Assembly: GCA_050943595.1 (NCBI GenBank)
Contig: JBMNPM010000007.1
Coordinates: forward strand, 6,288 to 70,287
Length of the DNA stretch: 64,000 bases
Source of the DNA: Thermoleophilia bacterium
Lineage (GTDB): Bacteria; Actinomycetota; Thermoleophilia; RBG-16-64-13
Reading direction: 5' to 3'
The notes under the pieces are model-generated. The model searched no databases. It was not told the origin of the DNA and worked only from the letters and a program-made list of their open reading frames with translations. Positions 1 through 64,000 of this stretch are shown here, in pieces. How positions within the stretch are numbered: the stretch's first letter is position 1; each line of letters starts with the position of its first letter. The position numbers and the translations under genes are program-made.

Positions 1-12
1 GCTGTACCGTTC

Positions 13-405
13 TTATGAGCCTTCCGGGCTCAACGATGAGTGGTGCTCTACGATCTTCCAATCACTCTCTGCCCATTGATAGACGAACGTATATCGTGCC
101 TCCACCGTGACGCGTCCTTCGTCCTTGCTGTCGACTTGGAAGCTGTAGAGTCCGGAGTTGACGGCGACACCATCCAGTACTCGTGTGTAGGCTTCCACGG
201 CCACACCGACGGGATGCTTCGGCAGAAACTCCCTCTCGAAGTATCCGCATATCTCCCGATGTCCTTTCTTGACGTCGCCACTGAACGTCGCGAGCAAGAT
301 CGCATCTTTCGCATAGAGCGCGGTCACTTGAGACGGGTCGCCGGTTTCTAAAGCTGCAAACCAGCGGTCCAGTAACTTCTCGACATCTTTGATGAGGCTG
401 CTCAT
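13..405 (-). CDS. SnoaL-like / NTF2-fold (DUF4440-like) protein. Likely start at MSSLIKD rather than the upstream ORF start.
   Basis: ~130 aa with the NTF2/SnoaL-like pattern (DVEKLLDRWFAALETGD...W). Start chosen at ATG 405. Confidence 0.45.
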   Translation of the reverse strand: MSSLIKDVEKLLDRWFAALETGDPSQVTALYAKDAILLATFSGDVKKGHREICGYFEREFLPKHPVGVAVEAYTRVLDGVAVNSGLYSFQVDSKDEGRVTVEARYTFVYQWAESDWKIVEHHSSLSPEGS

Positions 406-977
406 GAAGTCCCCTAATCTTGTGTTTGGAAGTGTATGGCTTGTAAAGCCGAACGTCTCACGCGTAGCCTGCGCGGGCTGCGGCTCCAAGCCACCACAGT
501 GGATTTGTCCCGTCCTGACGGACTGCATTATTAGGCTACATTGCACTGTACCTGATGTCGCTCCTCATAGGCCACAGGGGCGAGCTGTCGATAGAGCTGT
601 GTCGACGTCGACGGTTGTAAGTGGCCTCAATCCGGTGCTGCAAGCGCTCATGGAAGAGAGCGACCGTACTGACGCTCTCATGTATCCGAGGACTGAAGCC
701 GAAGATAACCAATGGATGGATGCGCACTGCGGTCAACAGCTCCTACATAAGGTCACCCTACCCGAGGTGGATCTTCCCATGAGCGAGACACTAAGGGAGC
801 CGGTGCGCAACTCTGATGTATCAAACCCCCGCTTCCAGCAGAAAGCAGGTTCGAATCAGGCAGACTCTCCAGGAAGCATGCAGAGAGGCGCGCTTCAGCT
901 GGAGCGCTACAATGCTCGACAATGCTATACGATCCATGAGTAATCTTATTATATTTATTATATAAGTGTGATGCCAC

Positions 978-2363
978 ATGAGTATTACTAATAAAACAGT
1001 CCTCTATTATTCGGTGCTACTTTTGTCGTTGTTTATTCTAGCAGTTACTCTCTGGTTGGTATCCGATAGTGGACATTCTTTTAACGAATTGCAAAAACGT
1101 CGCTATGAGTCACGATTGCTTGCTGAGGAGTTGCGACGCAGTTCTGACGACCTGACCCGCATGGCTCGTACTTATGTTATAACTGGTGATCCTCGGTTTC
1201 TTGAATACTTCAAAGAAATATCCGCTATTCGCAACGGGACATCACCACGTCCTGAGAATTATGAAAACATATATTGGGACTTCATTTCTGCTCATAAGAA
1301 TCATGACCGTAAGAGCGGGACAACGATATCTCTCATTGATAAGATGAAAGCCTTGAACTTCTCAGAATCAGAACTGAGTCTACTTCAAGATGCAAAAAGT
1401 CTTTCCGACGATTTAATGAAACTTGAAACTCGAGCATTCAATGCTCTTCAAGGCTTATACCAGGATGGTGAAGGCATCTACAGCGTAAAAGGAAAGCCTG
1501 ACACCATTCTGGCTCAAAATATCGTTTTCGGTGAGGCTTACTATCAGGCAAAATACAGAATTATGGAGAAAATAGACCAATTCTATAAATTACTCGATTA
1601 CCGTACAGAGAAAGAAGTAAACGATGTAGCGCAGCTTCAAAAGATATATCAGGCGATAGCTCTAGCGCTATCGATTATCATTATCGTGATGGTATTTATT
1701 GGTTACGGACTGATTAAAAAGGACATCATCAAACCACTTAATAAACTGTCCGAATGGATCAAGCAGATGCATAGTGGAGAATATAATTTCGATGCACGAG
1801 AATTCAGAAACAACGAAATAGGAATGATAGCCAATGCTTTTGCCGCTATGGCCTCTCACGTGTCGAGCAATATCTTTGACCTTGAGTATGTTTCCCAAAC
1901 AGATCCTCTGACTCAAATTAGTAATCGAAGCGCACTCGATAGGGCACTTATCAACGAAATGCAGAGATTCGAGCAGCACGGTACTCCCTGTTCAATCCTT
2001 ATTATGGACATAGATCATTTCAAGGAAATCAATGACCGCTACGGGCATCTCATCGGAGATAAGGTACTGGTAGAATTCGTCAAAGTATTGAGAGGTGCGA
2101 CACGACTGTCAGATATACCAGGACGGTGGGGTGGAGAGGAATTTATAGTTGTCTGTCCTAACACAGATCTAGAACATGGTAGAGCCGTTGCCGAACGAAT
2201 TCGGAAGCGTATCTCCCATCATAAGTTTGATGAAGTTGGGCATGTTACTGCGAGTATTGGCGTTAGTACGTTTGAAATAGGTGAGTCTCTCGAACAAACC
2301 ATCCAGAAGGCCGACGAGTTATTATATAAGGCGAAAAGCGAGGGTCGAAATCGGGTTTGCTGA
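978..2363 (+). CDS. Membrane-anchored sensor diguanylate cyclase (periplasmic sensor + TM + GGDEF, motif GGEEF, I-site RLSD).
   Basis: N-terminal TM, ~190 aa extracytoplasmic region, second TM, then GGDEF domain (DPLTQISNR...RWGGEEF). Gene is strongly AT-rich (~40% GC) in a ~63% GC context. Confidence 0.8.
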   Translation: MSITNKTVLYYSVLLLSLFILAVTLWLVSDSGHSFNELQKRRYESRLLAEELRRSSDDLTRMARTYVITGDPRFLEYFKEISAIRNGTSPRPENYENIYWDFISAHKNHDRKSGTTISLIDKMKALNFSESELSLLQDAKSLSDDLMKLETRAFNALQGLYQDGEGIYSVKGKPDTILAQNIVFGEAYYQAKYRIMEKIDQFYKLLDYRTEKEVNDVAQLQKIYQAIALALSIIIIVMVFIGYGLIKKDIIKPLNKLSEWIKQMHSGEYNFDAREFRNNEIGMIANAFAAMASHVSSNIFDLEYVSQTDPLTQISNRSALDRALINEMQRFEQHGTPCSILIMDIDHFKEINDRYGHLIGDKVLVEFVKVLRGATRLSDIPGRWGGEEFIVVCPNTDLEHGRAVAERIRKRISHHKFDEVGHVTASIGVSTFEIGESLEQTIQKADELLYKAKSEGRNRVC

Positions 2364-2765
2364 ATCGTTGTTGCACCTCGACTTTTCGTCGACCTGCGCT
2401 GGCAACTTCGTCTACCAGTTCCCCGGCCTGAAACGGAACGATTGCGGTGAGGCGTTTCGACATTCGGCGCGCCGGCACACCCTCAAGAAGATTGCCGCCG
2501 TCCTCGACCTTGCCCACTGCCTGTGCTGGGCTATGCGGCAGCCGACTTTGGCAGCATCCCCGAGCGTTTCATCCGCTACCTGACCGGACCTGCCTGACCA
2601 GGTGACGAAGCCGGCCTTCTACCTCAACACCTATGGACTTGTAAGCGCACGTACCGCATCTGACCTCATCGCGGCTGCGCTCAGCGCCGGCTTCACAGTC
2701 GTCGCCCCCACTTGCTTCGCATGCCGGAGTCGGCTCAAACTCATTGTTGGGCACACCGACCAGCG

Positions 2766-3695
2766 TCACTGTTCTCCAACGTAGTCGGTCGGCCAAGTCA
2801 TCTGCAAGACCAATCCACGCCCCTGGGACTTCCCGCGGTACATCAAATCGTCGGCAAGCCTGATGGCGAAGTCCGCGTCGATCGGAGGCTCCACGAAGGT
2901 GATCGCTCCGAACGTCGCTCCAACGTTCCAGCGCTCACCCATCTCCCTACCGAATGAACCAGCAACACGTGAGAGCGCAGTATGCGCTTCATCAGTCCCC
3001 GCTGCGCTCAACAAGAGACCGAACTCGTCGCCACCAAGCCGAGCAGCAGTATCGACAGCGCGAAGTTCACGCTCGATCGTCTCTGCAACCGCTTGAAGAA
3101 GCCTGTCACCCTCTGAGTGTCCGTGCGTATCGTTCACCTGCTTGAAGTGATCCAGGTCTAGGTAGGCGATGGTGAAGGGTTGCCCGTGTCTTCGGGACCT
3201 GGAGACCTCCTGCTCCACCCGCTCTCTGAAGACGCGGGCATTGGCGATGCCGGTCAGAGAGTCCCTGCGTGAGAGCGCACGCACACGCTCATGCGCCCTC
3301 CGGACAACGGCGACCAGCTCGTTGATGCTCAGGAAGAAGAGGAGCCGCACGGTCGTGTTCCAAGCAGGAATCCACTCCGCGGAGTACGTACGTCCCGTAG
3401 CTTCCAAGTAGCCCCAGATTACTGCCCCTGCGACCGCTGCCAAGCGGCCCGCATTCCGCGAGATGAAGGCGCCTGCGAAGAGCACCGGGAACAGATAGAA
3501 GACCGAGAAGCTGAGCTCTTCACCGGTGAAATAGTCGAGCAGGGCCACGAAGCCCAAGAGAAGTAGGCAGAGACCGGCTCGAACCAACAACGGTGTCGCG
3601 GCGATGCGACGTGCAAGAGAGGGCGCCCTGCTCGGGATTGCAGCCCGCACCGAGGATGGGCGGTCATCCGATCCGCTGTCCCGCGCAACCGCCAA
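2766..3695 (-). CDS. Membrane-associated diguanylate cyclase (GGDEF, motif GGDEF, I-site RAVD).
   Basis: Hydrophobic N-terminus, then DSLTGIANAR...ARLGGDEFGLLL...GKSQGRG. Confidence 0.75.
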   Translation of the reverse strand: MAVARDSGSDDRPSSVRAAIPSRAPSLARRIAATPLLVRAGLCLLLLGFVALLDYFTGEELSFSVFYLFPVLFAGAFISRNAGRLAAVAGAVIWGYLEATGRTYSAEWIPAWNTTVRLLFFLSINELVAVVRRAHERVRALSRRDSLTGIANARVFRERVEQEVSRSRRHGQPFTIAYLDLDHFKQVNDTHGHSEGDRLLQAVAETIERELRAVDTAARLGGDEFGLLLSAAGTDEAHTALSRVAGSFGREMGERWNVGATFGAITFVEPPIDADFAIRLADDLMYRGKSQGRGLVLQMTWPTDYVGEQ

Positions 3696-4005
3696 CCCGA
3701 CCTCCTTTGGCCGTAATGTCCTGGTTGTGCCTAAAGCACCGCGCGTAACCTGCGCGGACTGCAGTCTAGTGGATTGTACCCGCAGCGCCTTGGCGTGTCA
3801 GGTTGATGGGCTTGCTTGGGTAGGTGGCCACTTGATGCTCACTTCTGCGATCAGTGCCGTCGTTCGGCATCAGACTTCGATTCAACGAGAGCGCCGCCAA
3901 TGCGCCGCCAATGTCATGTAAAGAGAACGTCGGCAATGGCCCGGCTGGGACGGCCAAGCTTATGTGACCTTCGAGCCGGAGGCGGTTGATTACCGGCTGC
4001 CGTAG

Positions 4006-4215
4006 GATCACTATATCGGGGATGTGGAGCACGCTATTTTACATCTGATGTACTCGCGCTTCTTCACCAAAGCACTCTACAATTTGGATGTGGTCGGTTT
4101 CGAGGAACCGTTCAAGAACCTGTTCATCCAGGTGCGGAGCTACGTGCTCTTCATGGGCCCGGCTGAAAGCGGTGTCAAGTGGAGCGACCAGGGCGTCGAG
4201 AGGAGGCTACTGTGA
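4006..4215 (+). pseudogene. leuS: Remnant of leucyl-tRNA synthetase (leuS) C-terminal region.
   Basis: In-frame fragment [42 protein letters not shown] ... [12 protein letters not shown] matches the LeuRS region around HLLYSRFF...EPFKRLF and the WSEQGVEG segment. It is bounded by a stop upstream, and the KMSKS region is absent. Confidence 0.55.
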
Positions 4216-4796
4216 CCGGACAGAAGCCGAGGAAAGTGGTAGTGTGTCTATCAATCCGTGCGACGCTCCTTTGCTGCCTGGTGGCCCTCGCTACGGCTTT
4301 TTGTGCCTGCGGCGGCGAGGATGCCGAACCGGCGACCACCACGATCACTACGGCTGTGGAGCCCTCCTCAACCAGCACGACATCGACGACTGAGTTGCCC
4401 ACTGCTGCAGAGCCTCCTACGACCCCGCCCGCGACCGTCGCTATCTCGGCTGCAGCTTCGGTGTACGCGGAGGACCTGGGCGGGACTTCGCATCAGGACC
4501 AGACGCTGTACTTCGTGGTGGGTGCGAGTGTCGGTAGTGAGGAGGAAGCGCAGACCCTGCTGGACGAGGCCGGCATGAGTTTCGGCGATATGCAATCCTA
4601 TTTCATCGTGCAGAACTCCAGCAACTTCGACGGCATGGAGCCGGGCCACTGGGTGATCGTAGAGGCCTACCGCGACGAGCCTTCGGCTGAGAATCTCGAC
4701 TTCGGCCGCCGCGCGTTCCCCGACCTACAGGTGGTGAAAGCCACGGTGTTGACCGGTGACCCCATCCCCGTCTACGAAGAGATCATGGGACTCTAG
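4212..4796 (+). CDS. Secreted/lipoprotein of unknown function with Thr/Pro-rich linker.
   Basis: GTG start at 4212 preceded by GAGAGGAGG RBS. Signal peptide with Cys-containing lipobox region ([10 protein letters not shown]), TTTITT/PPTTPP linker, ~110 aa C-terminal domain. Confidence 0.5.
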
Positions 4797-4889
4797 TAGT
4801 CCCTGGGGTGTGTGGCCGTCCTCCTGCCCGGTCGGGAACCATCAACCACGAGGGCCACCAAATCTCTCAGCGTCGGCGCACAGTGGTGA

Positions 4890-5078
4890 GGAACTCTTAG
4901 GCTGGATGAAGAACACAGGCGGCCTGCGCAAGCTCCTGCACTGAGGACTTGAGAAGGTGAGCAGGGTCTTCATCTTGGCCTGCATGGCCTTCAACCTGGT
5001 GCGAATGGGTACACTTATGGCGGAGCCATCACTCCCGCCCGTTAGCTTATTGAGGCTGTTCATCGGCGTCGACTATTA
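4890..5078 (+). mobile_element. 3'-terminal remnant of an IS1182-family transposase gene (frameshifted).
   Basis: LGWMKNTGGLRKLLH/GLEKVSRVFILACMAFNLVRM reproduces the IS1182 transposase C-terminal pattern (GQIK.NRGFRRFLLRGLEKVS....L.C.A.NL.K) with one frameshift. No intact transposase. Confidence 0.5.
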
Positions 5079-5101
5079 ACACCCTGTTAGGGAGGGGCAC
5101 A

Positions 5102-5845
5102 ATGGGGCGCTTGACCCGCACACTCCTCGTTCTCGCGGCCGTCATCGTCATCGCCCTGGCAGCGTGGTTTGGCATGGGTTTCTTCGTCGCGCCGGCTACG
5201 GGTCCTGTGAAGAGTCAGGTCAGAGAGGTAAGTGACTTCAACACGTTGAAGGTCGACGGACGAGGTACGGTCGTCATCAGGGTCGACGACAAGCCGGCGC
5301 TCCGAGTCGAAGCCAAAGAAAGCGTTCTTGAAAGGCTGCAAACACATGTGGACGGCCAGGTGCTGAGCCTTCATGAACGGTGGGGATGGATGGGTGTCGC
5401 CTTCCTATTCGGGGACCCGAAGATCACCTATTACGTGACCGTGCCCACTCTCTCATCCATCGACCTAAGTGGGTCCATCGTCATTGGGACGGAAGGCGTG
5501 CTCGCCGCGGACAAGCTCAGTATCGACACGAGCGGATCCTCCAATGTGACCATCTCGGTGAACACCAGCAGCCTCACCCTGGATTGCTCCGGCTCGTCAG
5601 ACGTCGACCTCTCCGGCACTGTCGACAACCTAGTCATCGAAGCCAGCGGCTCGACCGATGTACAGGCGCGAGAACTCGTCACCCGTATCGCAACGATCGA
5701 CTGTAGCGGCTCCTCCGACATCCATCTGAACGTCAGTGAGCTACTGACTGTGAAGATGTCCGGCAGTTCAAATGTGACCTATCTCGGAAACCCGCAACTC
5801 AATACCGACTTGTCCGGATCAGGACGGGTCCGCGCAGTCCAGTAG
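5102..5845 (+). CDS. DUF2807 / putative adhesin head GIN-domain protein (membrane-anchored).
   Basis: N-terminal TM, then repeated SGS(S/T)D(V/I) beta-helix-like units (DLSGSIVI, DTSGSSNV, DCSGSSDV, EASGSTDV, DCSGSSDI, KMSGSSNV). Confidence 0.55.
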   Translation: MGRLTRTLLVLAAVIVIALAAWFGMGFFVAPATGPVKSQVREVSDFNTLKVDGRGTVVIRVDDKPALRVEAKESVLERLQTHVDGQVLSLHERWGWMGVAFLFGDPKITYYVTVPTLSSIDLSGSIVIGTEGVLAADKLSIDTSGSSNVTISVNTSSLTLDCSGSSDVDLSGTVDNLVIEASGSTDVQARELVTRIATIDCSGSSDIHLNVSELLTVKMSGSSNVTYLGNPQLNTDLSGSGRVRAVQ

Positions 5846-6164
5846 CCGACACAGGACTGCAGAGACGGCACCGCGCTCCCTGAGCGCGACCGAACAGAGT
5901 TCGTGGTGGGCCACCTGCACCAATTGCGCAGGACCGCTCCAGCAGCGCGACCATGCCCGGGATTTCATATGCCCGACCTGCGCCAGCGAAAAGAGGCAAC
6001 GGCTCCTCCGGTAATACCGGCCCAGGTGGCAGCCCTTGTAGATAACGGTCCGAGCCGGCCTGACGAGGGATCCACGCAGTAACCCGCCGAGATGGGATGA
6101 AGCTCTTGAAGATGCCTGGAAAGAGGGCGCATGTGCTCTCACATGGCGCAGGTTCATCAATGGA

Positions 6165-7169
6165 TCAGCGACGCCTACTATCCAGAAGGCGGCCCAAAAG
6201 CATAGCGAAACACAACGCAAGAGCGGAACTCGCCCACATTAGCCTGACGGCGTTCCGAATATCCGCGGAGCCGGCCGGCCGCCCCGACTCGCCGATGAAC
6301 GGAGCCGCCACCTCGCGGCCGTCGCGACTCACCGGTCCTCCCAAGCGCACCCCGAGGGCTCCAGCAAAGGCGGCCTCCGCCAAGCCTGCGTTCGGACTGA
6401 CATGTTTCCTGCCGTCAAGACGCACCGTCCGCATCACATCACCCCAACTTCGCCCGCGAAGGCCGGCGGCAAGCCCCACAAGCAGGACGCTCAACCGGGC
6501 AGGCAGATAGTTGGCTGCATCGTCGAGACGGGCCGACGCCCAGCCGAAACGGAGATAGCGGGCGTTCTTGTATCCGAAGGTCGAATCGAGCGTACTGATG
6601 GCTTTAAAGGCTACGGCAGCGGGAGCTCCACCTATCGCTGCATAGAGGAGCGGTGAAATCACCCCGTCGACCGTGTTCTCAGCTACGCTTTCCACAGCGG
6701 CTCTGGCCACACCGCTCTCGTCCAAGTCGTCGGTGTCACGCCCCACTATGCGGGCCACCGCCCGGCGGGCGCCCGGCAGGTCTTCCCGGTTGAGAGCCAG
6801 GCGGACGGCTTCCGCGTGAGTGGCGAGATCGCGTGAAGCGATGGCCGTATATATCAGGAGAATAGAGACGAGATCGCCGACACCCGGGTTTATTAGTCTC
6901 CCCCCACGCTCCAAAGCCATAGCAGTCGCTGTGCTGCCAAGAACAATTGCGGCAGCCGTTAAGACACCTGCGTTCCTCTCGTCAGATACGCAGCGACGCA
7001 TCGGCTCTTCGAGGGCGACGGCGGACCGTCCCATCAGCTCCACGGGGTGGGGCCATGAGAGAGGATCCCCGAGCACCAAGTCCAAGCCCCAAGCACACAA
7101 AACTCTCCCCCAGAGCTTCACGATCCTCTCTTCACGATCCTCTCTCTTCTGCAAGTAGATCATCCGCAT
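6165..7169 (-). CDS. cbiB: Adenosylcobinamide-phosphate synthase CbiB/CobD.
   Basis: WGLDLVLGDPLSWPHPVELMGR and membrane topology typical of CbiB. Last gene of the B12 transport/salvage operon. Confidence 0.8.
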   Translation of the reverse strand: MRMIYLQKREDREERIVKLWGRVLCAWGLDLVLGDPLSWPHPVELMGRSAVALEEPMRRCVSDERNAGVLTAAAIVLGSTATAMALERGGRLINPGVGDLVSILLIYTAIASRDLATHAEAVRLALNREDLPGARRAVARIVGRDTDDLDESGVARAAVESVAENTVDGVISPLLYAAIGGAPAAVAFKAISTLDSTFGYKNARYLRFGWASARLDDAANYLPARLSVLLVGLAAGLRGRSWGDVMRTVRLDGRKHVSPNAGLAEAAFAGALGVRLGGPVSRDGREVAAPFIGESGRPAGSADIRNAVRLMWASSALALCFAMLLGRLLDSRRR

Positions 7170-8271
7170 GCCGCCACGTCTTCAGGCCCATCGCGACGGC
7201 CTTTTCGTACAGCACCCGGTTCTTCACATTCGTCTCGCCGTAGTCCTGCAGGCAGTTGATCACCGCGTCGCACGACTCAAGGCGGGCTATCGCAACCTGT
7301 AGTGTCTCATCGCGGATCGTCGTGAAGCCCGGCTCGCTGATAACCTCAGTGGCCAGCTCTGCAGCCAACTGAAAATCGATATCGTTCTCATGCAGAATGC
7401 CGGTAACAAACGGCACACCCTGCTTCTGCAGCGCGCGATATTCCTCAATGCCCGTCCCGCCGCCGGCGATCACAAACACTCTCGCTTCACCCTGCGGTCT
7501 ACCCAGCTCAACGCTCCCGAACAGTGGGTTATAGCTGCCATCTACCAGATCATATAGCGCATGTATCAGCTCTCTCTTGAATATGTCTTTTGGCGAACCA
7601 TAGTGCTCAATGAACTCTCCCCTGACACACATCACAACATCCGAGATCTTCTGTGCCAGATCCAGTTCGTGCATGGACATGACGACAGCGATACCCCGCA
7701 ATTTGGCCATGCTGCGGAGGATGTCAAGGAGCTCGAGTTGATAACGTATGTCGAGAAAGGACGTCGGTTCATCCAGAACAATGATCTGCGGCTCTTGACA
7801 GATCGCCCGTGCCAGCAGGACCCTTTGCCGCTGCCCATCGCTGATCCGTGTGAAGTCCCTGTCCCGCAGGTCCCAGGTGTCGACCAATTCCATCGCTTCT
7901 CTGGTCTGCCGTTTATCATGCTCAGAGAGAATGCCCAAGCGCCCCGTATATGGGTAGCGACCGGTCGCAACGACGTCTTCACAGGTCATCAGTTCTGTTC
8001 TCAGCCTCTCGGTAAGCACCACGGCCACTTCGTGGGACATGTCTTTGTTGGTCATGTCCTCAATCGACCGATTATCGATATATACAGTGCCGTAGATACT
8101 CTTGAGGTACTTGGTGATGGTCTTCAGTATCGTAGTCTTCCCAGAACCATTCGGTCCAATCAAGGTGAGAATCTCACCGGCATTCAGCTGCATCTTTATA
8201 TTCTTGATCAGAGGCTTTCCGTCATAACCGACGGCCAGCTGATCCGTATAGAAGTAATACTGCTCGCTCAT
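7132..8271 (-). CDS. ABC transporter ATP-binding protein (FecE/BtuD-like) fused to an unassigned ~130-aa C-terminal domain.
   Basis: Walker A GPNGSGKTT, ABC signature LSDGQRQR, Walker B IIVLDEPTS, H-loop. Residues ~255-379 (RVFVIAGGGTGIEE...VPFVTGILHEND...) are not part of a canonical ABC ATPase. Confidence 0.8.
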   Translation of the reverse strand: MSEQYYFYTDQLAVGYDGKPLIKNIKMQLNAGEILTLIGPNGSGKTTILKTITKYLKSIYGTVYIDNRSIEDMTNKDMSHEVAVVLTERLRTELMTCEDVVATGRYPYTGRLGILSEHDKRQTREAMELVDTWDLRDRDFTRISDGQRQRVLLARAICQEPQIIVLDEPTSFLDIRYQLELLDILRSMAKLRGIAVVMSMHELDLAQKISDVVMCVRGEFIEHYGSPKDIFKRELIHALYDLVDGSYNPLFGSVELGRPQGEARVFVIAGGGTGIEEYRALQKQGVPFVTGILHENDIDFQLAAELATEVISEPGFTTIRDETLQVAIARLESCDAVINCLQDYGETNVKNRVLYEKAVAMGLKTWRHADDLLAEERGS

Positions 8272-9341
8272 GTGCGGTTTGCCCTACGCCTTCTAATCAT
8301 GACGTATAGCACCACCGGAGCACCAAACGCAGCCGTGACAGAGCTGAGGACCAATTCTGTCGGAGCAAATGCCGTTCTTGCTATCAGATCACACCCCAGA
8401 CAGAAGACGGCCCCTCCCAAGAAGCACGCCGGAATCATGACAATCGGCTTCGCCGTCTTCAAAGCGGCTTTTATCACATGGGGAACCGCAACACCAACAA
8501 ATGCGACAGGTCCGGCAAAGGCAGTCACACAGGCAGCCAACAAACTCGAGAGCACTACCAACATCACCCGGAACGCCCTGACATTGACACCCATACTCTG
8601 CGCATAGTTCTCGCCCAGCTGATATGCCCCGATAGGCTTAGACATCAAAAACACCACGACCGAGGTGACCAGCACTACGGCCGTCATCACACCGACATCA
8701 CCCCAAGCAATGCCGGAGAAACTACCGCGGGACCAGTTGTGCAGATTCACGATGTTGGCGTCGTCGGCAAAAGTGATCAGGAAATCGGTGATGGCGGAGC
8801 ATATGTACCCGATCATCACGCCACAGACAATCAACATCGACATTCTCGCCACTCTTCTCGCTATCAGGAGCACGAACCCCATCGAAAGCAGCGCGCCGGC
8901 AAATGCCGCCAGAACAAAGAATCCGGAGCTGACCGTCTGATACGCATCGAGCACCGTGATCATGACGATCGCGACCGTCAGCTTAGCGCCCGATGAGATT
9001 CCCAAGATATAAGGACCCGCGATGGGGTTGTTGAAGAAGGTTTGCAGCAAGAAGCCGGAAAGAGCCAGTGCGCCGCCCAAAACCACGGCGGCGATCAACC
9101 GTGGAAACCGGATCAGCCAAATGATCTTCCCCTCTGTTGATTCGCCCCCCTGCTCGATGATTGCCCGCCATAGTGTGCTGGGCGATAGCGAGAAACTGCC
9201 GAGGGTTATGTTAAGAACCGCCAGCAAAAACAACAGAATAACGAGGCATACAAACACGATGGCGATCCGTGACCGGATCAGCGCTTTCTCAGGAGTAACG
9301 GCAGAGATGTCGGCCTGCGCAGTGGAGTTCGCACGCCTCAT
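8268..9341 (-). CDS. FecCD-family ABC permease (BtuC-like).
   Basis: ~10 TM helices and conserved FecCD motifs (GPYILGISSGA, CGVMIGY). Stop/start coupled with neighbours. Confidence 0.8.
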   Translation of the reverse strand: MRRANSTAQADISAVTPEKALIRSRIAIVFVCLVILLFLLAVLNITLGSFSLSPSTLWRAIIEQGGESTEGKIIWLIRFPRLIAAVVLGGALALSGFLLQTFFNNPIAGPYILGISSGAKLTVAIVMITVLDAYQTVSSGFFVLAAFAGALLSMGFVLLIARRVARMSMLIVCGVMIGYICSAITDFLITFADDANIVNLHNWSRGSFSGIAWGDVGVMTAVVLVTSVVVFLMSKPIGAYQLGENYAQSMGVNVRAFRVMLVVLSSLLAACVTAFAGPVAFVGVAVPHVIKAALKTAKPIVMIPACFLGGAVFCLGCDLIARTAFAPTELVLSSVTAAFGAPVVLYVMIRRRRANRT

Positions 9342-10579
9342 TGCAACTTGTACATGAAAGACAGCTTCTCAAGATCATCGCCACCCACAAGCATCTGGTG
9401 GATGTCGGCAGTCATCAAACCGAGTTTTGTGGTCTCCTGATAGAGGTTCTGCTCGGTACACCATACGTTGCCGGTCTTAACAGCCTTAAAATCAGCCAGA
9501 AGGTTGCTCTTGCCGATGAGTTGATCAATAGTGAAAACTCCACCATCTATCGTACTATTGTATATTATGAAATCAGCATCCTTGGCCGCAGCATAAAATG
9601 CCTCAAATTCCATGGTAACAGTTGATGTCGCTACCGTTGGATCTCCCAACTCATCAAATATATAGTTACCCCCAGCAAGATCTATCATCTTGGTGACATA
9701 GTCTCCCGGCTTTCTGACGACTGCTGATCCCATAGAGTTGATATAGAAGAATGCCACAGTTTTGCCGGTATTTTCAAGGTTCGATACGGAATCCAGATAA
9801 TCAATTTGGTCGTTAAATATGTTCTCTGCTACGTCTTCCTTACCCATCAAAGCGGCATATAGCTTTATCCACTCTGTACGACCCAAAGGATGTTCTTCTA
9901 AACTCGATTGCTCAACGAGTACCGGGATTCCGATCTCCTGCAGTTTTTCCTTTACTTCGGGAGTATGATTGATCATGGTTGACTCGATCGCCAACCTACA
10001 GCCGGTCGCCAATATCAGCTCGTAGTCCGGCCTGCTGTATTTCCCCGCGTACAAAATGTCTCCGTCCTGCATAGCCGTCTTGGCGTTCTCCACATACCAG
10101 CCGTCGGCCTTGGTACCGGATAGTGCAATGGCATCCAATGAATCCAGGGCGTCAAACAGGCACATGGTAGAAGTCGCGACAAGATAGATGTGATCGACGG
10201 GCCGCTTTAAGATCACAATATCCTCATCGACATCATCCGGGGTATCGGCGTCTTCCGGAACAACCAGGAACCGATCCCCGTTCGATATCGAGATCAACGC
10301 GTATCCCCCATTGAAGTAGTCCACGCTGAAATTCTGTGCATATTCGAGGTCCATTGTGGATGTCGGCTGCCAACCGTTTCCAAGCGGATCTCTGCCTGTC
10401 GCGCCGTCATCCGGTGGAGCGCTGGAACAAGCGCTTAGCAGCCCCAGCAACATGAGGATGGCTAGGAATACGGCTACACGGGCTGCACGGGCTACACGTA
10501 TTCTCTTCACGATTCGGCGCTCCCTTCCCAGCGTACTTTCCGGCGTCGGGCGCGCACGAAGACACTCACTTGGTGCCAA
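9338..10579 (-). CDS. Periplasmic (lipoprotein) substrate-binding protein, class III (BtuF/FecB-like).
   Basis: Lipoprotein signal LLGLLSACSS and Peripla_BP_2-like architecture. Adjacent to the permease/ATPase genes. Confidence 0.7.
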   Translation of the reverse strand: MAPSECLRARPTPESTLGRERRIVKRIRVARAARVAVFLAILMLLGLLSACSSAPPDDGATGRDPLGNGWQPTSTMDLEYAQNFSVDYFNGGYALISISNGDRFLVVPEDADTPDDVDEDIVILKRPVDHIYLVATSTMCLFDALDSLDAIALSGTKADGWYVENAKTAMQDGDILYAGKYSRPDYELILATGCRLAIESTMINHTPEVKEKLQEIGIPVLVEQSSLEEHPLGRTEWIKLYAALMGKEDVAENIFNDQIDYLDSVSNLENTGKTVAFFYINSMGSAVVRKPGDYVTKMIDLAGGNYIFDELGDPTVATSTVTMEFEAFYAAAKDADFIIYNSTIDGGVFTIDQLIGKSNLLADFKAVKTGNVWCTEQNLYQETTKLGLMTADIHQMLVGGDDLEKLSFMYKLQ

Positions 10580-11465
10580 CCGCCTTTAATGTCTGGGAGT
10601 CGAAGTGCAGCGTATAGTCGATGAGGTGAGGCTGACTCATCGCGGTCGTGTCGGCACTCACTGCGAGATCCGAGTCGAGCTGAGAGACGGGGATCTCGAA
10701 TGTGGAGTTCCCCTCAGTAGTGGTGGGCAGGTATTTAATTCCGTCCACCAGCATAAAGTCGTAATTCGGGCTGCTCCACCTGATCACTGCCGTCATGTCG
10801 CCGCCCTCTATCGTAAGTTCAGTGGGACTCTGAATAGTCGCTCTTCCCGAGCCACCCTCCAGCGACACTTCAACCATGTACTGCCCATCCGCAGGCTGTT
10901 CGCCGGCGCTCTGCCCGTCCGTGGACCCCGCGGCAAGAGCCTCCTTGGGTATCGAGGAGGACTGGAACACCAGTACCCTGTCGTACCATTTTTGCTTCCT
11001 GATACTCCAGGCCGCACAGTCGATCTCCTTGTCGAGTGCCTCCACGGGCACCGTGTAGGTGTATTTGCCCTTGGCGTCTTCGACGTAATAGATGCACTTG
11101 TCGTCCGTGTCGGCCAACGCCTGCTCACCGGTGCCCATATAGAGCTTCTCGTAACCGTGGCCGCTCAACGTGAGCACTGCCGACATCTTTCCGTCCTTCA
11201 CGATGAGCTGCGCGTCGATGATCCGGAACATCGACGAGCTTGAAGAAACGGTGATGGCGTATTTACCATCTTTGATTTGGTCCCCATGAATCGGAACCAA
11301 TGCCGCCGCCTGCTGATCGGCAACAGAAGGGGCAACGGTAGTGGCAGTCGTGATGGTGGTAGTAGTCGTGGAGGAAGCTTCTCCGCACCCGGCTACGAAC
11401 ACTCCTATCAACAGCACGATCAGTATGGGAGTCAGTATCTTCTGTATGGTTGCCCGTCTTCTCAT
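10566..11465 (-). CDS. Surface lipoprotein with two tandem ~110-aa homologous domains; function unknown (candidate ligand-capture protein).
   Basis: Signal + lipobox (FVAGCGEAS), T-rich linker, then an internal duplication: DGKYAITVS...LIVKDGKMSAVLTLSGHGYEKLYMG versus DGQYMVEVS...LTIEGGDMTAVIRWSSPNYDFMLVDG. Confidence 0.5.
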   Translation of the reverse strand: MRRRATIQKILTPILIVLLIGVFVAGCGEASSTTTTTITTATTVAPSVADQQAAALVPIHGDQIKDGKYAITVSSSSSMFRIIDAQLIVKDGKMSAVLTLSGHGYEKLYMGTGEQALADTDDKCIYYVEDAKGKYTYTVPVEALDKEIDCAAWSIRKQKWYDRVLVFQSSSIPKEALAAGSTDGQSAGEQPADGQYMVEVSLEGGSGRATIQSPTELTIEGGDMTAVIRWSSPNYDFMLVDGIKYLPTTTEGNSTFEIPVSQLDSDLAVSADTTAMSQPHLIDYTLHFDSQTLKAVGTK

Positions 11466-11579
11466 TGCCCCTCCTTAAGAGGCTGCTGAAATACCAGGGC
11501 GCACACCATATTCCGAGGTGTGCGCCCTGGTCACCAATACTCCAACCAGCCGCCAATACTCCAGCTAGTGCCGGCTACA

Positions 11580-12542
11580 TCACTTCACGCCCTGGATCGC
11601 ATCCTTGACATGCTGAACGTAGATATCCTGGATCTCGTTGAACTGGCCAAGCCCCTCAAGGATGACCTCGACTTTAAAGCCCTCGGCCTCGAGAGTCGTC
11701 TTCCACGATCCCTCTTCATCGCCGGCCATGTCGTTATTGGCGTGGTCACCCGAGACCACCATAAGCGGCTCGAGCACTACCCTTTTGTATCCACCGGTCT
11801 TCGCAGCCGCGACGACATCGGTGAGTGTAGGAGTGCCCTCTACCGTGCCCACCAAGTAGTGGGGGTGTCCCGCCGCGGTGAGCTTGGTCTGAAGGTTACC
11901 GTACACCGCGTTTGCTTCGTGCTCCGTACCATGCCCCATGAATACCACCGCAGTACTGCCATCCATGTAAGAGGCCGTCCTCTCAGTGATGGACTTGATG
12001 ACCGCTGCAAAATCCTCGTCGCTGGTGAGTAGTGGTTTGCCTATTGCAACCTCGTCGAATTTGGTCTTGTACTTCTCCACCTCGGCCACCATGTCATCGT
12101 ACTCAAAGCCGTTCATCAAGTGGGTAGGCTGTACGATCACCGTCTTGATGCCGTCGGCCACGAGCTTGTCCAGCGCCTGCGTCACGTTGTCGATTTTGAT
12201 CCCGTCCCGCTCCGCAAGCTTGTCGATTATCATCTGCGCCGTGAAGGCCCGCCGAACCTCGTAATCAGGGAAGTTTTCCCCGATGGCCGCTTCGATAGCA
12301 CCGATCGTGATGTTTCTGCTGTCGTTGAAGCTGGTCCCGAAACTGACCACCAGTATGGCCTGGTCTTTCGCAGCCGCGGAGCCCTCGTCTTTTACCACTG
12401 TGGAACCCTCATCTTTTACCGCCGCGGCGCCCTCGTCCTTTACCGCGGAGCCGTTATCCGACTCGCCGCAACCCACGAGAACCGCGGAGAGCAGTACCAC
12501 TGCAATTGCAGCAATGATTCCGGCGATGATTCTCTTTTTCAC
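11580..12542 (-). CDS. cbiK: Sirohydrochlorin cobaltochelatase CbiK, exported (lipoprotein) form with (A)VKDEG triple repeat linker.
   Basis: CbiK fold motifs (LVVSFGTS, MGHGTEH, VSGDH) preceded by a signal peptide + Cys lipobox (LVGCGESD) and 3x VKDEG repeats. Confidence 0.7.
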   Translation of the reverse strand: MKKRIIAGIIAAIAVVLLSAVLVGCGESDNGSAVKDEGAAAVKDEGSTVVKDEGSAAAKDQAILVVSFGTSFNDSRNITIGAIEAAIGENFPDYEVRRAFTAQMIIDKLAERDGIKIDNVTQALDKLVADGIKTVIVQPTHLMNGFEYDDMVAEVEKYKTKFDEVAIGKPLLTSDEDFAAVIKSITERTASYMDGSTAVVFMGHGTEHEANAVYGNLQTKLTAAGHPHYLVGTVEGTPTLTDVVAAAKTGGYKRVVLEPLMVVSGDHANNDMAGDEEGSWKTTLEAEGFKVEVILEGLGQFNEIQDIYVQHVKDAIQGVK

Positions 12543-12864
12543 TGTTCCTCTCTTCTTCGTTCACGTTGCATTAGCCGCCTAAACTCTTTCTGTAGGAATC
12601 CACGCGTCCGTGCGTCAGTCCCTCCTTTCGACGGTGTCTGTGCCAGATCCGTCCCACCTGAGCAACTCCTGTGTCTAGTTGCTAAGCAAAAATCAGGAAT
12701 GCGCTTGGAAGAACCAAGACGAAACTGAAGAGCTCGAGATCATGCCTATGAGGCTGCTGAAAAACGAAGCCCCGGCTGCCAAACGGACGGTAATGGGGGG
12801 GATTCGGCGGCACTGAGCAACGTCTTTACGGCAACAACCACTCTCCGGATGTCACCGCCTTAAG

Positions 12865-13023
12865 AGGCTGCTGAAAAACGAAGCCCCGGCCCCCAGAACG
12901 CGCTGAGCAGCACGATAGTACGTCATCGGTTGCACGAATAGCGTTGCTATTCGTGCTCCCTCTATCCTTCTCTCGCGCGTGCTGATCGTGTTCTGGCGGC
13001 GAAGCGTCATATTTCAGCAGCTT
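12865..13023 (-). mobile_element. MITE-like repeat, copy 1 (TIR AGGCTGCTGAAA / TTTCAGCAGC; palindromic core).
   Basis: ~160 bp element, near-identical (reverse orientation) to the copies at 40651-40812 and 55091-55280. Inserted 4 nt downstream of the riboswitch terminator. Confidence 0.65.
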
Positions 13024-13026
13024 ATT

Positions 13027-13066
13027 AAAAAAATGGCGCCCTTGGGAATATCATCCCAAGAGCGCC
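13027..13066 (-). terminator. Rho-independent terminator (riboswitch expression platform).
   Basis: Minus-strand GGCGCUCUUGGGA-loop-UCCCAAGGGCGCC followed by U7. Confidence 0.7.
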
Positions 13067-13127
13067 GTATTCTGCCCTAGTCACCTAGTACCACACCCCT
13101 GATCTCGAGGGTATGCTTAGCCTCTCG

Positions 13128-13290
13128 CCTACGGGTAGGTATTCTGGCTCCCGGATCACTCTACCGGCTGCGCCTTCCCATCCCTGCGGACAGTGGCATC
13201 AGCAGCCTTCGTCCCCGATCACAGCGGCGGCACCGCGACGGACTCTCACCGTCTTCCCTTGTGGCTGTATTCCAGCCACCCGTAGCCACG
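13128..13290 (-). ncRNA. Cobalamin (AdoCbl) riboswitch.
   Basis: Minus-strand transcript contains AAGGGAAGACGGUGAGAGUCCGUCGCGGUGCCGCCGCUGUGA, B12 box GCCACUG, GGGAAGGC and AGCCAGAAUACCUACC. P1 CUACGGGUGG/CCACCCGUAG. Followed by a terminator. Confidence 0.85.
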
Positions 13291-13386
13291 CGTATTATTA
13301 ACATGCGGTCTGCAGTGCGTCAATATTCCACGCGCCCCCAGCCGCTCCATGAAAATATGAATCCGCCCGGCAGGCGCATAGGGTAG

Positions 13387-14949
13387 TCACAATCCCATCC
13401 CAACGATGGTTGCCAGCAGGTTCGTGTCAAGATAATCGGATATGTGGTCGGTGAGGCGGTCGATGGAGGCCGTGCCGGCCCGGACCGGCTCTCCGGAGGA
13501 TTGAGCCTCCGCTCTCGCCTTCTCCGGCAGGCCGGCCGTCCTCCTGAGACTATTGAGGAACCGGTCTCGCACGGCTAGATGATCGAACAGACCATGGACA
13601 TACGAGCCAAAGACTGTGCCATCGAGCGACACTGCACCTTCGTCATGAGAATCCCTGTCCGAACCTGCAGTTCCGACGTGGCCGCCTCTCTTCTTAAGAC
13701 GAAGAAGCGGGCGGGCGCTTGGCCCACGTCGGCTCCTTCCCATATGGATCTCATAGCCACTCACGGGCGTCCCTTCCGGGCCGATGCCGGCTCCTGTAAG
13801 CTCACCGGTCACCCGCACCGTCCGTTTGTCGCCACCGAAGACCGTCTCTATATCCAGCAATCCGAGTCCTTGAGCCGAGAAGACCGTTGACTCTACTCGA
13901 TTAGGGTCAAGAATGACCTTGCCCAGCATCTGATAGCCGCCGCAGATGCCCACCACCGGCACCCCCTCCGCCGCCTTTGCAACGATCGCGTCCGCCAACC
14001 CGCTCTCCCGTAGCCAGCGTAGGTCGTCGATTGTGCTCTTGGTGCCCGGAAGAATGATGGCGGCCTTTCCCTCGAGCTCACGGGGAGAGGTGACGAAAAC
14101 CACCGAGACATCCTGTTCGTCGGAGAGAGCGTCGAAGTCCGTGTAGTTTGAGATAAAGGGCAGTCGCACGACAGCGATACGGACGGCGGCATTAGGCTTC
14201 GTGCGTCTCTGCCGGTCTTCGATACCCAGAGAGTCCTCCTCGTCTCCTCTCCAATCACTCAGATAGGGGATCACTCCCAGGGTGGGGATAGCCGTCCGTT
14301 CTTCTAAGAAGCGAATGCCGGAATCGAGAAGGGACGCGTCACCCCGGAACTTGTTGATCACGAAAGCCCGCACCAGCGCGCGCTCCTCCGGTTCCAAGAG
14401 TTCGACCGTCCCGAAGAGTGAAGCAAACACGCCGCCCCGATCGATATCGGCGACCAGGAGTACTGGAGCCCGCGCATACAGGGCCACTTTCATGTTGACG
14501 ATGTCGTGGTCGCGCAGGTTGATCTCGGCGATGCTCCCCGCACCCTCCACCACGATCAGGTCGTTGGCCGCCCGCAGCCGATCCAGCGCAGCGGTGACCA
14601 CCGGCCAGACCTGTCTTTGATAGGCGTGATACTCCCGCACCGACATGTGCCCCACCGGCCGGCCGAGAACGATCACCTCACTGCCGGTTTGGGAGCTGGG
14701 CTTGAGGAGGATGGGGTTCATGTCCACGTGCGGCTCGATACCGGCCGCGTCGGCCTGGTAGGCCTGAGCCCGACCCAACTCACCGCCTTCGGCCGTGACG
14801 AAGGAGTTAAGGGCCATGTTCTGCGCCTTAAAGGGGGCAACCCGTAAGCCACGGCGCGCATACATGCGACAGAGCGCGGCGGCAAGAACGCTCTTGCCGA
14901 CGTGTGAGCCCGTGCCGGCCACCATGACCACCTGCGCGGGGGCGACCAT
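13387..14949 (-). CDS. cobQ: Cobyric acid synthase CobQ/CbiP.
   Basis: VMVAGTGSHVGKS nucleotide-binding motif and a GATase-1 C-terminal domain. Start ATG at 14949 (MVAPAQV) preferred over the longer ORF. Confidence 0.85.
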   Translation of the reverse strand: MVAPAQVVMVAGTGSHVGKSVLAAALCRMYARRGLRVAPFKAQNMALNSFVTAEGGELGRAQAYQADAAGIEPHVDMNPILLKPSSQTGSEVIVLGRPVGHMSVREYHAYQRQVWPVVTAALDRLRAANDLIVVEGAGSIAEINLRDHDIVNMKVALYARAPVLLVADIDRGGVFASLFGTVELLEPEERALVRAFVINKFRGDASLLDSGIRFLEERTAIPTLGVIPYLSDWRGDEEDSLGIEDRQRRTKPNAAVRIAVVRLPFISNYTDFDALSDEQDVSVVFVTSPRELEGKAAIILPGTKSTIDDLRWLRESGLADAIVAKAAEGVPVVGICGGYQMLGKVILDPNRVESTVFSAQGLGLLDIETVFGGDKRTVRVTGELTGAGIGPEGTPVSGYEIHMGRSRRGPSARPLLRLKKRGGHVGTAGSDRDSHDEGAVSLDGTVFGSYVHGLFDHLAVRDRFLNSLRRTAGLPEKARAEAQSSGEPVRAGTASIDRLTDHISDYLDTNLLATIVGMGL

Positions 14950-14965
14950 CAGTACTCGATCGCCA

Positions 14966-16444
14966 TCAGTACTCAATCCCCCGGCGCGCCCAGATGTCCG
15001 GATAGGGATGTTTATGAGCAACCATCTGCGTTACAAGGTCGGCGGCGGCGCACAGCTCATCCGGCGCATATCGGCCGGTGGCAACCACCTCCACATGAGC
15101 CGGCCGCTCCTGCAGCGTTGAGAGCACCGAAACGATATCGAGAAGACCGTAATGGAGAGCCACATTCAGCTCGTCAAGAATCACAAGGTCCCAATCGCCC
15201 GAGAACATCAGTTCGTGCGCACTGTTCCAGGCCTGCACCACCCCCCGCTTATCTTCACTGTGCGCCGCCCCACAAAGAAGCCCTGTCGAACGCGAGGCAG
15301 GACGGACTACATGGACTCCGGCCAGACGCAGCCCGGCCAGCTCACCGCTTTCGGTCCCGCCTTTGAGGAACTGGACCATGGCCACCGTCAGTTCTTGACC
15401 GCGGGCACGAAGCGCCAGCCCTACCGCAGCCGTCGTTTTACCCTTACCCTCTCCTGTATAGACCTGGAGAAGACCCCGGCTCAAGCGCTGACGGCCGTCC
15501 GCTTCAGCGCCGGCTGCGCCTGGTTCAAGTAAGGATGACCCGGCGCCGCTCAAAGAAGCAGAACCGAGGGACTGCGTGGAGTGCGGCCGGCACCCCAAGT
15601 GGCGCCCCAAGTAAGACAACAGCTCCTCAACGCTCCTGACGGTCCTTCCCGGTGCCACCTGGGTGTCAACAGCATCGCCCTCAGGCCGCGCCACTACAAT
15701 GGCGGCGGCCCCGGCCGCGCGACACGCTTCGAGCTTGGCGTTCAACCCACCGGCCTCACCACTCTCTTTCGTGACCAACACGCCTGCCCCAAGGTGGCGG
15801 AGAAGAGCGGCGTCTAACTCTGCTCCGGTCGGCCCTTGCATGGCCAGAATATCTGCGGGAGCCAGTCCAAGTTCGCGACAGTGCGCAATGGACTCCTCCA
15901 CCGGCATCACCCGGGCAACGAGACGCCTGCCGGCTGCTCGAACGGCCTCTACATAGGTACGAAGCGTGCGGGTGCCGACGGTAACCAGGATCGCACTCTC
16001 ACCCCCGCTTTCAACTGCACGCGCCGCGGCAGTAGCGGCATCGGGTACAAGCATCGCGTCCTCAGGAAGCACCACTCTCGGACGCTCCAAGCGAACGTAG
16101 GGGACACCTAAACGATCGCATGCTCCACGAGCCAATGCAGAAATCTGTTGGGCAAACGGATGGGTAGCGTCGACCACCGCCTCGCTGCTCTCCAGAAGCG
16201 TCTCCAACCCGATCTCATCAAGCGCGCCGACGCGCACCCGCAACCGCCCCAAACGAGAGGCATCCGCCCGCCGGAGATCCCCCTTGGAGACCTTAGAGGC
16301 CCTGGGGAAATCCTCTGCTGTGGTGTTACGAGCGAGGTCCGCGCCGTGTTCGCTGACCACACTGAGCAGGACGTCGTACCCTCGCTCTTGGAGAAGCGAG
16401 GCCGCCAAGCGGGCATCCGAAGTGCCACCCAGAAGAAGAATCAT
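14966..16444 (-). CDS. cbiJ: Fusion protein: cobalt-precorrin-6A reductase CbiJ/CobK (N-terminal) + cob(I)yrinic acid a,c-diamide adenosyltransferase CobA/BtuR (C-terminal).
   Basis: N-terminal ~250 aa match CbiJ (MILLLGGTSDAR...). C-terminal ~180 aa match CobA/BtuR (GLLQVYTGEGKGKTTAAVGLALRA...ILDELNVAL). Confidence 0.75.
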   Translation of the reverse strand: MILLLGGTSDARLAASLLQERGYDVLLSVVSEHGADLARNTTAEDFPRASKVSKGDLRRADASRLGRLRVRVGALDEIGLETLLESSEAVVDATHPFAQQISALARGACDRLGVPYVRLERPRVVLPEDAMLVPDAATAAARAVESGGESAILVTVGTRTLRTYVEAVRAAGRRLVARVMPVEESIAHCRELGLAPADILAMQGPTGAELDAALLRHLGAGVLVTKESGEAGGLNAKLEACRAAGAAAIVVARPEGDAVDTQVAPGRTVRSVEELLSYLGRHLGCRPHSTQSLGSASLSGAGSSLLEPGAAGAEADGRQRLSRGLLQVYTGEGKGKTTAAVGLALRARGQELTVAMVQFLKGGTESGELAGLRLAGVHVVRPASRSTGLLCGAAHSEDKRGVVQAWNSAHELMFSGDWDLVILDELNVALHYGLLDIVSVLSTLQERPAHVEVVATGRYAPDELCAAADLVTQMVAHKHPYPDIWARRGIEY

Positions 16445-17292
16445 GCCTTCTGTCTCCCAGACAAAAACTCAGCATCTTTTACCGAATAACCCCGCGTAGT
16501 CACCATGCGCCCATCGCGGACCATCGTAGCGGTGTTGCCGACGATGATCACAGTCCTCATATCCAGGTCGTCCTCCTTCAGGCACTCAAGGGTAGTGACC
16601 CTCACCGACTGGCCCTCACGCAGAGCGTCCCGGACCACACCTACAGGCGTATCTGCGGCTCTACCCGCGCGGAGAAGCGCCAGAGCGCGCCTGAGCGGCT
16701 CCACCCGCCGGCTGCTGCGCGGGTTGTAGAGGGCGATGACAAAGTCGCCGGCAATAGCGCCGTTCAGCCGACGCTCGATCACCGCCAACGGCGTGAGAAG
16801 ATCACTTAGGCTTATCACGGCAAAGTCGTTCATGAGAGGAGCGCCCAGGCAGGCGGCTGCCGCAGAGGCAGCGGTGATCCCAGGAACGATCTCTACTTCT
16901 ACACAAGACTTTACCGGAAGCAACTCCAGCACAAGACCAGCCATGCCGTAGATACCGGCATCGCCGCTGCTTATCATGGCCACATGAGAGCCCTGCAGAG
17001 CCGCCTCAATCGCCAAGGTCGCCCGCTGCACCTCCCTACGCATGCCGCTGCTGATGGTGCGTTTGCCGGCAATCAACGGAGCCACGAGTTGCAGATACGG
17101 CTGGTAACCCACCACCACATCGGCCGCTCTGAGGGTCGCCTCCGCTGCCGGTGTCAGGTGATCTCTTCCGCCGGGGCCAATGCCCACGAGCCACAGACAT
17201 CCAGGGCGAGAGCCACAGTGACTCCCTCCCGGACCGTCCGCGGCCCGAGCAGCTTCATCTCGGACCCGGCCAGCAATGCCGCCGGTATGCAT
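16441..17292 (-). CDS. cbiH: Cobalt-factor III / precorrin-3B C17-methyltransferase CbiH.
   Basis: LWLVGIGPGG...GDAGIYGMAG SAM-MTase (tetrapyrrole methylase) motifs. Annotated start overlaps cbiG; true start probably later (~17200). Confidence 0.8.
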   Translation of the reverse strand: MHTGGIAGRVRDEAARAADGPGGSHCGSRPGCLWLVGIGPGGRDHLTPAAEATLRAADVVVGYQPYLQLVAPLIAGKRTISSGMRREVQRATLAIEAALQGSHVAMISSGDAGIYGMAGLVLELLPVKSCVEVEIVPGITAASAAAACLGAPLMNDFAVISLSDLLTPLAVIERRLNGAIAGDFVIALYNPRSSRRVEPLRRALALLRAGRAADTPVGVVRDALREGQSVRVTTLECLKEDDLDMRTVIIVGNTATMVRDGRMVTTRGYSVKDAEFLSGRQKA

Positions 17293-18011
17293 ACTGCCGC
17301 TACTCCTGTCGTCGTTTCCACGAAGTTGGGGTGGCGCAGAGACTCCTGCAGATCTCGGATGCGTGAGCGGGACACCACGTTAAGGGGGACACCCAGTACC
17401 CGCGCAGCCTCATGAAGCCCAGGCTCGTCCGCCTTGAGGTCGATGGTGGACAGAGCGCGCACGTCTGCACGTGAATGACCCGAGCCGGCAAGCGCTTCGT
17501 CGATGGCCGCGAGAGCGCACGCAGCCGTCACCCCGCGCCGGGCGCCGATGCCGACTGTAACCCTCCGGCGGGCCTCACTTCCCGTAGTCACCACTGCCGT
17601 CCCGCCGGTAATACCGGCTATCGACTCGGCCAACCGATTGGCTCCTCCTTCATGGCCACTCAGCAGGCTGATCACGTACCGGCCGCTATTGTCTACCACA
17701 ACCACGGCCGGATCGGTGAGCTTGGACTTCACCCAAGGCGCGATGGCCCGAACCATGATCCCACTGGCCATGATCCCCACAATGGCGGCGTGATCATCCC
17801 AGAGCGTGCCCACGAAATTGGGCAGCCCTCCTTCATACGTCCTGACCTCCGGTGACCTGCTCTTTGATATCGATTTCTGCGGAACCCACAGGGTGATCTC
17901 CTCCCGTCCGGTCTCCCGGCACAGCCTCGGCACCAACTCTCGGCCTAGAGTCAGCCCCTCCTCGGACACAGCCAGGATCGTGATGGCCCCAGGTCGCTCG
18001 AAGCGGGTCAC
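17154..18011 (-). CDS. cbiG: Cobalt-precorrin-5A hydrolase CbiG.
   Basis: CbiG-like sequence (ITILAVSEEG...VVVDNSGRYVISLLSGHEGGAN) in cbi operon position. Confidence 0.75.
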   Translation of the reverse strand: MTRFERPGAITILAVSEEGLTLGRELVPRLCRETGREEITLWVPQKSISKSRSPEVRTYEGGLPNFVGTLWDDHAAIVGIMASGIMVRAIAPWVKSKLTDPAVVVVDNSGRYVISLLSGHEGGANRLAESIAGITGGTAVVTTGSEARRRVTVGIGARRGVTAACALAAIDEALAGSGHSRADVRALSTIDLKADEPGLHEAARVLGVPLNVVSRSRIRDLQESLRHPNFVETTTGVAAVCIPAALLAGSEMKLLGPRTVREGVTVALALDVCGSWALAPAEEIT

Positions 18012-18871
18012 AGCGCCTCTTCCTTCCCAGCCTCTTCCTCCTTAGCCTCTCCCTCCCCGGCCCGGTATCCGTGCGAGAAGCTGCGATCGTACAGCTTCGA
18101 AGGCCCCCCTTCATTGCGCAAGACCTCGCCGACGAGAATCATAGCGGTGCGATCGATGCCGGCCTCAGCCACCAAAGCCGCGATGTCTCTCAGCGTGCCC
18201 CGCACGATGCGCTGTTCGGGCCACGTGGCCTTGTACACTACGGCGACAGGAGTTTCTTCCGGGTAGTGCGCACGGAGGGAACTCACGATGTCGGCCATAT
18301 GGTCCGCCGAAAGGAAGATGGCCATGGTGGACCGGTGGGCGGCCAGATCCGCCAGTGCCTCGGTCTGGGGTACGGGGGTCCGCCCTGCTGTGCGCGTGAT
18401 AATCACTGTTTGCGAAACCCCGGGCAGAGTCAACTCAGTGGCGATGGCAGCTGCCGCAGCAGAGAAGGAGCTGACCCCGGGCACCACTTCGTAGGGCACC
18501 CCCTCCTCGTCCAGCCGCGCCATCTGTTCGCCTATGGCGCCAAACAGGCCGGGGTCGCCGGTATGCAACCGTACCACCTTCCGCCCGGACCTATGACCGT
18601 CCACCATAAGGGAGACGATCTCATCCAGATGCATCCCCGCACTGTCGTAAATCTCCACTCCGGATGAGGCCCACGTGAGCACCTCCTTCGGCACCAGCGA
18701 CCCTGCGTAGATGACCACATCGGCTTCCTCGAGGAGCCGCCTGCCCCGCACCGTGATGAGTTCGGGGTCTCCCGGACCCGCTCCCACGAACCAGATCACT
18801 CCTTCTCCCCCTCTATCGCAGCCCTGCGCTTCGCCAATACGGTCGTGAAGTAATCGTACGACCCGGCCCAC
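18008..18871 (-). CDS. cbiF: Cobalt-precorrin-4 C11-methyltransferase CbiF.
   Basis: VIWFVGAGPGDPELITVRG...VVRLHTGDPGLFG. True start likely near 18770. Confidence 0.8.
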   Translation of the reverse strand: MGRVVRLLHDRIGEAQGCDRGGEGVIWFVGAGPGDPELITVRGRRLLEEADVVIYAGSLVPKEVLTWASSGVEIYDSAGMHLDEIVSLMVDGHRSGRKVVRLHTGDPGLFGAIGEQMARLDEEGVPYEVVPGVSSFSAAAAAIATELTLPGVSQTVIITRTAGRTPVPQTEALADLAAHRSTMAIFLSADHMADIVSSLRAHYPEETPVAVVYKATWPEQRIVRGTLRDIAALVAEAGIDRTAMILVGEVLRNEGGPSKLYDRSFSHGYRAGEGEAKEEEAGKEEAL

Positions 18872-19515
18872 GAACGCAGGTCGCTGGTGTGGTCCGCCGC
18901 TGCCTGACCGGTTCTCCGCATTGCCACCGCATCGATTTCCAAACCAGAGACCAGATCGGCAAGGCAGTCGAGATAAGCAGCCGCCTTCATGAACACCACA
19001 TTGGGGATGGTTTCCAACCAGTGCTCCATGTCGTCGTTGGGAGCCTCTGACCAGATGAGCAGAGGCTCACGCCCCTGAGCAAGAGGAATACCCGCGGATG
19101 CAGCGCAGGCGGAGATGGAAGTGACGCCCGGGATGGTCTCCACAGGCACCTGGGGGACCTCCTCGCGCAGAGCCGCGGCTACGTACCCCCAGGTGGAGTA
19201 GAGCGTGGGATCTCCAAGAGTGATGAAGACTGCCGAGCGACCGGCGAGCGCCTCACGGGCCAACGATCTCGCCGTGCGCGCCCATGCCGCTTCAAGCGTG
19301 CTTCGCACTTCGGTCATGGGGAGTTCGGGCGTGACGATCTCACAGTCCGGTGGCAGATAGGGCCGAGCTATGTCGAGAGCCAGACTGACCCCGTCCCCAC
19401 GTGCACTCGGAGCAACCACTACATCTGCCGTAGCCAGCACCTCAGTCGCACGTACGGTGAGCAGCCCAGGGTCGCCTGGCCCCACTCCCACACCGTAGAC
19501 CATCCCCACGGTCAT
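18796..19515 (-). CDS. cbiL: Cobalt-precorrin-2 C20-methyltransferase CbiL.
   Basis: MTVGMVYGVGVGPGDPGLLTVRA... Start ATG 19515 overlaps the cbiT stop (ATGA). Confidence 0.75.
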   Translation of the reverse strand: MTVGMVYGVGVGPGDPGLLTVRATEVLATADVVVAPSARGDGVSLALDIARPYLPPDCEIVTPELPMTEVRSTLEAAWARTARSLAREALAGRSAVFITLGDPTLYSTWGYVAAALREEVPQVPVETIPGVTSISACAASAGIPLAQGREPLLIWSEAPNDDMEHWLETIPNVVFMKAAAYLDCLADLVSGLEIDAVAMRRTGQAAADHTSDLRSWAGSYDYFTTVLAKRRAAIEGEKE

Positions 19516-20216
19516 CGGGGACCACCCTCCCGGGCCTCGAAGGCGTCGCCATCGTTGAGGGACCCGGCCAGTTCGGCCGAGACAATCCAAACGGGGTTCA
19601 AAGCATCGAAACGCAACTGTCTGCCGACAGCCACGCCACGAGCGATGCTCGCCTGAATGCAATCGAATCCCCGCCACCCCTCTCCACGCAGACACGAAAC
19701 GGTAGAGGACAGGGTCTCCACACATACGCACGGGCAGATAACCATACCCCCGGGTGACAGGATTGACGGCAAAGCAGCAAGTATCTCCGCCAGGCGACCG
19801 CCACTTCCCCCCACGAAGACCCGGTCGAAGCAGCCCAATCCGGCCCAGGCATCCGGCGCTTCTCCCGCGATCACCTGCACACGCGCGGATGCCGGCCGGC
19901 CGTAGTGTCCCGACTGATGAAGAAGCCCAAAATGCTCCAAGCCAAAATGCTCTAGATTTGCCTGCAGGACGGCCAGCGCCTCTCGATCTCTCTCGATAGC
20001 CACGACCTCACCACCCGGGCAGAGCAGGCACGCCTCCACGGTCAGACTGCCGCTTCCCGCGCCCACGTCCAGCACCCGGGCGCCTGGATGCAGGCGCGCT
20101 TTAGACATGAGAAGGGCCCGCACCTCGGCTTTGGTCATGGGCACATCCCCGCGCACAAACTGGTCATCAGGTATGCCGAAAAAGCCGTCGCACAACGCCT
20201 TCCCGTCGACAGTCAT
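19512..20216 (-). CDS. cbiT: Cobalt-precorrin-6B C15-methyltransferase (decarboxylating) CbiT.
   Basis: SAM MTase motif VLDVGAGSGSLTVEA. Contains an in-frame 15-bp tandem duplication (HFGLEHFGL). Confidence 0.75.
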   Translation of the reverse strand: MTVDGKALCDGFFGIPDDQFVRGDVPMTKAEVRALLMSKARLHPGARVLDVGAGSGSLTVEACLLCPGGEVVAIERDREALAVLQANLEHFGLEHFGLLHQSGHYGRPASARVQVIAGEAPDAWAGLGCFDRVFVGGSGGRLAEILAALPSILSPGGMVICPCVCVETLSSTVSCLRGEGWRGFDCIQASIARGVAVGRQLRFDALNPVWIVSAELAGSLNDGDAFEAREGGPR

Positions 20217-22285
20217 GTCTCCTCCCTATCATCCATCTTGTAGGGATGATCCCCGTAGTTCAGTGATGGTCCCTGTGGGCCGGTGACGGTTCCCATGGAT
20301 AACGGTCCCTGTGGGCTGGTGTCGATGAGAACCACGGAGAGCGGGTCAAAGCGCCCGTCCGCGATCTCGGAGAGATTCCCTTCTACTACGTTTTCATCGG
20401 AGTAGCCGAGGCGCTCGAGAACAGTCATCCGACCGTCGATGCCGGCTTCCAACAGGCCGGCCGCCAGGGCCTGGGGATTGTGGGGAAGATCGGTAAGGGC
20501 GAGCACGCGGGGGTGCTCACAGACGGCGGCCAGCACCTCGTCAATGCCCCTGCCGTGCGCGCTTGCAAACCTAACGGCCTCCCAGCTGAGTCCAAGCCGG
20601 ACCAGCGCCAGCTGGAAGGAACTGATGCCCGGCACTACCTGCAAAGCGATGTCGGGAAACCGGCGGCGCAAAGTAGCAAGGATACCGTAGCAGCTGGGAT
20701 CGCCCGAGGCCACCACGACAACCCGCCGATGCAACCGGTCACGCACGGCGGCCTCCACGGCATCCATATCAGAGCCGATAACGATGCGCTCAGCCTGTGC
20801 AGGGGCGAAACGGTCCAGGTGACGCGCACCGCCCACCACCACATGAGCACGTTTGACGGCCTGCCATGCTGCGGCACTGGCATGCTCTTCCGCTCCCGGC
20901 CCCACACCAACCACAGTGATGCCCGGTGACCCACCCAACCTCGAAGTCACCAACGCTTCACGCAATCGCCCACTGCATCCAAGGACCAGGTCGTCATACC
21001 CCACCAGCAGGCAGTCGACCGGAGGCGGCACCCGGTTGGCGGCTCGCGCAGTTAGAGCGGCGCGTGCCTCCGACCTTTGGGCGGCCCGCTCCGCAATATC
21101 ATCCCAAACGTCGGTCAGCCCCGCTTCAGCCAACGCAGGTATGGCGGCCTCCACAGTGGGCAGCTCCAACAGGCGTCCAACCAAACCGGCGGGTGCACCC
21201 GCAGCCCCCGCCAGCGCGGCCACCGTCTCCAGGCGAGCGTCACCGTGGCGGCTGTGCGTGTCGAAGATGCCCGCCGCCACCTTCACCAGCTTCCCCACGT
21301 GTCCGACCAGCACCAGTCGCTCCACCCCGCGCTCTGCGCACACATCGATCAGTGCCCCAATGAAGTTAGAGCAGCGCACGATGGCGACCTCCGGTGCATC
21401 CAGTACCTTCTGGGCTGCACGCTCGCCAAACCCACCCGGAACTAAATAAACAGTGCTTACACCGGCAGCAAGAGCCACGTCGACCTGGGGGATGAGCGAG
21501 CGCAACCAAGCCTCCTCGGAGCGGGGAATCACCCGCCCGCTGGTTCCCAGGATAGAGAGACCTCCTGCAATACCCAAGCGCGGATTGAATGTTCTCTCCG
21601 CCAACTCCCGGCCTCCAGGGATGGTGATGGTAACGCGATAGCGCTTCTCCATCCCAGGGGATCCATCACCCAAAGAATGTGCCTCATCTAGAGCTTCCTG
21701 AAGCGCTTCGGCGATCATCCTTCTGGGGACCGGGTTAATGGCGGGCTCGCCCACATCGAGCTGCAGACCGGCTCGGGTCACGGTCCCCACCCCTTCTCCC
21801 GCCACGAACTGTACCGCCGGCAGACGGGAGGATACGGATCTCAAGGCGGCAGACTCCGGATCGCTGCAAGACCCGGCGCAGAGTTCGGTTCCCGATCCGG
21901 CGCTCAGTCCAGCGCCCGGTCCGACGCCCAGCCCCTCCGTCACTTCCAAGTCCACGTGCACGGTCACTCCATCCGTGACATCCGGGTCGTCCCCCGCGTC
22001 CTTGACCAACTCCGCCCATGCTCGACCCGGACCCGTGATCCCTGCCGCCTCCACGGGCAGAACGACCCGCTCGCCGCTCGGAAGCGAGATATCGACCGCC
22101 TCTACCGCTACACCGGCCAGGACCAAAGCCGCAGCCTTGGCCGCCGCCGCAGCACAGGTCCCAGTCGAGTAACCGGTTCGGTTCTTGCTCGTTGTAGTCA
22201 CTCCTTGTCTGCCATCCGCAGCAGTGCATTGACCGTCGCCGCCGCCAACGGACTCCCTCCCCGAGCACCCTCGATCGATATCCAC
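20213..22285 (-). CDS. cbiD: Fusion protein: cobalt-precorrin-5B C1-methyltransferase CbiD (N-terminal) + cobalt-precorrin-7 C5-methyltransferase CbiE (C-terminal).
   Basis: N-terminal region matches CbiD (RTGYSTGTCAAAAAKAA...ILGTSGRVIP). C-terminal ~200 aa match CbiE (ITVVGVGPG...VVVASGDPSCYG). True start probably near 22205 (just after the cbiC stop). Confidence 0.75.
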   Translation of the reverse strand: MDIDRGCSGRESVGGGDGQCTAADGRQGVTTTSKNRTGYSTGTCAAAAAKAAALVLAGVAVEAVDISLPSGERVVLPVEAAGITGPGRAWAELVKDAGDDPDVTDGVTVHVDLEVTEGLGVGPGAGLSAGSGTELCAGSCSDPESAALRSVSSRLPAVQFVAGEGVGTVTRAGLQLDVGEPAINPVPRRMIAEALQEALDEAHSLGDGSPGMEKRYRVTITIPGGRELAERTFNPRLGIAGGLSILGTSGRVIPRSEEAWLRSLIPQVDVALAAGVSTVYLVPGGFGERAAQKVLDAPEVAIVRCSNFIGALIDVCAERGVERLVLVGHVGKLVKVAAGIFDTHSRHGDARLETVAALAGAAGAPAGLVGRLLELPTVEAAIPALAEAGLTDVWDDIAERAAQRSEARAALTARAANRVPPPVDCLLVGYDDLVLGCSGRLREALVTSRLGGSPGITVVGVGPGAEEHASAAAWQAVKRAHVVVGGARHLDRFAPAQAERIVIGSDMDAVEAAVRDRLHRRVVVVASGDPSCYGILATLRRRFPDIALQVVPGISSFQLALVRLGLSWEAVRFASAHGRGIDEVLAAVCEHPRVLALTDLPHNPQALAAGLLEAGIDGRMTVLERLGYSDENVVEGNLSEIADGRFDPLSVVLIDTSPQGPLSMGTVTGPQGPSLNYGDHPYKMDDREET

Positions 22286-22827
22286 ACCAAGTCCGAGGCC
22301 ATGAGAGCGCTCTTCGATTCCGCAGCATCTACGAAGCCTACCGGCATCCCCACCACCAAGGCCGGACGGGCGACACCCTCGCGCGCCAGAGCGAGGACCT
22401 CGCGCAGACCCGTGGGAGCATTGCCTATGGCCACTATCCCCCCATCAAGGTGGTGGACCAGTGCCCGCATGGCAGTGGCGGCCCGAGTCCGCCCCGTCCT
22501 ACCGGCCTCCTTCGCCACCATCTCGTCCGCGATGGCACACAAGACTTGACCTCCCAGGCGCTCCACCCGGCCCCGATTGACACCCAGCAGCACCATCTGT
22601 GTGTCGGTGATCACAGTGACGCCCTGAGAGAGCGCTTCCACCCCCACTCTCATTGCCCGGGGATGGAATCGCACCATCGGCGCAAGCAACGGGTCGCCGG
22701 AGGCATGCACGAGACGCATCACCACCGGCAACTCCTCGGGGCGACAGCAATCCGGCGGCAGCAGCGAAGCGACGATCTCCATACTGCGCTTTTCTATGTC
22801 CTCGGGACCCAGCACAGCGTCTTTCAT
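22198..22827 (-). CDS. cbiC: Cobalt-precorrin-8 methylmutase CbiC.
   Basis: CbiC/CobH motifs (VHASGDP, ITDTQMV, IVAIGNAPT). Start ATG 22827 overlaps the cbiA stop. Confidence 0.8.
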   Translation of the reverse strand: MKDAVLGPEDIEKRSMEIVASLLPPDCCRPEELPVVMRLVHASGDPLLAPMVRFHPRAMRVGVEALSQGVTVITDTQMVLLGVNRGRVERLGGQVLCAIADEMVAKEAGRTGRTRAATAMRALVHHLDGGIVAIGNAPTGLREVLALAREGVARPALVVGMPVGFVDAAESKSALMASDLVWISIEGARGGSPLAAATVNALLRMADKE

Positions 22828-24314
22828 CCCCTCTCTTTTGATCGTTGTATTGGCAGACCTCCCGGTCTCGACTCTCCGTAGACCGCGCACCTGGCCAGCC
22901 AGTGATCCACAGCCCGAGGACGGCCGGCGAAGTGAAGGTGTATGCATGAGGCGAAGAGATCGCCGCTCACAAAACCCTCGGGGCACCCCTCAACCATATA
23001 GGCCGGTGAGCATCCGTGAAACCTACTCCGGTCGATAATGCAACGAGAGTAGCGAAACTCATGCCCTCGCAGCACATCACCGGCCCGCCCCAGCAGACAA
23101 TCCGCAGCAAGCACTCCCTCGCGATAGCCGACCGACTGCAGGCGTCCGTACACAGTGGCCCTCGCCGGAACCGCACCCACCAACCGATAGGTTGCGCTTT
23201 CGAGATCTGCGAGCGTTTCGGACAGATAGAGGAGCCCGCCGCACTCTGCGTAGGTGGGAAGACCGTCGGCGATAGCAGTGTGTATGCTCTCGATCAGGCC
23301 GGCATTGGCTGCTAGGGTGCCGGCGTGCAGCTCCGGAAACCCGCCCCCCAAATAGAGGCCTTCACACTCAGGAAGCGCCTCCGCCGTTAGGGGGCTGAAG
23401 GGGATCAGGGTAGCACCGGCGCGCTCCAGGGCCCTGAGGTTGTCCTGATAGTAGAAGGCAAAGGCATCATCGAGAGCCACCGCAATCCGGAGGCCACTCG
23501 CTTCTGGACGCTGCGCTGGGGAGAAAGCCGAGGCGGTCGTGCCGTCGACCCGCTCCCCCTTCGAGCTCGATGAACATGGGTCCGACGAACATAAGTCCGG
23601 CGGACATAGACCCGACGAACACCCTTCTCGCGCCACCTCCAGCAGACGATCGAGGTCCACGTGGGCCTCGACAAGCTCGGCCAACCTCCCCATGACCACC
23701 TCTACCTCGTTACCCAGCTCCCCGGCAACCACCAGCCCCAGATGGCGTGTGGGCAGCACGACCTCCGGCGCCGGCGGCACGAGGCCCAAGAGCTCCACCC
23801 CGGCCCGATCCAGAGCCGCGGCCACTGCGCCTAGGTCACGATGAGACCCCCAGCGGTTGAGAATAACCCCCGGCACATCCACACGGTCGTCGTACGTCCG
23901 AAAGCCCAGGGCCAGGGCACCCACACTGGCCGCGGTACGTGATGCGTCCACCACCAGAACCACCGGCACCCCCAGAAGGGCTGCTATATCGGCAGTACTG
24001 GTTGGAGTAACTCCGTCGCGATGGCCGTCGAACAGTCCCATCACCCCTTCGATGACGACCATATCGGCCACGCCTGTCTGCGATGCCACGGCCTCCTGCA
24101 CCGCCTCGCGGCCCATCATCCACAGATCCAGATTACGACCCGGTTGACCCGTCGCGAAGTGCTGGTAACCCGTGTCGAGGTAGTCCGGCCCCACCTTGAA
24201 CCCCTGCACCTGCAAACCGCGGCGTCGCAGCGCGGCCATGATGCCCAGAGCGACGGTCGTCTTGCCGTCGCCACTGCGCGGAGCCGCTATAACGACTGCC
24301 GGTGGCCGCCTCAA
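22824..24314 (-). CDS. cbiA: Cobyrinic acid a,c-diamide synthase CbiA.
   Basis: VIAAPRSGDGKTTVALGIMAAL, with a C-terminal GATase domain. Confidence 0.85.
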   Translation of the reverse strand: MRRPPAVVIAAPRSGDGKTTVALGIMAALRRRGLQVQGFKVGPDYLDTGYQHFATGQPGRNLDLWMMGREAVQEAVASQTGVADMVVIEGVMGLFDGHRDGVTPTSTADIAALLGVPVVLVVDASRTAASVGALALGFRTYDDRVDVPGVILNRWGSHRDLGAVAAALDRAGVELLGLVPPAPEVVLPTRHLGLVVAGELGNEVEVVMGRLAELVEAHVDLDRLLEVAREGCSSGLCPPDLCSSDPCSSSSKGERVDGTTASAFSPAQRPEASGLRIAVALDDAFAFYYQDNLRALERAGATLIPFSPLTAEALPECEGLYLGGGFPELHAGTLAANAGLIESIHTAIADGLPTYAECGGLLYLSETLADLESATYRLVGAVPARATVYGRLQSVGYREGVLAADCLLGRAGDVLRGHEFRYSRCIIDRSRFHGCSPAYMVEGCPEGFVSGDLFASCIHLHFAGRPRAVDHWLARCAVYGESRPGGLPIQRSKERG

Positions 24315-25432
24315 CGGGGCTCCCCATCCGGACGCAGTTCCTCCAATTTCGCAAACGCCGCCAACAGAAGCCGGTTCTGCGCAGGCAGCCGCGGACTTAT
24401 CCTGATGTACTGAGAAAGCCCGAACGATGAGCAGTCACGAACCAGGCACCCCTGCTCCAGCAGACGCCTCCTCACCAAAGCCGCATTCCTCACTCGGACA
24501 AGGAAGAATCCGGCATCTGAGGGGAGAACCGTCCACCCCTGAGCCCACAGCCCCAAGACGAGGTCGTCCCGGCCGCTACGCAACAGCCGGACGGCCTCAT
24601 AATACGCAGCCGGATCATTGAGAACGGCTTCCCCAGCAGCCTGCGCGCAGGCGTTGACGCTCCAGGGAGGCTTTGCAGCGCGAAGAGCCGCAGCCATCGA
24701 GTCGTGGGCCAACGCATAGCCCAGGCGCAGGCCCGCCAATCCCCACGCCTTGGTCATAGAACGAAGGACAACCAAATTCCCACGAGCCAGCGTGGTGGCA
24801 GTCCACTGGGGATATTCCAATAGGTCACAGTAGGCTTCGTCAAGAACAAACACGATCCCCGGAAAGCAGGCCACCAGCTCCTCGATGGCCTGCGGAGGGA
24901 CAGCCGTGCCGGTAGGGTTGTTCGGCGAGCAGAGCCAGCAGAGTTTGGGCAGGAATTGCTCGAGCGCGCGCACAAACGCATCCTCTCGATAGATAAACGC
25001 GCCCTTCTCCAAGAACAGGCGGTGTTCTATAAAAGACGCGCGGGCAATCACGGAGGCGACCTCATACTCGCCGAAGGAGGGGGCAAGGGAAAGAGCCACA
25101 TCTCCTTCGCGGAGAATAATCTGGGCGAGGAGGCGGATGAGTTCGGTGCTCCCGTTGCCCACCACCACCTGGGCAGGGTCTACGCCGTGCCGGATCGCGA
25201 CCGCGCCGGCAAAACCCCGCGCGTCGCGATCCGGGTAGGCCTCCAAAACAGCGCCCGCAATGGCTGCTCGAATCCTCGGCGAGACCGCCAGTGGGGATTG
25301 ATTAGCACTGAAGTCGATCACCTCGGTCCGCTCAAGACCGAGCGCCCGCAACTCAGCCTCGTCGATGCCTCCATGAACGGCAGGTGTCACTGCGAGAGGA
25401 GACGACCGGTTCGAGGTGAAGATCTGAATCAT
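24311..25432 (-). CDS. cobD: L-threonine-O-3-phosphate decarboxylase CobD (PLP class I/II aminotransferase fold).
   Basis: Aminotransferase-like with PLP lysine region (LRSMTKAWGLAGLRLGY) in the cob operon. Start ATG at 25432 (MIQIFTS...). Confidence 0.7.
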   Translation of the reverse strand: MIQIFTSNRSSPLAVTPAVHGGIDEAELRALGLERTEVIDFSANQSPLAVSPRIRAAIAGAVLEAYPDRDARGFAGAVAIRHGVDPAQVVVGNGSTELIRLLAQIILREGDVALSLAPSFGEYEVASVIARASFIEHRLFLEKGAFIYREDAFVRALEQFLPKLCWLCSPNNPTGTAVPPQAIEELVACFPGIVFVLDEAYCDLLEYPQWTATTLARGNLVVLRSMTKAWGLAGLRLGYALAHDSMAAALRAAKPPWSVNACAQAAGEAVLNDPAAYYEAVRLLRSGRDDLVLGLWAQGWTVLPSDAGFFLVRVRNAALVRRRLLEQGCLVRDCSSFGLSQYIRISPRLPAQNRLLLAAFAKLEELRPDGEPR

Positions 25433-25472
25433 GGGCAACGGCACCCACCGACCGCTCTGATTCCCTGATACG

Positions 25473-27752
25473 TCAACATATTTCTCCGCGCACACGTGCG
25501 GCAGCTTTGACCATATTCTCTAGTGAAGCGGTAGCTTCACACCAGCCCCGCGTCTTCAATCCACAGTCTGGGTTTACCCATACCCGTTCCGCCGGAAAGA
25601 CCTCAAGAATTCGGCGGATACGTTCCGCCATCTCCTCAACCGAAGGGATTCGAGGACTGTGAACATCCCAAACACCAGGACCGATCTCACGCGGATACTC
25701 TTGATCTAGGAATGTCCCAAGCAACTGCATACCACTACGACACGCCTCAATGCTAATGACATCGGCATCCATTTCAACGATCCAAGAAGCAATGTCACCA
25801 AAATCACCGTAACACATGTGGGTATGGATTTGCGTCTCATCTCTTACACTTGATGTGGCTATTCGGAATGCGTCAACAGCCCATCTTAAGTATGCGTCTC
25901 TGTCACAAAAACGAAGTGGGAGCCCCTCTCGTAGGGCCGGCTCGTCAACCTGGATGATACGAATACCTGCGGCTTCCAGGTCTTGGACTTCGTCTCGAAC
26001 GGCCAAGGCAACCTGTCGTGCCACATCCTGCCGGTCGATGTCGTTTCGCACGAAACTCCACTGGAGCATTGTCACCGGACCTGTGAGCATACCTTTGAGC
26101 GGCTTGCTCGTAAGTGATTGGGCGAACGTGATCCAACCAAGAGTAATAGCCTCCGGGCGAGAAACGTCTCCATAGATGATCGGGGGCTTGACGCATCGAC
26201 TGCCGTAGCTCTGTACCCACCCGTGCCGGGTCGTGCAGAATCCCTTCAGGTGTTCGGCGAAATACTCGACCATATCGTTGCGTTCCGGCTCGCCGTGAAC
26301 GAGTACATCCACACCAACCTGAAGCTGGGCCTCAACGATGTCGCGAATGAAGTCATACATGGCCTGCTCGTAGTCCGCGTGCAGCGTCTTCCCGGTCTTG
26401 TGCGCGTTGCGAATGCTGCGCATTTCCCGGGTTTGGGGAAAGGATCCAATGGTTGTTGTGGGCAGAAGGGGCAGTTGAAGAGCTGCCTGTTGCAGGGGAC
26501 GTCTCACCGCGTAGGGCTGGTTGCGGTGGAGCATATCTGCAGTGACGGCTTCACATCTCTGCCTGACATGTGGATCGATTGTGTTTGCCGCCTTCTGTAG
26601 ATAAGACTCGGCCTCCGGCTTCGCGGAGGAGACTTCGGAGGAAGCCCCGCCTCCTAGGTAGAGACTGTCCAAAGCTCTGAGTTCCGCACACTTCTGCACG
26701 GCAAAAGCCAGCATGGCGCTGATTGCAGGCTCGATTTCGGTCTCCTCGCCCAAATCCACGGGAACATGGAGGAGAGAACACGACGTGCCAAGCATGACGC
26801 GGTCGGTTCCCAGCGCCTGGGCAGCGTGGTCAATGTGCCGAAGGGCCGTGTCCACATCTACTTTCCATATGTTCCGGCCATCAACGAGACCAAGGGATAG
26901 CGCCGGTCCGCTTGGTAGCCGGTTTATTGTCTCGGTGAGCTGTCCCGGAGCTGAGACGAGATCTATATGAAGTGCACCCAGGCTTGGGTTACAAACCGCG
27001 TCGATATTCTCGTCCAAAGAGCCGAAGTAGGTGGCCAGCATCAGCTTCGCGGGGAAGGCGGCCCTGATCAGACGATCCAGAATCGAGGAGAAGCAGGCCC
27101 GCTCCTCTACGGACATGTGCATGGTCACGATCGGTTCGTCGAGTTGGATCCATTCCGATTTGTCACTGAGAACTCCCAGTATTTCTTCATAGGCTGCAAC
27201 CAGCGACTCGACATGGCCCATAGCGTCGCGGCCTTCGTCTATAACCCTACTCAATCGCAGAAAAGTCATGGGGCCGAGAAGCACAGGCTTGACGCGAATG
27301 CCTGCAGCTACGGCTTCGTCGATCTGGTCGACCAGTGAATGGCAGTCGGGTTGGTAGTGCCCTCGAGAGTCCAGCTCCGGAACAATGTAATGGTAGTTGG
27401 TATCGAACCACTTGGTCATCTGTAGAGCGTGGACACCATCGGAGTCCCGATCGCCCCGAGCCATACGGAAGTAGCTGTGCAGATCAATCAATCCGTCGCG
27501 CCGTCTATACCGCTCAGGCACGGCACCCAGTATCACCGCCGTATCGAGTACATGGTCGTAGAGCGAGAAGTCACCAACCGGCAGAAGATCGATTCCATGT
27601 TCTCTTTGGAGTCGCCAATTTTGCATTCTCACCATACGGGCAGATTCCCTCAGGTCGGCTTCCGAGATCTCGTCCGCCCAAAATGCTTCTAGAGCCAGTT
27701 TCAGCTCCCGTTTCTTACCGATGCGGGGAAAGCCGAGTGTGTGGGTTAGCAT
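25473..27752 (-). CDS. metE: Cobalamin-independent methionine synthase MetE.
   Basis: Two-domain MetE (MLTHTLGFPRIGKKREL...). Start ATG 27752 with GGAG RBS; overlaps the nrdG stop by 7 nt. Confidence 0.9.
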   Translation of the reverse strand: MLTHTLGFPRIGKKRELKLALEAFWADEISEADLRESARMVRMQNWRLQREHGIDLLPVGDFSLYDHVLDTAVILGAVPERYRRRDGLIDLHSYFRMARGDRDSDGVHALQMTKWFDTNYHYIVPELDSRGHYQPDCHSLVDQIDEAVAAGIRVKPVLLGPMTFLRLSRVIDEGRDAMGHVESLVAAYEEILGVLSDKSEWIQLDEPIVTMHMSVEERACFSSILDRLIRAAFPAKLMLATYFGSLDENIDAVCNPSLGALHIDLVSAPGQLTETINRLPSGPALSLGLVDGRNIWKVDVDTALRHIDHAAQALGTDRVMLGTSCSLLHVPVDLGEETEIEPAISAMLAFAVQKCAELRALDSLYLGGGASSEVSSAKPEAESYLQKAANTIDPHVRQRCEAVTADMLHRNQPYAVRRPLQQAALQLPLLPTTTIGSFPQTREMRSIRNAHKTGKTLHADYEQAMYDFIRDIVEAQLQVGVDVLVHGEPERNDMVEYFAEHLKGFCTTRHGWVQSYGSRCVKPPIIYGDVSRPEAITLGWITFAQSLTSKPLKGMLTGPVTMLQWSFVRNDIDRQDVARQVALAVRDEVQDLEAAGIRIIQVDEPALREGLPLRFCDRDAYLRWAVDAFRIATSSVRDETQIHTHMCYGDFGDIASWIVEMDADVISIEACRSGMQLLGTFLDQEYPREIGPGVWDVHSPRIPSVEEMAERIRRILEVFPAERVWVNPDCGLKTRGWCEATASLENMVKAAARVRGEIC

Positions 27753-28399
27753 GAAATAAAATCTCCTTCTGTGTGTGAGGCCAATGTCGATGACTGGGCA
27801 CACCACGGGTGCGGTGGTGTAACCGCGTTATGGATTTCCAAGAACGATTCGGCAGGAACAAGCGTTCGGATTTCTCCGATGTCCTGCGAAGAGAGAAGCG
27901 ACCTATCCCAAGTGACCCGGAATTCGTGCTCAATTCCGCTCTGGGCTATGAGGCTGATGCTCTCGCGTATAGGGACTTCCATCCCTTTTACTCCTGCCAC
28001 AAGATCATATTTGTCAAGTGGAGCTTTGATATCCATAGCTATGTAGGACAACAAACCCTGGGATAGCAGTTGCCTGAGAAGCTCCGGCCTGCTCCCATTC
28101 GTGTCCAGTTTGATATCAAAACCAAGCGCACGAATCAGATGGAGAAAGCGAGGTAGATCCTCCTGCAGAGTAGGCTCTCCACCACTCACAGTCACACCCC
28201 CCAGCCTTCCGACTCGTGTCTCCAGGCGGGCAAGTATGTTGCTTTCGTGCAGAAAGTTGTTGTGATGCGAGTGTCGTGGGATGAGTTGCCGATTGTGGCA
28301 GTAGGGACAACAAAAATTACAGCCCTGAACGAATATCACAGCGGCCACTCGACCGGGGAAGTCGGTGAGAGAGAAGGGGAGGAATCCGCCGATGTTCAT
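27746..28399 (-). CDS. nrdG: Anaerobic ribonucleotide reductase activating protein NrdG (radical SAM).
   Basis: FVQGCNFCCPYCHN radical-SAM cluster motif. Stop/start coupled to nrdD. Confidence 0.85.
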   Translation of the reverse strand: MNIGGFLPFSLTDFPGRVAAVIFVQGCNFCCPYCHNRQLIPRHSHHNNFLHESNILARLETRVGRLGGVTVSGGEPTLQEDLPRFLHLIRALGFDIKLDTNGSRPELLRQLLSQGLLSYIAMDIKAPLDKYDLVAGVKGMEVPIRESISLIAQSGIEHEFRVTWDRSLLSSQDIGEIRTLVPAESFLEIHNAVTPPHPWCAQSSTLASHTEGDFISC

Positions 28400-30600
28400 C
28401 TCTTTTGCCCAATCACATACTCTCTTCGTTTCAGAAACTCAGCCTGTTTTCCATCATTCCACTGACTCACAGGACGCAGATATCCCACTACTCGCGAGTA
28501 GACTTCCGTTGTCTTTCCGCACTGGGGGCAAACGGATTGTTCACCCACTAGATAACCGTGGTCAGCACAAATAGAGAAGGTGGGCGATATCGTGAAATAC
28601 GGAAGAGAATATTCTTGGCACACCGTGCGCACGAAAGCCTTGACTGCTCCGGGGTCGGGTGAAGCCTCTCCCAGAAAGACATGGAAGACCGTTCCCCCTG
28701 TATAGCGTCGCTGAAGGCCGTCCTGCAGGTCGAGAGCGGTGAATACGTCGCCACAGTAGTCCACAGGCAATTGGGTAGAGTTTGTGTAGAGAGCCGGACC
28801 TGTATCGATCTGAGAATCCGTCGGGTCTTGAGGTAACGATAGACCCAGCTTCTTCACCAACACCGCATCAAGACAAGCCAGCCGATGACCGGCACTCTCA
28901 GCCGGAGTAGCTTCAAGGTTGTAGAGATGACCGGTGTCTCGCTGGAAGCCGGCAAGCCGGTAGCGCATGTGGTCAAGTACTCGAGCTGCAAAAGCGAGGC
29001 CATTAGGTGTGCCGATGTCTGCGTCCAGCAGGTTGAGGCAGGCTTCGTTCATGCCAACGAGCCCAATTGTGGAGAAGTGATTATGCCAATAGCACCCGTG
29101 ACGCTCTTTGGCATCGCGAAGATAGAATTTGGAGTAGGGATAAAGATTGGCTTCCGTGTACTGCTCGAGCACCTTGCGTTTGATATCTAGGCTGGACCTG
29201 GCAATATCCATCAGCCGGTCCAGACGCCAAAGAAAATCCTCCTCGTCGTCGGCCAGAAGAGCAATTCTGGGCATGTTGATTGTGACTACCCCGATGGAGC
29301 CGGTAAGAGGATTCGCTCCGAATAGTCCCCCGCCTCGACGCTCGAGTGCGCGAAGGTCGAGACGGAGACGGCAACACATGGAACGAGCGTCATCGGGAGA
29401 CATGTCGGAATTGACGAAATTAGCGAAGTACGGGATGCCGTAGCGAGCGGTTGCCCGCCACAGTCCCTCCAAATGAGGGTTGTCCCAGTCGAAATCCGGG
29501 GTGATGGAATAGGTGGGGATGGGAAAGGTAAATGCCCGGCCTCGAGCATCTCCTTCAGCCAACACTTCCACTAGAGCCTGGTTGAACTGGTCCATTTCCG
29601 CCTGAAACTCACCGTAGGTTTCTTCCTGAAGTTCTCCTCCAATGATGACCGGCCGGCTGCGGAGCCCCTCCGGCGGGCGCAGATCCAGAGAGATGTTCGT
29701 GAAAGGAGTCTGGAAGCCCACACGAGTAGGCACGTTTAGATTGAACACGAATTCCTGAAGAGCCTGCTTGGTATCCGAGTATGTGAGACCGTCATATCGG
29801 ATGAAGGGCGCAAGGAGAGTGTCAAGGCTGGAAAACGCCTGCGCCCCCGCGGCCTCACCCTGGAGGGTGTAGAAGAAGTTGGCCACCTGCCCGAGGGCAG
29901 TGCGCAGGTGCCTGGCAGGACGACTCTCCGCCTTGCCGGCCACCCCCCGGAAACCCTCTCGCAGAAGATCCTCAAGGTCCCAGCCTACACAGTACGGAGC
30001 AAGAGTACCCAAGTCGTGCAGGTGAAGGTCACCCGACTCGTGGGCCTCTCTAATCTCCGAGGAGTAGAGCTTGTTCAGCCAGTAGACCCTGCTGACCTCG
30101 CTGGACACATAATTGTTGAGACCCTGTAAGGAGAAAGCCATGTTGCTGTTCTCCTTAACTTGCCAGTCGAGTTTGTCCAAATAGTTATCGACGAGATCAA
30201 GGTCGGCCTTCTGCGTCAGATCTCGTACGCGGGCGCGCTGGTCCCGGTAAACAATGTAGGCTTTAGCAGTCTTCTTGTAGGGGGAGGCAAGCAATACCTC
30301 TTCGACCAAGTCCTGGACCCCCTCCACCGTGGGAGTCTCACCCCCCAGCATGTCTCGAGCCAATAGAACTACTCGGGTTGAGAGGAACTTCGCAACGTCT
30401 CCATTGTCTTCACTGAACTCTCCGGTGGCCTTGCCCGCCCGGAGTATCGCTGAGGTGATCTTGGCTGTGTCAAAAGGAACCAGCCGCCCGTCTCGTTTGC
30501 GTATCTCGGAGAACGCAGGTAAGTGATGTATCTCCGCCCGAGAGGGCGCACAGGCCGGCAGATCATTGCAGGTTGGGTCCGATGTACCAAATGCCGTCAT
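28396..30600 (-). CDS. nrdD: Anaerobic ribonucleoside-triphosphate reductase NrdD (class III) with N-terminal ATP-cone.
   Basis: ATP-cone (VPFDTAKITSAILRAG); C-terminal Zn-ribbon CPQCG + glycyl-radical region RVVGYL. RBS GGAGAAGG before ATG 30600. Confidence 0.9.
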   Translation of the reverse strand: MTAFGTSDPTCNDLPACAPSRAEIHHLPAFSEIRKRDGRLVPFDTAKITSAILRAGKATGEFSEDNGDVAKFLSTRVVLLARDMLGGETPTVEGVQDLVEEVLLASPYKKTAKAYIVYRDQRARVRDLTQKADLDLVDNYLDKLDWQVKENSNMAFSLQGLNNYVSSEVSRVYWLNKLYSSEIREAHESGDLHLHDLGTLAPYCVGWDLEDLLREGFRGVAGKAESRPARHLRTALGQVANFFYTLQGEAAGAQAFSSLDTLLAPFIRYDGLTYSDTKQALQEFVFNLNVPTRVGFQTPFTNISLDLRPPEGLRSRPVIIGGELQEETYGEFQAEMDQFNQALVEVLAEGDARGRAFTFPIPTYSITPDFDWDNPHLEGLWRATARYGIPYFANFVNSDMSPDDARSMCCRLRLDLRALERRGGGLFGANPLTGSIGVVTINMPRIALLADDEEDFLWRLDRLMDIARSSLDIKRKVLEQYTEANLYPYSKFYLRDAKERHGCYWHNHFSTIGLVGMNEACLNLLDADIGTPNGLAFAARVLDHMRYRLAGFQRDTGHLYNLEATPAESAGHRLACLDAVLVKKLGLSLPQDPTDSQIDTGPALYTNSTQLPVDYCGDVFTALDLQDGLQRRYTGGTVFHVFLGEASPDPGAVKAFVRTVCQEYSLPYFTISPTFSICADHGYLVGEQSVCPQCGKTTEVYSRVVGYLRPVSQWNDGKQAEFLKRREYVIGQKR

Positions 30601-30734
30601 AGCCTTCTCCGTCGTTGTGGAGGCAGAGGCGGGAAGGCCAGGGGTAAACCAAGCTCCCAGGGCACTAGGAACCAGGACACCAGTGAGCCGACCGCCTCTC
30701 TCCCTCGAAGTTGCGGTAGCAGTGCATACTCTCG

Positions 30735-30915
30735 GCCGGTCTTCGGGCTTGTAGGCAGATCCGTCGTGAGACGAGGGGTTCTACTGGTCATCGCTTCCCA
30801 GCCCTAGTTGAGCCAGTGCTTAACTGATGACTTTCGTTCCTACTTACCGCTGCGGGGCAGCTCCGGAATTGCACCGGATTCCCGTGTGAATTGTGAAGCG
30901 TAGGCCACAAATCAC
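30735..30915 (-). ncRNA. Candidate cobalamin riboswitch (divergent variant) in the nrdD 5' leader.
   Basis: Minus-strand transcript contains GGGAAUCCGGUGCAAUUCCGGAGCUGCCCCGCAGCGGUAA (the GGGAA..CGGUG.AA.UCCG...CCCGC...GUAA core), AGCACUGG (B12-box-like), GGGAAGCG and CGGAUCUGCCUAC. A possible anti-RBS (GCCUUCC) lies before the GGAGAAGG RBS. Confidence 0.5.
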
Positions 30916-31178
30916 GCCGACAGCCATTACAGTTTATCCAGGCAAAGGGAGGGCAGTCAAGTATCGGAGGGCGGTTCGAAAAGCGGTCAAGTATCCGTTG
31001 TGGGGAATCCGTTATGGGAGATGCTCAGGCCGGCAACCCTTAGGCGACGCCGTCGGCCTCCACGCGCAACGGCGATCAACACGCATTGGAACAATTCGTC
31101 GCGCTCCGTCGCGCTCGTCAGGTGAGAGGGTTTGAGTAGCCGGGGAAGGCTCAGCTAGAAACAAATCTTGGAGAGTAA

Positions 31179-34100
31179 TTAGTTAGGGCTCCTATATGCT
31201 TCTTTATCAAGGAATTCTTCCAGCGCTTCTGGTAACAGAGGCCTTGAAAAATAGTACCCTTGTATTTCATCGCAAGCTATGTTTCTCAGAAAATCCACCT
31301 GCTCCTTTGTTTCCACACCTTCTGCTGTAATATCCGCCATGAGAGTTCTGGCCAACGAAATAATTGTCTCCACTATAGCAGCTTTCTTTTCCTTTAAATA
31401 GATATCATCTATGATACTTTTATCTATCTTTATTCTGTCAAACGGTATCGATTCCAGCCTATGTAATGATGAGTACCCCTTACCAAAATCATCTAACGCA
31501 ATGCCTACTCCCAGCTCTTTTAGGCTAGATAGTTTTTCAATTACATCCTCAGGATGTTCAGAGAATACGCTTTCTGTAATCTCCAACTCAATATACTTTG
31601 GGTCTACACGATTTCTACCTATAATTTCTGCAAAATCAAGAATGAGATCTTCTACTTGTAGTTGCACAATAGACAGGTTTACAGAAAAACGAAGAGGTGG
31701 AAATCCTCTTAAAATAAGTCTCTTGTGCTCTTGTAGTGTCTGCTCAAACACCCAGAGCCCCACATCATAAATCAATCCAGTTTGCTCTAGTATGGATATA
31801 AATCTATCCGGTGATACTCTTTTATTCCCATCAATAGTCCATCTGAGTAAGGCTTCAGCCCCGACGGTTTTTCCTGTGTCACAACTAACCTGAGGCTGAA
31901 ACTCCAGAAAAAACTCTTTATTCTGCAGTGACCGGAAAAGCCGGTTTGTGAAAAGAGTATTTTCAGCAATATGCTCTTCCAATTTCTTACTATAGAAAAC
32001 AATATCTTTACTCGTATTTTTCGCTTGAAATCCTGCCATGTCGGCATTCTTCAAAAGAGTATATGCATCCTTTCCATCATCTGGATACACAGATATACCT
32101 ATGTGGATAACAGCAAAGAGTGCTTCTACTCCTGTGTCCGCAACTACGGGATGAGAGAAAGAATCAATCAGAGTCTGTGCGCAATTCTCTACCTGCTTAG
32201 TATCTTCTACAGTAGGCAGAACAATAGCAAACTCTCCTTCAGATGACCGTGAGATATCGCAACATTCCTCCAGTAGATTCTCGATCATTGTTGCAGATTT
32301 TATTACTATCTGCTCACCTATACTATGACCAAAGGTATCTTTGATAATCCTCAGATTATCTATTTCAATACTTAATACTGCTAATTTTCCTGAATCTCTT
32401 CTGCTATATATTCTTTGATCCAGTACCTGTATCAACCTATTCTTATTTGCCAATTTTGTATCTTCATCGAAATAAGCAAAATTATACAGTTTTTCTTCAT
32501 CTAGGATCTTTCTCTTCGCATCTCCCAGTATGTTCGCTATAAGGCTTAAGAAGTATGCTTGACTCTCTCTGAGCTTTTCGTCAATCTTACTATACTGTTC
32601 AACGACAAGCACTCCTATTATATTTTCATCAAGCTCTATTGGCAACATATAATAGGAATTTATTCCTCTTGATGTGAAGAATTTTCCTTCATCCCCATCT
32701 TCATCAACGAAAACATTTTTGATGTCTTCGCATGATATAGGTTGTTTATGCTCAATCATAGATTCAACCGTGGGGAAAGCCGCAGCTTCAACCTTCACAC
32801 CCGGGGGGAAAGGAAGTGATTTAGTAGATCCATCCGCCGTATACGCATCAATAATCATTGCATATTCGTAATCCCAACCTAACTCAACCAAATATATTTG
32901 ATCAATTTTAAGTATTTCAGCAGTTGATTTTAGCATTCCACTGATTTTTGCTTTTATATTTTCATTATCAACCGAAATAAAGGAGCTTGAAATTTTTTCA
33001 AGCACTTCGTGTTCTTTCGCAAATCTTTGATATCCTTTTAACTTTGAATCATATTCAGTTGTCAAATATCGGACAAGAACATAAGAAAGTACAACAATAA
33101 CTATTCTTTTCAGATACTGAGTATCATCGATAACGGTATAAGCTTTCGGATGAGTTATCCAAAGAATAACTTGACTTATCAGAGTTATTCCTAAAAAGAG
33201 TAGTGTGTGGATTCTGCTATTAAGAATAATTGTATATAAAAGAAACACTACATATACTGCCCATATTGTTACTCCTCCAATATCAGCATCTCTAATTATG
33301 AAAAAAGACATGCCAACTATGCTTACTACAAGGAATAGAGTGTTCTGAATGTTGTCTTTTGCTGATATATAAGGTATAAATATTAAAAATGCACCTATAA
33401 CTATCACAGTCAAAGCGAGTGGAAGTTCATTTGCCAAACTCCCACTCGCAGTAAAGTATCCTAAAAAGAAGGACCCTGCCCCACCTGCCATAAATATTAC
33501 TGCTGCCGTCTGAAACAAACGCAATCGGCCTTTTTCTAGAGCAATGGTGGAGCCCATAGGCGAATATGTTGCCCTGGGTTTTTCAATAATAAAGCCGAAT
33601 TTCTTCAAGGTTTGAAATAAGACTATTGTGGGAAAGATTAAAAGTATAAGCGTAATTCTAGGAGTTTGGTATAACCCCAATGCACCGGGTAAAATATCAT
33701 TTATTGTTCCCACAACGAGGGGAAGCATTATGGCTATTAAAAAGTACTGCACTTGTCGCTTCATAGGGTTTTGAGGATCAAGTTTTTTCCACCAACGAAT
33801 AATTAATATAACCGCAGCGACTGTATATACAATGTAGTAAAAATTAATCCATATTTGCCCAATATTTGCGGGAAGAGAATTTCTCCATCCAAAATCGCTC
33901 GGTACCATTTCATATTGGTTCTCTGCTAAATACCCAAAGGGTGCAAACAGGAATATATTTATGAAAGTGGGAAAATAGACAATTATAAAGTTTTTAAAAT
34001 TGTTTACTTGATGTTTATTATTTGTTAGTATCAACGCAAAGTGAAGTAACAGGTTGTGGAAGATTCCCCATCCAAAAACAGAGAGGCACCTCCAAAAAGC

Positions 34101-34292
34101 ACTCGATTCCGCCGTCATTGCTGAGTTTGAAATAGAGTACGTGAATGCCCAAATTGCCATTGAGCTTGTTAATAACATAAATAGCCTATTGGTACTGCTT
34201 TTTATGTTGGAAACTATAGCATAGGGACCAAAGAGCATGTAAAAACAAGCGCAAGCATAGTACACAGCAGACATAATTAAGCTGTATTTCAT
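31179..34292 (-). CDS. Multi-TM sensor - GAF - degenerate GGDEF (SEGEF) - EAL c-di-GMP phosphodiesterase.
   Basis: ~12 TM N-terminal region, GAF-like segment, GGDEF-like domain with degenerate motif, intact EAL (EAL, DDFG(K/T)GYSS, QGY). Extremely AT-rich (~33% GC). Confidence 0.8.
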   Translation of the reverse strand: MKYSLIMSAVYYACACFYMLFGPYAIVSNIKSSTNRLFMLLTSSMAIWAFTYSISNSAMTAESSAFWRCLSVFGWGIFHNLLLHFALILTNNKHQVNNFKNFIIVYFPTFINIFLFAPFGYLAENQYEMVPSDFGWRNSLPANIGQIWINFYYIVYTVAAVILIIRWWKKLDPQNPMKRQVQYFLIAIMLPLVVGTINDILPGALGLYQTPRITLILLIFPTIVLFQTLKKFGFIIEKPRATYSPMGSTIALEKGRLRLFQTAAVIFMAGGAGSFFLGYFTASGSLANELPLALTVIVIGAFLIFIPYISAKDNIQNTLFLVVSIVGMSFFIIRDADIGGVTIWAVYVVFLLYTIILNSRIHTLLFLGITLISQVILWITHPKAYTVIDDTQYLKRIVIVVLSYVLVRYLTTEYDSKLKGYQRFAKEHEVLEKISSSFISVDNENIKAKISGMLKSTAEILKIDQIYLVELGWDYEYAMIIDAYTADGSTKSLPFPPGVKVEAAAFPTVESMIEHKQPISCEDIKNVFVDEDGDEGKFFTSRGINSYYMLPIELDENIIGVLVVEQYSKIDEKLRESQAYFLSLIANILGDAKRKILDEEKLYNFAYFDEDTKLANKNRLIQVLDQRIYSRRDSGKLAVLSIEIDNLRIIKDTFGHSIGEQIVIKSATMIENLLEECCDISRSSEGEFAIVLPTVEDTKQVENCAQTLIDSFSHPVVADTGVEALFAVIHIGISVYPDDGKDAYTLLKNADMAGFQAKNTSKDIVFYSKKLEEHIAENTLFTNRLFRSLQNKEFFLEFQPQVSCDTGKTVGAEALLRWTIDGNKRVSPDRFISILEQTGLIYDVGLWVFEQTLQEHKRLILRGFPPLRFSVNLSIVQLQVEDLILDFAEIIGRNRVDPKYIELEITESVFSEHPEDVIEKLSSLKELGVGIALDDFGKGYSSLHRLESIPFDRIKIDKSIIDDIYLKEKKAAIVETIISLARTLMADITAEGVETKEQVDFLRNIACDEIQGYYFSRPLLPEALEEFLDKEAYRSPN

Positions 34293-34519
34293 AAGTTCAT
34301 CTCTAAAGAATAAGGAGCCTGAACTACTAAAGAAGGATCACGTCCCGGCAAGTAGAGTGGAGGCTGTGGCGATGAACGATGCAGGCTGGAAGGGGTATTC
34401 CCTCCCAGGAGACTTTCAGTTTCCTCGTTTGAGGTCTCCCCCTTTGGTTCATATCGAAACCGGCTCCACCCTGAGCTTTCGCAGGCACAGCAGGTCGAAG
34501 GCAGAGTAGCTTCAGGTGA

Positions 34520-34900
34520 AGATGGCCTTAACCCGGGTATGCCCGGATGACGCAGCCCGTGTAGTTCGCCCCAGCCCTTCATCCAGCCAAAGGGCTGCTC
34601 CACCGGCCTACGTGAGTGCCGGCAGAGGAGGTGCTCACGAGAGAGGAGTCGACGGGGCTCGGCCCGGCCGCGCACGCACTCAAAGAACACCTCCGTCACC
34701 TCCCTACAGAACAACCGATCTCGATTGCGGCTGAAGGTGAAGATATGGCCCCACTCGGCACAGAGGTTGCCACGCAGAGGGCTCATCGCAGACAGCGCCT
34801 GGTTCACCATACGACGGATGAAGCGTAGCGGGTAGTCGGCCGGCACCCGATCATCGAGCGAAGCCAGCATGACCATGTTCTCCTGCCACCCTCCATCTCC
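34520..34900 (-). mobile_element. N-terminal remnant of an IS5/IS1182-family transposase (DUF772 region), internally deleted.
   Basis: DRVPADYPLRFIRRMVNQ...WGHIFTFSRNRDRLFCREVTEVFFECV resembles the InsH N-terminal domain (DHSTFSKNRDRL...FFAEV). No DDE domain. Lies between the two AT-rich GGDEF genes. Confidence 0.45.
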
Positions 34901-35241
34901 CCGCATCGCACTCTCCTTAGCCGTGATATGCAAAGAAAAGGCTATTTGAAGAGATATTCTACCCTGAACACCCCTCATAGGAGACAAGGGGGCCGGCGCA
35001 AATGATTTTCTACTAAAGCCAGGATGGCCCAGGAGCAAGCGGATTAACCCGGGACCATTGCACAGGTGGGAAGAGACGGGTGCAACTCAGATGCTGGACA
35101 CAAGAAGACGTAGACACAAGGGTGGGAGTGTGTTGGTGCTCGCCGCGAGCGTGATCGTGGTGCTAGTGCGACGCGCCGGCCCCAACCATAGTGAGGATCA
35201 AAGGCGACAAACTTACCAGCATTACTATGCTATCGACATAT

Positions 35242-36393
35242 CTAACGATATATCACCCTGTCTCTCCCCTCTCCTTTAGCCAAATAGAGGTTTGTGTCCG
35301 CAGCTTCCAGAAATTCAGAGTAAGAGATGCCCTTTACATAACTACTGAGTCCACCGGAAAGTGTTACCGGCTTACCGTGGCTCCATGCATGCGCCCTCAC
35401 CCGATCGCAAAGTGCCTGCACTATGGGCAGTGCTTCCATCGCAGTTTTGCCCGGCGAAAGCACCACAAACTCCTCTCCGCCATATCGACCGAAGATCTCT
35501 TCTTCTGTCAGACTGTCCCTCATGATCTGCGCAATATTGATTAGAACATTGTCACCATACTCGTGCCCATATGTATCATTTATTTCCTTAAAATAGTCGA
35601 TATCCAATATGCAAACCGTCAATTGCGATCCCGTATCGTACGACCGGCGCATTTCCTCGTCGATGCTCGCTGATAAGAAGCGGCGATTGTATAGGCCGGT
35701 CAGGGCATCGGTCTGTGAGATATGCTCCAAGCGGTTTACCAATCTCATCTTTTCATTATGCAACTTCGTATACGCATTCATAACCCTGTAAACTAAAATA
35801 GAACTAACCACTATACACATGGCATAGGTAAACACCAGATCCTCAAACTGTTCTTCACGGCCGGAATACGGTATAATGATATCCGGATAATGATATTCCA
35901 GCACGACAAATACAATCGACATTATCGATAATGCAGACAGCATACCAATGCGTACTGCTCCTTTGAAAACGAAAGCTACGCACAAAGCTCCCACGAGCAG
36001 TACAGGACCAGTGGAGCCGGTCGCCCCACCAATCGTGAACCATAGAAAAGGAATCAGAAGAAAAACAGAGGAGCCTACAACAATAAGGGCAGATCTATAC
36101 CAGCGCTTTGTGACTATACTATATATAGCGCATGAGATGTTCATCAAGATGTACAACACGTATACCGGCAATATAAGTATGCCTAGATCATTCAATATAT
36201 TATAGCCGATTCCGATCATGACCATAAGAAGACCGGCAGCGGCAGTGTATAGAAAAATATTGTGCTCTAGAGGCAAATCTTTAGTGTCAAAAAACTGAAG
36301 AACTCTTTTAAGCAAACTCATCCTTGTTGTTTTTACGGCGGTATTTTCTTCATTATCAGGTGCTCTCTTTAAGTTAGCTTGTAATAACATCAC
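35242..36393 (-). CDS. Membrane (6-7 TM) sensor diguanylate cyclase (GGDEF, motif GGEEF, no I-site).
   Basis: TM N-terminal half, then TDALTGLYNRR...GRYGGEEFVVL. AT-rich (~38% GC). Confidence 0.8.
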   Translation of the reverse strand: MMLLQANLKRAPDNEENTAVKTTRMSLLKRVLQFFDTKDLPLEHNIFLYTAAAGLLMVMIGIGYNILNDLGILILPVYVLYILMNISCAIYSIVTKRWYRSALIVVGSSVFLLIPFLWFTIGGATGSTGPVLLVGALCVAFVFKGAVRIGMLSALSIMSIVFVVLEYHYPDIIIPYSGREEQFEDLVFTYAMCIVVSSILVYRVMNAYTKLHNEKMRLVNRLEHISQTDALTGLYNRRFLSASIDEEMRRSYDTGSQLTVCILDIDYFKEINDTYGHEYGDNVLINIAQIMRDSLTEEEIFGRYGGEEFVVLSPGKTAMEALPIVQALCDRVRAHAWSHGKPVTLSGGLSSYVKGISYSEFLEAADTNLYLAKGEGRDRVIYR

Positions 36394-36680
36394 TTCTCCA
36401 TTGTCAAGATCACTTTCCTTAGGAAAAGGGGCAACAGCCGGTGGTCATTATCTTACTATCTGAACTGTCTTGGATTCAGTGGAGAATCATATAAGTAGCC
36501 GCATTCATTAAGACAATACAAGCAGATTCTTGCGTGGTGATCTGCTCGCAAGACGGATTGGTATTCCGATCTTAGTACATCTAGACAGAACTCACTCGAG
36601 GCTCGCTTGTTGAGCCCCTGGTGTCTATTCCACACGGTGTAGAAATCGAAGCGGGGCGGAAGTTCTCGACAGACCTCAGT

Positions 36681-36830
36681 GATGTTCTCGCTTCCCTTAA
36701 GATGCACTCCCTCGTACTCCACGCTTATCCACGCTTATCCACGCTTCTCGATGCTTTTCTACGCTTCTCGACGATTATCCACGATTCTCGACGATTATCA
36801 ACGGTTGTCGTTCGACAAATATATTGTCGA
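36681..36830. repeat. Array of ~12 head-to-tail decamers (NACGNTTNTC), including 4 DnaA-box-like 9-mers TTATCCACG/TTATCAACG, followed by an AT-rich near-palindrome.
   Basis: TTATCCACG at 36725, 36735, 36775; TTATCAACG at 36805; related TTCTCGACG/TTTTCTACG units at 10-bp phasing. Then GACAAATATATTGTCGATATTGTC. Confidence 0.6.
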
Positions 36831-37050
36831 TATTGTCGTCATCATTCGATGAAAACATTATCGGCCCGGAGCCCAAGTCGTCCATGCTGGTGGCGATGTC
36901 GCGAGAGTGGAGAGATCGGTTAAGTCCTCAGGGGTGGATAAGAGGTGGAGCGATGTGTCAGCGTCCTATGCTGGAAGACGCGCCCCTTGGGCGGCACTTA
37001 TCCGGCATAATACGGTGTAGTGGGCGCACGTAGCCTTCAAGGGAGGACCA

Positions 37051-37629
37051 ATGGTCAAGAAGAACATTGGCAAGAATTTCGATATCTGCCCGATGCCCGT
37101 AGTCATAGTGGGCACGCTCGTCGACGACAAACCAAACTTCATGACGGTCGCCTGGATCACCAAGCTCAGTTTCAACCCGCCCCTAGTGGGCATCTCGGTG
37201 GGCGCCAAGCAGCACTCCGTCAAAGGCATTCGCCAGAACGGAGAGTTCAGCGTGAACTACCCTAGCGTGAACGAAATGGAGTTGGCCGACTACTGCGGGC
37301 TCGTACACGGGTACGATGAGGACAAGACCGGCCACATCGACATCTTCCAAGGAACCCTCACCCACGCGCCTATGGTGCGCCAATGCCCTGTCAACCTGGA
37401 ATGCCGTCTCATACAGACCGTCGACCTAGGCGAGCAGTTCTTCTTCATCGGTGAGGTGGCCCACATGTATGCCAGTGAAAGGATCCTCAGCGACGACCAG
37501 GTGGACCTGGCCAAGTTCAGTCCATTCGTGCTGACCATGCCGGGTAACTCCTATCGGCCATTGGGCGAGCACATCGGTGATGCTTGGAGCATCGGCCGAA
37601 AACTCATGGAACAGCCTGCTGATTCATGA
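37051..37629 (+). CDS. Flavin reductase-like domain protein (FMN-binding split barrel).
   Basis: PF01613-like pattern (ICPMPVVIVGT...FMTVAWIT...VGISV). AAGGGAGG RBS. Confidence 0.65.
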   Translation: MVKKNIGKNFDICPMPVVIVGTLVDDKPNFMTVAWITKLSFNPPLVGISVGAKQHSVKGIRQNGEFSVNYPSVNEMELADYCGLVHGYDEDKTGHIDIFQGTLTHAPMVRQCPVNLECRLIQTVDLGEQFFFIGEVAHMYASERILSDDQVDLAKFSPFVLTMPGNSYRPLGEHIGDAWSIGRKLMEQPADS

Positions 37630-37759
37630 GTTGGCTCGGAAACTAACGTAACAGCGCGACCCGCACACAGATGATGTTGACAGGCTGAGGTGAAGCCGCG
37701 CACGGGCACGGCTTCACCTCAGCCATAGGCGCAGCTCGTCGCTCACGAGAAGAGAGACA

Positions 37760-38644
37760 TCACCACCCACGATGCTGGACAAGATCCTCACGCTGCAGAG
37801 AGCCGATCTCCAGGCCTGGCATGGCCTCCCCCAATCCGCGCGACACACGGGCCAGGATGCTGGGGTCCTGATAGTGGGTAGTAGCCTCAACGATGGCCTT
37901 AGCCCGTTGCTTGGGATCTGCACTTTTGAAGATTCCTGAACCGACGAAGATACCGTCGGCACCCAACTGCATCATGAGCGCTGCATCCGCAGGCGTGGCT
38001 ATCCCTCCGGCCGAGAAATTGACCACAGGTAGTCTCCCATTTTTGGCCACCCAGGCGACCAGTTCGTAGGGGGCCTGCATGTCTTTGGCCGCCCGGAAGA
38101 GCTCGTCCTCATCCATACCGGCCAAAGCGCGGACTTGGTCTGTAATGGCCCGCATGTGTCGGACCGCCTCGACCACGTTGCCGGTGCCCGCCTCTCCCTT
38201 GGTGCGGACCATGGCGGCCCCCTCGGTGATCCGTCTCAGAGCCTCCCCCAGGTTGAGCGCTCCACAGACGAAGGGCACCTTGAATTTCCACTTATTGATG
38301 TGGTGAGCATCATCGGCCGGCGTGAGCACTTCGCTTTCGTCGATGTAGTCAACGTCCAGGGCCTCGAGTATCTGGGCCTCCACAAAGTGACCGATGCGTG
38401 CTTTGGCCATGACGGGGATGCCGACCGCCTGCCGGATCTCCACTATTTTCTCGGGGTCGGCCATACGCGCCACCCCACCTTCCTTACGTATGTCGGCCGG
38501 AACGCGCTCCAGCGCCATGACGGCGCAAGCGCCTGCTTCCTCAGCCAGACGCGCCTGATCAGCCGTGGTGACATCCATGATGACCCCGCCCTTGAGCATC
38601 TCCGCGAGGCCCATCTTGACTCTGGGTGTTCCCTCTTCTTTCAT
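37760..38644 (-). CDS. pdxS: Pyridoxal 5'-phosphate synthase lyase subunit PdxS.
   Basis: [41 protein letters not shown]... The PdxS sequence is highly conserved. No pdxT adjacent. Confidence 0.9.
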
Positions 38645-38711
38645 TGCCGCCCTTTCGCTTAACCTTTAGACGCATCGCTATCAATCTTGCAGATTGAAGG
38701 AGTGCGGCATC

Positions 38712-38736
38712 AAAAAAAGCGTCCATCAGGACGCCC
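38712..38736 (-). terminator. Intrinsic terminator 68 nt upstream of the pdxS start codon (leader attenuator?).
   Basis: Minus strand GGGCGUCC-UGAU-GGACGC followed by U7. Confidence 0.55.
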
Positions 38737-39260
38737 AAATGGTAGAGGTAGACTCGCTTCCCTCCGCTGGCATCACCCTGCTCAGAATCGCAGGATCAGT
38801 GGCCGGACCATACTCTTGACAACGGCGCTCCCAGCCGCAAGAACCTTACCACGCCTGCCGCGACGCTGCCACCTTACAATACCCCGCTGGCACCCGGTCG
38901 CGACCCCACGAGGAACGGCTGCCTTCACGCACCATCCCCGCAGCCCCTAGGGGGATTCCCGAAGAGCTGAGCCACCCCGAATCCTGCCACCAGGTACACC
39001 GATACAGCCGATACAGCCACAGGAGCTCCATGAATCAAGAACTTCTTGTCCGGTTTTGACTTCTCCGCACCACCGTCATGGGTCACACCCCACACCTTAC
39101 CTCCATACCCACGCGCCCCCTCTGTCCGGCAGGCTCACTTGTATCAGACGGTGACTTGTATCAGACGGTGGGGTATTCGGGCAGTCCACGCAGGGATAGA
39201 CCATAATGTCTATAGTTGATTGAGTCGCAACCAGATCCGAGGCACAGAAAAGGACAGGGC

Positions 39261-39644
39261 ATGCGCGGTCTTCTCACTCGCTGGGCAATCACCGCGGCAG
39301 CAGTGGCTGTGGCTGCCTGGCTGGTACCCGGCATCTACGTGGAAGAGCCTCACCGCATCTGGACGGTCGTGCTCGTGGCACTCGTTTTAGGCTTAGTCAA
39401 CGCCCTCATCCGTCCTTTCGTCTCCGTCTTGACGTGCGGTCTCACCGTACTGACACTTGGCCTATTCACACTGGTGATCAATGCTCTCATGCTCTGGCTG
39501 GCCTCGTGGATCGCCGCTGAGGGCCTAGGGCTGGGTTTCCATGTCGACGGCTTCTGGAACGCCCTGCTGGGCTCTATCATCATCAGCATCGTCTCTTTCA
39601 TCGCCAGCACCTTTGTACGCGACAGACACTCCAGGAGAAGGTGA
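39261..39644 (+). CDS. DUF360 / phage-holin-4_2 family 4-TM membrane protein (YvlD-like).
   Basis: Characteristic sequence (VVLVALVLGLVNALIRPF...LTLGLFTLVINALML). Start ATG 39261 with AAGGA RBS. Confidence 0.65.
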   Translation: MRGLLTRWAITAAAVAVAAWLVPGIYVEEPHRIWTVVLVALVLGLVNALIRPFVSVLTCGLTVLTLGLFTLVINALMLWLASWIAAEGLGLGFHVDGFWNALLGSIIISIVSFIASTFVRDRHSRRR

Positions 39645-39665
39645 CCGCTGCAGAAGTGCGACCTC

Positions 39666-40625
39666 TTAGCGGGGATACAAGGGTCCAGCAGCCGCCGCCT
39701 CACTCAGCGCGCGCAGGTTCCGGCCCAATACCTTAGAGTAGCCGTCCAGATCAAGTGCGGCCAACCTGGTCCGTAGCGCCTCCGGCAACTCGTCGGCGGG
39801 CAGGTCTTGGAGAATCACATCGGTCTCGGCGCGATCGAATTCAGCCACCACTTTAGGCAACCGGCTGAAGGTGCGGTTGGCCGGACACAGAGCCTGGCAG
39901 CGCATGCAGCCCACCAGGCTATTGTGAGCACGGATGTCGAGCCACTCGGGCCATTCACCCTCACCTTCGTTGAAGAAAGCCAGGCAACGCGCCCCGTCGA
40001 TCACGGTGCCGTTCTCAGGGATGCAACCGGTCGGACATACGTGACTGCAGTTGCAACACGCCGGGCAGAGACTCAAACGCGGACTGCCCGCGAGTTGATA
40101 ATCCACGGCCCCCAGATCGGCATCGGTGCAGAAAACCTCCAGCCGCGCGAACGTACCCATGCCTCTAACATAGGTATGGTTGTTACGTCCATATCGAGCC
40201 AGGCCGGAATAGACGGCCAACAACTTGGCAGGACCGGTGGCCACCCCCACGGAAAAACCCGCGGGCTCCAGGATGGACCGCAGGACCCCCATGCAGCGCT
40301 CCCGCTCTTGGGTGTGGATGTAGGTGGGCGGGATGACGGCCTCCAACGGACCGCCCTCCAGATGAAAGCGTACCTTCACAGGCTGCGAAGACCACGCCAC
40401 CACTATGAGCGTGCGCACCGTGGAGACCTCAGCCGGGCAGGAGAAGGTAAAACTCTCACGATGCCCACCCTCGCCATACACAGTGTCGCTCAGCAGGCAC
40501 TGCTCACACAGGCCGGTCAATATGGCTTCCAGATCGGCTGTCAGCTCCGGACGGACGAGACGGTGATCGTAGCCGGCTTCGCGCAGGCTCCTGGCGATCT
40601 GGTCTCTGATCACGTCATCAGGCAC
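39666..40625 (-). CDS. QueG/RdhA-family 4Fe-4S protein (epoxyqueuosine reductase-like, cobalamin-dependent family).
   Basis: DUF1730-like motif KLLAVYSGLARYGRNNHTYVRGMGTFARLEVFCTD. Two cluster motifs CxxCxxCxxxCP (CPACCNCSHVCP) and CxxCxxxCP (CMRCQALCP). Confidence 0.5.
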   Translation of the reverse strand: MPDDVIRDQIARSLREAGYDHRLVRPELTADLEAILTGLCEQCLLSDTVYGEGGHRESFTFSCPAEVSTVRTLIVVAWSSQPVKVRFHLEGGPLEAVIPPTYIHTQERERCMGVLRSILEPAGFSVGVATGPAKLLAVYSGLARYGRNNHTYVRGMGTFARLEVFCTDADLGAVDYQLAGSPRLSLCPACCNCSHVCPTGCIPENGTVIDGARCLAFFNEGEGEWPEWLDIRAHNSLVGCMRCQALCPANRTFSRLPKVVAEFDRAETDVILQDLPADELPEALRTRLAALDLDGYSKVLGRNLRALSEAAAAGPLYPR

Positions 40626-40650
40626 AGAGACACCTCCTTACCCGACCAAA

Positions 40651-40812
40651 AGGCTGCTGAAATATGACACTTCGCCCCCGGAACGCGGGTCGGCACGCGC
40701 GAAAAAAGGATAGAGGAAACGCGAATAGCAGCGCTATTCGCGCGACCGATGAGGCACTATCGTGCTACTCAGCGCGTTCTGGGGGCTGGGGTTTCGTTTT
40801 CAGCAGCCTCCT
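40651..40812 (+). mobile_element. MITE-like repeat, copy 2.
   Basis: AGGCTGCTGAAATATGACACTTCGCC...CGCGAATAGCAGCGCTATTCGCGCG...GTTTCGTTTTCAGCAGCCTCC; ~85-90% identical to copies 1 and 3. Confidence 0.65.
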
Positions 40813-41013
40813 AACAGTAGTGATCCCAACATTTTCGCACAGGACCGGGTGGACACCACTGGTGCCTGCGAGAGTGCCTACGAGAACTGTCGTGGCGGCA
40901 TCGACGACGCGACGATGTCTCGTGGAGTCGCGTATTATCGAGAACGCTGCATACACATTCAAGCAGCCCGAACCACCTGTGACGTGAATCGACGAAAGAT
41001 TTAGAGGCCCCAG

Positions 41014-41652
41014 ATGCAACAGTCACCGCCACATCTTATCGGATATCCACTCACCTACAGCGTCGATTATCCAGACCGTCAGCTGGACCGGCTTACTACA
41101 GGACTGCGTTTCCTCTGGATCATCCCTATCGGGGTGATAGCGTCTCTGCTCGCCACCGGAACCATCTTTGGGGAGAACATATACTGGTCATGGCAATGGG
41201 CCTCCAGTGGAGTCGTCTTCCTACCTGCGCTCCTGATGATCCTCTTTCGTCAGAAGTACCCGCGCTGGTGGTTCGATTGGAATCTGCAACTCACCCGCTT
41301 TCTGGCGCGTGTGGGGGCATACGGCCAATTGCTTCGTGATGAGTACCCCTCCACCGACGAAGAGCAGGCCGTCCACCTGGACTTCCCCTATCCGGACGCC
41401 CAGCAACTCAATCGCTGGCTCCCTCTGGTGAAGTGGTTCTTAGCCATCCCTCACTGGGTGATCCTCTATTTTCTCTACATCGCTGTGTTCGTGTGCGTGG
41501 TGATCGCTTGGTTCGCCATCCTCTTCACAGGCAGATACCCGCGTGCGCTCTTCGACTTTGTGGTCGGGGTGAACCGCTGGGCACTACGTGTAGCGGCCTA
41601 CGCCCTACTGTTGGTGACTGACGAATACCCGCCGTTCTCGCTCTCTGAGTGA
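41014..41652 (+). CDS. DUF4389 domain membrane protein.
   Basis: Two TM pairs with a YP(R)W.FD...YP(R)ALFDF internal repeat, typical of DUF4389. Confidence 0.5.
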   Translation: MQQSPPHLIGYPLTYSVDYPDRQLDRLTTGLRFLWIIPIGVIASLLATGTIFGENIYWSWQWASSGVVFLPALLMILFRQKYPRWWFDWNLQLTRFLARVGAYGQLLRDEYPSTDEEQAVHLDFPYPDAQQLNRWLPLVKWFLAIPHWVILYFLYIAVFVCVVIAWFAILFTGRYPRALFDFVVGVNRWALRVAAYALLLVTDEYPPFSLSE

Positions 41653-41755
41653 GTGAAGCTGCGGTTCCCGGTCTGTGGAGGTGGCATGCATGGCCAAGGC
41701 GTCCGCCGGCGTGCGACATGCGAACGGACGCGCAACCGAACACCGTTGATGCCTT

Positions 41756-43402
41756 CTAGCGGAGGCCCCTCACCCGGTCGGCCAAGTCGGTGGCCGCCCG
41801 ATACAGGCCGGACCCGACAGTGATGCTGTCCCCGAACTCCAGGTGCCGGTCGGACTGCGCGTCGTATCGGGGCCAAGAGACGGCGCCCTCGCCGTTCGGG
41901 TCACCCGTAGCGGCAAACCTCGTCCAATAATCCATCATCGCCGCCGACAGGTCGCGGTCGGTCTGTTCGATGGTCCCCATCTTCGCAAACAACTCCGTAT
42001 TCCCGAATACATAGGGAATCTCAACGCCGTGAAAGGCGCCCAGGGGGTTGTTAAAGGGCACGCGACTGAATTGATAGAGAAAGACCCCCGGCGGCTGAGC
42101 GTTCGTCGCCGGTTCCGCAGCGCTCATAGCCCGAGCGGCAAACCGAGCGCTGGAGGCAAAACCCACCTCAGTGAGCATACGGCTGAATGCTCCGCTGATG
42201 TCCTGCGCGCCGTCGACCGGATACATCGTCAGCGCCTCCTGGACATGGGCTCCAAAGACCTTCTTCATCTGTCCTTTGTATGCAGTCGGATCTCCAGTGA
42301 GACCCTGCAGAAAGATGTTGCCCTCGTCCCGATTCGAACCTATTAAAAGGTCGACCTTCTGATAGCGGCCTTCGGCCCACAGGATAGTGGGAAGGTCGGG
42401 AAGCACGTAACCATCGGCCACCGGCTTCCAGTGCAACCCCTGCTCCAGGACATTCGTGGCAGGGAGTACGGCGGTCAGCAATTCCTCGGGAGTCTTGCTC
42501 CGCAACGCGGCGGCGACATCACCCGCACCGGCCACACCCAGACGCCCGGCCAAAGCCTCACCGGCGACTTCCGCCTCCTTGAGAGTGCCGTTGGTAGACA
42601 CACCAAAACCCTGATCGATCAGGATGCCGCTCTGTACAATCGCCCTCTGAAAGAGACCGTCGGCCAACGGGCTCACCAGTAGATCGAGGATGCTGATGGC
42701 GCCCGCCGATTCGCCGAAGACGGTCACCTTTTGCGGATCGCCTCCAAAGGCGGCGATGTTCTTCTGCACCCAGTGCAACGCGGCTATCTGGTCCAACAGG
42801 CCGTAGTTGCCTGAGCCTCCCTGGGCCGGCTCGGCGGACAAGGCCGGGTGCGCCAAAAAGCCCAGCGGTCCCAACCGGTAGTTGATGGTCACCACAACCA
42901 CACCACGGCCGGCCAATGTGGTCGCGTCATAGACCGCCATGGAGCCGGCCCCGGTCTCGAAGCTACCGCCGTGAATCCACACCATCACCGGCAGACGTTC
43001 CGTAGACGCCTTCGCCGGAGACCAGACGTTCAGATACAGACAATCCTCGCTCGTCGGCCCAACGGCGAGGTAGTCCACGCCGGCCTGGTCGGGTTGCGGA
43101 CAGGCCGGACCGAACGCCGTGCAGGCTCGATCATCGGTCCATGGTTCTACGGGCTGCGGAGCCCTCCAACGCAAATCGCCCACCGGAGGAGCGGCATAGG
43201 GAATACCCTTGAAGGACCAGATCTTCCCTTCGTGCACACCCGTAATAGGGCCACTCGCCACCTGGACCCGATCCAGACCCTGCTCATTACCACCGCAACC
43301 GACAACACCGGCCGCAAGCAGAGCAAGAACCAGGACCATCACCATGCCGCCCAACGGCCGCACGCCGGACGCCATCCTGCCGGTCGGCAACCACACTCTC
43401 AT
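41756..43402 (-). CDS. Carboxylesterase type B (exported; lipoprotein-type signal).
   Basis: GIPYAAPPVGDLRW, catalytic serine GESAGA, oxyanion HGGSF. Signal LLAAGVVGCGG. Confidence 0.85.
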   Translation of the reverse strand: MRVWLPTGRMASGVRPLGGMVMVLVLALLAAGVVGCGGNEQGLDRVQVASGPITGVHEGKIWSFKGIPYAAPPVGDLRWRAPQPVEPWTDDRACTAFGPACPQPDQAGVDYLAVGPTSEDCLYLNVWSPAKASTERLPVMVWIHGGSFETGAGSMAVYDATTLAGRGVVVVTINYRLGPLGFLAHPALSAEPAQGGSGNYGLLDQIAALHWVQKNIAAFGGDPQKVTVFGESAGAISILDLLVSPLADGLFQRAIVQSGILIDQGFGVSTNGTLKEAEVAGEALAGRLGVAGAGDVAAALRSKTPEELLTAVLPATNVLEQGLHWKPVADGYVLPDLPTILWAEGRYQKVDLLIGSNRDEGNIFLQGLTGDPTAYKGQMKKVFGAHVQEALTMYPVDGAQDISGAFSRMLTEVGFASSARFAARAMSAAEPATNAQPPGVFLYQFSRVPFNNPLGAFHGVEIPYVFGNTELFAKMGTIEQTDRDLSAAMMDYWTRFAATGDPNGEGAVSWPRYDAQSDRHLEFGDSITVGSGLYRAATDLADRVRGLR

Positions 43403-43529
43403 CGTCCGCCTCCATTAGGCTGTCCGCCTCCACTAGGCTGCTGGAAAATCTTACCCCCCAGCGGACTCCGCAATGGACGGGCTCCGGGCTCCGCGAGCCC
43501 CTCGATCACAGCCCTGCGCATCGGTCCCC

Positions 43530-43991
43530 CTACTGAGGGCGCCCAGCAGCCAATTCCTCTTCGGACGCCGACCGGATGTCGACGACTTCAACGTCGAAGT
43601 GCAGCCTCTTACCGGCAAGAGGGTGGTTGGCGTCGACCACGACGGTGTTCTCTTTCACCTCCACGAGAGTCAGGGGGAAGGTGCCGTCGACAGTCTCTGC
43701 AGCCAACTGCATCCCGGCATTCAAAGGCATATCCGGCGGAAACTTGTCTTTGCCCACCTCAAAGATGGCGTCCTGTTGGGTCTCACCATAGGCTTCGGCC
43801 GCTTCGACGACGATCTTAGACCGAAATCCCACGCCAACACCCTCAAGCGCCTTTTCCAGGCCGGGGACGATGTTTTCGTATCCATGCAGATAGACTAACG
43901 GAGTTCCGTTCTCACTCGAATCGATAGTATTTCCATCATCGTCGGTGAGCGTGTAGGTGAAGCTCACGACGGCGCCTCGGGTCGCTTGCAT
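43530..43991 (-). CDS. slyD: FKBP-type peptidyl-prolyl cis-trans isomerase SlyD-like.
   Basis: VVSFTYTLTDDDGNTIDSS...LVYLHGYENIVPGLEKALEG with an IF-domain insertion. Start at MQATRG preferred. Confidence 0.75.
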   Translation of the reverse strand: MQATRGAVVSFTYTLTDDDGNTIDSSENGTPLVYLHGYENIVPGLEKALEGVGVGFRSKIVVEAAEAYGETQQDAIFEVGKDKFPPDMPLNAGMQLAAETVDGTFPLTLVEVKENTVVVDANHPLAGKRLHFDVEVVDIRSASEEELAAGRPQ

Positions 43992-44234
43992 TGCGAAGTC
44001 CCTTCTCATAGGTGTTCAGCCAAGAGAGATTACTACATCGACGGACGCATCGTGGCCGGCAGGCCCATCCGCCGACGCCTCCGGCCCTCTGAATGGAGGC
44101 TCCGTCTAGATATACTGTATTTATCTCCCTGCGCCTCCAGCGACATCGCTCTGCCCCATCGACGCCGCGGGCTCATCCACCGGATGCCAAACGCACGGAG
44201 ATGGAGCACACAAACTAGGCGGGAGAGCGCAACA

Positions 44235-45503
44235 ATGAGCAAGGTCAGTGAGGGCGCCAATTACAAGTGGGTCATTCTGGCGGCCACAGTGTTGGTGGTC
44301 TTCGCAGCCCTGGGTCTCTCGCAGTTCAGCTATCCGGCCATCCTCCCGGCCATGCAGAAAGGCCTCCATATCAACAACACCCTGGCCGGTATCCTAGCCA
44401 CAGCCAATCTGGTGGGCTACTTAGGTATGGCCACCGTCGCAGGAGCAGTGGCCACCCGCCTGGGACCACGTCGCGTCATTACCGCCGGTCTACTGCTGGC
44501 CGCGGCCGGCATGGTAATCACAGGGGTCGCCAACGGCTTCGGGATGGCGGCAGCCGGGCGCTTTCTCACCGGCATCGGCAGCGCCACAGCCAGCGTTCCG
44601 GCCCACCTGGTCCCCTCCTTCTGGTTCCCACCCCAGCGGCGCGGAGTGGCCACGGGAGCGCTTCCACTTGGTGCCTCTATGGGCCTCGTCCTGTCCGGCC
44701 CTCTGGTGCCGCGACTCGTCAACGGCTATGGGGAGTCGGGGTGGCGAATCACGTGGTTCGTTCTGGCAGCCGTCACATTCGTTATAGCCCTCTTGGCCTT
44801 TGCAGTCATCCGTTCCCACGGGAGCCCGGACACAGAACAGTGTGCCCCTGACCACGCCGCCCCTGACCACGCCGAATCACGGGGGAGTCTGCGACACATC
44901 TACCTCTCACCGATCATCTGGCACCTGAACGCCATCTACTTCGCCTTCGGCTTTGCCTACATGACCTATATGACCTTCTTCACCAAGCGCCTTATCGCCG
45001 ATATCGGCTATACGGACGCAGGAGCGGGCCGACTCTTCATGGTCATGGGTCTTGTCAGCATCGTCTGCGGGACGCTCTGGGGTTTGGTCTCCGACCGTGT
45101 GGGCCGCAAGTGGGCGCTCACCATAGTCCTGGGACTACAGATGGTCAGCTACCTCATCTTCGCCCTGTGGGGAGAACCCACCGGCCTCACTTTGTCGGCG
45201 TGCATCTTCGCCCTAACAGCCTGGGCGGTCCCTGCCATCATGGCCACCGTCTGCGGGGACCTCGTCGGACCGCTGTTGGCCCCCGCCGCCTTCGGCTTCC
45301 TCACTGCCTGGCAGGGTTTGGGACAGGCGACAGGGCCCTACGTCGGCGGCGCCCTGGGGGATAGTCTCCCCACCTTCAAGACGACCTACCTAGTGATAGC
45401 CGCCATGGCCTTCCTTGGCATGATCGGGACTACGCTTCTGCGAAAAAAACCGGCAGAGGCCGAGACCACTCGTCCGACCACCGGCGCCGGAACCCGGTAT
45501 TAG
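44235..45503 (+). CDS. MFS transporter (12 TM).
   Basis: Start at MSKVSEG (44235). 12 predicted TM segments with the MFS loop motif (GRRVITAGLLL, DRVGRKWAL). Confidence 0.7.
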   Translation: MSKVSEGANYKWVILAATVLVVFAALGLSQFSYPAILPAMQKGLHINNTLAGILATANLVGYLGMATVAGAVATRLGPRRVITAGLLLAAAGMVITGVANGFGMAAAGRFLTGIGSATASVPAHLVPSFWFPPQRRGVATGALPLGASMGLVLSGPLVPRLVNGYGESGWRITWFVLAAVTFVIALLAFAVIRSHGSPDTEQCAPDHAAPDHAESRGSLRHIYLSPIIWHLNAIYFAFGFAYMTYMTFFTKRLIADIGYTDAGAGRLFMVMGLVSIVCGTLWGLVSDRVGRKWALTIVLGLQMVSYLIFALWGEPTGLTLSACIFALTAWAVPAIMATVCGDLVGPLLAPAAFGFLTAWQGLGQATGPYVGGALGDSLPTFKTTYLVIAAMAFLGMIGTTLLRKKPAEAETTRPTTGAGTRY

Positions 45504-45599
45504 TACCGAGTTTTATCCCCATTCGGCACACCATCAGGGAGCGTGCGATAATAGCTGACACTGTCACTCACTCTGAAGTGCTCATATGGAGGGTGTTTG

Positions 45600-45896
45600 A
45601 TGCCTAGTTGGATCGGACCGTGGGAAATCGCGATAGTGGTCGTTCTGGCCCTACTCATCTTCGGACCCAAGAAACTACCGGAACTCGGCTCCTCGCTGGG
45701 CCGTTCCATAACCGGCTTCAAGAAAGGCCTGAAGGAGACCAAGGAAGATGTCCAGGCGGCCATCAAGGAAGATGTGACCGTCGAGAGTGGCGCTGAGGCC
45801 AAGGCTCAGACCGCAACCCAGACCACGGCAGAAGCAACGACGACCGCTACAACGGCGGCCACCGAAGCCACACAATCTGAGAAGCCTCAAGCCTGA
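45600..45896 (+). CDS. tatA: Twin-arginine translocase subunit TatA/E.
   Basis: IGPWEIAIVVVLALLIFGPKKLPELGSSLGRSITGFKKG. Confidence 0.9.
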   Translation: MPSWIGPWEIAIVVVLALLIFGPKKLPELGSSLGRSITGFKKGLKETKEDVQAAIKEDVTVESGAEAKAQTATQTTAEATTTATTAATEATQSEKPQA

Positions 45897-45924
45897 CGAG
45901 GGTCTGACGAGCCTTATTTCACAA

Positions 45925-46025
45925 TAGGACTCCGGCCGGAGTCCTATTGTGCTCTCGCGCAGGTGACACCGGCCCTGCCCGCCGGAAGTATTACCGGGCC
46001 GGGCCCGGCCCGGTAATACTTCTCA
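45925..46025. terminator. Two back-to-back perfect hairpins between convergent tatA and serC (bidirectional terminator region).
   Basis: CACAATAGGACTCCGG/CCGGAGTCCTATTGTG and GAAGTATTACCGGGCC/GGCCCGGTAATACTTC inverted repeats. Confidence 0.5.
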
Positions 46026-46078
46026 CCTTCCGCTTCCGTCGGACCCGTTTCGGTCGCGCATTATTTATTTCATGCCGG

Positions 46079-47227
46079 TCAGCAGCCCTTGACCTCTGCG
46101 TAGGCCCAGTCGATCCAAGGGAACACGGCCTCCAGATCACTCTTCTCTACAGTAGCTCCGCCCCACAAACGCAGCCCCGGAGGTGCCTCCCGATAGGGGG
46201 CTATGTCGTGCCCAACTCCCTCGTTCGAAAGGAGACCAGTGACCTGCTTGGCCGCCGCAGCCCGCTCTTCGGCCCCCAGTGACGTGAACCAAGGATCGAC
46301 GATCTTTAGGCATATGGAGGTGCAGGAGCGAGTGCGTGGGTCTCTGGCCAGGAAGTCTACCCACTCCGTACGCGCCACCCATTCGGCCACAGCAGCCAGG
46401 TTGGCTTCGCTACGACGTATCAACCCGGGCAGCCCCCCTATGCGCTCTGCCCATCTGAGCCCGTCGAGAGCATCCTCTACACAGAGCATAGACGGGGTGT
46501 TGATGGTGTCCGCCGCAAAGACCGACTCCATAAACGCACCGCCCTTGGTCAATCGGAAGATCTTGGGTAGCGGCCACGGCGGCCGGTAGGTCTCCAGCCG
46601 CTCCACCGCGCGCGGACTGAGGATGAGTACACCGTGCTGGGCTTCTCCACCCAGTACCTTCTGCCAGGAATACGTCACGACATCCAATTTACCTATGGGG
46701 ACATCCATGGCAAACACCGCCGAGGTGGCATCGCAGATGGCCAGCCCTTCACGATCATCCGCTATCCAAGAAGCATCGGGGACGCGCACCCCCGACGTGG
46801 TGCCGTTCCACGTGAACACAACGTCTCTCGTCCAATCGACGGAGGTCAGATCGACGATCTCTCCGTAGTCAGCCGTGAGCACACGTACGTCGGGAAGCTG
46901 GAGTTGCTTGGTTATGTCGGTCACCCACCCATGCCCGAAGCTCTCCCAGGCCAATGCATCCACGCCTCGCGCACCAAGGAGCGACCACATGGCCATCTCC
47001 ATTGCTCCAGTATCGGAGGCAGGGACGACGCCCAGATAGTAATCGGCAGGCACCCCGAGAAGCGCGCGGGAACGGTCGATGACTTCCTGAATGCGCGCAC
47101 GTCCTTCCTTGGAACGATGCGATCTACCCACCAGCGCATCGGCCAAGACGGATGGACTCCAACCAGGGCGTTTGGCACACGGACCGGACGAGAAACAGGG
47201 GTTCTGCGGACGGATAGTGGGTCTCAT
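46079..47227 (-). CDS. serC: Phosphoserine aminotransferase SerC (class V aminotransferase).
   Basis: NFSSGPC-like start ([13 protein letters not shown]) and PLP-lysine region ([12 protein letters not shown]). Confidence 0.8.
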
Positions 47228-47415
47228 CGCGTGGCTACCTCGAGTCGGCTGTAAGTGTGAATCGAGGCAGTTTATACGGCGTGTCGGACGGCGTCAAACC
47301 GGACCACGCCCGACCGTCATTTTGGCCAACGATCGATTCCCGTGCGTCCACCATGACGCGAGACGAGTGCTCTGCTAGAATACTGGCTCGGCGTGGCGGC
47401 GGGTGGCCGTCCTTC

Positions 47416-47509
47416 GGAGAAGTGGCCGAGAGGCTGAAGGCGCTCGCCTGCTAAGCGAGTGAAGGAGTGAATGCTCCTTCCGAGGGTTCGAATCCCTCCT
47501 TCTCCGCCA
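47416..47509 (+). tRNA. tRNA-Ser (anticodon GCU), CCA encoded.
   Basis: GGAGAAG acceptor stem pairs with CTTCTCC; anticodon loop CUGCUAA; long variable arm; TTCGAAT T-loop. Confidence 0.85.
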
Positions 47510-47513
47510 CTAG

Positions 47514-47587
47514 GCGCCTGTAGCTCAGCTGGATAGAGCGTTGGTCTACGAAACCAAAGGTCATGGGTTCGAATCCCGTCAGGCGCG
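47514..47587 (+). tRNA. tRNA-Arg (anticodon ACG).
   Basis: GCGCCTG acceptor pairs with CAGGCGC; anticodon loop CUACGAA; GTTCGAAT T-loop. Confidence 0.85.
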
Positions 47588-47827
47588 TAAGAGAAAGCCC
47601 CGCATAAGGTGGGGTTTTCCTTTTCTTGCACCCCAGTGCGACCGCTCTACTTCTCGGAAGCGTTCCAAGCTCGTGCTTGGTAGATACCTCGCCGACTCAC
47701 CCTATAAAAGGCCACGCGGCGGCAGCGCGCTGCGTGTTGCCCCGCTATACTCATCTATACATTCCGTCCCGGCATGCAGATCGGACGGTGTGGCAGACAG
47801 GGCCGAACTCCTACAGAAGGATTCACC

Positions 47828-49930
47828 ATGGCTGAAGGTACCCAGGTATACAAGAGCACCTGCCGCATGTGCCACGGAGGCTGCGGGGTGCTTGTCCACG
47901 TCGAGGATGGGAAGGTAGTCAGGATTCAAGGCGATCGTGACGCCCCTCTCAACAAAGGCAGACTGTGCACTAAGGGAGTAGCAAGCCTTGAGCACCTCTA
48001 CAATCCTAACCGCCTTAAATACCCACTCAAGCGCGTCGGCAGGAGAGGTGAGGGCAAGTGGGAACGGGTCTCATGGGACGAAGCCCTTGATGCCATCACA
48101 GACAGAATCGACGACATCCGTAAAGCCTATGGCCCTGAATCGATCGCTATAGGCCAGGGAACGCAGAGGCACCACTTCTCTCACGTGGTGAACTTCGCCA
48201 ACGCTCTTGGTACTCCCAACTGGTGCGAACCGGGCGCCGCACAGTGCTTCGTCCCCAGGCTGCTCTCCTGTCTGCAGGCCTACGGTGATCTGCCCGTGAA
48301 CGACTACTACGGCGACGTGCACCCCGCCTGCATGATGGTGTGGGGTCATAACCCCATGGCGTCGAATCCCGATGGTGAACTCCGATTCGGGTTACGTGAC
48401 AGCCTCGCCAAAGGAACGAAACTCATCGTGATCGACCCTCGGGAGACCAGATTGGCCTCCCGAGCGGATATGTGGCTTCGCATCAGGCCGGGCACAGATG
48501 ACGCCCTCGCCCTGAGCATGCTGAACATCATCATTAAAGAGGGACTATACGACAGGGAGTTCGTCGAGCGATGGACCATCGGCTTCGATGCCTTGGCCGA
48601 GCGGGTTCGCGAATACCCGGTTGAGTGGGCGGAGACGATTACCTGGATACCCGCCGAACAAATACGAGCTGCCGCCCGGATGTACGCGCAGACCAAACCG
48701 GCCGGACTCGAGTGGGGGGTGGCCCTCGAACACACACCCAACTCCATGCAGACGGTCCGTGCCGTGTCCGTCCTTCCGGCCATCACCGGCAACATTGACG
48801 TCCCCGGAGGATGGATGCTGGGGATGCATCTCTTTCGAGACACCCCGGCCGACATCCCTCTGCCCAAGGAAGTCCTTGCCAGACGGCTGGGCGCCGATAC
48901 ATTCAGGGTCATGTGCGGAAGCGATGCCATGTTCCCCTGTGCCCACGTCCCTACGTTGTTCAAGGCCATGCGCACAGGCGAGCCCTATCCCATAAAGGCC
49001 TTCCTGGTCTTCGGCAACAACTCCCTGGTGACGTACGCCAACAGCAGGGAGGTGTATGAATCACTGCTCCAAGTGGACTTCTTCACCGTGATGGACATCT
49101 ATATGACCCCGACGGCAGAATTGGCGGACATCGTCCTGCCCGCCGCCACCTGGCTCGAGATCGACCAGGTCATCGGATACCCGTTCGTGGCCAACAATGT
49201 CGCCCAAGTGCAGCGAAAGTTCATGCAGATGTGGGAGTGTAGGCAAGACGAGGAGGTGCTCATCGATTTGGCCAGAAGGCTCCACCTGCAATCGGGCACC
49301 GAGCCACTGGAGGACTACCTCAACGGCGAACTGGAGCCGCTGAAGATGAGCTTCGAGGACCTCAAAAAAGTCGGATATGTCTCTGTCCCCATCGAGTACA
49401 GAAAGTACGAGAAGCACGGCTTTCGTACTCCCTCGGGGAAGGTCGAGTTATATTCCGGCTTCTTAGAGAGCCATGGCTACGACCCCCTCCCCTACTATGC
49501 TGAACCCCCGGAGAGTCCGCTCAGCACCCCGGAGTTGGCCAAGGAATATCCCCTCGTGCTCAGCACCGGGGGCAGGATCCCACAGTACTTCAACTCCGAA
49601 CATCGCAATAATCCCCGTCTGCGCAGGCAACATCCCGATCCCCTCGTGGAGATCAACACAGCCACCGCTGCCGAACTCGGCATCAAAGAGGGCGACTGGG
49701 TGTGGATCGAGACACCACGCGGTCGGATACAACAGAAGGCGAAGCTCACACAGATCCATCCCAGGGTGGTGTGTGTCGAGTTCGCCTGGTGGTTCCCCGA
49801 AGAAAAAGGGCCGGAATACGGCGTATGGAAGTCCAACGCCAACATGCTCACGAGCAATGCACCTCCCTACGATCCGGCGCTGGGAACCTATCAGTTGCGG
49901 GCCTTGCTGTGTAAGGTCTACAAGACTTGA
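47828..49930 (+). CDS. Cytoplasmic molybdopterin (bis-MGD) oxidoreductase, DMSO-reductase superfamily (acetylene hydratase / formate dehydrogenase-like clade; substrate unknown).
   Basis: N-terminal 4Fe-4S motif CRMCHGGCGV...C, MopB domain, C-terminal molybdopterin-binding beta-barrel. No TAT signal and no in-frame TGA. Confidence 0.8.
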   Translation: MAEGTQVYKSTCRMCHGGCGVLVHVEDGKVVRIQGDRDAPLNKGRLCTKGVASLEHLYNPNRLKYPLKRVGRRGEGKWERVSWDEALDAITDRIDDIRKAYGPESIAIGQGTQRHHFSHVVNFANALGTPNWCEPGAAQCFVPRLLSCLQAYGDLPVNDYYGDVHPACMMVWGHNPMASNPDGELRFGLRDSLAKGTKLIVIDPRETRLASRADMWLRIRPGTDDALALSMLNIIIKEGLYDREFVERWTIGFDALAERVREYPVEWAETITWIPAEQIRAAARMYAQTKPAGLEWGVALEHTPNSMQTVRAVSVLPAITGNIDVPGGWMLGMHLFRDTPADIPLPKEVLARRLGADTFRVMCGSDAMFPCAHVPTLFKAMRTGEPYPIKAFLVFGNNSLVTYANSREVYESLLQVDFFTVMDIYMTPTAELADIVLPAATWLEIDQVIGYPFVANNVAQVQRKFMQMWECRQDEEVLIDLARRLHLQSGTEPLEDYLNGELEPLKMSFEDLKKVGYVSVPIEYRKYEKHGFRTPSGKVELYSGFLESHGYDPLPYYAEPPESPLSTPELAKEYPLVLSTGGRIPQYFNSEHRNNPRLRRQHPDPLVEINTATAAELGIKEGDWVWIETPRGRIQQKAKLTQIHPRVVCVEFAWWFPEEKGPEYGVWKSNANMLTSNAPPYDPALGTYQLRALLCKVYKT

Positions 49931-50068
49931 TGAGTCGGAGAGCAAAGATGGCCCTGCCGGTCATCACGCCGCCCTCACGGCCGGCTGCCCACGATACAAT
50001 CACCGCCGGCGCCACTCCATGTCTAGGCGCCGGTTCGTTCAATCGCAGTGACCGTGGAGGGAGCTCGC

Positions 50069-53000
50069 ATGCCTAGGCGTCCCGATATCCGCAAAGTGCT
50101 CATCATCGGCTCCGGTCCCATAGTCATCGGTCAGGCCTGTGAGTTCGACTACTCCGGCACGCAGGCCTGCAAGGCGCTGCGTCAGCTGGGGTATGAGATC
50201 GTCCTCGTGAACTCCAACCCGGCCACCATTATGACTGACCCGGTGATGGCGGACGAGACCTACATCGAGCCCCTTAACCTGCAGACTCTCGCGAGCATCA
50301 TCGCCACTGCCAAGCCGGACGCCCTGTTGCCCAACTTGGGCGGGCAGTCCGCCCTCAATCTGTCTTCCGAGCTGTACCGCGAGGGAGTACTGGCCGAGCA
50401 TGGAGTGAGCATCATCGGAGTGGGGCCCGACGCCATTGAGCGGGGCGAAGATAGACTGGCCTTCAAGGAGGCCATGACCAAGCTGGGCATAGGCATGCCA
50501 CGCAGCGAGATCTGCTACTCAGTGGAACAGGCTACCGAGGTAGCCGGCGAGCTGGGCTATCCCGTGGTCGTCCGGCCCGCGTATACAATGGGAGGCACCG
50601 GCGGCGGCATCGTCTACAACCGCGAGGACCTGCGAATGATCGCCGAGCGAGGCATCCGTGCCAGCCTGGTCGGCCAAGTGCTGATAGAGGAATCGGTCCT
50701 TGGCTGGGAGGAGCTCGAACTCGAGGTAGTCCGCGACGCCACAGGTCAGATGATCACGGTCTGCTTCATCGAGAACGTCGATGCTATGGGAGTGCACACG
50801 GGCGACAGCTTCTGCACGGCCCCCATGCTCACCATAGCCCCCGCTCTGCAAGAAACATTGCAAAAGTACGCTTATGCCATCGTCGAAGCCATCGAAGTCA
50901 TCGGGGGCACGAACATCCAGTTCGCGCACGACCCCCGGACGGGACGAGTGGTGGTCATCGAGATCAACCCGCGCACCTCCCGCTCCTCTGCACTGGCCTC
51001 TAAAGCCACCGGCTTCCCCATCGCCTTCGTGAGTTCGCTACTGGCCGGGGGCCTGACCCTCAACGAGATCCCCTACTGGCGTGACGGTACCCTCGATAAG
51101 TACACCCCCTCAGGCGACTACATAGTGGTGAAATTCGCCCGCTGGGCCTTCGAAAAATTCCGCGGCTCCCGAGATCGCCTGGGCACCCAGATGCGGGCCG
51201 TCGGTGAAGTGATGGCCATCGGCAAGAACTATAAGGAAACCTTTCAGAAGGCCATACGTTCTCTCGAGACAGGCCGCCACGGCCTGGGCTTCGCCAAGGA
51301 TTTCCACACCCGTTCGCTCGACGAGCTCCTGTCCGCCCTCACCGAGCCCAGCAGCGAGAGACACTTCCTCATGTATGAGGCGCTACGTAAGGGCGCAACG
51401 ACGGAGACGCTTTGCAAACGCACAGGAGTCAAAGCCTGGTTCATCGACCAGATGCGCGAGTTGGTGGAACTCGAAGAACTCATCCTCCGTCACCGACCCC
51501 CTAACGCAGCCGCCGGACCCCACGCCGACACGGAAGGCGATGCTCAGGCCATCGACGGCTGCACGGAGGCCGATTCCAGCCCCATCCTCCCCAACGACCT
51601 GCTGATCAAGGCTAAGAGGGACGGGTTCGCCGATGCCTATCTAGCCAAGCTCCTCGGAGTATCTGAGGCACGCATTCGTGCCCAGCGCACGGCTTTGGGG
51701 CTGATTCATGGCTACGAAGCGGTGCCGGTGAGCGGAGTGGAGAATGCAGCCTACTACTACTCCACCTACAATGCCCCCGACTCGGTGCCGGTGAGCAACC
51801 GGCGCAAGATCATGGTGCTAGGTGGAGGCCCCAACCGCATCGGCCAGGGAATCGAGTTTGACTATTGTTGTGTGCATGCCGCCTTTGCCCTACGCGACGC
51901 CGGCATCGAATCGATCATGGTCAACTGCAATCCCGAGACCGTATCCACCGATTACGACACCTCCGACAAACTCTACTTCGAGCCCCTCACCATCGAGGAC
52001 GTGCTCGCCATCTACGAGAAGGAACGGCCCGAAGGGGTCATCGTGCAGTTTGGCGGACAGACGCCACTCAACCTGGCCCGCCGGCTCGAGGAGGCGGGTG
52101 TGCCCATCATCGGCACCTCACCGGAGACCATCGATCTGGCCGAGGACCGCGACCGCTTCCGTAGCATCATGGCCCGCATGGGCATTCCTATGCCCGAGGC
52201 GGCCATGGCGGTATCGTTGGATGAAGCGCGGGCGGCCGCAGATAAGATCGGCTACCCGGTCATGTTGCGCCCCAGTTACGTGCTGGGCGGCCGGGGCATG
52301 GAGATCATCCACGACGAGAAGATGCTGTGTGAGTACATGGCGGCCGCCGTCGACGTCTCTCCCGAGCGCCCCATCCTCATCGACAAGTTCCTGGAGGACG
52401 CCATCGAATGTGAGGCCGATGCTCTGGCCGACGGCACCGACGCTTTCGTACCCGCAGTCATGCAGCACATCGAGTATGCAGGAATCCACTCGGGCGACTC
52501 GGCCTGCGTTATCCCTCCGGTGAGCATCCCCAAAGAGCACCTCGAAGTCATCGAGGACTACACACGACGTATCGCCACCGAGCTGGGCGTGGTGGGCCTT
52601 ATGAATATGCAGTACGCGATCCGGAACGGTACCGTCTACGTGCTTGAGGCAAATCCACGGGCCTCTCGCACGGTCCCGCTGGTGTCGAAGGTCTGTAATA
52701 TCCAGATGGCCCGCCTGGCCACAGAACTTATGTTGGGAGCCAAGTTGGCCGACCTGGGCCTCGAATCCCGAACCATCCCCTACTACGGGGTCAAGGAAGC
52801 GGTATTCCCGTTCAATATGTTCCCAGAGGTCGACCCGGTCCTGGGGCCCGAGATGCGCTCGACAGGCGAAGTGTTGGGCATAGCAGATTCATTCGGACTC
52901 GCCTTCGCAAAATCCCAGGAGGCGGCGCAACAGTCCCTGCCCCTCGAAGGCACAGTACTCATCACTGTGGCCGAACGCGATCGGGAATCGATCCTGCAGG

Positions 53001-53359
53001 CAGCGCAACAGTTCCACGCGCTTGGTTTCACCATCCGGGCCACCACGGGCACCAATGCTTTCTTGCTTCAGCACGGTATTCCCGCCGACCCCATACTCAA
53101 GCTCCACGAAGGTCGGCCGCACATCGAGGATGCGATCAAGAGCGGTTCCATCCAGTTGGTTATCAACACACCGGCAGGCAGATTCAGTGAGTACGACGAC
53201 TCTTACATCCGCAAGGCCGCCATCCGCCACAAAGTACCCTACATAACAACACCCGCCGCAGCCACAGCAGCCGCCATGGGCATCAAGGCCCGCAGGAACG
53301 CAGAAAGGCGGCAGGTCTGTTCGCTGCAGGACTATCATCGCACCTTAGGATGCTGCTGA
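50069..53359 (+). CDS. carB: Carbamoyl-phosphate synthase large subunit CarB.
   Basis: Duplicated ATP-grasp halves (IRKVLIIGSGPIVIGQACEFDYSGTQA ... KIMVLGGGPNRIGQGIEFDYCCVHA) and an MGS-like C-terminal domain. GGAGGGAG RBS. No carA upstream. Confidence 0.95.
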   Translation: MPRRPDIRKVLIIGSGPIVIGQACEFDYSGTQACKALRQLGYEIVLVNSNPATIMTDPVMADETYIEPLNLQTLASIIATAKPDALLPNLGGQSALNLSSELYREGVLAEHGVSIIGVGPDAIERGEDRLAFKEAMTKLGIGMPRSEICYSVEQATEVAGELGYPVVVRPAYTMGGTGGGIVYNREDLRMIAERGIRASLVGQVLIEESVLGWEELELEVVRDATGQMITVCFIENVDAMGVHTGDSFCTAPMLTIAPALQETLQKYAYAIVEAIEVIGGTNIQFAHDPRTGRVVVIEINPRTSRSSALASKATGFPIAFVSSLLAGGLTLNEIPYWRDGTLDKYTPSGDYIVVKFARWAFEKFRGSRDRLGTQMRAVGEVMAIGKNYKETFQKAIRSLETGRHGLGFAKDFHTRSLDELLSALTEPSSERHFLMYEALRKGATTETLCKRTGVKAWFIDQMRELVELEELILRHRPPNAAAGPHADTEGDAQAIDGCTEADSSPILPNDLLIKAKRDGFADAYLAKLLGVSEARIRAQRTALGLIHGYEAVPVSGVENAAYYYSTYNAPDSVPVSNRRKIMVLGGGPNRIGQGIEFDYCCVHAAFALRDAGIESIMVNCNPETVSTDYDTSDKLYFEPLTIEDVLAIYEKERPEGVIVQFGGQTPLNLARRLEEAGVPIIGTSPETIDLAEDRDRFRSIMARMGIPMPEAAMAVSLDEARAAADKIGYPVMLRPSYVLGGRGMEIIHDEKMLCEYMAAAVDVSPERPILIDKFLEDAIECEADALADGTDAFVPAVMQHIEYAGIHSGDSACVIPPVSIPKEHLEVIEDYTRRIATELGVVGLMNMQYAIRNGTVYVLEANPRASRTVPLVSKVCNIQMARLATELMLGAKLADLGLESRTIPYYGVKEAVFPFNMFPEVDPVLGPEMRSTGEVLGIADSFGLAFAKSQEAAQQSLPLEGTVLITVAERDRESILQAAQQFHALGFTIRATTGTNAFLLQHGIPADPILKLHEGRPHIEDAIKSGSIQLVINTPAGRFSEYDDSYIRKAAIRHKVPYITTPAAATAAAMGIKARRNAERRQVCSLQDYHRTLGCC

Positions 53360-53446
53360 CAGGACTATCTGCCCACAGCGTACGAGAGTCCGCTATGACT
53401 TTATGCACTATCCGATGTTTTTATTCGCAAATCTGCAGGAAGATAC

Positions 53447-53650
53447 TTGACAGGCGGATGTGGATGAGTATACTGATATAAGGAGTCCCAAGAGATCAGA
53501 CGCAGCATCTGACAAGCTTACAAAAGGGGCCCGTGGAGGAAATGCGGAGACAAATAGCCGCAAAGTACGCAGAAGCGGGAGCAAAGTAAGACTCAGCGAC
53601 ACAGCGACAGATGCAAAGCGAGTTCACTTGGGACTCTCCATTTTTACCCA
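53447..53650 (+). ncRNA. Candidate orphan small RNA (consensus promoter, closing helix, U-tract).
   Basis: TTGACA-16 nt-TATACT promoter (53447-53474). 5' GGAGUCCCAAG pairs with 3' CUUGGGACUCUCC, followed by AUUUUUA. No ORF or downstream same-strand gene. Confidence 0.35.
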
Positions 53651-53781
53651 TATTTGTGCCCACACCTCCTTCATTGATCGCCGAATCACTCAAGCCCCTG
53701 CAGTAGTCCGCAGCCGCGCAGCCGTGATCTCGAGTGAATCGCCGGCCGTTCGATCACATCGTCAGGGGCAGCACATGCCGA

Positions 53782-53997
53782 CTATATGTCGTCCTTGGTC
53801 TTGTATTTGCGACTGAGGGCCAAACCGGCGGCGACCAACACAAGAGCGAGCACAATCATACCTATAGAGAGGCTGATCGGCAGAGTACCGATCCACGCCA
53901 CTCCCATCCCAATGACCGCTCCGACGATGAGAAGGAAGACGCCCAAGCGGTCGAGTTGCTTGTTGGTTGGCCTCTTCGTCTCGCCCCCCTCGGTCAC
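53782..53997 (-). CDS. Small two-TM membrane protein (71 aa), hypothetical.
   Basis: Two clear hydrophobic helices (VFLLIVGAVIGMGVAWI and IGMIVLALVLVAAGLAL) with a K-rich C-terminus. Confidence 0.35.
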   Translation of the reverse strand: MTEGGETKRPTNKQLDRLGVFLLIVGAVIGMGVAWIGTLPISLSIGMIVLALVLVAAGLALSRKYKTKDDI

Positions 53998-54137
53998 TGT
54001 TGAACCCGGGAAACCTACCAGCGCGCAGACCCGCCGTCAACCCCTTCGACCCCTTGCCTCAGAGGCCTTTCTCCCGTGCCCCGCAGGCCCTCCCTAGACG
54101 CACAGCACGCACAGCAGGTTATAAAGCAGGAGACAAA

Positions 54138-55040
54138 CTACTCGTCATCCCACCCGGCGCTACCCTTGTCGTCAGCGGTATACGCAAGGATGTTCTCAAC
54201 CTCGCCGGCCGACAGGGGCGGATTCCGAGCAAGCATGAGCGCAATCACCCCGGCAACCACAGGCGAAGCGAAAGAGGTGCCGTTAGAACAGCCGATGTCC
54301 CACCGGGAACCGCTCCCCTTGTCATATGTCGCCATGTGCTGGCCTGGCGCCACAAGATCGAGTTCCGAACCATAGCCATCGTTGCCCGCTGCAGCTACAA
54401 CTATGGCTCCGCGGCGTTGCGCGTGCTCAATCTGTGAACCGGCATAATCTTCGCCTTCCAGTCAACCCCCGCTATACCGATAGCGTTATTCCCTGTCGCA
54501 GCCAAGATTCCGGCTACAGCCCGTTCCGTGGCCTTCCTTGTCATTCCAATACTGGTAGGCAGAGCTACCATAATAGACGCTGTAAGGACTGACCACCCGA
54601 CCGGCAAAATCGGTGAGTTGGGCTAGGCCAGTATCAATGACGGACACCGTCACCGAGGTAGAACCGGTCGTAAGATCCCATGCCGCTGGAAGACCAATGG
54701 CGGCAGGCCCCCACTGCTTGGCGTACAAAAGGGGTGAACTTGACCACCAACCTGTCTGCTGCGGCCGGCGCTGGCTCATCAGCCGAGTAGAGCTGCGCGC
54801 TCACCAGCGACTGGGGGAGTCGCGAAGAACAGATAAATCGGCAACCTGCCCCGATACGCTGGTGATAGCTTCACCAGCCGGGATATCTCGTGCCGGTAGG
54901 GTTGCCAGATTTGGTACAGATAGAGCCAAAGCAGGCGCGGCCATTCCGCACACCGCCACTGTGATAGCCAGCAGGCAGGCGAGAGCAATGCTGGAAACAA
55001 AGGCGCCGCACAACCATCTTAGATTGAACAGCTCACGCAC
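54138..55040 (-). pseudogene. Subtilisin-like (S8) serine protease pseudogene split over three frames.
   Basis: Signal peptide (54801-55040 frame); Asp motif VSVIDTGL and His motif HGTG (54486-54779 frame); AAGNN (54401-54607 frame); Ser motif GTSFASPVVAGVIALM (54138-54353 frame). Confidence 0.65.
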
Positions 55041-55090
55041 CCTTCCCCTACACTGCTCCCGCCTGAAAAAATCATCGAATCATAGCCTTA

Positions 55091-55280
55091 AGCGGCTGCT
55101 GAACTATGACGCTTCGCCGCCGGAACACGATCAGCACGCATCAGCACGCGCGAAAAGAGGAGAGAGGGGGCGCGAATAGCAGCGCTATTCGCGCGACCGA
55201 TGACGTACTATCGTGCTGCTCAGTGTGTTCCGACGGCCGGGGTTTTGTTTTCCAGCAGCCCCCTATTTTCAGCAGCCTCC
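55091..55280 (+). mobile_element. MITE-like repeat, copy 3 (right TIR partially duplicated).
   Basis: AGCGGCTGCTGAACTATGACGCTTCGCCGCC...CGCGAATAGCAGCGCTATTCGCGCG...TTTTCCAGCAGCC..TTTTCAGCAGCCTCC. Confidence 0.65.
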
Positions 55281-55307
55281 TAAGTGGCAAGAACCGGGCC
55301 AGCCCCC

Positions 55308-56630
55308 TTACCTATGCAGCAAATTGTAGAGCACCAGGCATACCTCCCCACGGGTAGCCGACTTAAAGAAATTGTAGTTAGGGCCAATACCCTCCAGGCC
55401 GTTAAGCAGTCCGGCATAAGCGGCAGTGCGGGAGAACGGGTAATGGGTGTTGTCATATCTTGAGAACGGAGGCGTGTAGTCCCTTGGAGGATCCGCGATA
55501 CCGGCAGCCCTCGTTACCATAGTAATGAGCTGCGCCCGAGTAATGTTGCCGAACGGATCAAACTTTGTCGGGGTCTTGCCGACAGTAACGCCACGCGCTG
55601 CACACACCGCCACGTATTTATCGGGATAAAGTGGGTCGTTCGCGTCAAGTCCACTTGGCACATCGGTAAAAGGACATGCATTCGCTTGAGACACCGGGTA
55701 TCCCATGGTCTTCACGATCATCTTTGCGAACTGCTGCCGTGTGACAGACGAGTTGGGCTGAAACGTTCCATTAGGAAAGCCACTGATTATCTTGCGGTCC
55801 GCCAGATCATTGATCTGCCGGAAGTAGCGGTGCTGAGAAGTTACGTCGCTGAACTGACCGTCTTGATATGTAGATCCTGATCTTGAGTAGGTCGCGTACC
55901 CATCGTCTGGCAGATCATCCGAATAGTAGTTATTGGTACCTTCGTAGAAACTATACATAAAGAAATTAAAACTAAGGGGCGACCCCAGATAGGAAACCGG
56001 CACCCAAATCAAAATGGAATGACCATCAGAGAGTTCCGTGTACCCCACTTCTCCTACAGTAGACCAGGTATTATCGTCTTCTGAAGGAGTCTTTACTAGA
56101 GTGGCAATCCAATCACCATCACTACCGTCACTTTCTATAAAAATGGAGTAGTCAGAACCCAGATTTATTGACGGCCAATAATCGCCAGTGCGGGGGTTCT
56201 TATCAACATCAAGACAGATATCCACATATTCATTATCTCCAATCCCAACAAAAGGATCGGCAAACTCGATTAAAAAGTTATATGTAGAATCATCCTTATC
56301 GTAAGCAATCTCCAGACTACTAAAGTCTAGTGCCAGGGAGACGTCTCCATCAGAATCGTAGTATGCCTGGATATCCTGATAGTCCTCCTGGATATACCGT
56401 ATACTGTTCTGGGCAGATAGAGTTGACTTTTTGGATAGCTTGGAAACTCCAGGATGATCAGAAACCGCTGATAACTTAGACTCAAAGCTCTTAATGAGAG
56501 AGTGAGGTACGGTACCGGCAGACGCCATGGAAGCTGCTTCAGCCTTCGGCTGAACGAAAACAAAAGCACTCAAGAGCAACATAGTGCAGCAGGCAACCGC
56601 AGCTATAATCCAATGACAAGCTTTTTTCAT
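55308..56630 (-). CDS. Cell-surface protein with C-terminal SLH (S-layer homology) domains.
   Basis: Signal peptide, then three SLH repeats (FSDVTSQHRYFRQINDLADRKIISGFPNGTFQPNSSVTRQQFAKMIV; FTDVPSG...; ITRAQLITMV). Lower GC (~48%). Confidence 0.7.
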   Translation of the reverse strand: MKKACHWIIAAVACCTMLLLSAFVFVQPKAEAASMASAGTVPHSLIKSFESKLSAVSDHPGVSKLSKKSTLSAQNSIRYIQEDYQDIQAYYDSDGDVSLALDFSSLEIAYDKDDSTYNFLIEFADPFVGIGDNEYVDICLDVDKNPRTGDYWPSINLGSDYSIFIESDGSDGDWIATLVKTPSEDDNTWSTVGEVGYTELSDGHSILIWVPVSYLGSPLSFNFFMYSFYEGTNNYYSDDLPDDGYATYSRSGSTYQDGQFSDVTSQHRYFRQINDLADRKIISGFPNGTFQPNSSVTRQQFAKMIVKTMGYPVSQANACPFTDVPSGLDANDPLYPDKYVAVCAARGVTVGKTPTKFDPFGNITRAQLITMVTRAAGIADPPRDYTPPFSRYDNTHYPFSRTAAYAGLLNGLEGIGPNYNFFKSATRGEVCLVLYNLLHR

Positions 56631-56895
56631 AGAAACCAGCTCCTCCACTCGTTGGTAATCCGGTCCCAAGAGACAATATCCTAGCTACTCATGCTACACC
56701 GACAGCACAACAAAGTAAACAGCGCCCGGTCGGCCTCTTAGTGTTAACTAAAACCCGGCCTCACATCAAAAGCAGAGCCGTGGTGTCGGTTGATGCGGCG
56801 AGATAGACCAACGATACGGGTAGCCCAACATGGAACCTTGTGCCCCGCGCCCCTCGGCGCTGCACCTGTTCTGTCGCCTCATGCAGCCTCCTCCG

Positions 56896-59211
56896 TCAGC
56901 TCCATGAGCTGCCGTCCGCCCTAATAAGCATCGTAGCCGCCGCCAAGCGGCTGATGGCCTCCTGGGGAGCCAGGTTGCCGGCGGAGGTGCCGCGGGTGAT
57001 GCCCTGACGTACGGCGAAGGCCATCTCATCACGCAGGGAGCTGCTCACGGCAGCGTGGTCACCGAAGGTGGCCAGGGTGCTGGTGATCTCGGCTTCGGTC
57101 ATGGCGGCAAGGTCGAAGCCGGCCTGGGAGGCCACCCGGCGGGCGATGATGGCCAGAGCCTGTTCTCGGGTGATAGTGATATCGGGAGCGAAGAGACCGT
57201 CACCGATGCCGTTTACCAACTGTGAGGCGTAGGCCCCCTCGATGTAGCCGAAGTAGAAGTGGTCCGCAGGCACGTCGCTGAAGGTGGCGGTGGTGGGATG
57301 AGTCTCTGCGATAGCGAAGGTGGCGGTGGCCATCTTCACAAACTGGGAGCGGAGGATGCTCTGGTGCGGCCGGAAGGTGCCGTCCTCATAGCCACGGGAG
57401 ATCCCCGCCAGCTGGGACAAGCTCACACCGTAGCCGGAGAGGGTGTCTGCGGAGAGGTCGGACCAGGAGGGAGCGACCGCAATAGTGACCCCCACAACAT
57501 TCTCAATCACAACGTCAGACCGGGTCAGGCCCGGGCAGTAGATGCGTAGCGGCCGTACACTCCCTTCGACACGTTGGCCGCTTTCGAAGGCGTCATAGGC
57601 CACGAAGCACCTATCCTGCTCCTCGGGGCCGATCACGCGACTGCTGTCAATCACTCCGTTGCCATCATCCACATGAACAGTGACCCCTCGGCCGCCGGCG
57701 GCACCAAATCCCATTGACGACAGCACCTTGGTGAGCGGAACACCAACCACGTTGTGCGTGAAGTGGGCATCGCCTTCCGACCCGAAGTAGGATGTGTGAT
57801 AGATGCCCAGGAGGGCTATGTCCGATAGACTGATGGTCTTGCTCGTACTACCCTCGGTGACTTTCAAGGCGGGCACATCCGACCCCGCTCGAATCTTGCA
57901 CGTATCCTTGACAAAGCCGCAGTTGTTAGCCTCCGTGGCATGCGTCTGTCCGTAGACAAACAGAGGACTCGGCTCAGCCACGGCGCTGGTTGCGGTGGGA
58001 AGCACCACGCTTGGGTCGGGATGCAGCGCCGTCCTTGCTTCGGCGCTGTAGAAGACCAGCATCGGGCCCACGGCGGCACCCACGGTTCCGTCCGGCGCGA
58101 TGTAGTTGCGGCCTGTTCTAACACCGAAGGCATCGTTGACAAGATGGGCGTACGCGCGGCCTCCCGCCACCGCCTCCACGACCATGGGACCGCCAGCCAC
58201 GTCGACCCCTAAGGCAGACAGGGTCACCCCCAGATCGACACCTTCCACCAGGCTATATGTGTACTCCGGGGTGCCGTGGTTGTGATAGGAGGAGTAGAGG
58301 ATGGGCTTTTCAGTCCACGAATTGCCCAACCCCAAACCGTTCACACTCCGCGTAGCTTTGATGAAGTCCACCTGCGCCTTATCGAGATACACAAAACTGC
58401 CCAGCAGCCCCTTTCCTTGACTTATCCCGGTCCCTCCGATCACCAATCCGGCCGTCGCCGGCGACAATCCACCCAGATCCACACCGTTGCTACGCGCCAG
58501 TTCCACTTTCGGCAGCGGGACTGCCGACCCATCCGCCTGGGTTATCCGCAGAGCGGTTGTTCGTTCCATGTAGACCGCACCGTCACCGGCACCTGCAGCT
58601 TGGTCCCCACCTCCCTTTCGAGCAACGCGCAGATACGAGGCGGCGTACGCAGCAGAGGAGTCGGGGTCTTCAGTACTGAGCCTCGCCTCCGATACGTCGT
58701 TCACTCTCGTTGCCAGCATGTAATGATGACGTGCGTAGTCCTTTGCCTCACCCACAGAAAACGCCTCGTTTTGAGCACCATCGTCGGTGATAACCGTGAT
58801 GCGGTAGTCATCCTGTAGCGTCATATTCAGTGTTTCTTCGATGCTCGATAACACATCGCCCAGCCTTATACCCCAGCAGCTGTCCAGCCTTATGGCCCAG
58901 CCGCCACCTTCAGTATCCACGTTTGCATATACCTGGCTTTCCCATCTGCCGGCAAACTTGTAGCCCGCAACCCCGTTCATATCTCCCCAGGTATAAGGCA
59001 GTACCACGTCTCCAATGCCGACATTCAGCACCACGGCATCGTTCGCCGGATCAGCAGCCGCCACGTACGTAGATTTACCTAGAGCCGAGGGCACGTGTCC
59101 AAGTACCATCACGAGCATCACAACCAAAATGGCGCCGCCGGCGCGCACCGCCAACGCGACAAACCGCCGACCGACGCTGCTGCCCCCTCTGCTCACCTCA
59201 AGCTCCTTCAT
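56896..59211 (-). CDS. Large exported SLH-domain protein (candidate S-layer / cell-wall-anchored surface protein).
   Basis: Signal peptide; ~550 aa Gly/Thr/Val-rich beta-rich region; three C-terminal SLH repeats (FSDVPADHFYFGYIEGAYASQLVNGIGDGLFAPDITITREQALAII). Confidence 0.7.
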   Translation of the reverse strand: MKELEVSRGGSSVGRRFVALAVRAGGAILVVMLVMVLGHVPSALGKSTYVAAADPANDAVVLNVGIGDVVLPYTWGDMNGVAGYKFAGRWESQVYANVDTEGGGWAIRLDSCWGIRLGDVLSSIEETLNMTLQDDYRITVITDDGAQNEAFSVGEAKDYARHHYMLATRVNDVSEARLSTEDPDSSAAYAASYLRVARKGGGDQAAGAGDGAVYMERTTALRITQADGSAVPLPKVELARSNGVDLGGLSPATAGLVIGGTGISQGKGLLGSFVYLDKAQVDFIKATRSVNGLGLGNSWTEKPILYSSYHNHGTPEYTYSLVEGVDLGVTLSALGVDVAGGPMVVEAVAGGRAYAHLVNDAFGVRTGRNYIAPDGTVGAAVGPMLVFYSAEARTALHPDPSVVLPTATSAVAEPSPLFVYGQTHATEANNCGFVKDTCKIRAGSDVPALKVTEGSTSKTISLSDIALLGIYHTSYFGSEGDAHFTHNVVGVPLTKVLSSMGFGAAGGRGVTVHVDDGNGVIDSSRVIGPEEQDRCFVAYDAFESGQRVEGSVRPLRIYCPGLTRSDVVIENVVGVTIAVAPSWSDLSADTLSGYGVSLSQLAGISRGYEDGTFRPHQSILRSQFVKMATATFAIAETHPTTATFSDVPADHFYFGYIEGAYASQLVNGIGDGLFAPDITITREQALAIIARRVASQAGFDLAAMTEAEITSTLATFGDHAAVSSSLRDEMAFAVRQGITRGTSAGNLAPQEAISRLAAATMLIRADGSSWS

Positions 59212-59466
59212 TCATCCGTGTACCCGGCGCTGTTCTCTGTCCACCGACATATCCCCCGCGTATCAAGGGCAGCAGGAGACAACCGGCAGAGCCGCATTAT
59301 ACCTCGCTTAATATAACGACGGCGATCCAATCTCTTCACGCCCTCCCGTTGGTGTCAATGGAACTCTGCATCGTCTACGCCGACAGAGGGGTATGTGAAG
59401 TTAGGTCTCTCCCCTCAGGGGTATTATTGGAACGAGTCCAGGCCGAGAAAGAATGAAGGAGAGACC

Positions 59467-59766
59467 ATGAAGACCAAACGGTGGGCCACCCTCTCGGTCG
59501 GCAGCAAAGTGGCCCTTGTCCTGACGGGCGCACTGCAGGTAGGCCTGCTGGCGGGAACCCTGTGGGACATCGCACACCGATCCTCTGCAGAAGTCCGCGG
59601 AGACAGGCGCATGTGGGTCGGATTGGCGTTCATCAATTGGTTCGGTCCGCTGGCTTACTTCACCATCGGCCGCAAAGAAGGGCTGGTGACCCTCGCGAAG
59701 CGCTACTGCCCCATCCGACGCTCAGAGCGCACGAGCGGCGGCGAGATGGACACGGGCCGGGCTTGA
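59467..59766 (+). CDS. PLDc_N-domain small membrane protein.
   Basis: LWDIAHR...RMWVGLAFINWFGPLAYFTIGRK is the PLD-nuclease N-terminal (PF13396) pattern. Confidence 0.6.
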   Translation: MKTKRWATLSVGSKVALVLTGALQVGLLAGTLWDIAHRSSAEVRGDRRMWVGLAFINWFGPLAYFTIGRKEGLVTLAKRYCPIRRSERTSGGEMDTGRA

Positions 59767-59852
59767 CCGGACCTATGCCACCCACAGACAGAGGGGGATC
59801 GCCACGCGCAGCGGCGATCCCCACTAGGCAGGCCGCGGACGATGCCCGCTTC

Positions 59853-60314
59853 ATGACACTCGCCATCGAGGAAGCCCGCTGGGCCGCTGAACAAGGTGAA
59901 GTCCCCGTAGGAGCCGTCCTCACCATCGATGGAGCAGTGATCTCTGCCGCCGGAAACGAGCGCGAACGGCGCCACGATCCCACGGCCCATGCAGAGATGT
60001 TAGTGCTGCGACAGGCGGCCGAGCGACTTGGGGGATGGCGGCTCCACGAGGCCACCTTGTACGTGACCCTCGAGCCGTGTGCCATGTGCGCCGGGGCCAT
60101 CGTCTTGGCCCGTATCAAGCGGCTTGTCTACGGAGCCGACGACCCCAAAGCCGGAGCGGCCGGCTCGATCTTCAACATCGTCGAGCATCCAGCCGTCAAT
60201 CATCACCCCGAGATCAGAGCCGGCTTCATGGCCGCCGAGGGTGCTGCCGTGTTACGAGAATTCTTCGAGAGTAAACGAGACAACAAGGGACCCTCACATG
60301 TCGCCTCTCAATAG
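59853..60314 (+). CDS. tadA: tRNA-specific adenosine deaminase TadA.
   Basis: CMP/dCMP deaminase zinc motifs HAEM and LEPCAMCAGA. Confidence 0.85.
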   Translation: MTLAIEEARWAAEQGEVPVGAVLTIDGAVISAAGNERERRHDPTAHAEMLVLRQAAERLGGWRLHEATLYVTLEPCAMCAGAIVLARIKRLVYGADDPKAGAAGSIFNIVEHPAVNHHPEIRAGFMAAEGAAVLREFFESKRDNKGPSHVASQ

Positions 60315-60544
60315 AATGTCCGCGGCTCCAGCCAGACCGCGCACAAGTGAAGAGGACTGCCAAGTCGCGCAACGGGGACTCGCCGTGGCAACCATCTGAA
60401 AGTTCCGCCTGGTCCGTCCGGTCGGTCCCTCAGTCCATGCGCAGGCCCCGTCTGATGCTCGAGTCCTGCCGCTTCAACCGCGAATCGGCTACAATCGCTC
60501 TGCGTTGCGCGCGGCTGTACGAAAGGCCCGCCAGGCGCCCATGT

Positions 60545-60633
60545 GGAGAGGTGGCAGAGCGGTTGAATGCGGCGGTCTCGAAAACCGTTGGGCCGTGCAA
60601 GCGGTCCCGGGGGTTCGAATCCCCCCCTCTCCG
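60545..60633 (+). tRNA. tRNA-Ser (anticodon CGA).
   Basis: GGAGAGG acceptor pairs with CCTCTCC; anticodon loop CUCGAAA; long variable arm; GGTTCGAAT T-loop. Confidence 0.8.
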
Positions 60634-60972
60634 CCTCGTCACCACCTACCCAAAAGTCACCTGCCGATATTAAAGGCAGGAGCTCTCAGCAGGGCCTTGG
60701 AGGAGATTCCGAGCCCGCGAGGGTGCAGGCGTCAGCAAGACAGTCCCTTCGGACAGGGGGCCGCGCCGGTGTCATCGAGTAAGAACACTATTGTGACGAG
60801 ATTAAGGAAATCGTAGGGCAGTCATGGGCGGGGCATTCGACAGTACGAACGAACTCCAGCATCCCAGAGGTGAACAGCCGCGTACGTAGTGTCGCTCCGC
60901 CTAGAGGCTGCCGAAGGGTACCGAGTGTCACAGCCGCTCGCTTCTGGGCGATTCGGTGGCTGGGTGCAAAAA

Positions 60973-63747
60973 CTAGAAGGGAGTGGGGGTAGGAAGGAGC
61001 ATGTGATGCCTCTGGATGGCCGCCTCTTCTTCCTCAAGGACCCCGAGGAAAGCCTCGACCATATGTGGATCGAGCTGGGTGCCCATCACTCTCCTGAGCT
61101 CGGCCTTTGCATGATAGGGCGAGAGTCCCTTGCGGTAAGGGCGGTCGGTAGTCATAGCAGAGTAGGAGTCTGCGACGGCCAGAATCCGTCCGAGCAGGGG
61201 GATCTCCTCCCCTTTCAGGCCCCGCGGGTATCCTTTACCATCGTAGCGTTCATGGTGTGCACCCACTGCACTGGCAACCTCCTCTTGGTTGGGCATCCCC
61301 TGGACGATGAGTTCACTCAAGGTTACGTGGTGCTTGACCACCTCGAACTCCGTGTCGCTCAGCTTGGTGGGTTTGCGCAGGATGTGATCCGGCACACCCA
61401 GCTTACCCACGTCGTGGAGGAGTGCAGCCGTTCTCAACAAGTGCTGGGTGTCGGGGGGGAGCCCCAGCTTGGCGGCAAGAGCTACGGCGTATACGGCCAC
61501 ATCCTCAGAATGACGACGCGTGTAGTGATCCTTGCTGTCTACGGTTGTCACCAGCCCGTCGAGTACGGAGAAACGTGCGAGCGCCGTCTTGTGGTCAATG
61601 TCGTCGTCGCTGGAAGGCGTGACGAAGCCCCTCCCTTGTTTCTTGGAGCTGTATAGGTTGGCATCTGCGGCGGCCAATATTTCCGCCGGGGTTTGCCCGT
61701 CACAGGGGAAGGTCGACACACCGTAGCTCATCTGGATCGATGTGGTGCGGCCATCATCGACCATGTAAGGGCTGTCTTTAATATAAGGGCTGTCTTTAAT
61801 AGTGGTACGGAGGCGGGCCAACACGTTGAGGGCGACATCGGTGTCGGTATCGGGGAGTACGATGATGAATTCATCTCCACCTAGACGGGCGATGATGTCA
61901 TTGGGTCGGAGTGAGGTGGTGAGAATAGCGGCTATGCTCTGCAACACTCGGTCGCCGACGACGTGTCCGTAAGCCTCGTTGAAGCGCCTGAAGTCGTCGA
62001 TGTCGATTATGATCAGACTGAAGGTTGAGCCCGAATGGCTACAACGTTCCACCTCCCGATCTAAGTATCTGTTCAGGCCACGGTTATTGAGAAGGCGGGT
62101 GACGGAGTCGTGTTCGGCCAAGAATTGAGCGTGCTCATAGCGGCGGACGTTATCCAGGACTCCGGCGATCTGTGAGGCGACGGTGTTAACCAGCATCCGC
62201 ACCTCCTTCTTTGCACCGAAGTCGGGATCTGTGCTGACTAGACACAGGGCTCCCATATTGACATCTCGTGAGATGAGCGGCGCCACGATCACCCTTTCGA
62301 AATCGACGCTGGGACGAGGGGGAATACTGGAGTGATCTTCCCCTCGGGTGATATGTGGGATGTCGAGACAAACCACTGACTGCTCGGTCGTGGCGACCTG
62401 CAACTCCTCCGAGGTTTCCAGCAGGTCTCGGAGCGTCTCCCAGGATGCGTGGGAGAAACCGTCATTCTCGAGAAGCTTCGCCTCGCCTTGGTCGGTGCGG
62501 ATCCACAGAGTACCGGCGTCTGCACCCACGATCTTGCAGGCCAGTCTCGTGCCGGTATGGAACACCCCGATACTGGTGGTGCAACGGGTGATTACCATCG
62601 CCATCGTGCTTATGTAAGTCAGGCATTCCTTCTCGGCGATCAACTCTGCCGTTCGTTCGATGACTCGATGTTCGAGCTCATTGTGGGACTCTTCCAGGGC
62701 CAGTTCTGCCGTTTTATGGGCGGTGACGTTGCGGAGTACCAAGATGGCCCCGCAGATATGGCCTCGGCTGTCACGGAGCGCAGAGACATTTCTGTCGTAG
62801 TATTCCCCCTCGTGCTTCCACTCGCGCACTTTGTCGTTGTTCCCTTCGGGGGCTTGTCCCGTAGACATCGAGCAGGGGGGAGCCATGGCCATGAGTTTAT
62901 CCAACGGCATACCCGCTGCATCAGTCAGCTTGGTGGACAGCAACACCTCAGCCGCCGGATTGATGTAAACGCATCGCTGCATGGTGTCGGTGACAATAAG
63001 GGCATCGCTCATATGTCTGGTCACGAACTCTCGGGCCACGGGCGCGATGTCCAGTAGCCGGTAGCGGATAAAGCCCCAATAGAGGACAATTCCTACCCAA
63101 GCGAAAAGGGCGGGAGCATAGTTGATGGATTTGGGCGGCATGCCGTAGGTGTAGATGGCGTCCACCGTCAGAGGCACGATCGCGGCTGCCATCAGGGCAA
63201 AGGACTGCCGCTTGTAGAGACCGATTTCGCTGACAAACAGCACGATTAATACCACGAAGCCGGCCAGCATCAGGGTGTAATTGTAGGTGGAATCGACCCA
63301 CCACCATATGCCCCGGGTGCCGTGTAGGAGCAGATGGTCTCCGACCCTGTCCATGGCGAGCGAGCTGAAGATGAGCCCGTGTTTCTCGTTGGTCCATACG
63401 AGGATCTGGGTGACGACCGGAAGGGCACAGAGCCCCATCAGCATCTTTGACTTTGAGATCCTCGGTTGGACTCGTCCCGAGTACTGGGCCGCGAATATGA
63501 GCCAGGCGACACTAAGGGTGCTCGTGCCGATGAAGGAGAGTTTGCGAAAGAGCACGGCCGCTCCCAGACTGCCCGAGATCAACTCCAGTGCGGTCGTCCA
63601 GGCCCATATCGCACCGCCTATGGTGATCGCCGCCAGCGCAGTCGAGCCGGCTAGATGTCTGCGTCGTAACGCGAACACACCCACAGTGATCGATATCACG
63701 CCGGCCAACAGCATGAGGTGCATGTTGGTATTCGTCTGCCAAGTCAT
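60973..63747 (-). CDS. 7TM receptor - PAS - GAF - GGDEF - HD-GYP bifunctional c-di-GMP signalling protein.
   Basis: N-terminal 7 TM (7TMR-DISM-like), PAS, GAF-like, GGDEF (RLGGDEF, I-site RPND), C-terminal HD-GYP (LHDVGK...HHERYDGKGYP). Internal tandem DSPYIKDSPY. Confidence 0.85.
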   Translation of the reverse strand: MTWQTNTNMHLMLLAGVISITVGVFALRRRHLAGSTALAAITIGGAIWAWTTALELISGSLGAAVLFRKLSFIGTSTLSVAWLIFAAQYSGRVQPRISKSKMLMGLCALPVVTQILVWTNEKHGLIFSSLAMDRVGDHLLLHGTRGIWWWVDSTYNYTLMLAGFVVLIVLFVSEIGLYKRQSFALMAAAIVPLTVDAIYTYGMPPKSINYAPALFAWVGIVLYWGFIRYRLLDIAPVAREFVTRHMSDALIVTDTMQRCVYINPAAEVLLSTKLTDAAGMPLDKLMAMAPPCSMSTGQAPEGNNDKVREWKHEGEYYDRNVSALRDSRGHICGAILVLRNVTAHKTAELALEESHNELEHRVIERTAELIAEKECLTYISTMAMVITRCTTSIGVFHTGTRLACKIVGADAGTLWIRTDQGEAKLLENDGFSHASWETLRDLLETSEELQVATTEQSVVCLDIPHITRGEDHSSIPPRPSVDFERVIVAPLISRDVNMGALCLVSTDPDFGAKKEVRMLVNTVASQIAGVLDNVRRYEHAQFLAEHDSVTRLLNNRGLNRYLDREVERCSHSGSTFSLIIIDIDDFRRFNEAYGHVVGDRVLQSIAAILTTSLRPNDIIARLGGDEFIIVLPDTDTDVALNVLARLRTTIKDSPYIKDSPYMVDDGRTTSIQMSYGVSTFPCDGQTPAEILAAADANLYSSKKQGRGFVTPSSDDDIDHKTALARFSVLDGLVTTVDSKDHYTRRHSEDVAVYAVALAAKLGLPPDTQHLLRTAALLHDVGKLGVPDHILRKPTKLSDTEFEVVKHHVTLSELIVQGMPNQEEVASAVGAHHERYDGKGYPRGLKGEEIPLLGRILAVADSYSAMTTDRPYRKGLSPYHAKAELRRVMGTQLDPHMVEAFLGVLEEEEAAIQRHHMLLPTPTPF

Positions 63748-63837
63748 ACTGTCCTACCCGTCCACGAGCGATTCTATGACCACCTTCGGCGTTGGCGAAG
63801 CTTGACTTGAGCTGTTCGTTGGTTGACATGGAGTCAG

Positions 63838-64000
63838 ACTGTGATGAGATTCAGCACCACGGCATCGTTTGTCGGATCAGCAGCCGCCACGTACGTAGAC
63901 TCACCTAGGGCCGAAAGCACGTGTCCGAGCACCATCACGAACGTGTCAAGGGCGGCAGGAAATCTGTAGGACCCATTATAACTTCTCTTCATATAATAAT
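63838..64000 (-). repeat. Duplicated promoter + 5' coding cassette of the SLH gene 56896-59211 (start codon region deleted).
   Basis: 63838-63940 is ~90% identical to 59020-59110 (encodes VMVLGHVLSALGESTYVAAADPTNDAVVLN), and 63950-64000 resembles 59260-59330. The window ends inside the repeat. Confidence 0.6.

What the first reader, a model, noticed from the sequence alone, without database searches (positions are those of the whole stretch)
12751..55280. Novel ~165-bp MITE-like repeat family with TIRs AGGCTGCTGAAA and a compensatory-mutation-conserved palindromic core
Three full copies (12865-13023 reverse; 40651-40812; 55091-55280) share about 85-90% identity. Each has terminal inverted repeats (AGGCTGCTGAAA...TTTCAGCAGCCT) and an internal perfect palindrome CGCGAATAGC-AGC-GCTATTCGCG. 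In copy 1 the palindrome reads CACGAATAGC-AAC-GCTATTCGTG, so G:C->A:T changes occur on both arms and preserve pairing. This argues the hairpin (DNA cruciform or RNA stem) is under selection. There are also solo-TIR fragments at 12751-12776 and 11469-11487. Flanks are TA-rich (TTAAG / TAAG), suggesting a TTAA-type target. All copies sit in intergenic regulatory positions: after a riboswitch terminator, after the queG-like gene, and beside the protease pseudogene. No cognate transposase is present in the window.
Basis: seen in the sequence. Interest (0 to 1): 0.7.

Follow-up and report, generated by a model that had tools for sequence, protein, structure and literature searches.

The report
New palindromic MITE family, uncultured Bacillota
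The three ~160-190-bp repeats are real copies of a previously uncatalogued miniature, non-coding transposon (MITE) of an uncultured anaerobic bacterium; it is a new family of a well-known kind, and in a related contig it sits in-frame inside an enzyme gene.

Summary
The window holds three full copies: 12865-13023 (-), 40651-40809 (+) and 55093-55278 (+). They are 84-87% identical to each other. There is also a 40-nt right-end fragment (12750-12785) and an 18-nt solo end (11475-11493).

I found three more full copies at unrelated loci in other metagenome assemblies (L002, L007, L008; 85-93% identical to the window copies).

Each copy has 12-13-nt terminal inverted repeats, (S)AGGCTGCTGAAA. Each is flanked by YTAR tetranucleotides with an invariant TA. 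Each folds end to end into one long hairpin (-80 to -88 kcal/mol, z about -8 to -9).

One copy (L007) is a clean in-frame 55-aa insertion in a PaaK-like CoA ligase. All 120 listed homologues lack it, which is direct evidence of insertion.

Five stem pairs show double-sided changes, against 1.9 expected. This is modest evidence that pairing is maintained.

No transposase lies in the window, and no related sequence turned up in Rfam, GTDB representative genomes, plasmids, phages or viral contigs.

Verdict: a new MITE family of a known kind. The parent IS and the TSD length (TA or YTAR) remain unresolved. Interest is low to moderate.

The parts
12865..13023 (-). Copy c1, full length (159 nt from AAGCTGCTGAAA to TTTCAGCAGCCT on the minus strand). 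It is flanked by TTAA at 13025-13028 and at 12860-12863. It sits directly after the U-tract of the terminator of the cobalamin riboswitch (aptamer 13117-13298, terminator 13035-13066), in the roughly 490-nt leader of the cbiK-like lipoprotein gene (start 12542).
12750..12785 (-). Truncated copy holding only the right-end ~40 nt (CGTT-TGGCAGCCGGGGCTTCGTTTTTCAGCAGCCTCATA), in the same orientation as c1 and 75 nt downstream of it. It is conserved in a strain that is 97% identical (L090), whose contig breaks inside it.
11475..11493 (+). Solo end: TTAA-G-AGGCTGCTGAAA-TA, 18 nt matching the element's left end. It lies between the cbiK-like and NEAT-like genes, next to a strong hairpin and the Shine-Dalgarno sequence of the downstream gene. 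It is identical in strain L090.
40651..40809 (+). Copy c2, full length (159 nt) with perfect 12-nt TIRs. The right flank is C-CTAA (40810-40814). The left flank is CCAAA, with no TA. It lies between the divergent queG-like gene (GTG 40625, minus strand) and the DUF4389 gene (ATG 41014, plus strand).
55093..55278 (+). Copy c3 (186 nt). The left flank is TTAA-G (55088-55092). It carries an internal 10-nt duplication (ATCAGCACGC, about 55131-55150) and a 17-nt duplication of the right end plus TA (inner end 55250-55265, outer end 55266-55279). The right flank is CTAA (55280-55283). It lies between a degraded peptidase-S8 pseudogene region and the 3' end of an SLH-domain gene.

Best explanation
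The repeats are copies of a non-autonomous DNA transposon (a MITE).

Structure: each copy is about 160 bp and encodes no transposase. It is bounded by 12-13-nt terminal inverted repeats, (S)AGGCTGCTGAAA ... TTTCAGCAGCCT(S). The left and right halves are largely complementary, so the whole element is one long imperfect palindrome.

Inferred mechanism: a DDE transposase encoded elsewhere in the host genome binds the two ends and inserts the element at a TA-centred YTAR site. It duplicates either the TA (IS630/Tc1-like) or the whole YTAR (IS5-like).

After insertion the element is passive DNA that is read as part of whatever it landed in. In the window, that means a riboswitch-controlled mRNA leader (c1), a 5' UTR or divergent promoter region (c2) and a convergent 3' region (c3). 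One forward reading frame can be stop-free. Through that frame a copy survives as an in-frame, probably disordered, 55-aa loop in a CoA ligase gene (L007).

What is shown: the repeat family, the TIRs, the flank motif, the hairpin, dispersal to at least 6 unrelated loci, one proven insertion, and the absence of a transposase in the window.

What is inferred: trans-mobilisation by a DDE transposase, the family of that enzyme, the TSD length, and any effect on neighbouring genes.
For: - Six full copies at six unrelated loci, 84-93% identical: three in the window plus L002, L007 and L008.
- TIR 11-mer enrichment: 10 hits against 1.25 expected in the window. There are no hits of the 12-mer in about 1 Mb from 80 unrelated genomes.
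- Flanks: 11 of 13 tetranucleotides adjacent to the ends fit YTAR. TA is present on both sides in c1, c3, L007 and L008. c1 has TTAA on both sides.
- Whole-element hairpin: RNA MFE -80 to -88 kcal/mol, z -7.5 to -9.3 against shuffles. The profile also matches its own reverse complement, E about 1e-12 to 1e-20.
- Proven insertion: P0001 (504 aa) carries 55 extra residues exactly where the L007 copy lies. All 120 listed homologues (about 400-545 aa, nearly all 430-475) lack them. The net insert is 165 nt, which equals the 159-nt element plus 6 nt of the CCTARC flank. The AlphaFold model keeps both flanking domains at pLDDT above 90, while the insert is below 50.
- Independent assemblies of the same strain or of a 97%-identical strain break inside the repeat (L089, L092, L090). 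This is expected of a multi-copy repeat.
- The element has no conserved ORF, because the frames are broken by indels between copies.
- No transposase domain was found in any window ORF scanned.
- These properties match the published definition of bacterial MITEs: 100-200 bp, TIRs, TSD, TA at the termini, long stem-loop, and ORFs fused in frame to host ORFs (PMC2229807).
Against: - No cognate autonomous IS with the same ends was found. The rest of the genome is not available to me.
- The flanking duplication is perfect as a 4-mer only in c1. c2 and L002 lack the left TA. The TSD length is therefore unproven.
- No strain-level filled-versus-empty polymorphism was seen. The 100%- and 97%-identical strains carry the same insertions.
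- Only six full copies are known. The genome-wide copy number is an extrapolation (3 copies in 64 kb).
- Five compensatory pair changes hint at some constraint on pairing. A purely selfish, decaying element would not need that constraint.
Confidence: 0.8

Rival explanations
1. A functional, selected structured element: an RNA hairpin acting in cis on mRNA leaders or 3' ends (processing site, stabiliser or attenuator), or a DNA cruciform or protein-binding palindrome. It would have spread by any means, and its pairing would be kept by selection at each locus.
For: - Five of 59 predicted pairs show double-sided changes against 1.9 +/- 1.0 in shuffles (2 of 500 shuffles reach 5). For four of the five, the one-sided intermediate is seen in another copy.
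- The forward strand folds 4-11 kcal/mol better than the reverse strand in 5 of 6 copies, because of G.U pairs.
- c1 lies in a riboswitch leader, and c2 lies 10 nt from a Shine-Dalgarno sequence.
- Compensatory changes are reported for the Bacillus bcr1 repeats (PMC3184786).
Against: - There is no Rfam match even at E <= 1.
- Orientation relative to transcription is not consistent: c2 is antisense to the queG-like leader, and c3 lies between convergent genes.
- Paired columns are not clearly less variable than unpaired ones (30/118 against 16/41).
- Copies occur inside coding sequence.
- With six sequences, the shuffle test can be exceeded through relatedness alone (caveat stated).
- Arm-to-arm templated correction in palindromes would give the same pattern without any function.
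Confidence: 0.1
2. A palindromic element moved by a different mechanism than a DDE transposase binding the TIRs. Examples are a REP/BIME-type unit mobilised by a RAYT (Y1) transposase, or an IS200/IS605-type palindrome-associated element transposing as single-stranded hairpin DNA.
For: The whole element is a hairpin, and pairing appears to be maintained. This would matter for a single-strand, hairpin-recognising enzyme. No DDE partner has been found.
Against: - The element is about 160 bp with perfect terminal inverted repeats and a symmetric TA/YTAR flank on both sides. REPs are 20-40-nt units. IS200/IS605-type elements lack TIRs and insert next to a one-sided target without duplication (established knowledge; REP properties in PMC2817692 and PMC3184786).
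- No Y1 transposase domain appears in the window ORFs scanned.
Confidence: 0.06
3. An assembly or chimerism artefact, or a repeat confined to this one contig.
For: Palindromic repeats can cause misassembly. Logan contigs break inside the element.
Against: The same copies are reproduced base for base in independent assemblies (JGI, Logan). Other copies occur with different flanks in JGI sample 3300062814 and in an ENA bioreactor assembly.
Confidence: 0.01

Closest known systems
Bacterial MITEs with TA termini: RUP of Streptococcus pneumoniae (IS630-Spn1-related), Correia/NEMIS of Neisseria, and ERIC (as summarised in PMC2229807)
   Same: Size of 100-200 bp, TIRs of 7-24 bp, TA at both termini, end-to-end stem-loop, mostly intergenic location, sometimes fused to ORFs, and no transposase of their own.
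   Different: No sequence similarity was detected to anything in the libraries searched. The host is an uncultured Bacillota-like lineage. The cognate IS is unknown. It is not settled whether TA (2 bp) or YTAR (4 bp) is duplicated.
Rickettsia palindromic elements (RPE)
   Same: A palindromic repeat of about 150 bp with 12-bp TIRs that can insert in frame into conserved protein genes and add a peptide of about 50 aa (PMC2229807). Here the L007 copy adds 55 aa, predicted disordered, to a PaaK-like CoA ligase.
   Different: The host and the sequence are unrelated. Only one clear in-frame case is known here, and it was found by a protein-based search that could only find such cases. There is no evidence that the peptide is selected.
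bcr1 repeats of the Bacillus cereus group
   Same: A Firmicutes repeat of about 155 bp, dispersed, with base-pair compensatory changes that maintain a predicted structure (PMC3184786).
   Different: bcr1 has 5-bp direct repeats and two independent stem-loops. This element has TA/YTAR flanks and a single end-to-end hairpin with a small apical palindrome.
IS5-family (YTAR, 4-bp TSD) and IS630/Tc1-mariner-family (TA TSD) insertion sequences, as candidate parents
   Same: The flanking tetranucleotides CTAA, CTAG, TTAA and TTAG fit the IS5 target motif 5'-YTAR-3' (PMC5009759). The invariant TA fits IS630-type insertion, as for RUP (PMC2229807).
   Different: No transposase gene with these ends was found. 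TIR similarity to any named IS could not be tested, because no ISfinder library was available.

Membership tests
Bacterial MITE (criteria of PMC2229807 / PMC3184786) | Small size (about 100-300 bp) with no transposase coding capacity | tested here: met
   Copies are 159-186 bp. The six-frame translations show no frame conserved across copies.
Bacterial MITE (criteria of PMC2229807 / PMC3184786) | Terminal inverted repeats | tested here: met
   The TIR is AGGCTGCTGAAA / TTTCAGCAGCCT. It is perfect in c2 and L008 and has 1-2 mismatches in the other copies.
Bacterial MITE (criteria of PMC2229807 / PMC3184786) | Target-site duplication flanking each copy | tested here: inconclusive
   TA is present on both sides in 4 of 6 copies. 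YTAR fits 11 of 13 flanks. An identical 4-mer on both sides is seen only in c1 (TTAA). The L007 insertion adds the element plus 6 nt of CCTARC. A 2-bp and a 4-bp duplication cannot be told apart.
Bacterial MITE (criteria of PMC2229807 / PMC3184786) | Multiple dispersed copies | tested here: met
   Six full copies at unrelated loci plus two fragments. Contigs break inside the repeat in three Logan contigs. The genome-wide count is unknown.
Bacterial MITE (criteria of PMC2229807 / PMC3184786) | Stable end-to-end stem-loop | tested here: met
   MFE is -80 to -88 kcal/mol with z of -7.5 to -9.3. The consensus structure has 59 pairs, and 94% of cells are paired.
Bacterial MITE (criteria of PMC2229807 / PMC3184786) | Filled versus empty sites (evidence of insertion) | tested here: met
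   The 55-aa in-frame insert in P0001 is absent from all 120 listed homologues. No polymorphism was found between the closely related strains examined.
Bacterial MITE (criteria of PMC2229807 / PMC3184786) | Cognate autonomous IS with matching TIRs in the same or a related genome | not testable with these tools
   There is no transposase domain in the window ORFs scanned. The rest of the 112-kb contig and the genome could not be fetched. No ISfinder library was available.
IS630-derived MITE (RUP type) | Duplication of the TA dinucleotide and TIRs similar to an IS630-family element | tested here: inconclusive
   TA at both termini in 4 of 6 copies is compatible. The TIR comparison with IS630 members was not possible.
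IS5-family-derived MITE | 4-bp YTAR target duplication | tested here: inconclusive
   All four pairs of flanks fit YTAR, but only one of the four pairs is identical. The mismatches are transitions at the outer positions (motif from PMC5009759).
REP/BIME (RAYT-associated) | Short (20-40 nt) GC-rich palindromic units without TIRs, associated with a RAYT gene | tested here: not met
   The element is about 160 bp with TIRs and symmetric TA flanks. No Y1 transposase was found in the window.
bcr1 (Bacillus cereus group) | 5-bp direct repeats and a cruciform of two independent stem-loops | tested here: not met
   The flanks are TA/YTAR and the fold is a single end-to-end hairpin. The bcr1 properties are from PMC3184786.
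Any Rfam RNA family | Covariance-model match | tested here: not met
   No hit at gathering threshold in the window, and none at E <= 1 on c2. On c1 only a chance-level Cyano-2 match appeared (14 bits against a gathering score of 40).
Rickettsia palindromic elements | Sequence membership in an RPE family | not tested
   No RPE library was available. The resemblance is in behaviour only (in-frame insertion).

The most novel reading that the evidence does not exclude
The end-to-end hairpin is kept by selection because the element does something after insertion. It could act as a cis RNA module, for example a double-strand RNase target or a leader or 3' hairpin. c1 in the B12-riboswitch leader and c2 abutting a ribosome-binding site would then be domesticated examples. 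Alternatively it could act as an RPE-like donor of tolerated peptide loops to enzymes in a deep-branching, uncultured Bacillota lineage.
Probability: 0.12. Interest if true: 0.55.

Novelty: new member of a known kind. Interest (0 to 1): 0.3.

Why it matters
- It adds an uncatalogued MITE family from a poorly sampled, uncultured anaerobic lineage. Its CobQ is at most 58% identical to that of any GTDB species representative.
- It documents a clean in-frame MITE insertion in a conserved CoA ligase, a behaviour best known from Rickettsia RPEs.
- It shows a MITE lodged between a cobalamin riboswitch terminator and the gene the riboswitch controls.
- In practice, the repeat fragments assemblies of this organism and causes gene callers to extend or fuse ORFs. 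Recognising it improves binning and annotation.
- It does not open a new mechanism.

Tried and rejected
- Genome-contig scan with the internal 20-specified-base pattern ACCGATGANGNACTATCGTGCT: 0 hits.
- Metagenome-contig scan with the same pattern: one true copy (L002) and one chance match inside a coding region (L003). The source metagenome itself is not in that collection.
- Viral-contig scan with the core palindrome: 0 hits. blastn against plasmids and phages: no match.
- Rfam: nothing.
- Trick that worked once: searching the protein database with concatenated six-frame translations of the repeat gave P0001 and P0002, and hence L007 and L008.
- Repeat of that trick with a longer 1153-aa chimeric query: nothing returned, not even P0001 or P0002. 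Spurious candidates probably saturated the 8000-candidate list. This wasted the last protein search.
- CobQ-based genome scan, intended to find close relatives and empty sites: the best hit was 58% identical, too distant. None of the 80 loci holds the repeat or its TIR.
- Look-ups of window proteins in other assemblies: only the same strain or a 97%-identical strain with the same insertions, so no empty site.
- The 75-nt spacer between c1 and the truncated copy is not significantly element-like (score 15 against 14.8 +/- 2.2 in shuffles). Nested insertion is not supported.
- Orientation bias relative to transcription: considered and dropped. The two in-ORF copies are forced to be forward by ascertainment. 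c2 and c3 are ambiguous or opposite.
- attC/integron reading (the CCTAAC-like flank): rejected. The right flank is not the complement GTTRRRY, and no integrase is present.
- Literature search for the TIR string gave only unrelated primer hits.

Full report

Yes. Reading the three stated places shows three clearly homologous stretches. The copies are:

| Copy | Coordinates | Strand | Length |
|---|---|---|---|
| c1 | 12865-13023 | - | 159 nt |
| c2 | 40651-40809 | + | 159 nt |
| c3 | 55093-55278 | + | 186 nt |

- A repeat scan finds them as the longest repeats of the window, with arms of 111-126 nt at 85-87% identity.
- A profile built from the copies scores each at E = 1e-57 to 1e-63.
- The end motif GGCTGCTGAAA (at most 1 mismatch) occurs 10 times against 1.25 +/- 1.16 in shuffles.
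- The 12-mer is absent from about 1 Mb of 80 unrelated genomes fetched later.
- The two fragments are also real. One is a 40-nt right end at 12750-12785 (minus strand), 75 nt downstream of c1. The other is an 18-nt solo end at 11475-11493.

Details needing correction:
- Only c2 has perfect TIRs.
- c3 has a 10-nt internal duplication and a 17-nt duplication of its right end plus the flanking TA.
- c2 lies upstream of the queG-like gene, not after it. On the minus strand, AAGGAGG and the GTG start at 40625 follow the element by about 10 nt.

**2. Where the window comes from**

The window is part of a 112-kb JGI metagenome contig (3300060803, Ga0591958_0000295).

Gene content:
- Anaerobic cobalamin synthesis genes: cbiA/C/D/G/J/K, cobQ and cobD.
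- nrdD and metE.
- SLH-domain surface proteins.
- Desulfoferrodoxin, encoded just beyond the window's end on the same contig (L001).
- GerM next to one of the repeat copies in another contig.

This points to an anaerobic, spore-forming Bacillota-like organism.

Its CobQ is at most 58% identical to that of any of the 185,579 GTDB species representatives. No close genome is available. That limited everything that follows.

**3. More copies elsewhere**

- A scan of GTDB representatives with a conserved internal 22-mer found nothing.
- The metagenome collection gave one true copy, downstream of an MFS-type gene in an ENA bioreactor contig (L002).
- The element has a partly open reading frame, so I searched the protein database with its six-frame translations. 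This gave two called proteins that contain it, and their contigs L007 and L008.

The family now has six full copies at six unrelated loci, 84-93% identical.

Independent Logan assemblies of the same strain and of a 97%-identical strain end inside the repeat:
- L089 starts at window 40723 and L092 ends at 40749. They overlap on the invariant core.
- L090 starts in the truncated copy at 12779.

This is the behaviour of a multi-copy repeat in a de Bruijn graph. Three copies in 64 kb would extrapolate to the order of 100 per genome, but that figure is a guess.

**4. Anatomy**

*Ends.* The TIR is AGGCTGCTGAAA on the left and TTTCAGCAGCCT on the right, usually with one further S base.

*Flanks.* The tetranucleotide next to that base on each side:

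| Site | Left | Right |
|---|---|---|
| c1 | TTAA | TTAA |
| c2 | (CCAA) | CTAA |
| c3 | TTAA | CTAT (inner), CTAA (outer) |
| L002 | (CCAG) | TTAG |
| L007 | CTAA | CTAG |
| L008 | CTAG | CTAA |
| solo end | TTAA | - |
| truncated copy | - | ATAG |

Eleven of 13 fit YTAR, and the central TA is never mutated where the motif is present.

The TIRs and subterminal regions pair with each other.
- RNA MFE is -80 to -88 kcal/mol, with z of -7.5 to -9.3.
- The family profile matches its own reverse complement.
- The centre is asymmetric. A purine-rich stretch (GAGAGAAGGATAGAGGGAG) on the left has no partner.

*Coding.* No frame is conserved. Single-base and 10-nt indels shift the frames between copies.

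*Terminal duplications.* These recur: 17 nt at the right end of c3, and three tandem 15-nt left ends (TAGCAGGCTGCTGAA) in L008. Each unit consists of a TIR plus TA. I cannot say whether this reflects slippage or aberrant transposition.

**5. Evidence that it inserts**

P0001 (L007) is a DVU_1553/PaaK-like AMP-dependent CoA ligase of 504 aa.
- All 120 listed homologues (about 400-545 aa, nearly all 430-475) align on both sides of a gap that is exactly the repeat...VVHIRP-N[RLLKYD...FVFQQSP]SV-GAF... against ...VVHTRP-CD-GAS....
- The net gain is 55 codons, or 165 nt. That equals the 159-nt element plus 6 nt, because the sequence CCTAAC before the element recurs as CCTAGC after it.
- This arithmetic fits a TA, a CTAR or a CCTARC duplication equally well. 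It proves insertion but does not fix the TSD length.
- An AlphaFold model (37-sequence alignment, pTM 0.83) keeps both flanking parts above pLDDT 90. Residues 395-447 are an unstructured loop with pLDDT below 50, between a strand and a helix of the C-terminal domain.
- The invariant C-terminal K493 and R494 are retained.
- The gene may therefore still work. That is an inference.

In L008 the element lies in a 5' extension of the gerM ORF, just before a lipoprotein signal peptide. Whether that extension is translated is unknown. Both in-ORF cases were found because they are in ORFs, so they say nothing about how often this happens.

**6. The compensatory changes**

On the six-copy alignment the consensus fold has 59 pairs, and 94.3% of cells are paired.
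- Five pairs carry a change on both sides, against 1.9 +/- 1.0 in column shuffles (2 of 500 reach 5) and 0-2 in slid controls.
- The other four are in the outer stem. For each of them, another copy shows the one-sided intermediate.
- This is more than nothing, but it rests on six related sequences.
- Paired columns are not clearly more conserved than unpaired ones (30/118 against 16/41 variable).
- The forward strand folds better than the reverse in 5 of 6 copies, because of a few fixed G.T pairs. All of those pairs are inherited from one ancestor.

Three explanations remain open:
- Selection on an RNA or DNA hairpin.
- Selection within the actively transposing lineages.
- Arm-to-arm templated correction, which palindromes are prone to.

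In the core, the two changes in c1 are the same C-to-T event in the same sequence context on opposite strands. Compensatory changes in a Firmicutes repeat of similar size (bcr1) are already on record (PMC3184786).

**7. Context of the window copies**

*c1.*
- A promoter-like site (13323 to 13294), the cobalamin aptamer (13298-13117) and an intrinsic terminator (13066-13035, followed by ATTTTTTTAA) lie immediately upstream of c1 on the minus strand.
- c1 begins in the TTAA that ends the U-tract.
- Downstream of c1 come a 75-nt spacer, the truncated copy and about 200 nt.
- Then come the GTG start at 12542 of a CbiK-like lipoprotein, a NEAT-like protein and a BtuFCD-type ABC transporter.
- Read-through transcripts must therefore carry a -88 kcal/mol hairpin in their leader. 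Its effect is unknown.
- The truncated copy and the solo end are present in the 97% strain, which was the only part of this locus recovered from that strain. The insertion that left them is therefore older than that strain split.

*c2.* It lies between divergent genes. A promoter-like site for the queG-like gene lies beyond it (40962 to 40934). This would put the reverse complement of the element in that gene's 5' UTR.

*c3.* It lies between a degraded peptidase-S8 pseudogene and the 3' end of an SLH gene.

No ORF I scanned in the window has a transposase domain.

**8. What it is, and how it compares**

The features are exactly those listed for bacterial MITEs: 100-200 bp, TIRs, TSD, TA at the termini, a long stem-loop, mainly intergenic location, and frames that can fuse to host ORFs (PMC2229807).

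The flank motif matches two known target types:
- the 5'-YTAR-3' duplication of IS5 (PMC5009759);
- the TA target of IS630-type elements, such as the proposed partner of RUP (PMC2229807).

With four informative copies I cannot choose between them.
- Under the 4-bp model, three of the four pairs need one transition each.
- Under the TA model, none needs any.
- The expected decay at this level of divergence would produce about that many mismatches anyway.

The in-frame insertion is behaviour known from Rickettsia RPEs. REP/RAYT, IS200/IS605-type, attC and Rfam readings fail on defining features (see the membership table).

I therefore file it as a new family of a known kind, with the parent IS unidentified.

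**9. Verdict**

- Novelty: a new member of a known kind.
- Interest: about 0.3.
- The most novel reading still open is a domesticated RNA hairpin module or an RPE-like peptide-loop donor. I put it at about 0.12.

Noticed in passing
L007:3446-3616 (JGI 3300062814, Ga0591955_0078282): A copy of the element is an in-frame 55-aa insertion in a DVU_1553/PaaK-like CoA ligase (P0001, 504 aa against about 445 aa in homologues). It is predicted to be a disordered loop, with both flanking domains modelled at high confidence.
   Followed up: yes
L008:2118-2168 and window 55250-55283: The element's ends are tandemly duplicated together with the flanking TA: three 15-nt left-end units (TAGCAGGCTGCTGAA) in L008 and two 17-nt right-end units in c3. 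It is unexplained whether this is slippage or aberrant transposition.
   Followed up: partly
window 9338-13323 (minus strand): The second cobalamin riboswitch controls an unusual set of genes. These are a CbiK-like protein with a lipoprotein signal peptide and a VKDEG-repeat linker, a NEAT-like protein (below the Pfam cut-off), and a periplasmic-binding/FecCD/ABC ATPase transporter followed by cobD. This looks like an extracytoplasmic corrinoid or tetrapyrrole capture and uptake system rather than a biosynthetic chelatase.
   Followed up: partly
window 11494-11535: A strong hairpin (CCAGGGCGCACACC...GGTGTGCGCCCTGG) abuts the solo element end, between the cbiK-like and NEAT-like genes. It is identical in the 97% strain (L090).
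   Followed up: partly
window 32001-34000: GC content drops to 36%, against about 60% elsewhere, inside a 1037-aa 7TM-GGDEF-EAL gene (31179-34292, minus strand). This may be a foreign or compositionally odd segment.
   Followed up: no
window 59020-59123 and 63846-63949: A 104-nt direct repeat (87% identical) is the shared 5' or N-terminal region (signal-peptide area) of two large surface proteins, the 771-aa SLH protein and the 924-aa protein. For the latter, the repeat lies upstream of the listed ATG, so its true start may be further upstream.
   Followed up: partly
window 53400-55080 (minus strand): A degraded peptidase-S8 pseudogene. Only two fragments still match the Pfam profile (positions 60-87 and 233-283), in different short ORFs. 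A 180-aa plus-strand ORF called by JGI runs into c3.
   Followed up: partly
whole window; L009-L088: The host lineage has no close representative. The best CobQ match among GTDB r232 species genomes is 58% identical (an uncultured Eubacteriales MAG). The same organism recurs in several JGI samples (Ga0591955-62) and in Logan runs SRR31066172 (100% identical) and SRR11702766 (97%).
   Followed up: partly
window 14966-16444 and 20213-22285: Two fused cobalamin-pathway genes: CbiJ with the CobO/BtuR adenosyltransferase, and CbiD with a tetrapyrrole methylase.
   Followed up: no
window 43436-43462: A weak end-like motif (AGGCTGCTGGAAAAT...CCCCCCAG) lies just upstream of the carboxylesterase gene start. 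The alignment score is near chance, so it may be a decayed end or a coincidence.
   Followed up: partly

Follow-up and report, generated by a model that had tools for sequence, protein, structure and literature searches.

The locus between positions 14,966 and 22,285 of a Thermoleophilia bacterium contig raises a question about two of its anaerobic cobalamin genes. Are they genuine fusions, each encoding two enzymes on one polypeptide, and do they mean anything beyond the joining of neighbours? The window, the whole stretch of 64,000 nucleotides that was analysed (GCA_050943595.1, JBMNPM010000007.1:6288-70287), had given rise to an original prediction in which CbiE is joined to CbiD, and CbiJ to the corrinoid adenosyltransferase CobA/BtuR. 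The best explanation of the whole, to which we assign a probability of roughly 0.8, is that both are conserved fusions of neighbouring genes, formed by ordinary mergers, with halves that would keep their own activities and no new system. The features are collected in Table 1.

Table 1. Features of the cobalamin gene array in the window. Residues of CbiD-CbiE domains follow the 690-aa numbering.
Feature	Coordinates	Strand	Product or residues	Start, junction or position	Family evidence
cobalamin riboswitch	30717..30936	(-)			RF00174, 89.4 bits vs gathering 31.5
cbiA	22824..24314	(-)		upstream of cbiC and cbiD-cbiE	NCBIfam, Pfam
cbiC	22198..22827	(-)		directly upstream of cbiD-cbiE	NCBIfam, Pfam
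cbiD-cbiE fusion gene	20213..22201	(-)	662 aa	likely start GTG 22201	
CbiD domain (cobalt-precorrin-5B C1-methyltransferase)	20951..22180	(-)	residues ~36-445		TIGR00312
CbiD-CbiE linker, short	20921..20950	(-)	residues ~446-455		unconserved, variable-length columns in alignment A1
CbiE domain (cobalt-precorrin-7 C5-methyltransferase)	20315..20920	(-)	residues ~456-657		TIGR02467
cbiT, separate gene	19512..20216	(-)		ATG overlaps cbiD-cbiE stop (ATGA)	TIGR02469, 108 bits vs 78.3
cbiL	18796..19515	(-)		likely start ATG 19515, ATGA with cbiT stop	TIGR01467, 193 bits vs 163
cbiF	18008..18799	(-)		likely start GTG 18799, GTGA overlap	TIGR01465, 353 bits vs 260
cbiG	17154..18011	(-)		GTG start, GTGA with cbiF stop	Pfam CbiG_N and CbiG_C
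cbiH	16441..17292	(-)		start ambiguous: ATG 17292 or GTG 17187	TIGR01466, 313 bits vs 246
cbiJ-cobA fusion gene	14966..16444	(-)	492 aa	ATG overlaps cbiH stop (ATGA)	
CbiJ domain (cobalt-precorrin-6A reductase)	15590..16444	(-)	residues 1-285		TIGR00715, Pfam PF02571
CbiJ-CobA linker, disordered, low-complexity	15494..15589	(-)	residues ~286-317		
CobA/BtuR/CobO-type ATP:corrinoid adenosyltransferase domain	14969..15493	(-)	residues 318-492		Pfam PF02572
cbiP (cobyric acid synthase)	13387..14949	(-)		last gene of array	NF001989, 627 bits

Both reading frames had been reported as continuous, and they are: neither contains an internal stop, and Pfam finds both domains in each. The longest frame over cbiD-cbiE runs uninterrupted from 20213 to 22285 on the minus strand (690 aa). 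The true start is likely GTG 22201 rather than the end of the frame at 22285. This GTG overlaps the end of cbiC as GTGA, is preceded by AAGGAG, and gives a product of 662 aa, the length of the NCBI protein P0001, which is 100% identical. In the AlphaFold2 model of the 690-aa form, residues 1-34 have pLDDT below 50. The CbiJ-CobA product has a 100% identical match in P0121, annotated by JGI as 'precorrin-6x reductase/cob(I)alamin adenosyltransferase'.

The N-terminal half of the first fusion belongs to the CbiD family, with 289.8 bits against a cut-off of 25 for PF01888 (residues 36-339, E 2e-86) and 368.3 bits against a curated cut-off of 200 for TIGR00312. It contains a low-complexity insert at residues ~118-155 that is lineage-specific, occurring in the closest relatives only (alignment A1), and disordered in the model. 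The C-terminal half matches TP_methylase (residues 456-642, E 6e-32) and passes the CbiE-specific model TIGR02467 (175.8 bits against 92.9), while cobJ_cbiH and cobI_cbiL, the methylase models next in score, reach at most 55.6 bits; this identifies it as CbiE. A glycine-rich SAM-binding loop near the N-terminus defines class III methyltransferases. In the corresponding VGVGPG motif of CbiE, G460, G462 and P463 are invariant across the 26 fusion proteins of A1. Both domains fold confidently. Confidence drops at residues 449-451, within the linker, and a tail of ~30 aa between CbiE and the stop at 20213 is disordered (pLDDT below 50 at residues 660-690).

In the second fusion the CbiJ half matches PF02571 with E 4e-61, scores 176.7 bits against 129.85 for TIGR00715, and matches the solved CobK structure 4X7G (E 5e-12). 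Residues ~40-66 form a lineage-specific, disordered insert. The CobA half matches PF02572 (CobA_CobO_BtuR) over residues 323-492 and profile positions 2-172 of 172, with 177.9 bits against a gathering threshold of 25.7 (E 3e-52), and is thus a member of the Pfam family. It falls narrowly below both NCBIfam equivalog cut-offs, with 156.5 against 167.75 bits for TIGR00708 and 162.5 against 185 for NF004637. Again both domains fold confidently around a disordered tether; linker residues 286-315 have pLDDT below 50 and vary in sequence and length in alignment A2. Across the 24 sequences of A2 the GGT motif residues of CbiJ and the GxGKGKT motif residues of CobA are invariant. Taken with A1 (26 sequences), the invariant motifs and varying linkers indicate that both halves of each fusion are under selection.

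The missed equivalog cut-offs could mean that the fused CobA half is no longer a standard adenosyltransferase of the a,c-diamide, and acts instead on an earlier cobalt-precorrin or serves to bind or chaperone corrinoids. The substrate of CbiJ already contains cobalt in the anaerobic route, which would suit such a role, and in one relative (L086) a second, stand-alone CobA exists in addition to the fused copy, so that the two could divide the work. The fused domain also has Leu and Cys in place of Phe91 and Trp93 of Salmonella CobA, an aromatic pair with a role in that enzyme that is no family-wide feature. Against this, residues 25-196 of Salmonella CobA (1G5R) align end to end with residues 320-492 (E 4e-22), and the P-loop GEGKGKTT, invariant in A2, is kept together with the LDEL, TGR and C-terminal motifs. 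The nearest stand-alone CobAs (for example P0260) also read STGLL; the two positions are variable, and most stand-alone representatives retrieved lack the aromatic pair, so its loss was rejected as a special trait of the fused enzyme. Finally, a search of the window's cbi cluster for a second adenosyltransferase gene found none besides the fused CobA. An altered function is accordingly improbable.

A different doubt concerns the assembly. The window derives from a metagenome-assembled genome (MAG), and the neighbouring junctions are 4-nt overlaps at which a 1-nt error would fuse two frames; separate genes might therefore have been joined by a frameshift introduced in sequencing or assembly, or by disappearance of a stop. 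Comparison with relatives effectively refutes this explanation. CbiD and CbiE Pfam domains are both present in 117 of the 120 best homologue clusters, and CbiJ and CobA domains in 80 of 120 (clusters at 90% identity). More than 100 independent clusters thus support the first fusion and about 80 the second, from four data sources (NCBI, JGI, ENA and Logan assemblies), at 40-100% identity and with the lowest values at 40-45%. The linkers remain in frame while varying in length. The genes might have turned out to be separate in close relatives, but relatives 79-91% identical, from independent assemblies, carry the same fusions. CbiD-CbiE is also found in an isolate genome, GCA_003815015.1. Conservation across independent assemblies and in-frame linkers of variable length rule out an artefact.

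The original prediction had called both fusions unusual. This stands for CbiJ-CobA, which is rare (~6-8 of 4,521 clusters at 50% identity), and fails for CbiD-CbiE, which is widespread and occurs in several phyla. Carriers of CbiD-CbiE form a large clade of MAGs labelled Thermoleophilia, Solirubrobacteraceae and Armatimonadota, plus groups of Bacillota. The one cultured species among them is Thermodesulfitimonas autotrophica (L082, the isolate genome above), in which CbiJ is free. Two further loci (L083 and L084) carry CbiD-CbiE together with a CbiJ that has no CobA domain, is 61% identical to the CbiJ half of the window, and has cbiP directly after it. Because these three loci have the first fusion without the second, neither fusion depends on the other, and the idea that both represent one linked innovation was rejected. 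In a neighbour-joining tree of CbiD, without bootstrap support, the fused forms fall in three separate clades; tentatively, CbiD-CbiE probably arose more than once, and the tree argues against a single origin.

The gene order points to how the fusions would have formed. The riboswitch, with a promoter-like site beside it at 30960-30931, heads a co-directional array nrdD-nrdG-metE-cobD-cbiA...cbiP. The three ATGA overlaps that had been reported are present at 20213-20216 (cbiDE/cbiT), 19512-19515 (cbiT/cbiL) and 16441-16444 (cbiH/cbiJ-cobA), and GTGA overlaps lie at 22198-22201, 18796-18799 and 18008-18011. More stop/start overlaps are found just beyond 14966-22285, at 22824-22827 (ATGA, cbiA/cbiC), 24311-24314 and 28396-28399. 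Nearly all junctions in the tightly packed, riboswitch-controlled cbi operon are such 4-nt overlaps, so that two neighbouring reading frames would merge if a stop codon were lost or the frame shifted slightly at one of them.

Unfused genes were compared at 80 listed species-representative loci, a biased set with mostly unfused cbiD that serves for junction analysis only and is no census. A separate cbiE directly follows cbiD in 29 of these 80 loci, and in 26 of the 29 the gap between the cbiD stop and the first position of the cbiE match is 41 nt at most, or the two overlap. The same 29 loci contain a CbiE-CbiT fusion in 9 cases and a separate cbiT just downstream in 13, with no cbiT found there in 7, in keeping with the earlier statement that CbiE is usually free or joined to CbiT. 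As had been stated, cbiT is a gene of its own in the window, and CbiT is also separate in the fusion relatives L001, L003 and L081-L084.

For the second fusion, one locus with the same synteny (L085) encodes CbiJ (254 aa) and CobA (176 aa) in two genes that overlap by 14 nt, cobA with its own ATG. No other neighbouring pair of unfused cbiJ and cobA was found. The locus belongs to a MAG with in-frame stops in cbiA and a split cbiT, and the separation of its cbiJ and cobA may itself result from an error or from decay of the gene.

The halves of each fusion thus exist elsewhere as separate, adjacent genes in the same order, the pattern sought in a 'Rosetta stone' comparison. For cbiJ and cobA the evidence comes from L085, a noisy assembly. 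An origin of both fusions from neighbouring genes is strongly indicated: two conserved bifunctional genes would each have arisen by merger of immediate operon neighbours, cbiD then cbiE, and cbiJ then cobA. The CbiJ-CobA linkers, at 30-100 aa, are too long for a simple junction merge, and we assume that they expanded later. The likely benefit would be fixed 1:1 expression and co-localisation, where intermediates are held tightly and passed from enzyme to enzyme.

From conservation, the CbiD half would methylate C1 of cobalt-precorrin-5B, the CbiE half would methylate C5 of cobalt-precorrin-7, the CbiJ half would reduce cobalt-precorrin-6A and the CobA half would adenosylate cob(I)yrinic acid a,c-diamide. 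We infer that all four halves keep these activities; neither fusion implies new chemistry. According to a review (PMC7242693), CbiD, CbiJ, CbiT and CbiE act in this order and are followed, after further steps, by CbiA and the adenosyltransferase. The fused partners therefore act at steps n and n+3 (CbiD and CbiE) and n+1 and about n+6 (CbiJ and CobA), non-consecutive as predicted.

This spacing can be read as a metabolon, in which fusion keeps the late corrin enzymes in one assembly and tightly bound cobalt-precorrins are passed directly between active sites. CbiD-CbiE would enclose the steps of CbiJ and CbiT, and CbiJ-CobA would tie reduction of the macrocycle to the later adenosylation. Such a reading extends the neighbour-fusion explanation and does not exclude it. 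CobK, the CbiJ homologue, buries and traps its product, and the next enzyme has been proposed to trigger its release (PMC4663756). Contigs of equal length occur 21 times across the two homologue lists, which suggests that the fusions often co-occur, and direct inspection showed them together in the window, L081 and L086; the latter two keep the window's gene order from cbiA to cbiP, save for a small cbiX between cbiA and cbiC. Inter-domain packing in both fusions was judged from the AlphaFold2 pTM alone: CbiD-CbiE has 0.64 although ~96 of its residues are disordered, which leaves room for some fixed packing, whereas CbiJ-CobA reaches 0.56 and its tether is long, disordered and unconserved. The partners are plain operon neighbours and need no functional logic, the fusions occur without each other, and the same domains are met in many other pairings; the searches returned CbiJ-CbiP, TP_methylase-CobA, MeaB-CobA and CbiM-N-Q fusions. 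Because both fusions join physical neighbours in the operon, their non-consecutive steps are no evidence of special coupling. We consider a metabolon possible but rather doubtful.

Still further from the neighbour-fusion reading, and very unlikely, is a real mechanistic coupling in this lineage, reflected in the rare CbiJ-CobA fusion and its co-occurrence with CbiD-CbiE. It could take two forms, which share this low rating. In one, a late-corrin metabolon would let the tethered CobA receive or act on cobalt-corrinoids before the a,c-diamide stage. In the other, the NAD(P)H site of CbiJ would be used for the cobalt reduction that adenosylation needs. If true, either form would change the accepted view of the anaerobic B12 pathway, in its step order or in where its electrons come from.

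The reading as conserved neighbour-gene fusions has practical consequences. NCBI names one half of each fusion only ('CbiD' and 'precorrin-6A reductase'), so that software that rebuilds pathways from annotation could overlook CbiE and the adenosyltransferase and miscall uncultured bacteria, Thermoleophilia-like and related ones, as B12 auxotrophs. An NCBIfam search of the window matched no dedicated model for either architecture, and in the papers covered by a full-text search no description of either fusion appeared. The fusions provide two natural constructs for asking whether tethered late corrin enzymes raise flux, a matter of interest for B12 pathway engineering. They also illustrate how 4-nt overlapping junctions may make operon neighbours prone to repeated merging.

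No new enzyme or pathway is indicated by the fusions, and each has counterparts among known systems. CbiD-CbiE resembles CobL/CbiET, in which two late-corrin methyltransferases encoded by neighbouring genes are also fused and the CbiE domain is homologous (PMC7242693). In contrast to CobL/CbiET, where the C-terminus of CbiE is joined to CbiT and the partners act consecutively, here the N-terminus of CbiE is joined to CbiD, three steps away, and CbiT is encoded separately downstream. With CbiE and CbiT on different polypeptides, the window's protein is not of the CobL/CbiET type. The halves of CbiJ-CobA align with CobK/CbiJ (4X7G) and Salmonella CobA/BtuR (1G5R), respectively, and keep the nucleotide-binding motifs; they differ in that a disordered linker of ~30 aa ties the two covalently, and in the Leu and Cys at the Phe91/Trp93 positions of Salmonella CobA. 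The same phenomenon, pathway enzymes merged in particular lineages, is known from CysG, CobD/CbiP and BluB/CobT2, and from the bifunctional CbiK/CbiC and CobBC families of NCBIfam (NF004449, NF053748).

Both fusions are real. They had been read from the sequence as continuous ORFs with CbiT as a separate gene, and this is what we found: both translated without a stop and each contained both of its domains (see table). In the first ORF, the CbiD domain matched PF01888 (E 2e-86) and TIGR00312 (368 bits, cut-off 200). The CbiE domain scored 176 bits on TIGR02467 (cut-off 92.9), far exceeding other tetrapyrrole methylase models on the same ORF. CbiT is encoded by its own gene, above the TIGR02469 cut-off. 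In the second ORF, CbiJ scored 177 bits on TIGR00715 (cut-off 130), and CobA/BtuR/CobO scored 178 bits on PF02572 with the entire profile covered.

The true start of cbiD-cbiE is probably GTG 22201, which forms a GTGA overlap with the cbiC stop, is preceded by AAGGAG and gives 662 aa, the same as the NCBI annotation. The 28 additional N-terminal residues of the longest ORF were disordered in the AlphaFold2 model. The three ATGA stop/start overlaps of the original prediction were located at 20213, 19512 and 16441. The same range holds GTGA overlaps at 22198, 18796 and 18008, and further overlaps lie just beyond it. The start of cbiH is ambiguous: ATG 17292 gives a 139-nt overlap with cbiG, and GTG 17187 starts exactly at the GIGPG motif.

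Coordinates of features in the window and in related loci
Feature	Position	Strand	Remark
Cobalamin riboswitch 1, full-length	30717-30936	(-)	RF00174, 89 bits
Promoter-like site upstream of riboswitch 1	30960-30931
nrdD, nrdG, metE	24311-30600	(-)
cbiD-cbiE	20213-22285	(-)
CbiD low-complexity insert	21820-21935		residues ~118-155
CbiE C-terminal low-complexity tail	20216-20314
cbiT	19512-20216	(-)
cbiH	16441-17292	(-)
cbiJ-cobA	14966-16444	(-)
CbiJ low-complexity insert	16247-16327		residues ~40-66
Cobalamin riboswitch 2, full-length	13117-13298	(-)	RF00174, 105 bits
Promoter-like site upstream of riboswitch 2	13323-13294
GC-rich hairpin, 13 bp	13035-13066	(-)
299-aa protein between cbiK and BtuF-like binding protein	10566-11465	(-)	sub-threshold NEAT match
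ORF of the 7TM-GAF-GGDEF-EAL protein, with low-GC stretch	31179-34292	(-)
Four more GGDEF proteins	978-2363, 2766-3695, 35242-36393, 60973-63747
Three tRNA genes, two in tandem	47416-47587, 60545-60633	(+)
Locus L085: broken cbiA, split cbiT, separate cbiJ and cobA	7588-8973, 11631-12211, 15177-16458
Locus L086: features cited for stand-alone CobA and fur-cobU-cobT-cobS	420-1025, 15458-16795	(-), (+)
Multi-enzyme fusions in relatives: locus L081	12924-14465, 15247-16980
Multi-enzyme fusions in relatives: proteins			P0242, P0363, P0308, P0323, P0316

The two fusion proteins are 100% identical to P0001 and P0121, encoded on a 112-kb contig of a MAG that carries the NCBI label "Thermoleophilia bacterium". 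Homologue clusters of both fusions came from NCBI, JGI, ENA and Logan assemblies, with 40-100% identity. PF01888 and PF00590 were both present in 117/120 of the best CbiD-CbiE clusters, and PF02571 and PF02572 in 80/120 of the best CbiJ-CobA clusters. When 26 CbiD-CbiE and 24 CbiJ-CobA proteins were aligned, both halves were conserved in each alignment, with invariant residues in the motifs VGVGPG (CbiE), GGT (CbiJ N-terminus) and GxGKGKT (CobA). The junctions varied in length and composition and kept the frame. Conserved halves with such junctions are the pattern of a functional two-domain protein. A frameshift error would not produce this pattern, and there was no internal stop. CbiD-CbiE is also present in a cultured species, Thermodesulfitimonas autotrophica.

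CbiD-CbiE is widespread. Among the best 120 clusters, it occurred in MAGs whose labels include Thermoleophilia, Solirubrobacteraceae, Armatimonadota, Acidobacteriota, Desulfotomaculales and Bacillota; it was also found in a Syntrophomonas genome (L003). CbiJ-CobA is rare. When 1.84 billion representatives at 50% identity were searched exhaustively, 4,521 matches reached E 1e-10 or better, and only ~6-8 clusters among them were full-length fusions; beyond these, scores drop to single-domain level. Both fusions often share one contig: equal-sized contigs recur 21 times between the two homologue lists, and we directly verified co-occurrence in the window and in two related loci, L081 and L086. 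Even so, the two fusions are independent. Thermodesulfitimonas has CbiD-CbiE but a free CbiJ. Loci L083 and L084 also have CbiD-CbiE, with a CbiJ of 311 aa (61% identical to the window's CbiJ half) that has no CobA domain and is directly followed by cbiP.

We surveyed the cbiD junction in 80 species-representative genome loci among the matches listed, a biased set with mostly unfused cbiD. A separate cbiE directly followed cbiD in 29/80, with the boundaries abutting or overlapping in 26 of these 29; a classical CbiE-CbiT fusion was present in 9/29. On these counts among listed matches, a D-E-T gene order is ancestral and common, and the window's lineage joined the D/E junction instead of the E/T junction. 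In a neighbour-joining tree of the CbiD domain, built without support values, the fused forms fell in three separate clades (a large one including the window, a Bacillota clade, and Syntrophomonas beside unfused Desulfotomaculum), which suggests recurrent fusion.

A possible precursor of the second fusion was seen in L085, a MAG locus labelled Armatimonadota with the operon order of the window. Here a 254-aa CbiJ and a 176-aa CobA come from two separate genes that share 14 nt, with an ATG for cobA alone. This looks like the pre-fusion state, with the caveat that two in-frame stop codons break cbiA and a frameshift splits cbiT in the same locus; these defects point either to assembly noise or to decay of the operon. 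Other combinations were CbiJ-CbiP, CbiJ-methylase-CbiA, methylase-CbiJ, methylase-CobA (TP_methylase) and MeaB-CobA. Thus these domains fuse promiscuously with any adjoining partner. L081 also encodes a uroporphyrinogen methylase-HemD fusion, and CbiM-CbiN-CbiQ as a single 577-aa protein.

AlphaFold2 predicted confident folds for all four domains. The CbiJ-CobA model (mean pLDDT 82.7, pTM 0.56) has a disordered linker at 286-315 and a disordered lineage-specific insert at 49-64; the protein resembles two folded units joined by a flexible tether. In the CbiD-CbiE model (mean pLDDT 82.1, pTM 0.64) the junction is short (residues 446-455), and the domains may be packed more closely; an insert at 123-152 and a 30-residue C-terminal tail beyond the CbiE domain were disordered. 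All three low-complexity segments were predicted disordered. Two of them, the insert in CbiJ and the tail of CbiE, are restricted to the closest relatives (79-91% identity); the CbiD insert is present, in shorter form, in more distant fusion proteins as well.

The CobA half aligned over its full length with Salmonella CobA (1G5R, E 4e-22) and retained the nucleotide-binding motifs. It narrowly missed the NCBI equivalog cut-off (156.5 bits versus 167.75). Leu and Cys replace Phe91 and Trp93 of the Salmonella enzyme. This aromatic pair is also missing from most stand-alone CobA representatives retrieved, so its loss is no peculiarity of the fusion. L086, which has both fusions, encodes a second, stand-alone 201-aa CobA next to fur-cobU-cobT-cobS. 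Its genome thus has two CobA-type adenosyltransferases, one of which could serve de novo synthesis and the other salvage.

Both fusions sit inside a long gene run entirely on the minus strand. In transcription order, it comprises a cobalamin riboswitch, nrdD, nrdG, metE, a CobD-type aminotransferase gene, cbiA, cbiC, cbiD-cbiE, cbiT, cbiL, cbiF, cbiG, cbiH, cbiJ-cobA and cbiP. After riboswitch 2 follow cbiK, a gene for a weakly NEAT-like protein, btuF/btuC/btuD-like transporter genes and cbiB. A promoter-like site lies directly upstream of each riboswitch. The hairpin downstream of riboswitch 2 is followed by a T run and is probably its terminator expression platform. The genes of the B12-independent NrdD, NrdG and MetE lead a nearly gapless co-directional array shared with the cbi genes. 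One riboswitch stands in front, and no convincing terminator was found within the array ahead of cbiP. A single B12-repressed transcript of ~17.5 kb would couple "do without B12" and "make B12" functions. The NEAT-like protein (299 aa; 25.9 bits, cut-off 32.8) could serve the adjoining ABC uptake system as a surface component that binds corrinoids or haem. Elsewhere in the window, GC falls to 0.36 over 32001-34000, compared with mostly 0.55-0.65. This low-GC stretch falls in the ORF of a 1037-aa 7TM-GAF-GGDEF-EAL signalling protein and was possibly acquired horizontally.

As originally predicted, the enzymes joined in each fusion catalyse steps that do not follow one another. Since the partners lie side by side in the operon, this calls for no special explanation. 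Fusion most likely keeps the enzymes at a fixed stoichiometry and in the same place. A metabolon that passes intermediates on directly would be a stronger reading; it is plausible since CobK, a homologue of CbiJ, buries its product and is proposed to need the next enzyme for release (PMC4663756).

When such proteins are named after one half, CbiE and the adenosyltransferase can seem to be lacking as pathways are surveyed in these uncultured lineages; the JGI name for CbiJ-CobA is already bifunctional. We found no literature description of either fusion, and no dedicated NCBIfam model for them matched in the window. The two fusions are of a well-known kind: CobL/CbiET, CysG, CobD/CbiP and BluB/CobT2 are likewise fusions of cobalamin-pathway enzymes, and bifunctional CbiK/CbiC and CobBC are covered by NCBIfam models.

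Follow-up and report, generated by a model that had tools for sequence, protein, structure and literature searches.

The leader of nrdD in this DNA raises the question of whether a single B12-sensing RNA could control a B12-independent ribonucleotide reductase together with the long series of genes behind it, and by what means. The leader (30601-31178) lies in a stretch of 64,000 nucleotides from a Thermoleophilia bacterium (contig JBMNPM010000007.1), which is called the window here; all positions are those of the window, and features are on its minus strand unless stated otherwise. The reading that we hold with good confidence is that the leader carries a class-I cobalamin riboswitch, through which B12 would occlude the ribosome binding site (RBS) of nrdD and turn off a coupled operon of 14 genes.

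The original prediction had placed a divergent cobalamin riboswitch in this leader and had named a covariance-model search as its check. Such a scan matched the Cobalamin family RF00174 (clan CL00101) at 30936..30717 with 89.4 bits (gathering threshold 31.5, E 9.1e-21), and a local scan of the leader recovered the family at E 1.1e-22, which bears out the riboswitch. The match covers model positions 1-189 of 189, that is the full length, and stands 58 bits over the threshold, so the term 'divergent' has to be dropped. A purpose-built model from related aptamers gave 103.7 bits, and no other RNA family was found at E<=1 in this leader or in that of cbiK. The aptamer shares the strand of nrdD and lies upstream of it at a distance of 116 nt. 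The motifs quoted earlier for 30601-31178 were all found in the DNA where they had been placed, with the second of two direct repeats corrected; they include the core motif GGGAAUCCGGUGCAAUUCCGGAGCUGCCCCGCAGCGGUAA (30883-30844). The core strands GGGAA, GGUG, GCUGCCCCGC, GUAA, and AGCC.GAAGACC are present both in the RF00174 alignment and in an alignment with eight other aptamers. The element is thus a genuine but ordinary cobalamin riboswitch. Its peripheral (P6-extension) region could be aligned as well (model positions 87-158). In cobalamin riboswitches this region is associated, by the published classification, with selectivity for AdoCbl, and the nrdD-leader element is presumably a class-I, AdoCbl-selective riboswitch.

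The B12 box had been described as one base short. In the RF00174 alignment, however, the variant AGCACUGG (30820-30813) aligns without gaps to the consensus gCCACUGg; its second position has changed from C to G, and the partner strand GGGAAGCG (30799-30792), with which it pairs, carries the compensating change of G to C. Hence, AGCACUG is a compensated substitution rather than a deletion. The motif CGGAUCUGCCUAC is found at 30763-30751, and an extra hairpin of 21 nt, CGUC-UCAC-GACG (30756..30776), is inserted between model positions 155 and 156 and belongs to the P6-extension region. The same AGCACUG/GGGAAGCG variant occurs in the aptamer of L001, an Armatimonadota MAG (JAKPKV010000096) in which RF00174 is found at 9595-9822 upstream of nrdD, and at the site corresponding to the extra hairpin L001 has a hairpin of other sequence (GCGACAC...GUGUCGC). 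The pairing of 30923-30916 with 30736-30729 is predicted to be the likely real P1. There is one G-G mismatch in the P1 of this aptamer and its outer P1 pairs are non-canonical; the four outermost model pairs and eight unpaired 5' positions of the match overlap a predicted -10 box and probably do not belong to the leader RNA. An L5-L13 kissing loop was also sought by eye. The only match to L5 (UGCAAUU, 30873-30867) is a self-complementary one of 4-5 nt, UGCA/UGCAC at 30727-30723, which falls in the 5' strand of a predicted RBS helix, is unconvincing, and has no counterpart in L001.

Upstream of the aptamer, two 15-bp direct repeats containing TTGAC had been proposed as promoter or regulator sites, 32 bp apart. 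Both repeats exist, CGGATACTTGACCGC at 30997-30983 and CCGATACTTGACTGC at 30967-30953, and are identical at 13 of 15 positions with the 10-mer GATACTTGAC in common; the sequence of the second copy is corrected to CCGATACTTGACTGC and the start-to-start spacing to 30 nt. A role as promoter elements is plausible. The -35 box of TTGACT-18-TAAACT (30931..30960; 9/12 consensus matches), the sole promoter-like match in the leader, lies inside the proximal repeat. The scan was by consensus only and found two such sites in 7.6 kb against 3.1 expected, so this site alone is not significant. It would set the start of transcription near 30925, just ahead of P1. A third exact GATACTTGAC occurs on the plus strand at 53442-53451, as part of GATACTTGACA, followed by a 16-nt spacer and TATACT; this is a near-consensus promoter, and GATACTTGAC therefore looks like an extended -35 element. 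NrdR boxes (tandem 16-bp acaCwAtATaTwGtgt) were absent within three mismatches from 30560-31200, and the only two matches in the whole window are at 33245 and 36116. Inverted repeats that would join the RBS or aptamer core to the far-upstream leader (31151-31141 and 31011-31003) were rejected: we estimate that their lengths are at chance level, and the predicted promoter is downstream of them.

Between the aptamer and nrdD (30717-30600) there is no terminator-like site. A long imperfect hairpin is computed at 30703-30619, its purine-rich 5' arm GGAGAGAGGCGG pairing with the CU-rich 3' arm CCGCCUCUGCCUCC, but it is followed by CCACAACGACGG and no U-tract, so the leader lacks the G+C-rich hairpin and U-tract before the start codon that mark the transcription-attenuating class. 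The absence of an intrinsic terminator after the aptamer makes it most likely that the switch acts by occluding the RBS and start codon of nrdD. The Shine-Dalgarno sequence GGAGAAGG is at 30610-30603 and the ATG at 30600-30598 is the sole start codon upstream of the ATP-cone of NrdD, where family alignments start at residue 31. The segment directly 3' of P1 (30714..30729) is the candidate anti-RBS element. By thermodynamic prediction alone, it forms a helix with the RBS and start codon (30611-30599) that encloses the long hairpin; with P1 forced, or with the 5' strand of P1 blocked, the pair probabilities are 0.6-0.9. L001 does not conserve this pairing. In each of the three ensembles (free, P1-forced, and P1-blocked) the unpaired probability of the RBS motif GGAG was low (0.01-0.28); no distinct ON conformer was seen, the RBS being predicted to pair with or without P1. 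The fold energies are unexceptional (z -0.9 and -1.5; the platform has an MFE of -58.3 kcal/mol over 146 nt, z = -1.5), and a MAFFT alignment showed no conserved block in the platforms of the window, L001, L017, and L006. With no intrinsic terminator and an RBS predicted to be mostly paired, translational repression, possibly with Rho polarity, would be the likeliest mechanism.

Sequestration of the RBS by a GCCUUCC stretch had been suggested earlier. In no fold is the stretch (30638-30632, with a second copy at 31150-31144) the preferred partner of the RBS; the segment directly 3' of P1 takes that role. In every computed fold GCCUUCC lies inside the 3' arm of the long hairpin, with G30638, C30637, C30636, and C30632 paired and UUC 30635-30633 in an internal loop. 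The L001 leader has an analogous CU-rich tract ahead of its RBS, and a role for GCCUUCC is thus kept as a possibility.

The genes downstream were identified with NCBIfam equivalog models. They begin with nrdD, encoding the class III (anaerobic, B12-independent) ribonucleotide reductase (28396..30600; NF006126, 989 bits against a cut-off of 548; TIGR02487, 519 bits), nrdG, encoding its activating radical-SAM enzyme (27746..28399; TIGR02495, 196 bits, cut-off 131), and metE, encoding the B12-independent methionine synthase (25473..27752; NF003556, 1039 bits; TIGR01371, 1001 bits, cut-off 930). Eleven cobalamin-synthesis genes of the anaerobic corrin pathway follow (13387..25432) in the order cobD, cbiA, cbiC, a cbiD-cbiE fusion, cbiT, cbiL, cbiF, cbiG, cbiH, a cbiJ-cobA fusion, and cobQ. 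The translational coupling that had been claimed for this block is supported by its junctions and gene identities: nrdD and nrdG overlap by 4 nt, metE, whose ATG (27752) is preceded by the Shine-Dalgarno sequence AGAAGGAG, shares 7 nt with the end of nrdG, and cobD starts (ATG 25432) 40 nt past metE, the largest and only real gap from nrdD to cobQ. Of the 13 junctions in the block, ten have a possible start that overlaps the stop ahead of it by 4 nt, and at one more the overlap is 7 nt. Among the cob genes alone the 4-nt overlap is available at 8 of 10 junctions, the exceptions being cbiG/cbiH (-34 or -139) and cbiJ-cobA/cobQ (-11 or +16). No convincing terminator-like site was found inside the block. 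The B12-dependent counterparts nrdJ and metH were not found in the window, and the logic of an isozyme switch therefore cannot be completed within it.

The original prediction had extended the B12-responsive transcript to more than 25 kb, which is not supported: the series is split at about 13.3 kb. After the cobQ stop (13387) lies another control unit (13035..13323), made up of a promoter-like TTGACG-18-AATAAT (13323-13294), a further RF00174 aptamer that scores 105.4 bits (13298-13117), and, with seven T after a 13-bp stem (13066-13035), a strong intrinsic terminator. The genes after it are cbiK, a NEAT-like gene, a btuF-like gene, btuC, btuD, and cbiB, with the cobQ-cbiK interval running from 13387 to 12542. 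The presence of these three elements after cobQ limits the nrdD-led unit to at most about 17.5 kb, and on its sequence cbiK-btuFCD-cbiB looks like a separate B12-gated unit. The two cobalamin riboswitches of the window thereby differ in their expression platforms, the nrdD one having no terminator and the other a classical one.

The linkage of the riboswitch with nrdD is conserved among relatives. RF00174 was found upstream of nrdD in 8 of the 11 nearest loci tested, and among 160 fetched loci there were 11 with strong matches to our own model (84-139 bits) upstream of nrdD; the scores of three of these, from the metagenome set, equal those of genome loci, and these three are possibly duplicates. 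Our own model also gave five candidate matches that are short or weaker (26-54 bits). RF00174 upstream of nrdD is absent from most Desulfobacterota loci. The closest NrdD proteins are 71% and 68% identical (genome and metagenome contig scans), and a lookup of the exact protein returned a single Logan contig (4.3 kb; run SRR31066172), whose sequence matches the window exactly. With such identities, there is no close relative for platform covariation. L001 has the closest NrdD (71%) and the most similar aptamer core (67% identical), lacks an intrinsic terminator like the window, and carries the same cbiA-to-cobQ gene series on the riboswitch contig. However, the order is permuted, with cbiA...cobQ upstream of the riboswitch and nrdDG last, there is no metE after nrdDG, and a NrdR-box-like palindrome overlaps the L001 promoter. 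Planctomycetota loci (L013-L016 and L018) likewise place one cobalamin aptamer ahead of both B12-independent isozymes (riboswitch-nrdD-nrdG-metE). Their aptamers differ in matching model positions 47-167 only, without the outer 5' and 3' part; nrdG and metE are 1-1.7 kb apart; L016 has a terminator-type hairpin followed by UUUUGUUU, and the others have similar hairpins with weaker U-tracts. No full cob series follows metE in these loci, L013 showing only a weak CobA-like match (44%).

Several other explanations of the leader have to be weighed. The aptamer could be a decaying relic that has lost binding and regulation, as its off-consensus B12 box and imperfect P1 might suggest. Against this, the score exceeds the threshold along the whole model, the B12-box change is compensated, the non-canonical outer pairs are upstream of the predicted transcription start, and identical variants have been kept in the orthologous L001 aptamer though the core identity is only 67%; a relic is thus extremely improbable. 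A more serious candidate, though one to which we give only a minority chance, is that the switch works chiefly by causing Rho to end transcription prematurely, within the leader or early in nrdD, and not by RBS occlusion as such, ligand binding either exposing a C-rich Rho loading site or merely uncoupling translation. The leader is free of an intrinsic terminator, its final 54 nt (30665-30612) are rich in C and poor in G (22 C, 13 G), distal repression of a 17-kb coupled operon needs a polarity mechanism, and B12 riboswitch leaders of M. tuberculosis show premature termination along with translational OFF control (PMC11260477). The full 116-nt platform, however, has no C>G bias (38 C, 36 G) and is highly structured, which disfavours Rho loading, and Rho action would be compatible with RBS occlusion rather than an exclusive alternative to it.

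Control could also pass through a leader ORF, of which the sequence holds two: one of 64 codons, whose AUG (30791) lies inside the aptamer directly after GGGAAGCG and whose UGA overlaps the nrdD AUG (AUGA), and one of 20 codons starting at 30727, two nt past P1. The ligand-bound fold would hide the start of either ORF, and nrdD would be translated by termination-reinitiation, as documented for a riboswitch-controlled uORF of M. tuberculosis ppe2 (PMC11260477). If the 64-codon version were true, ribosomes would start at 30791 without B12, melt the platform hairpin, and reinitiate at nrdD, whereas B12 would fold the aptamer and so conceal that start, and one aptamer would gate a 17-kb message of 14 genes by translational coupling alone. 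The frame with this stop/start overlap stays open over 68 codons in the window, 82 in L001, and 41 in L006. Open frames of this length are, however, expected at about 60% GC, and no conserved start codon for a leader uORF was found in L001 or L006: the frame of L006 has no start codon and that of L001 only GTGs at non-homologous positions. The ATGA only reflects a second codon that begins with A, and nrdD has a good Shine-Dalgarno sequence of its own. We consider control through either leader ORF very unlikely, and a dependence of nrdD expression on the 64-codon ORF just as doubtful. Another view concerns the reach of the switch: the riboswitch may govern nrdDG-metE only, with cobD-cobQ read mainly from an internal promoter in the 3' end of metE or the 40-nt gap, which would leave the cob genes outside feedback control by the nrdD aptamer. 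Gene order lends this some weight, as the modules are separable in relatives (cob genes, riboswitch, and nrdDG in that order in L001; riboswitch-nrdDG-metE without cob genes in Planctomycetota). In the window, the sole junction with a real gap is metE-cobD, where GC content also rises from 55-56% in nrdDG-metE to 63-65% in the cob genes; this step would fit a recent fusion, and a promoter within the block is possible. A weak promoter-like TTGAAA-16-TAGCAT lies inside metE (25777-25750), but such matches are no commoner than by chance (3.1 expected, 2 found), no terminator follows metE, and no second aptamer precedes cobD in scans with RF00174 and our own model. Without read-through from nrdD, moreover, the de novo pathway would lose the B12 feedback usual for cob operons, and we regard this view as rather unlikely.

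The favoured reading is hence that, when coenzyme B12 is sufficient, the aptamer would fold around its ligand and the downstream operon would be shut off, namely NrdDG and MetE as B12-independent substitutes together with the 11 anaerobic corrin genes from cobD to cobQ. The RBS and start codon of nrdD (30611-30599) would be occluded by the segment just 3' of P1, by the CU-rich tract, or by both, and repression would spread along the coupled 14-gene message through lost coupling or Rho-dependent polarity. The distal cbiK, btuFCD, and cbiB would be served by the promoter-like site, riboswitch, and terminator of their own. The importance of the locus is mostly one of annotation and leaves current understanding unchallenged: it is a further case of nrdDG behind a cobalamin riboswitch, from a lineage without a close sequenced relative (best NrdD 71%). 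What is slightly unusual is that B12-independent isozymes and the corrin pathway stand in one nearly gap-free block of 14 genes behind one aptamer. Such a merged block would be a compact, single-operon response to B12 starvation, and the permuted modules of the Armatimonadota MAG illustrate the shuffling of riboswitch-led modules.

The leaders of the Salmonella cob operon and of E. coli btuB are the classic examples of AdoCbl-dependent translational control, in Salmonella of a long cob operon. They resemble the nrdD leader in that a single B12-sensing leader precedes a very long biosynthetic polycistron and acts, as is proposed for nrdD, on translation initiation of the first gene, and differ in that the first genes are cbi or btuB and not B12-independent isozymes. 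The B12 riboswitch of M. tuberculosis metE is a translational OFF switch with no classical terminator and with short leader ORFs (Kipkorir et al., 2024; PMC11260477). The nrdD leader shares with it a B12-independent isozyme downstream, the terminator-less leader, and short leader ORFs, but the uORFs of M. tuberculosis are translated in experiments (PMC11260477) whereas those of the window are unconserved and probably fortuitous. A cobalamin riboswitch ahead of B12-independent NrdDG or MetE is an arrangement known since 2003-2004. For example, B12 elements have been described ahead of nrdDG in Desulfovibrio vulgaris and Desulfuromonas, with an isozyme switch as the explanation (Rodionov et al., 2004; PMC545781), and the 5' UTR of nrdDG in Propionibacterium acnes is annotated with a cobalamin riboswitch (PMC3848588). 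The window has in common with these three the aptamer family, its place in the leader of a class III ribonucleotide reductase operon, and the rationale that a B12-independent isozyme is repressed when B12 is available. Unlike P. acnes and L001, its leader has no NrdR boxes, and, in contrast to all three bacteria, its nrdDG is followed in one coupled block by metE and 11 cob/cbi genes.

The nrdD leader carries a cobalamin aptamer that is readily recognised. When the whole window was compared with Rfam, RF00174 (Cobalamin) matched 30936-30717(-) over all 189 model positions at 89.4 bits (E 9.1e-21; gathering score 31.5), which is far beyond chance, and a permissive local Rfam scan of 30500-31250 returned no other family. 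This significant minus-strand covariance-model match bears out the riboswitch candidate of the original prediction, every motif quoted for it was located in place, and the other riboswitch implied by its being called 'second' is also present, as an RF00174 match of 105.4 bits at 13298-13117(-), ahead of cbiK. The B12 box AGCACUGG (30820-30813(-)), described as one base short, is full length in the model alignment; it aligns with gCCACUGg base for base with C replaced by G at position 2, and its pairing partner within GGGAAGCG (30799-30792(-)) has the matching G to C swap opposite. The peripheral region holds an extra 21-nt hairpin (30776-30756(-)). The label 'divergent' is a poor one, because both peculiarities recur in the nrdD aptamer of L001, a locus of an Armatimonadota MAG (JAKPKV010000096), with the hairpin at the same site in another sequence. 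Judged by sequence, the aptamer is full length and of normal class-I type, with a variable stem specific to its lineage, and the element is a real, ordinary cobalamin riboswitch with an already known genomic role.

The sole sigma-70-like match in the leader, the promoter-like TTGACT-18-TAAACT (30960-30931(-)), would place the transcription start near 30925, directly before the real P1 closing helix (30923-30916 paired with 30736-30729). The outermost four P1 pairs of the model are non-canonical, as expected since such a start leaves them probably untranscribed. Two direct repeats, distal CGGATACTTGACCGC (30997-30983(-)) and proximal CCGATACTTGACTGC (30967-30953(-)), agree in 13 of 15 bases and have a period of 30 nt. 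They had been proposed as promoter or regulator sites; the promoter part is plausible for the proximal repeat, which would form the -35 box, and a dedicated regulator site is less fitting. The 10-mer GATACTTGAC has a third exact copy at 53442-53451(+), intergenic, after carB (50048-53359), where GATACTTGACA (TTGACA), a 16-nt spacer and TATACT make up a near-consensus promoter (53442-53478(+)), so the repeat resembles an extended -35 element more than a site for a regulator of its own. For this organism, GATAC+TTGAC is thereby suggested as an extended -35 motif. By eye, the distal repeat has no credible -10 box. No NrdR boxes were found in the nrdD leader, unlike that of L001, in which an NrdR-box-like palindrome CACTACATCTAGTG (L001 9535-9600) overlaps a TTGACA-17-TATACT promoter directly upstream of the cobalamin riboswitch; L001 nrdD would be under dual NrdR and B12 control.

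The leader is adjoined upstream by a gene for a 1037-aa 7TM-GAF-GGDEF-EAL protein (31179-34292(-)). With a GC content of about 36%, compared with 55-64% to either side, the gene looks like a low-GC island inserted beside the riboswitch promoter region. GGDEF/EAL genes (c-di-GMP turnover) are unusually many, at least five in 64 kb, and include those at 978-2363, 2766-3695, 35242-36393 and 60973-63747.

The 116-nt platform that separates the aptamer from the nrdD ATG has no terminator-like site. It is predicted to fold as a long imperfect hairpin (30703-30619), in which purine-rich GGAGAGAGGCGG pairs with CU-rich CCGCCUCUGCCUCC and which is closed by pairing of 30729-30714, directly 3' of P1, with the RBS and start codon (30611-30599). 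The unpaired probability of the RBS GGAG is 0.01-0.28 across the free, P1-forced and P1-blocked ensembles. The folds are not exceptional in energy (z -0.9 and -1.5), neither a distinct ON conformer nor a kissing-loop partner emerged from them, and the platform gave no alignment with those of relatives. Translational repression of nrdD is the likely mechanism; polarity down the coupled operon could involve Rho, since the leader's final 54 nt are rich in C (22 C vs 13 G). The GCCUUCC tract had been offered as sequestering the RBS. The folds do not predict it as the RBS partner and place it instead in the 3' arm of the long hairpin (G30638, C30637, C30636 and C30632 paired, UUC 30635-30633 in an internal loop); it may yet have a sequestering role, given the comparable CU-rich tract before the RBS of L001.

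Platform types vary among related nrdD leaders. In the Planctomycetota leader L016, UUUUGUUU follows a hairpin; the other leaders from that phylum combine comparable hairpins with weaker U-tracts, and a further relative, L006, has a clear RBS hairpin. Two leader ORFs on the minus strand, of 20 codons (from 30727) and of 64 codons (from 30791, its UGA overlapping the nrdD AUG), are treated as fortuitous on comparative grounds; the frame of the longer one has no start codon in L006 and only non-homologous GTGs in L001. Control of nrdD by way of a leader ORF would be the most novel interpretation, but an unlikely one. In M. tuberculosis, the metE and ppe2 switches are documented cases of translational OFF control and leader uORFs (PMC11260477).

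By NCBIfam equivalog models, the minus strand encodes nrdD (28396-30600), nrdG (27746-28399) and metE (25473-27752), followed down to 13387 by cobD, cbiA, cbiC, a cbiD-cbiE fusion, cbiT, cbiL, cbiF, cbiG, cbiH, a cbiJ-cobA fusion and cobQ. The tight coupling originally proposed for this block is correct. Start-codon analysis gave candidate 4-nt start/stop overlaps (ATGA, GTGA or TTGA) at 10 of the 13 junctions, nrdG and metE overlap by 7 nt, and the interior has no convincing terminator-like site. The 40 nt from metE to cobD are the sole real gap; no 4-nt candidate is offered by cbiG/cbiH (overlap 34 or 139 nt) or cbiJ-cobA/cobQ (-11 or +16). In the first fusion (20213-22201(-)), a 690-aa ORF (20213-22285), CbiD spans residues 36-410 and CbiE 458-652, and the likely GTG start at 22201 would give about 662 aa; the second (14966-16444(-)) joins CbiJ, precorrin-6A reductase (residues 66-259), to a CobA-type corrinoid adenosyltransferase (318-492). 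GC is 55-56% in nrdDG-metE against 63-65% in the cob genes, a step consistent with modules having fused in this lineage.

One transcript of >25 kb, as once envisaged, is not the simplest reading. The cobQ stop (13387) is followed by a promoter-like TTGACG-18-AATAAT (13323-13294(-); 10/12 matches), the cbiK aptamer and a strong intrinsic terminator (13066-13035(-); 13-bp stem, then a run of seven T), beyond which lie cbiK, the genes of a NEAT-like and of a periplasmic binding protein, btuC, btuD and cbiB. Two B12-gated units are therefore the simplest reading of the cluster, one nrdD-led (about 17.5 kb) and the other cbiK-led (about 7 kb); any read-through from the former would be re-gated at the cbiK aptamer.

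In the unusually long stretch between this terminator and the cbiK start (about 490 nt), the 26-nt element CCGGGGCTTCGTTTTTCAGCAGCCTC is repeated exactly at a distance of 114 nt (12750-12889(-)); it matches no Rfam family and has no further copies in the window. Within the same B12-riboswitch-controlled transport unit, between cbiK and the btuF-like binding protein, a 299-aa protein (10566-11465(-)) with a weak, sub-threshold NEAT-domain match (25.9 bits, cut-off 32.8) may be a corrinoid-binding surface protein. Only one match in the window hints at an enzyme that uses B12: a 319-aa Fer4_16 protein (39666-40625(-)) weakly matches QueG, the B12-dependent epoxyqueuosine reductase, below threshold (55.9 bits, cut-off 200).

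Relatives were sought with NrdD in species-representative genomes and metagenomes. No close one was found there, the best being 71% (L001) and 68%; an identical protein turned up only on a short Logan contig that matches the window base for base. Of the 11 nearest loci scanned, 8 have RF00174 ahead of nrdD (Armatimonadota, Nitrospirales, Planctomycetota). A model built from nrdD-leader aptamers and run over all 160 fetched loci matched strongly (84-139 bits) upstream of nrdD in 11, three of them from the metagenome set with scores equal to genome loci and possibly duplicates; it also gave five more short or weaker candidate matches (26-54 bits), and most Desulfobacterota loci had none. Short core-model matches (82-84 nt) upstream of nrdD in other lineages (L019 3038-3121, L090 1577-1660, L074/L115 4492-4573) may be class-II or variant aptamers without the peripheral extension. 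The riboswitch and nrdD appear to have been inherited as a unit, because the aptamer core is closest to that of L001 (67%) and only 57% identical to the cbiK aptamer.

The fused nrdDG-metE-cob operon, with two different platforms in one cluster, is tidy but unsurprising. L001 has the same modules permuted (cbiA-cbiC-cbiDE-cbiT-cbiL-cbiF-cbiG-cbiH-cbiJ-cobQ, riboswitch, nrdDG), and the Planctomycetota order is riboswitch-nrdD-nrdG-metE. B12 elements precede nrdDG in Desulfovibrio vulgaris and Desulfuromonas; the paper describing them explains them by repression of the B12-independent isozyme when B12 is available, and notes earlier sightings of the phenomenon in other genomes (PMC545781). Likewise, an RNA-seq study annotated a cobalamin riboswitch in the nrdDG 5' UTR of Propionibacterium acnes (PMC3848588).

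Follow-up and report, generated by a model that had tools for sequence, protein, structure and literature searches.

How is pdxS, the gene for the lyase subunit of PLP synthase, controlled in a Thermoleophilia bacterium in which it stands apart from its partner gene and behind a long stretch of noncoding DNA? The DNA analysed here (the window) is a single stretch of 64,000 nucleotides with a GC content of about 60%, and the pdxS locus within it, which is adjoined by a low-GC island, is framed by the following elements:

37760 to 38644, minus strand: pdxS coding sequence, PLP synthase lyase subunit (Pfam SOR_SNZ, E=5.6e-109)
38650 to 38655, minus strand: Shine-Dalgarno-like AAAGGG, 5 nt 5' of the pdxS ATG, read from the sequence and identical in the related locus L081 (see below)
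39261 to 39644, plus strand: divergent gene for a DUF360/Phage_holin_4_2 membrane protein, ATG at 39261 (Pfam, E=4.4e-34)

The DUF360 product has a 100% identical counterpart recorded as 'MAG: Thermoleophilia bacterium'. The region between the two divergent genes contains no convincing ORF, just as the first-pass annotation had described it. pdxS is an orphan in this locus, since pdxT is not adjacent, and no match to pdxT was found in the 64-kb window by tblastn with two PdxT proteins as queries; at 73 of 86 other pdxS loci pdxT lies within the locus. In seven relatives with PdxS proteins 85-88% identical only 8-145 nt lie upstream of pdxS, which usually comes after futalosine (mqn) genes and usually before pdxT. 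Evidently, the pdxS of this lineage was relocated, lost its pdxT neighbour and acquired a new 5' region.

What does this new 5' region contain? Closest to the gene two hairpins are found:

38712 to 38736, minus strand: intrinsic terminator GGGCGUCC / UGAU / GGACGC followed by U7 (dG -12.8 kcal/mol), in DNA letters GGGCGTCC-TGAT-GGACGC + T7
38681 to 38697, minus strand: small spacer hairpin UCAAUCU-GCA-AGAUUGA, between the terminator and the ATG

The terminator stem comprises 6-8 bp and is GC-rich, and about 65-67 nt separate the U-tract from the pdxS ATG. The strong hairpin with U7 that had been noted between the leader and the pdxS ribosome binding site is thus confirmed, and hairpin, U7 and folding energy together support its earlier reading as an intrinsic terminator in the 5' leader of pdxS. 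A GC-rich hairpin plus U-tract between a putative promoter and the start codon is what defines an attenuator in general terms, and this is what the locus has. Runs of at least seven U occur three times on the minus strand of the 64 kb, the U7 of the terminator being one of them. Another belongs to the terminator that immediately follows a bona fide cobalamin riboswitch (aptamer at 13117-13298, minus strand, 105 bits), and therefore the organism uses expression platforms of the type aptamer-hairpin-U7. The cobalamin riboswitch (13298-13027, minus strand) shares with the pdxS leader the succession of promoter, aptamer, GC-rich hairpin, U7, spacer and gene, but it is driven by a strong TTGACG-N17-TAATAA promoter and belongs to a known family, whereas the pdxS leader has a weak promoter and matches no family above threshold.

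Is this arrangement maintained by selection, and over what length? The only diverged relative found is L081 (Logan SRR11702766), which encodes a PdxS 96% identical and has the same gene order as the window; the leaders on contigs L124 and L125 do not differ from that of the window, and the comparison is therefore one of two alleles, window, L124 and L125 on one side and L081 on the other. Divergence between them is distributed as follows:

Four-fold degenerate sites of pdxS, DUF360 and the flavin reductase gene: 50/311 = 16.1%
38645 to 38848, leader block: 13/204 = 6.4%
38849 to 38885: 21.6%
38886 to 39030: 133 of 145 nt missing in L081
39031 to 39136: 27%
DUF360 5' region: 13.6%

The difference between the leader block and the four-fold degenerate sites has a binomial p of 2.3e-5, and as far as two alleles can tell this shows the terminator-containing stretch to be under purifying selection. 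Within it the terminator hairpin is retained in L081 at -11.2 kcal/mol, with a U>G exchange in the loop and a U-A pair turned into U-G in the stem, and in the spacer hairpin the substitution 38695 A>G converts an A-U into a G-U pair, which is compatible with pairing. Upstream of position 38850 the DNA is 22-33% divergent from L081 and interrupted by large indels, among them the 133-nt one. Since conservation is confined to 38848-38645, the functional leader would be about 190 nt long (about 38836 to 38645, minus strand) and not about 400 nt as originally proposed; the remainder is indel-ridden and harbours a pseudogene relic, to which we return below.

Where would transcription of such a leader start? 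A pair of promoter-like boxes lies at the border of the conserved block:

38843 to 38872, minus strand: putative promoter GTGGCA-N18-(TGg)TAAGGT, with GTGGCA at 38872-38867 and TGgTAAGGT at 38848-38843; both boxes are kept in L081 and the spacer varies

TAAGGT is the only TAnnnT box upstream of the leader that is combined with an extended TG and a -35 box matching in 4/6 positions. The putative promoter does not reach the strength of those in front of the two cobalamin riboswitches, and a stricter sigma-70 scan did not call it. From these boxes we infer promoter and start site of the pdxS leader, with transcription beginning near 38836 and a 5' UTR of about 190 nt. Both alleles lack a TAnnnT -10 box in the interval from the U-tract to the ATG and, consequently, pdxS transcription must read through the terminator. 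A leader terminator, purifying selection on the stretch that contains it and the lack of a -10-like box behind it together favour an arrangement of the attenuation or riboswitch type, and this half of the earlier proposal, which had named a transcription-attenuation riboswitch or a T-box-like leader, is supported.

It could be imagined, nevertheless, that the hairpin is simply a constitutive leaky terminator or insulator that damps transcription arriving from the decaying upstream region or from the divergent promoter area. Expression of pdxS would then be low and invariable, sustained by read-through or by an atypical promoter within the 65-nt spacer, and the leader would be conserved for mRNA stability or translation and not for sensing. 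The weakness of the upstream promoter and the rearranged state of the locus, with its transporter relic, its orphan pdxS and the adjacent low-GC island, would suit such an insulator, as would the facts that the two-allele comparison contains no covariation and that the predicted folds are not more stable than those of shuffled sequences (see below). However, the roughly 100 nt 5' of the terminator, which a plain insulator does not need, are as constrained as the terminator itself (6/108 substitutions, 5.6%, as compared to 16% at neutral sites), the spacer is devoid of a TAnnnT box in both alleles, and the conserved -35/-10-like boxes sit exactly where the conserved block begins. We consider the leaky terminator unlikely, albeit the least unlikely of the rival explanations.

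Promoter-like boxes followed by about 125 nt of conserved sequence and a strong terminator would also be expected of an independent small RNA gene, extending from the promoter at 38872-38843 to the terminator at 38712, with pdxS being read only incidentally. Evidence against this is the conservation, which continues undiminished across the 65-nt spacer up to the ATG (4/65 substitutions in L081), and the lack of a promoter belonging to pdxS itself. Moreover, the sequence following the terminator is complementary to the start region of pdxS, which is of relevance only in cis on read-through transcripts, and no other copy and no target-like match was found within the window. A separate small RNA thus seems quite improbable, and an attenuator leader that belongs to pdxS is the preferred reading of the conserved block.

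What remains of the upstream half of the intergenic region? Three features had to be considered there, the last two of which had been proposed as binding sites for a PLP-responsive regulator of the PdxR/MocR type:

38952 to 39035, minus strand: relic of an ancestral MFS transporter gene, outside the functional leader (tblastn, blastn)
39137 to 39170, no strand assigned: perfect tandem duplication of the 17-mer ACTTGTATCAGACGGTG (repeat search)
39196 to 39213: palindrome ATAGAC-CATAAT-GTCTAT, overlapping the -10-like boxes CATAAT and TATAGT of the DUF360 promoter region

Positions 39035-38952 of the window still encode IHGAPVAVSAVSVYLVAGFGVAQLFGNP, which is 61% identical over 28 aa to residues 259-283 of the MFS protein of locus L089 (tblastn, E=1e-3 for the whole window). 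At the DNA level the similarity amounts to 73.5% over 68 nt and is colinear with the start of the DUF360 gene (blastn), and the relic is exactly the segment that is deleted in L081. Where relatives have a DUF360 protein of about 73% identity (loci L084-L090), an MFS transporter gene and not pdxS stands divergent to it, and the same holds for the DUF360 relatives at 73-78% identity. Judged by its sequence, the distal part is decaying DNA.

Known regulation of pdxS is protein-based and exerted by PdxR, and regulators of the MocR family use direct as well as inverted repeats. The situation here resembles PdxR control of pdxST in that the target pathway is the same and the repeats lie in a divergent intergenic region, and the 17-mer duplication is indeed perfect, although it is located at 39137-39170 and not at 39147-39182 as originally annotated; the inverted repeat ATAGAC-N6-GTCTAT is present exactly where it had been placed. 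In PdxR-pdxST systems, however, the divergent gene is typically pdxR, here it encodes the DUF360 membrane protein, pdxT is absent and the repeats are not conserved. In L081 the 17-mer occurs as a single copy with 15/17 positions matching, one arm of the palindrome is mutated (39210 G>A), and the DNA around them evolves at or above the neutral rate. Neither further copies of the 17-mer nor a second copy of the palindrome were found in the window, and the palindrome is at chance level, since for perfect 6+6 inverted repeats (spacers of 0-10 nt) the expectation in the 616-nt region is 1.4. In addition, the tandem 17-mers are situated about 300 nt upstream of the predicted pdxS promoter, beyond the pseudogene relic. 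No MocR-type protein with GntR and aminotransferase domains was found among the 20 ORFs of the window scanned with Pfam, which included every ORF of 380-550 aa, and a search for pdxR and pdxT, which had been recommended for elsewhere in the genome, retrieved neither within the window. Furthermore, four of the seven 85-88% identical PdxS relatives share a different exact box, GATGTATCATAT, which is absent from the leader of the window. That a PLP-responsive PdxR/MocR-type protein controls pdxS through the 17-mers, the palindrome or both is thus the most improbable of all the explanations considered.

The other part of the original proposal, a T-box-like leader, had been based on a motif with the sequence AAGGUGGCAGCGUCGCGG (38875-38858). 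A T-box leader would likewise be long and end in an intrinsic terminator, yet the Rfam search of both strands of 38400-39500 gave no match to the T-box family (RF00230) at E<=10, whereas the real T-boxes in the loci fetched for comparison score 103-128 bits. The motif carries four substitutions in L081 and belongs to the promoter zone, which is poorly conserved; at some 120 nt from the terminator, on its upstream side, it is not placed for an antiterminator role. Moreover, pdxS encodes neither an aminoacyl-tRNA synthetase nor is it an amino-acid gene, and the downstream gene is thus of the wrong class. The T-box part of the proposal is therefore not sustained.

Does the conserved leader resemble any other known regulatory RNA? 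The Rfam scan that had been suggested as a check was performed over 38400-39500 on both strands at E<=10, and its sole riboswitch-family match, in the window and in L081 alike, is to the TPP riboswitch:

38742 to 38842, minus strand: structured part of the leader that resembles the TPP aptamer below threshold (Rfam TPP, 20.1 bits)

This match to RF00059 is on the correct strand but far below the gathering cut-off (20.1 as compared to 54.3 bits, E=0.33), the L081 leader scores 19.0 bits, and bona fide TPP riboswitches in the fetched loci reach 65-85 bits. For the TPP family alone, rescaling to the 64-kb window by the definition of the E-value gives an E of about 0.005, while Rfam-wide the match is at chance level. 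Nevertheless, several properties fit. The length is alike (101 nt against a model of 105 positions) and the elements follow in the same order; the P4/P5 region UCUGAGCAGGGUGAUGCCAGCGGAGGGAAG agrees with the consensus; an intrinsic terminator follows within 6 nt, as in TPP riboswitches with a terminator platform; the 3' part of the aptamer-like domain is likewise able to pair with the 5' arm of the terminator; and a vitamin-synthesis gene lies downstream, although it is pdxS instead of a thiamine gene. In an nhmmer search of 83 loci the leader gave a single sub-threshold match: its segment 38798-38754 aligned without gaps to positions 1132-1088 of locus L073 (32/45 identical), which there belong to the P4/P5 half of a bona fide TPP riboswitch (71 bits). 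Two further real TPP riboswitches, with scores of 69-72 bits, contain the 18-mer GAUGCCAGCGGAGGGAAG as well.

The other half of the aptamer deviates. The J3-2 T-loop UGAGA, the pyrimidine sensor, which in TPP riboswitches binds the aminopyrimidine ring, and P3a are missing, 17 model positions including UGAGA being replaced by the three nucleotides CAC in the cmscan alignment of both alleles. An alternative alignment by eye, which treats CAAGAG as a mutated UGAGA, leaves no P3 helix and was discarded. The P2 helix GGGA/UCCU pairs fully, and P1, P3, P4 and P5 contain non-canonical pairs. The P4/P5 sequence CUGA..GCG.AGGGA is present, but with one non-canonical pair in each helix, and the competing hairpin AUCCUGC/GCAGGGU is thermodynamically preferred. 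As scored and aligned here, the leader is not a member of the TPP family. The upstream domain nevertheless looks like a TPP aptamer whose phosphate-sensor half (P4/P5, GCG..AGGGA) was kept and whose pyrimidine-sensor J3-2 (UGAGA) was lost, and it may plausibly descend from a TPP riboswitch. Selective constraint on the leader is at odds with a mere remnant of such a riboswitch that has decayed and lost all function. In the published TPP variants, which bind thiamin, it is the pyrophosphate core that has changed (PMC5473149), whereas in the pdxS leader the opposite half is altered.

How could such a leader act on the terminator? Folding predictions point to two pairings that compete with the structures described so far:

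38769 to 38774, minus strand: GAUGCC, candidate antiterminator strand, pairs with GGCGUC (38735-38730) of the terminator 5' arm
38635 to 38653, minus strand: start-codon region, pairs with the U-tract plus GAUGCCGCACU (38719-38701; inverted repeat)

GAUGCC:GGCGUC is the pairing of minimum free energy in an RNA truncated before the 3' arm of the terminator, with a duplex energy of -10 kcal/mol, and in the TPP-like fold the nucleotides of GAUGCC form L5/P5. Behind a weak promoter the leader would thus be made up of a structured domain (about 100 nt), the intrinsic terminator, which is of canonical type, and the 65-nt spacer, and all pdxS transcription would have to pass through these roughly 190 nt. 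In the ON fold GAUGCC (38774-38769) would pair with the 5' arm of the terminator and RNA polymerase would read through; in the OFF fold GAUGCC would be held in the upstream domain, the terminator would form and pdxS would be off. Such a change of folds would follow the usual logic of OFF riboswitches. In addition, the 5' end of the spacer together with the U-tract may pair across the start codon. This helix (38719-38701 with 38653-38635) has 17/19 positions paired at -17.7 kcal/mol, does not vary between the two alleles and is present in the full-length fold of minimum free energy, which suggests a second, translational layer of control. The candidate ligands would be a phosphorylated B6 vitamer (PLP) or TPP. 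Alternative folds and ligand dependence are what we infer from these models.

The allelic differences are consistent with these structures. Of five stem substitutions relative to L081 four leave the pairing intact, namely in the terminator, the spacer hairpin and two further stems of the predicted fold, and the fifth disrupts a pair that closes a loop; given the transition bias, four of five is not significant. Compensatory double changes were found in none of the pairs in the two alleles compared, and single-sequence folds do not exceed shuffled sequences in stability (z between -0.9 and +1.1).

A different way of reaching the same two states would be offered by a ribosome translating a short reading frame in the leader:

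38782 to 38811, minus strand: mini-ORF AUG..UGA encoding MVRPLILRF, possible leader peptide, low confidence

In such ribosome-mediated attenuation a ribosome arriving at the UGA would cover GAUGCC and thereby preclude the antiterminator, whereas earlier stalling would permit read-through. In favour of this model, only some 8 nt lie between the stop codon and the candidate antiterminator strand downstream of it. Both L081 substitutions within the nine codons (38806 and 38785) are synonymous third-position changes, though two out of two would be synonymous by chance in about 6% of cases, and 9/13 substitutions of the leader fall into the codon phase of the mini-ORF (three times the binomial p, about 0.03, calculated by hand). 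This periodicity does not come from a longer coding region, since five stop codons occur in the same phase beyond the ORF. Moreover, the Shine-Dalgarno-like AAGAG is poorly spaced, its end lying 1 nt from the AUG, and the encoded peptide has no connection to vitamin B6. Control by a translating ribosome therefore appears less probable still than an independent small RNA.

Taken together, a lineage-specific, conditional transcription attenuator leader of the riboswitch type, possibly derived from a TPP riboswitch, is the reading to which we assign the highest probability, roughly 0.45. It is plausible in this sense that the pdxS leader is an RNA switch, and the leaky terminator, the small RNA, the mini-ORF and the PdxR model rank below it in this order. 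The more specific version of the riboswitch-type attenuator, a neofunctionalised descendant of a TPP riboswitch that senses PLP or another phosphorylated B6 vitamer and terminates pdxS, with the Mg2+/phosphate-binding P4/P5 arm kept and the heterocycle pocket remodelled, is a long shot, on a par with the small RNA.

How widespread is the element? By nhmmer among 83-86 pdxS loci L081 was the only homologous leader found apart from the weak match to the TPP riboswitch of L073, and among genome contigs searched with PdxS the best match reached 78% identity and none had a comparable upstream region. When metagenomes were scanned with the 18-mer of the leader that most resembles TPP riboswitches, GATGCCAGCGGAGGGAAG, 29 matches were returned, which were two real TPP riboswitches and coincidences in coding regions, and no homologue of the leader, in a collection of incomplete coverage, as the JGI contig L125 was not returned although it carries the exact sequence. 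In 80 GTDB loci the recurrent k-mers upstream of pdxS are -10 boxes at -45 to -110, and a scan of these loci with Rfam at gathering thresholds yielded no known riboswitch upstream of pdxS on the same strand; their TPP, SAM and T-box matches belong to neighbouring genes. A hairpin with a U-run near pdxS occurs together with GCG.AGGGA in the window and in L081 only, and there is no second copy of the leader element in the window.

PLP is one of the few near-universal coenzymes for which no riboswitch is known and is listed among the coenzymes that lack a validated riboswitch class (Kavita & Breaker 2022, PMC10043782). Full-text literature searches revealed no pdxS- or PLP-associated RNA motif, and some surveys of ncRNA discovery mention neither pdx nor pyridoxal nor PLP.

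What follows for the biology of pdxS in this lineage? Neither the repeats nor the palindrome merit further work as PdxR operators, and the T-box hypothesis may be abandoned. What is left upstream of pdxS is a credible lineage-restricted candidate for an attenuator leader, the evidence being constraint plus architecture. If the hairpin were only a fixed attenuator, the locus would still be a clear example of a relocated biosynthetic gene that gained its 5' region beside a decaying transporter gene. A leader that is constrained, contains a terminator that has to be read through for pdxS and carries what looks like the phosphate-sensor half of a TPP aptamer offers a concrete and cheap candidate for in-vitro work, with an RNA of about 130 nt. 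Should a TPP-derived sensor of PLP prove true, it would be the first riboswitch for this coenzyme.

When the pdxS leader (38645-38848, minus strand) is compared with L081, the only diverged relative found, 9 of the 13 substitutions fall in a single codon phase, that of an AUG at 38811, and eight of the substitutions are synonymous if read in this frame. The same frame contains five stop codons across the leader, and the phase bias (3 x binomial p ~0.03) is probably due to chance. Directly 3' of the U-tract of the terminator, the segment UGCCGCA (38702-38708, minus strand) has two alternative pairing partners, UGCGGC where the transcript is predicted to begin (38834-38839, minus strand) and GCGGCA at the pdxS start codon (38645-38650, minus strand). 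Judged from complementarity, a three-way competition around UGCCGCA could tie the fold of the leader to translation; the pairings are 6-mers only and statistically not distinctive.

Known RNA elements do occur near pdxS in other genomes, in three Dehalococcoidia/Chloroflexota genomes as bona fide TPP riboswitches and in Firmicutes loci as T-box leaders of 103-128 bits, the latter serving as positive controls for the T-box model:

L053 1386-1486, minus strand, TPP riboswitch, upstream of thiC
L055 428-533, minus strand, TPP riboswitch
L073 1076-1176, minus strand, TPP riboswitch
L012 4005-4212, T-box leader
L035 2148-2375, T-box leader
L040 4099-4316, T-box leader

The TPP riboswitches lie 1-2 kb upstream of pdxS in opposite orientation, with rsmG/gidB in between in 3/3 cases. 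The association is one of neighbourhood only and does not amount to regulation of pdxS. The T-boxes are located immediately downstream of pdxS-pdxT and therefore control the next gene, not pdxS. The window itself contains two bona fide cobalamin riboswitches, each directly preceded by a clear TTGAC-N17/18-TAnnnT promoter:

13027-13298, minus strand, riboswitch with terminator (105 bits)
30717-30936, minus strand, riboswitch (89 bits)

Downstream of the first lie the hairpin GGCGCUCUUGGGA...UCCCAAGGGCGCC with U7 and B12-transport-type genes (Peripla_BP_2); downstream of the second lies nrdD (28396-30600), encoding a class III ribonucleotide reductase.

Four related Thermoleophilia-type pdxS-pdxT loci share the exact 12-mer GATGTATCATAT, 32-99 nt 5' of pdxS, in otherwise dissimilar intergenic regions:

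L082 2400-2411
L083 2458-2469
L091 1853-1864
L092 1430-1441

The 12-mer, a putative promoter element or operator from the ancestral pdxS arrangement, is absent from the window leader. Further upstream, a 56-aa ORF annotated by gene callers in L124 and L125, whose leaders are identical to the window's, is what remains of a gene for an MFS transporter, of which related genomes (L084-L090) retain an intact copy in divergent orientation to DUF360:

38925-39095, 56-aa ORF
38952-39035, minus strand, MFS remnant within it
38995-39018, 9-bp tandem TACAGCCGA x2.8, inside the same ORF

The flavin reductase-pdxS pair adjoins a low-GC block (31000-37700; 0.36-0.52 versus ~0.60 elsewhere) containing GGDEF/EAL signalling genes, which points to rearrangement or horizontal acquisition of this neighbourhood. 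In the P0011 relative (L126/L127), PdxS is 87% identical, the context is mqn, and no pdxT is called after pdxS. Since pdxT is missing within the locus in 13/86 pdxS loci, orphan pdxS genes also occur outside the lineage of the window.
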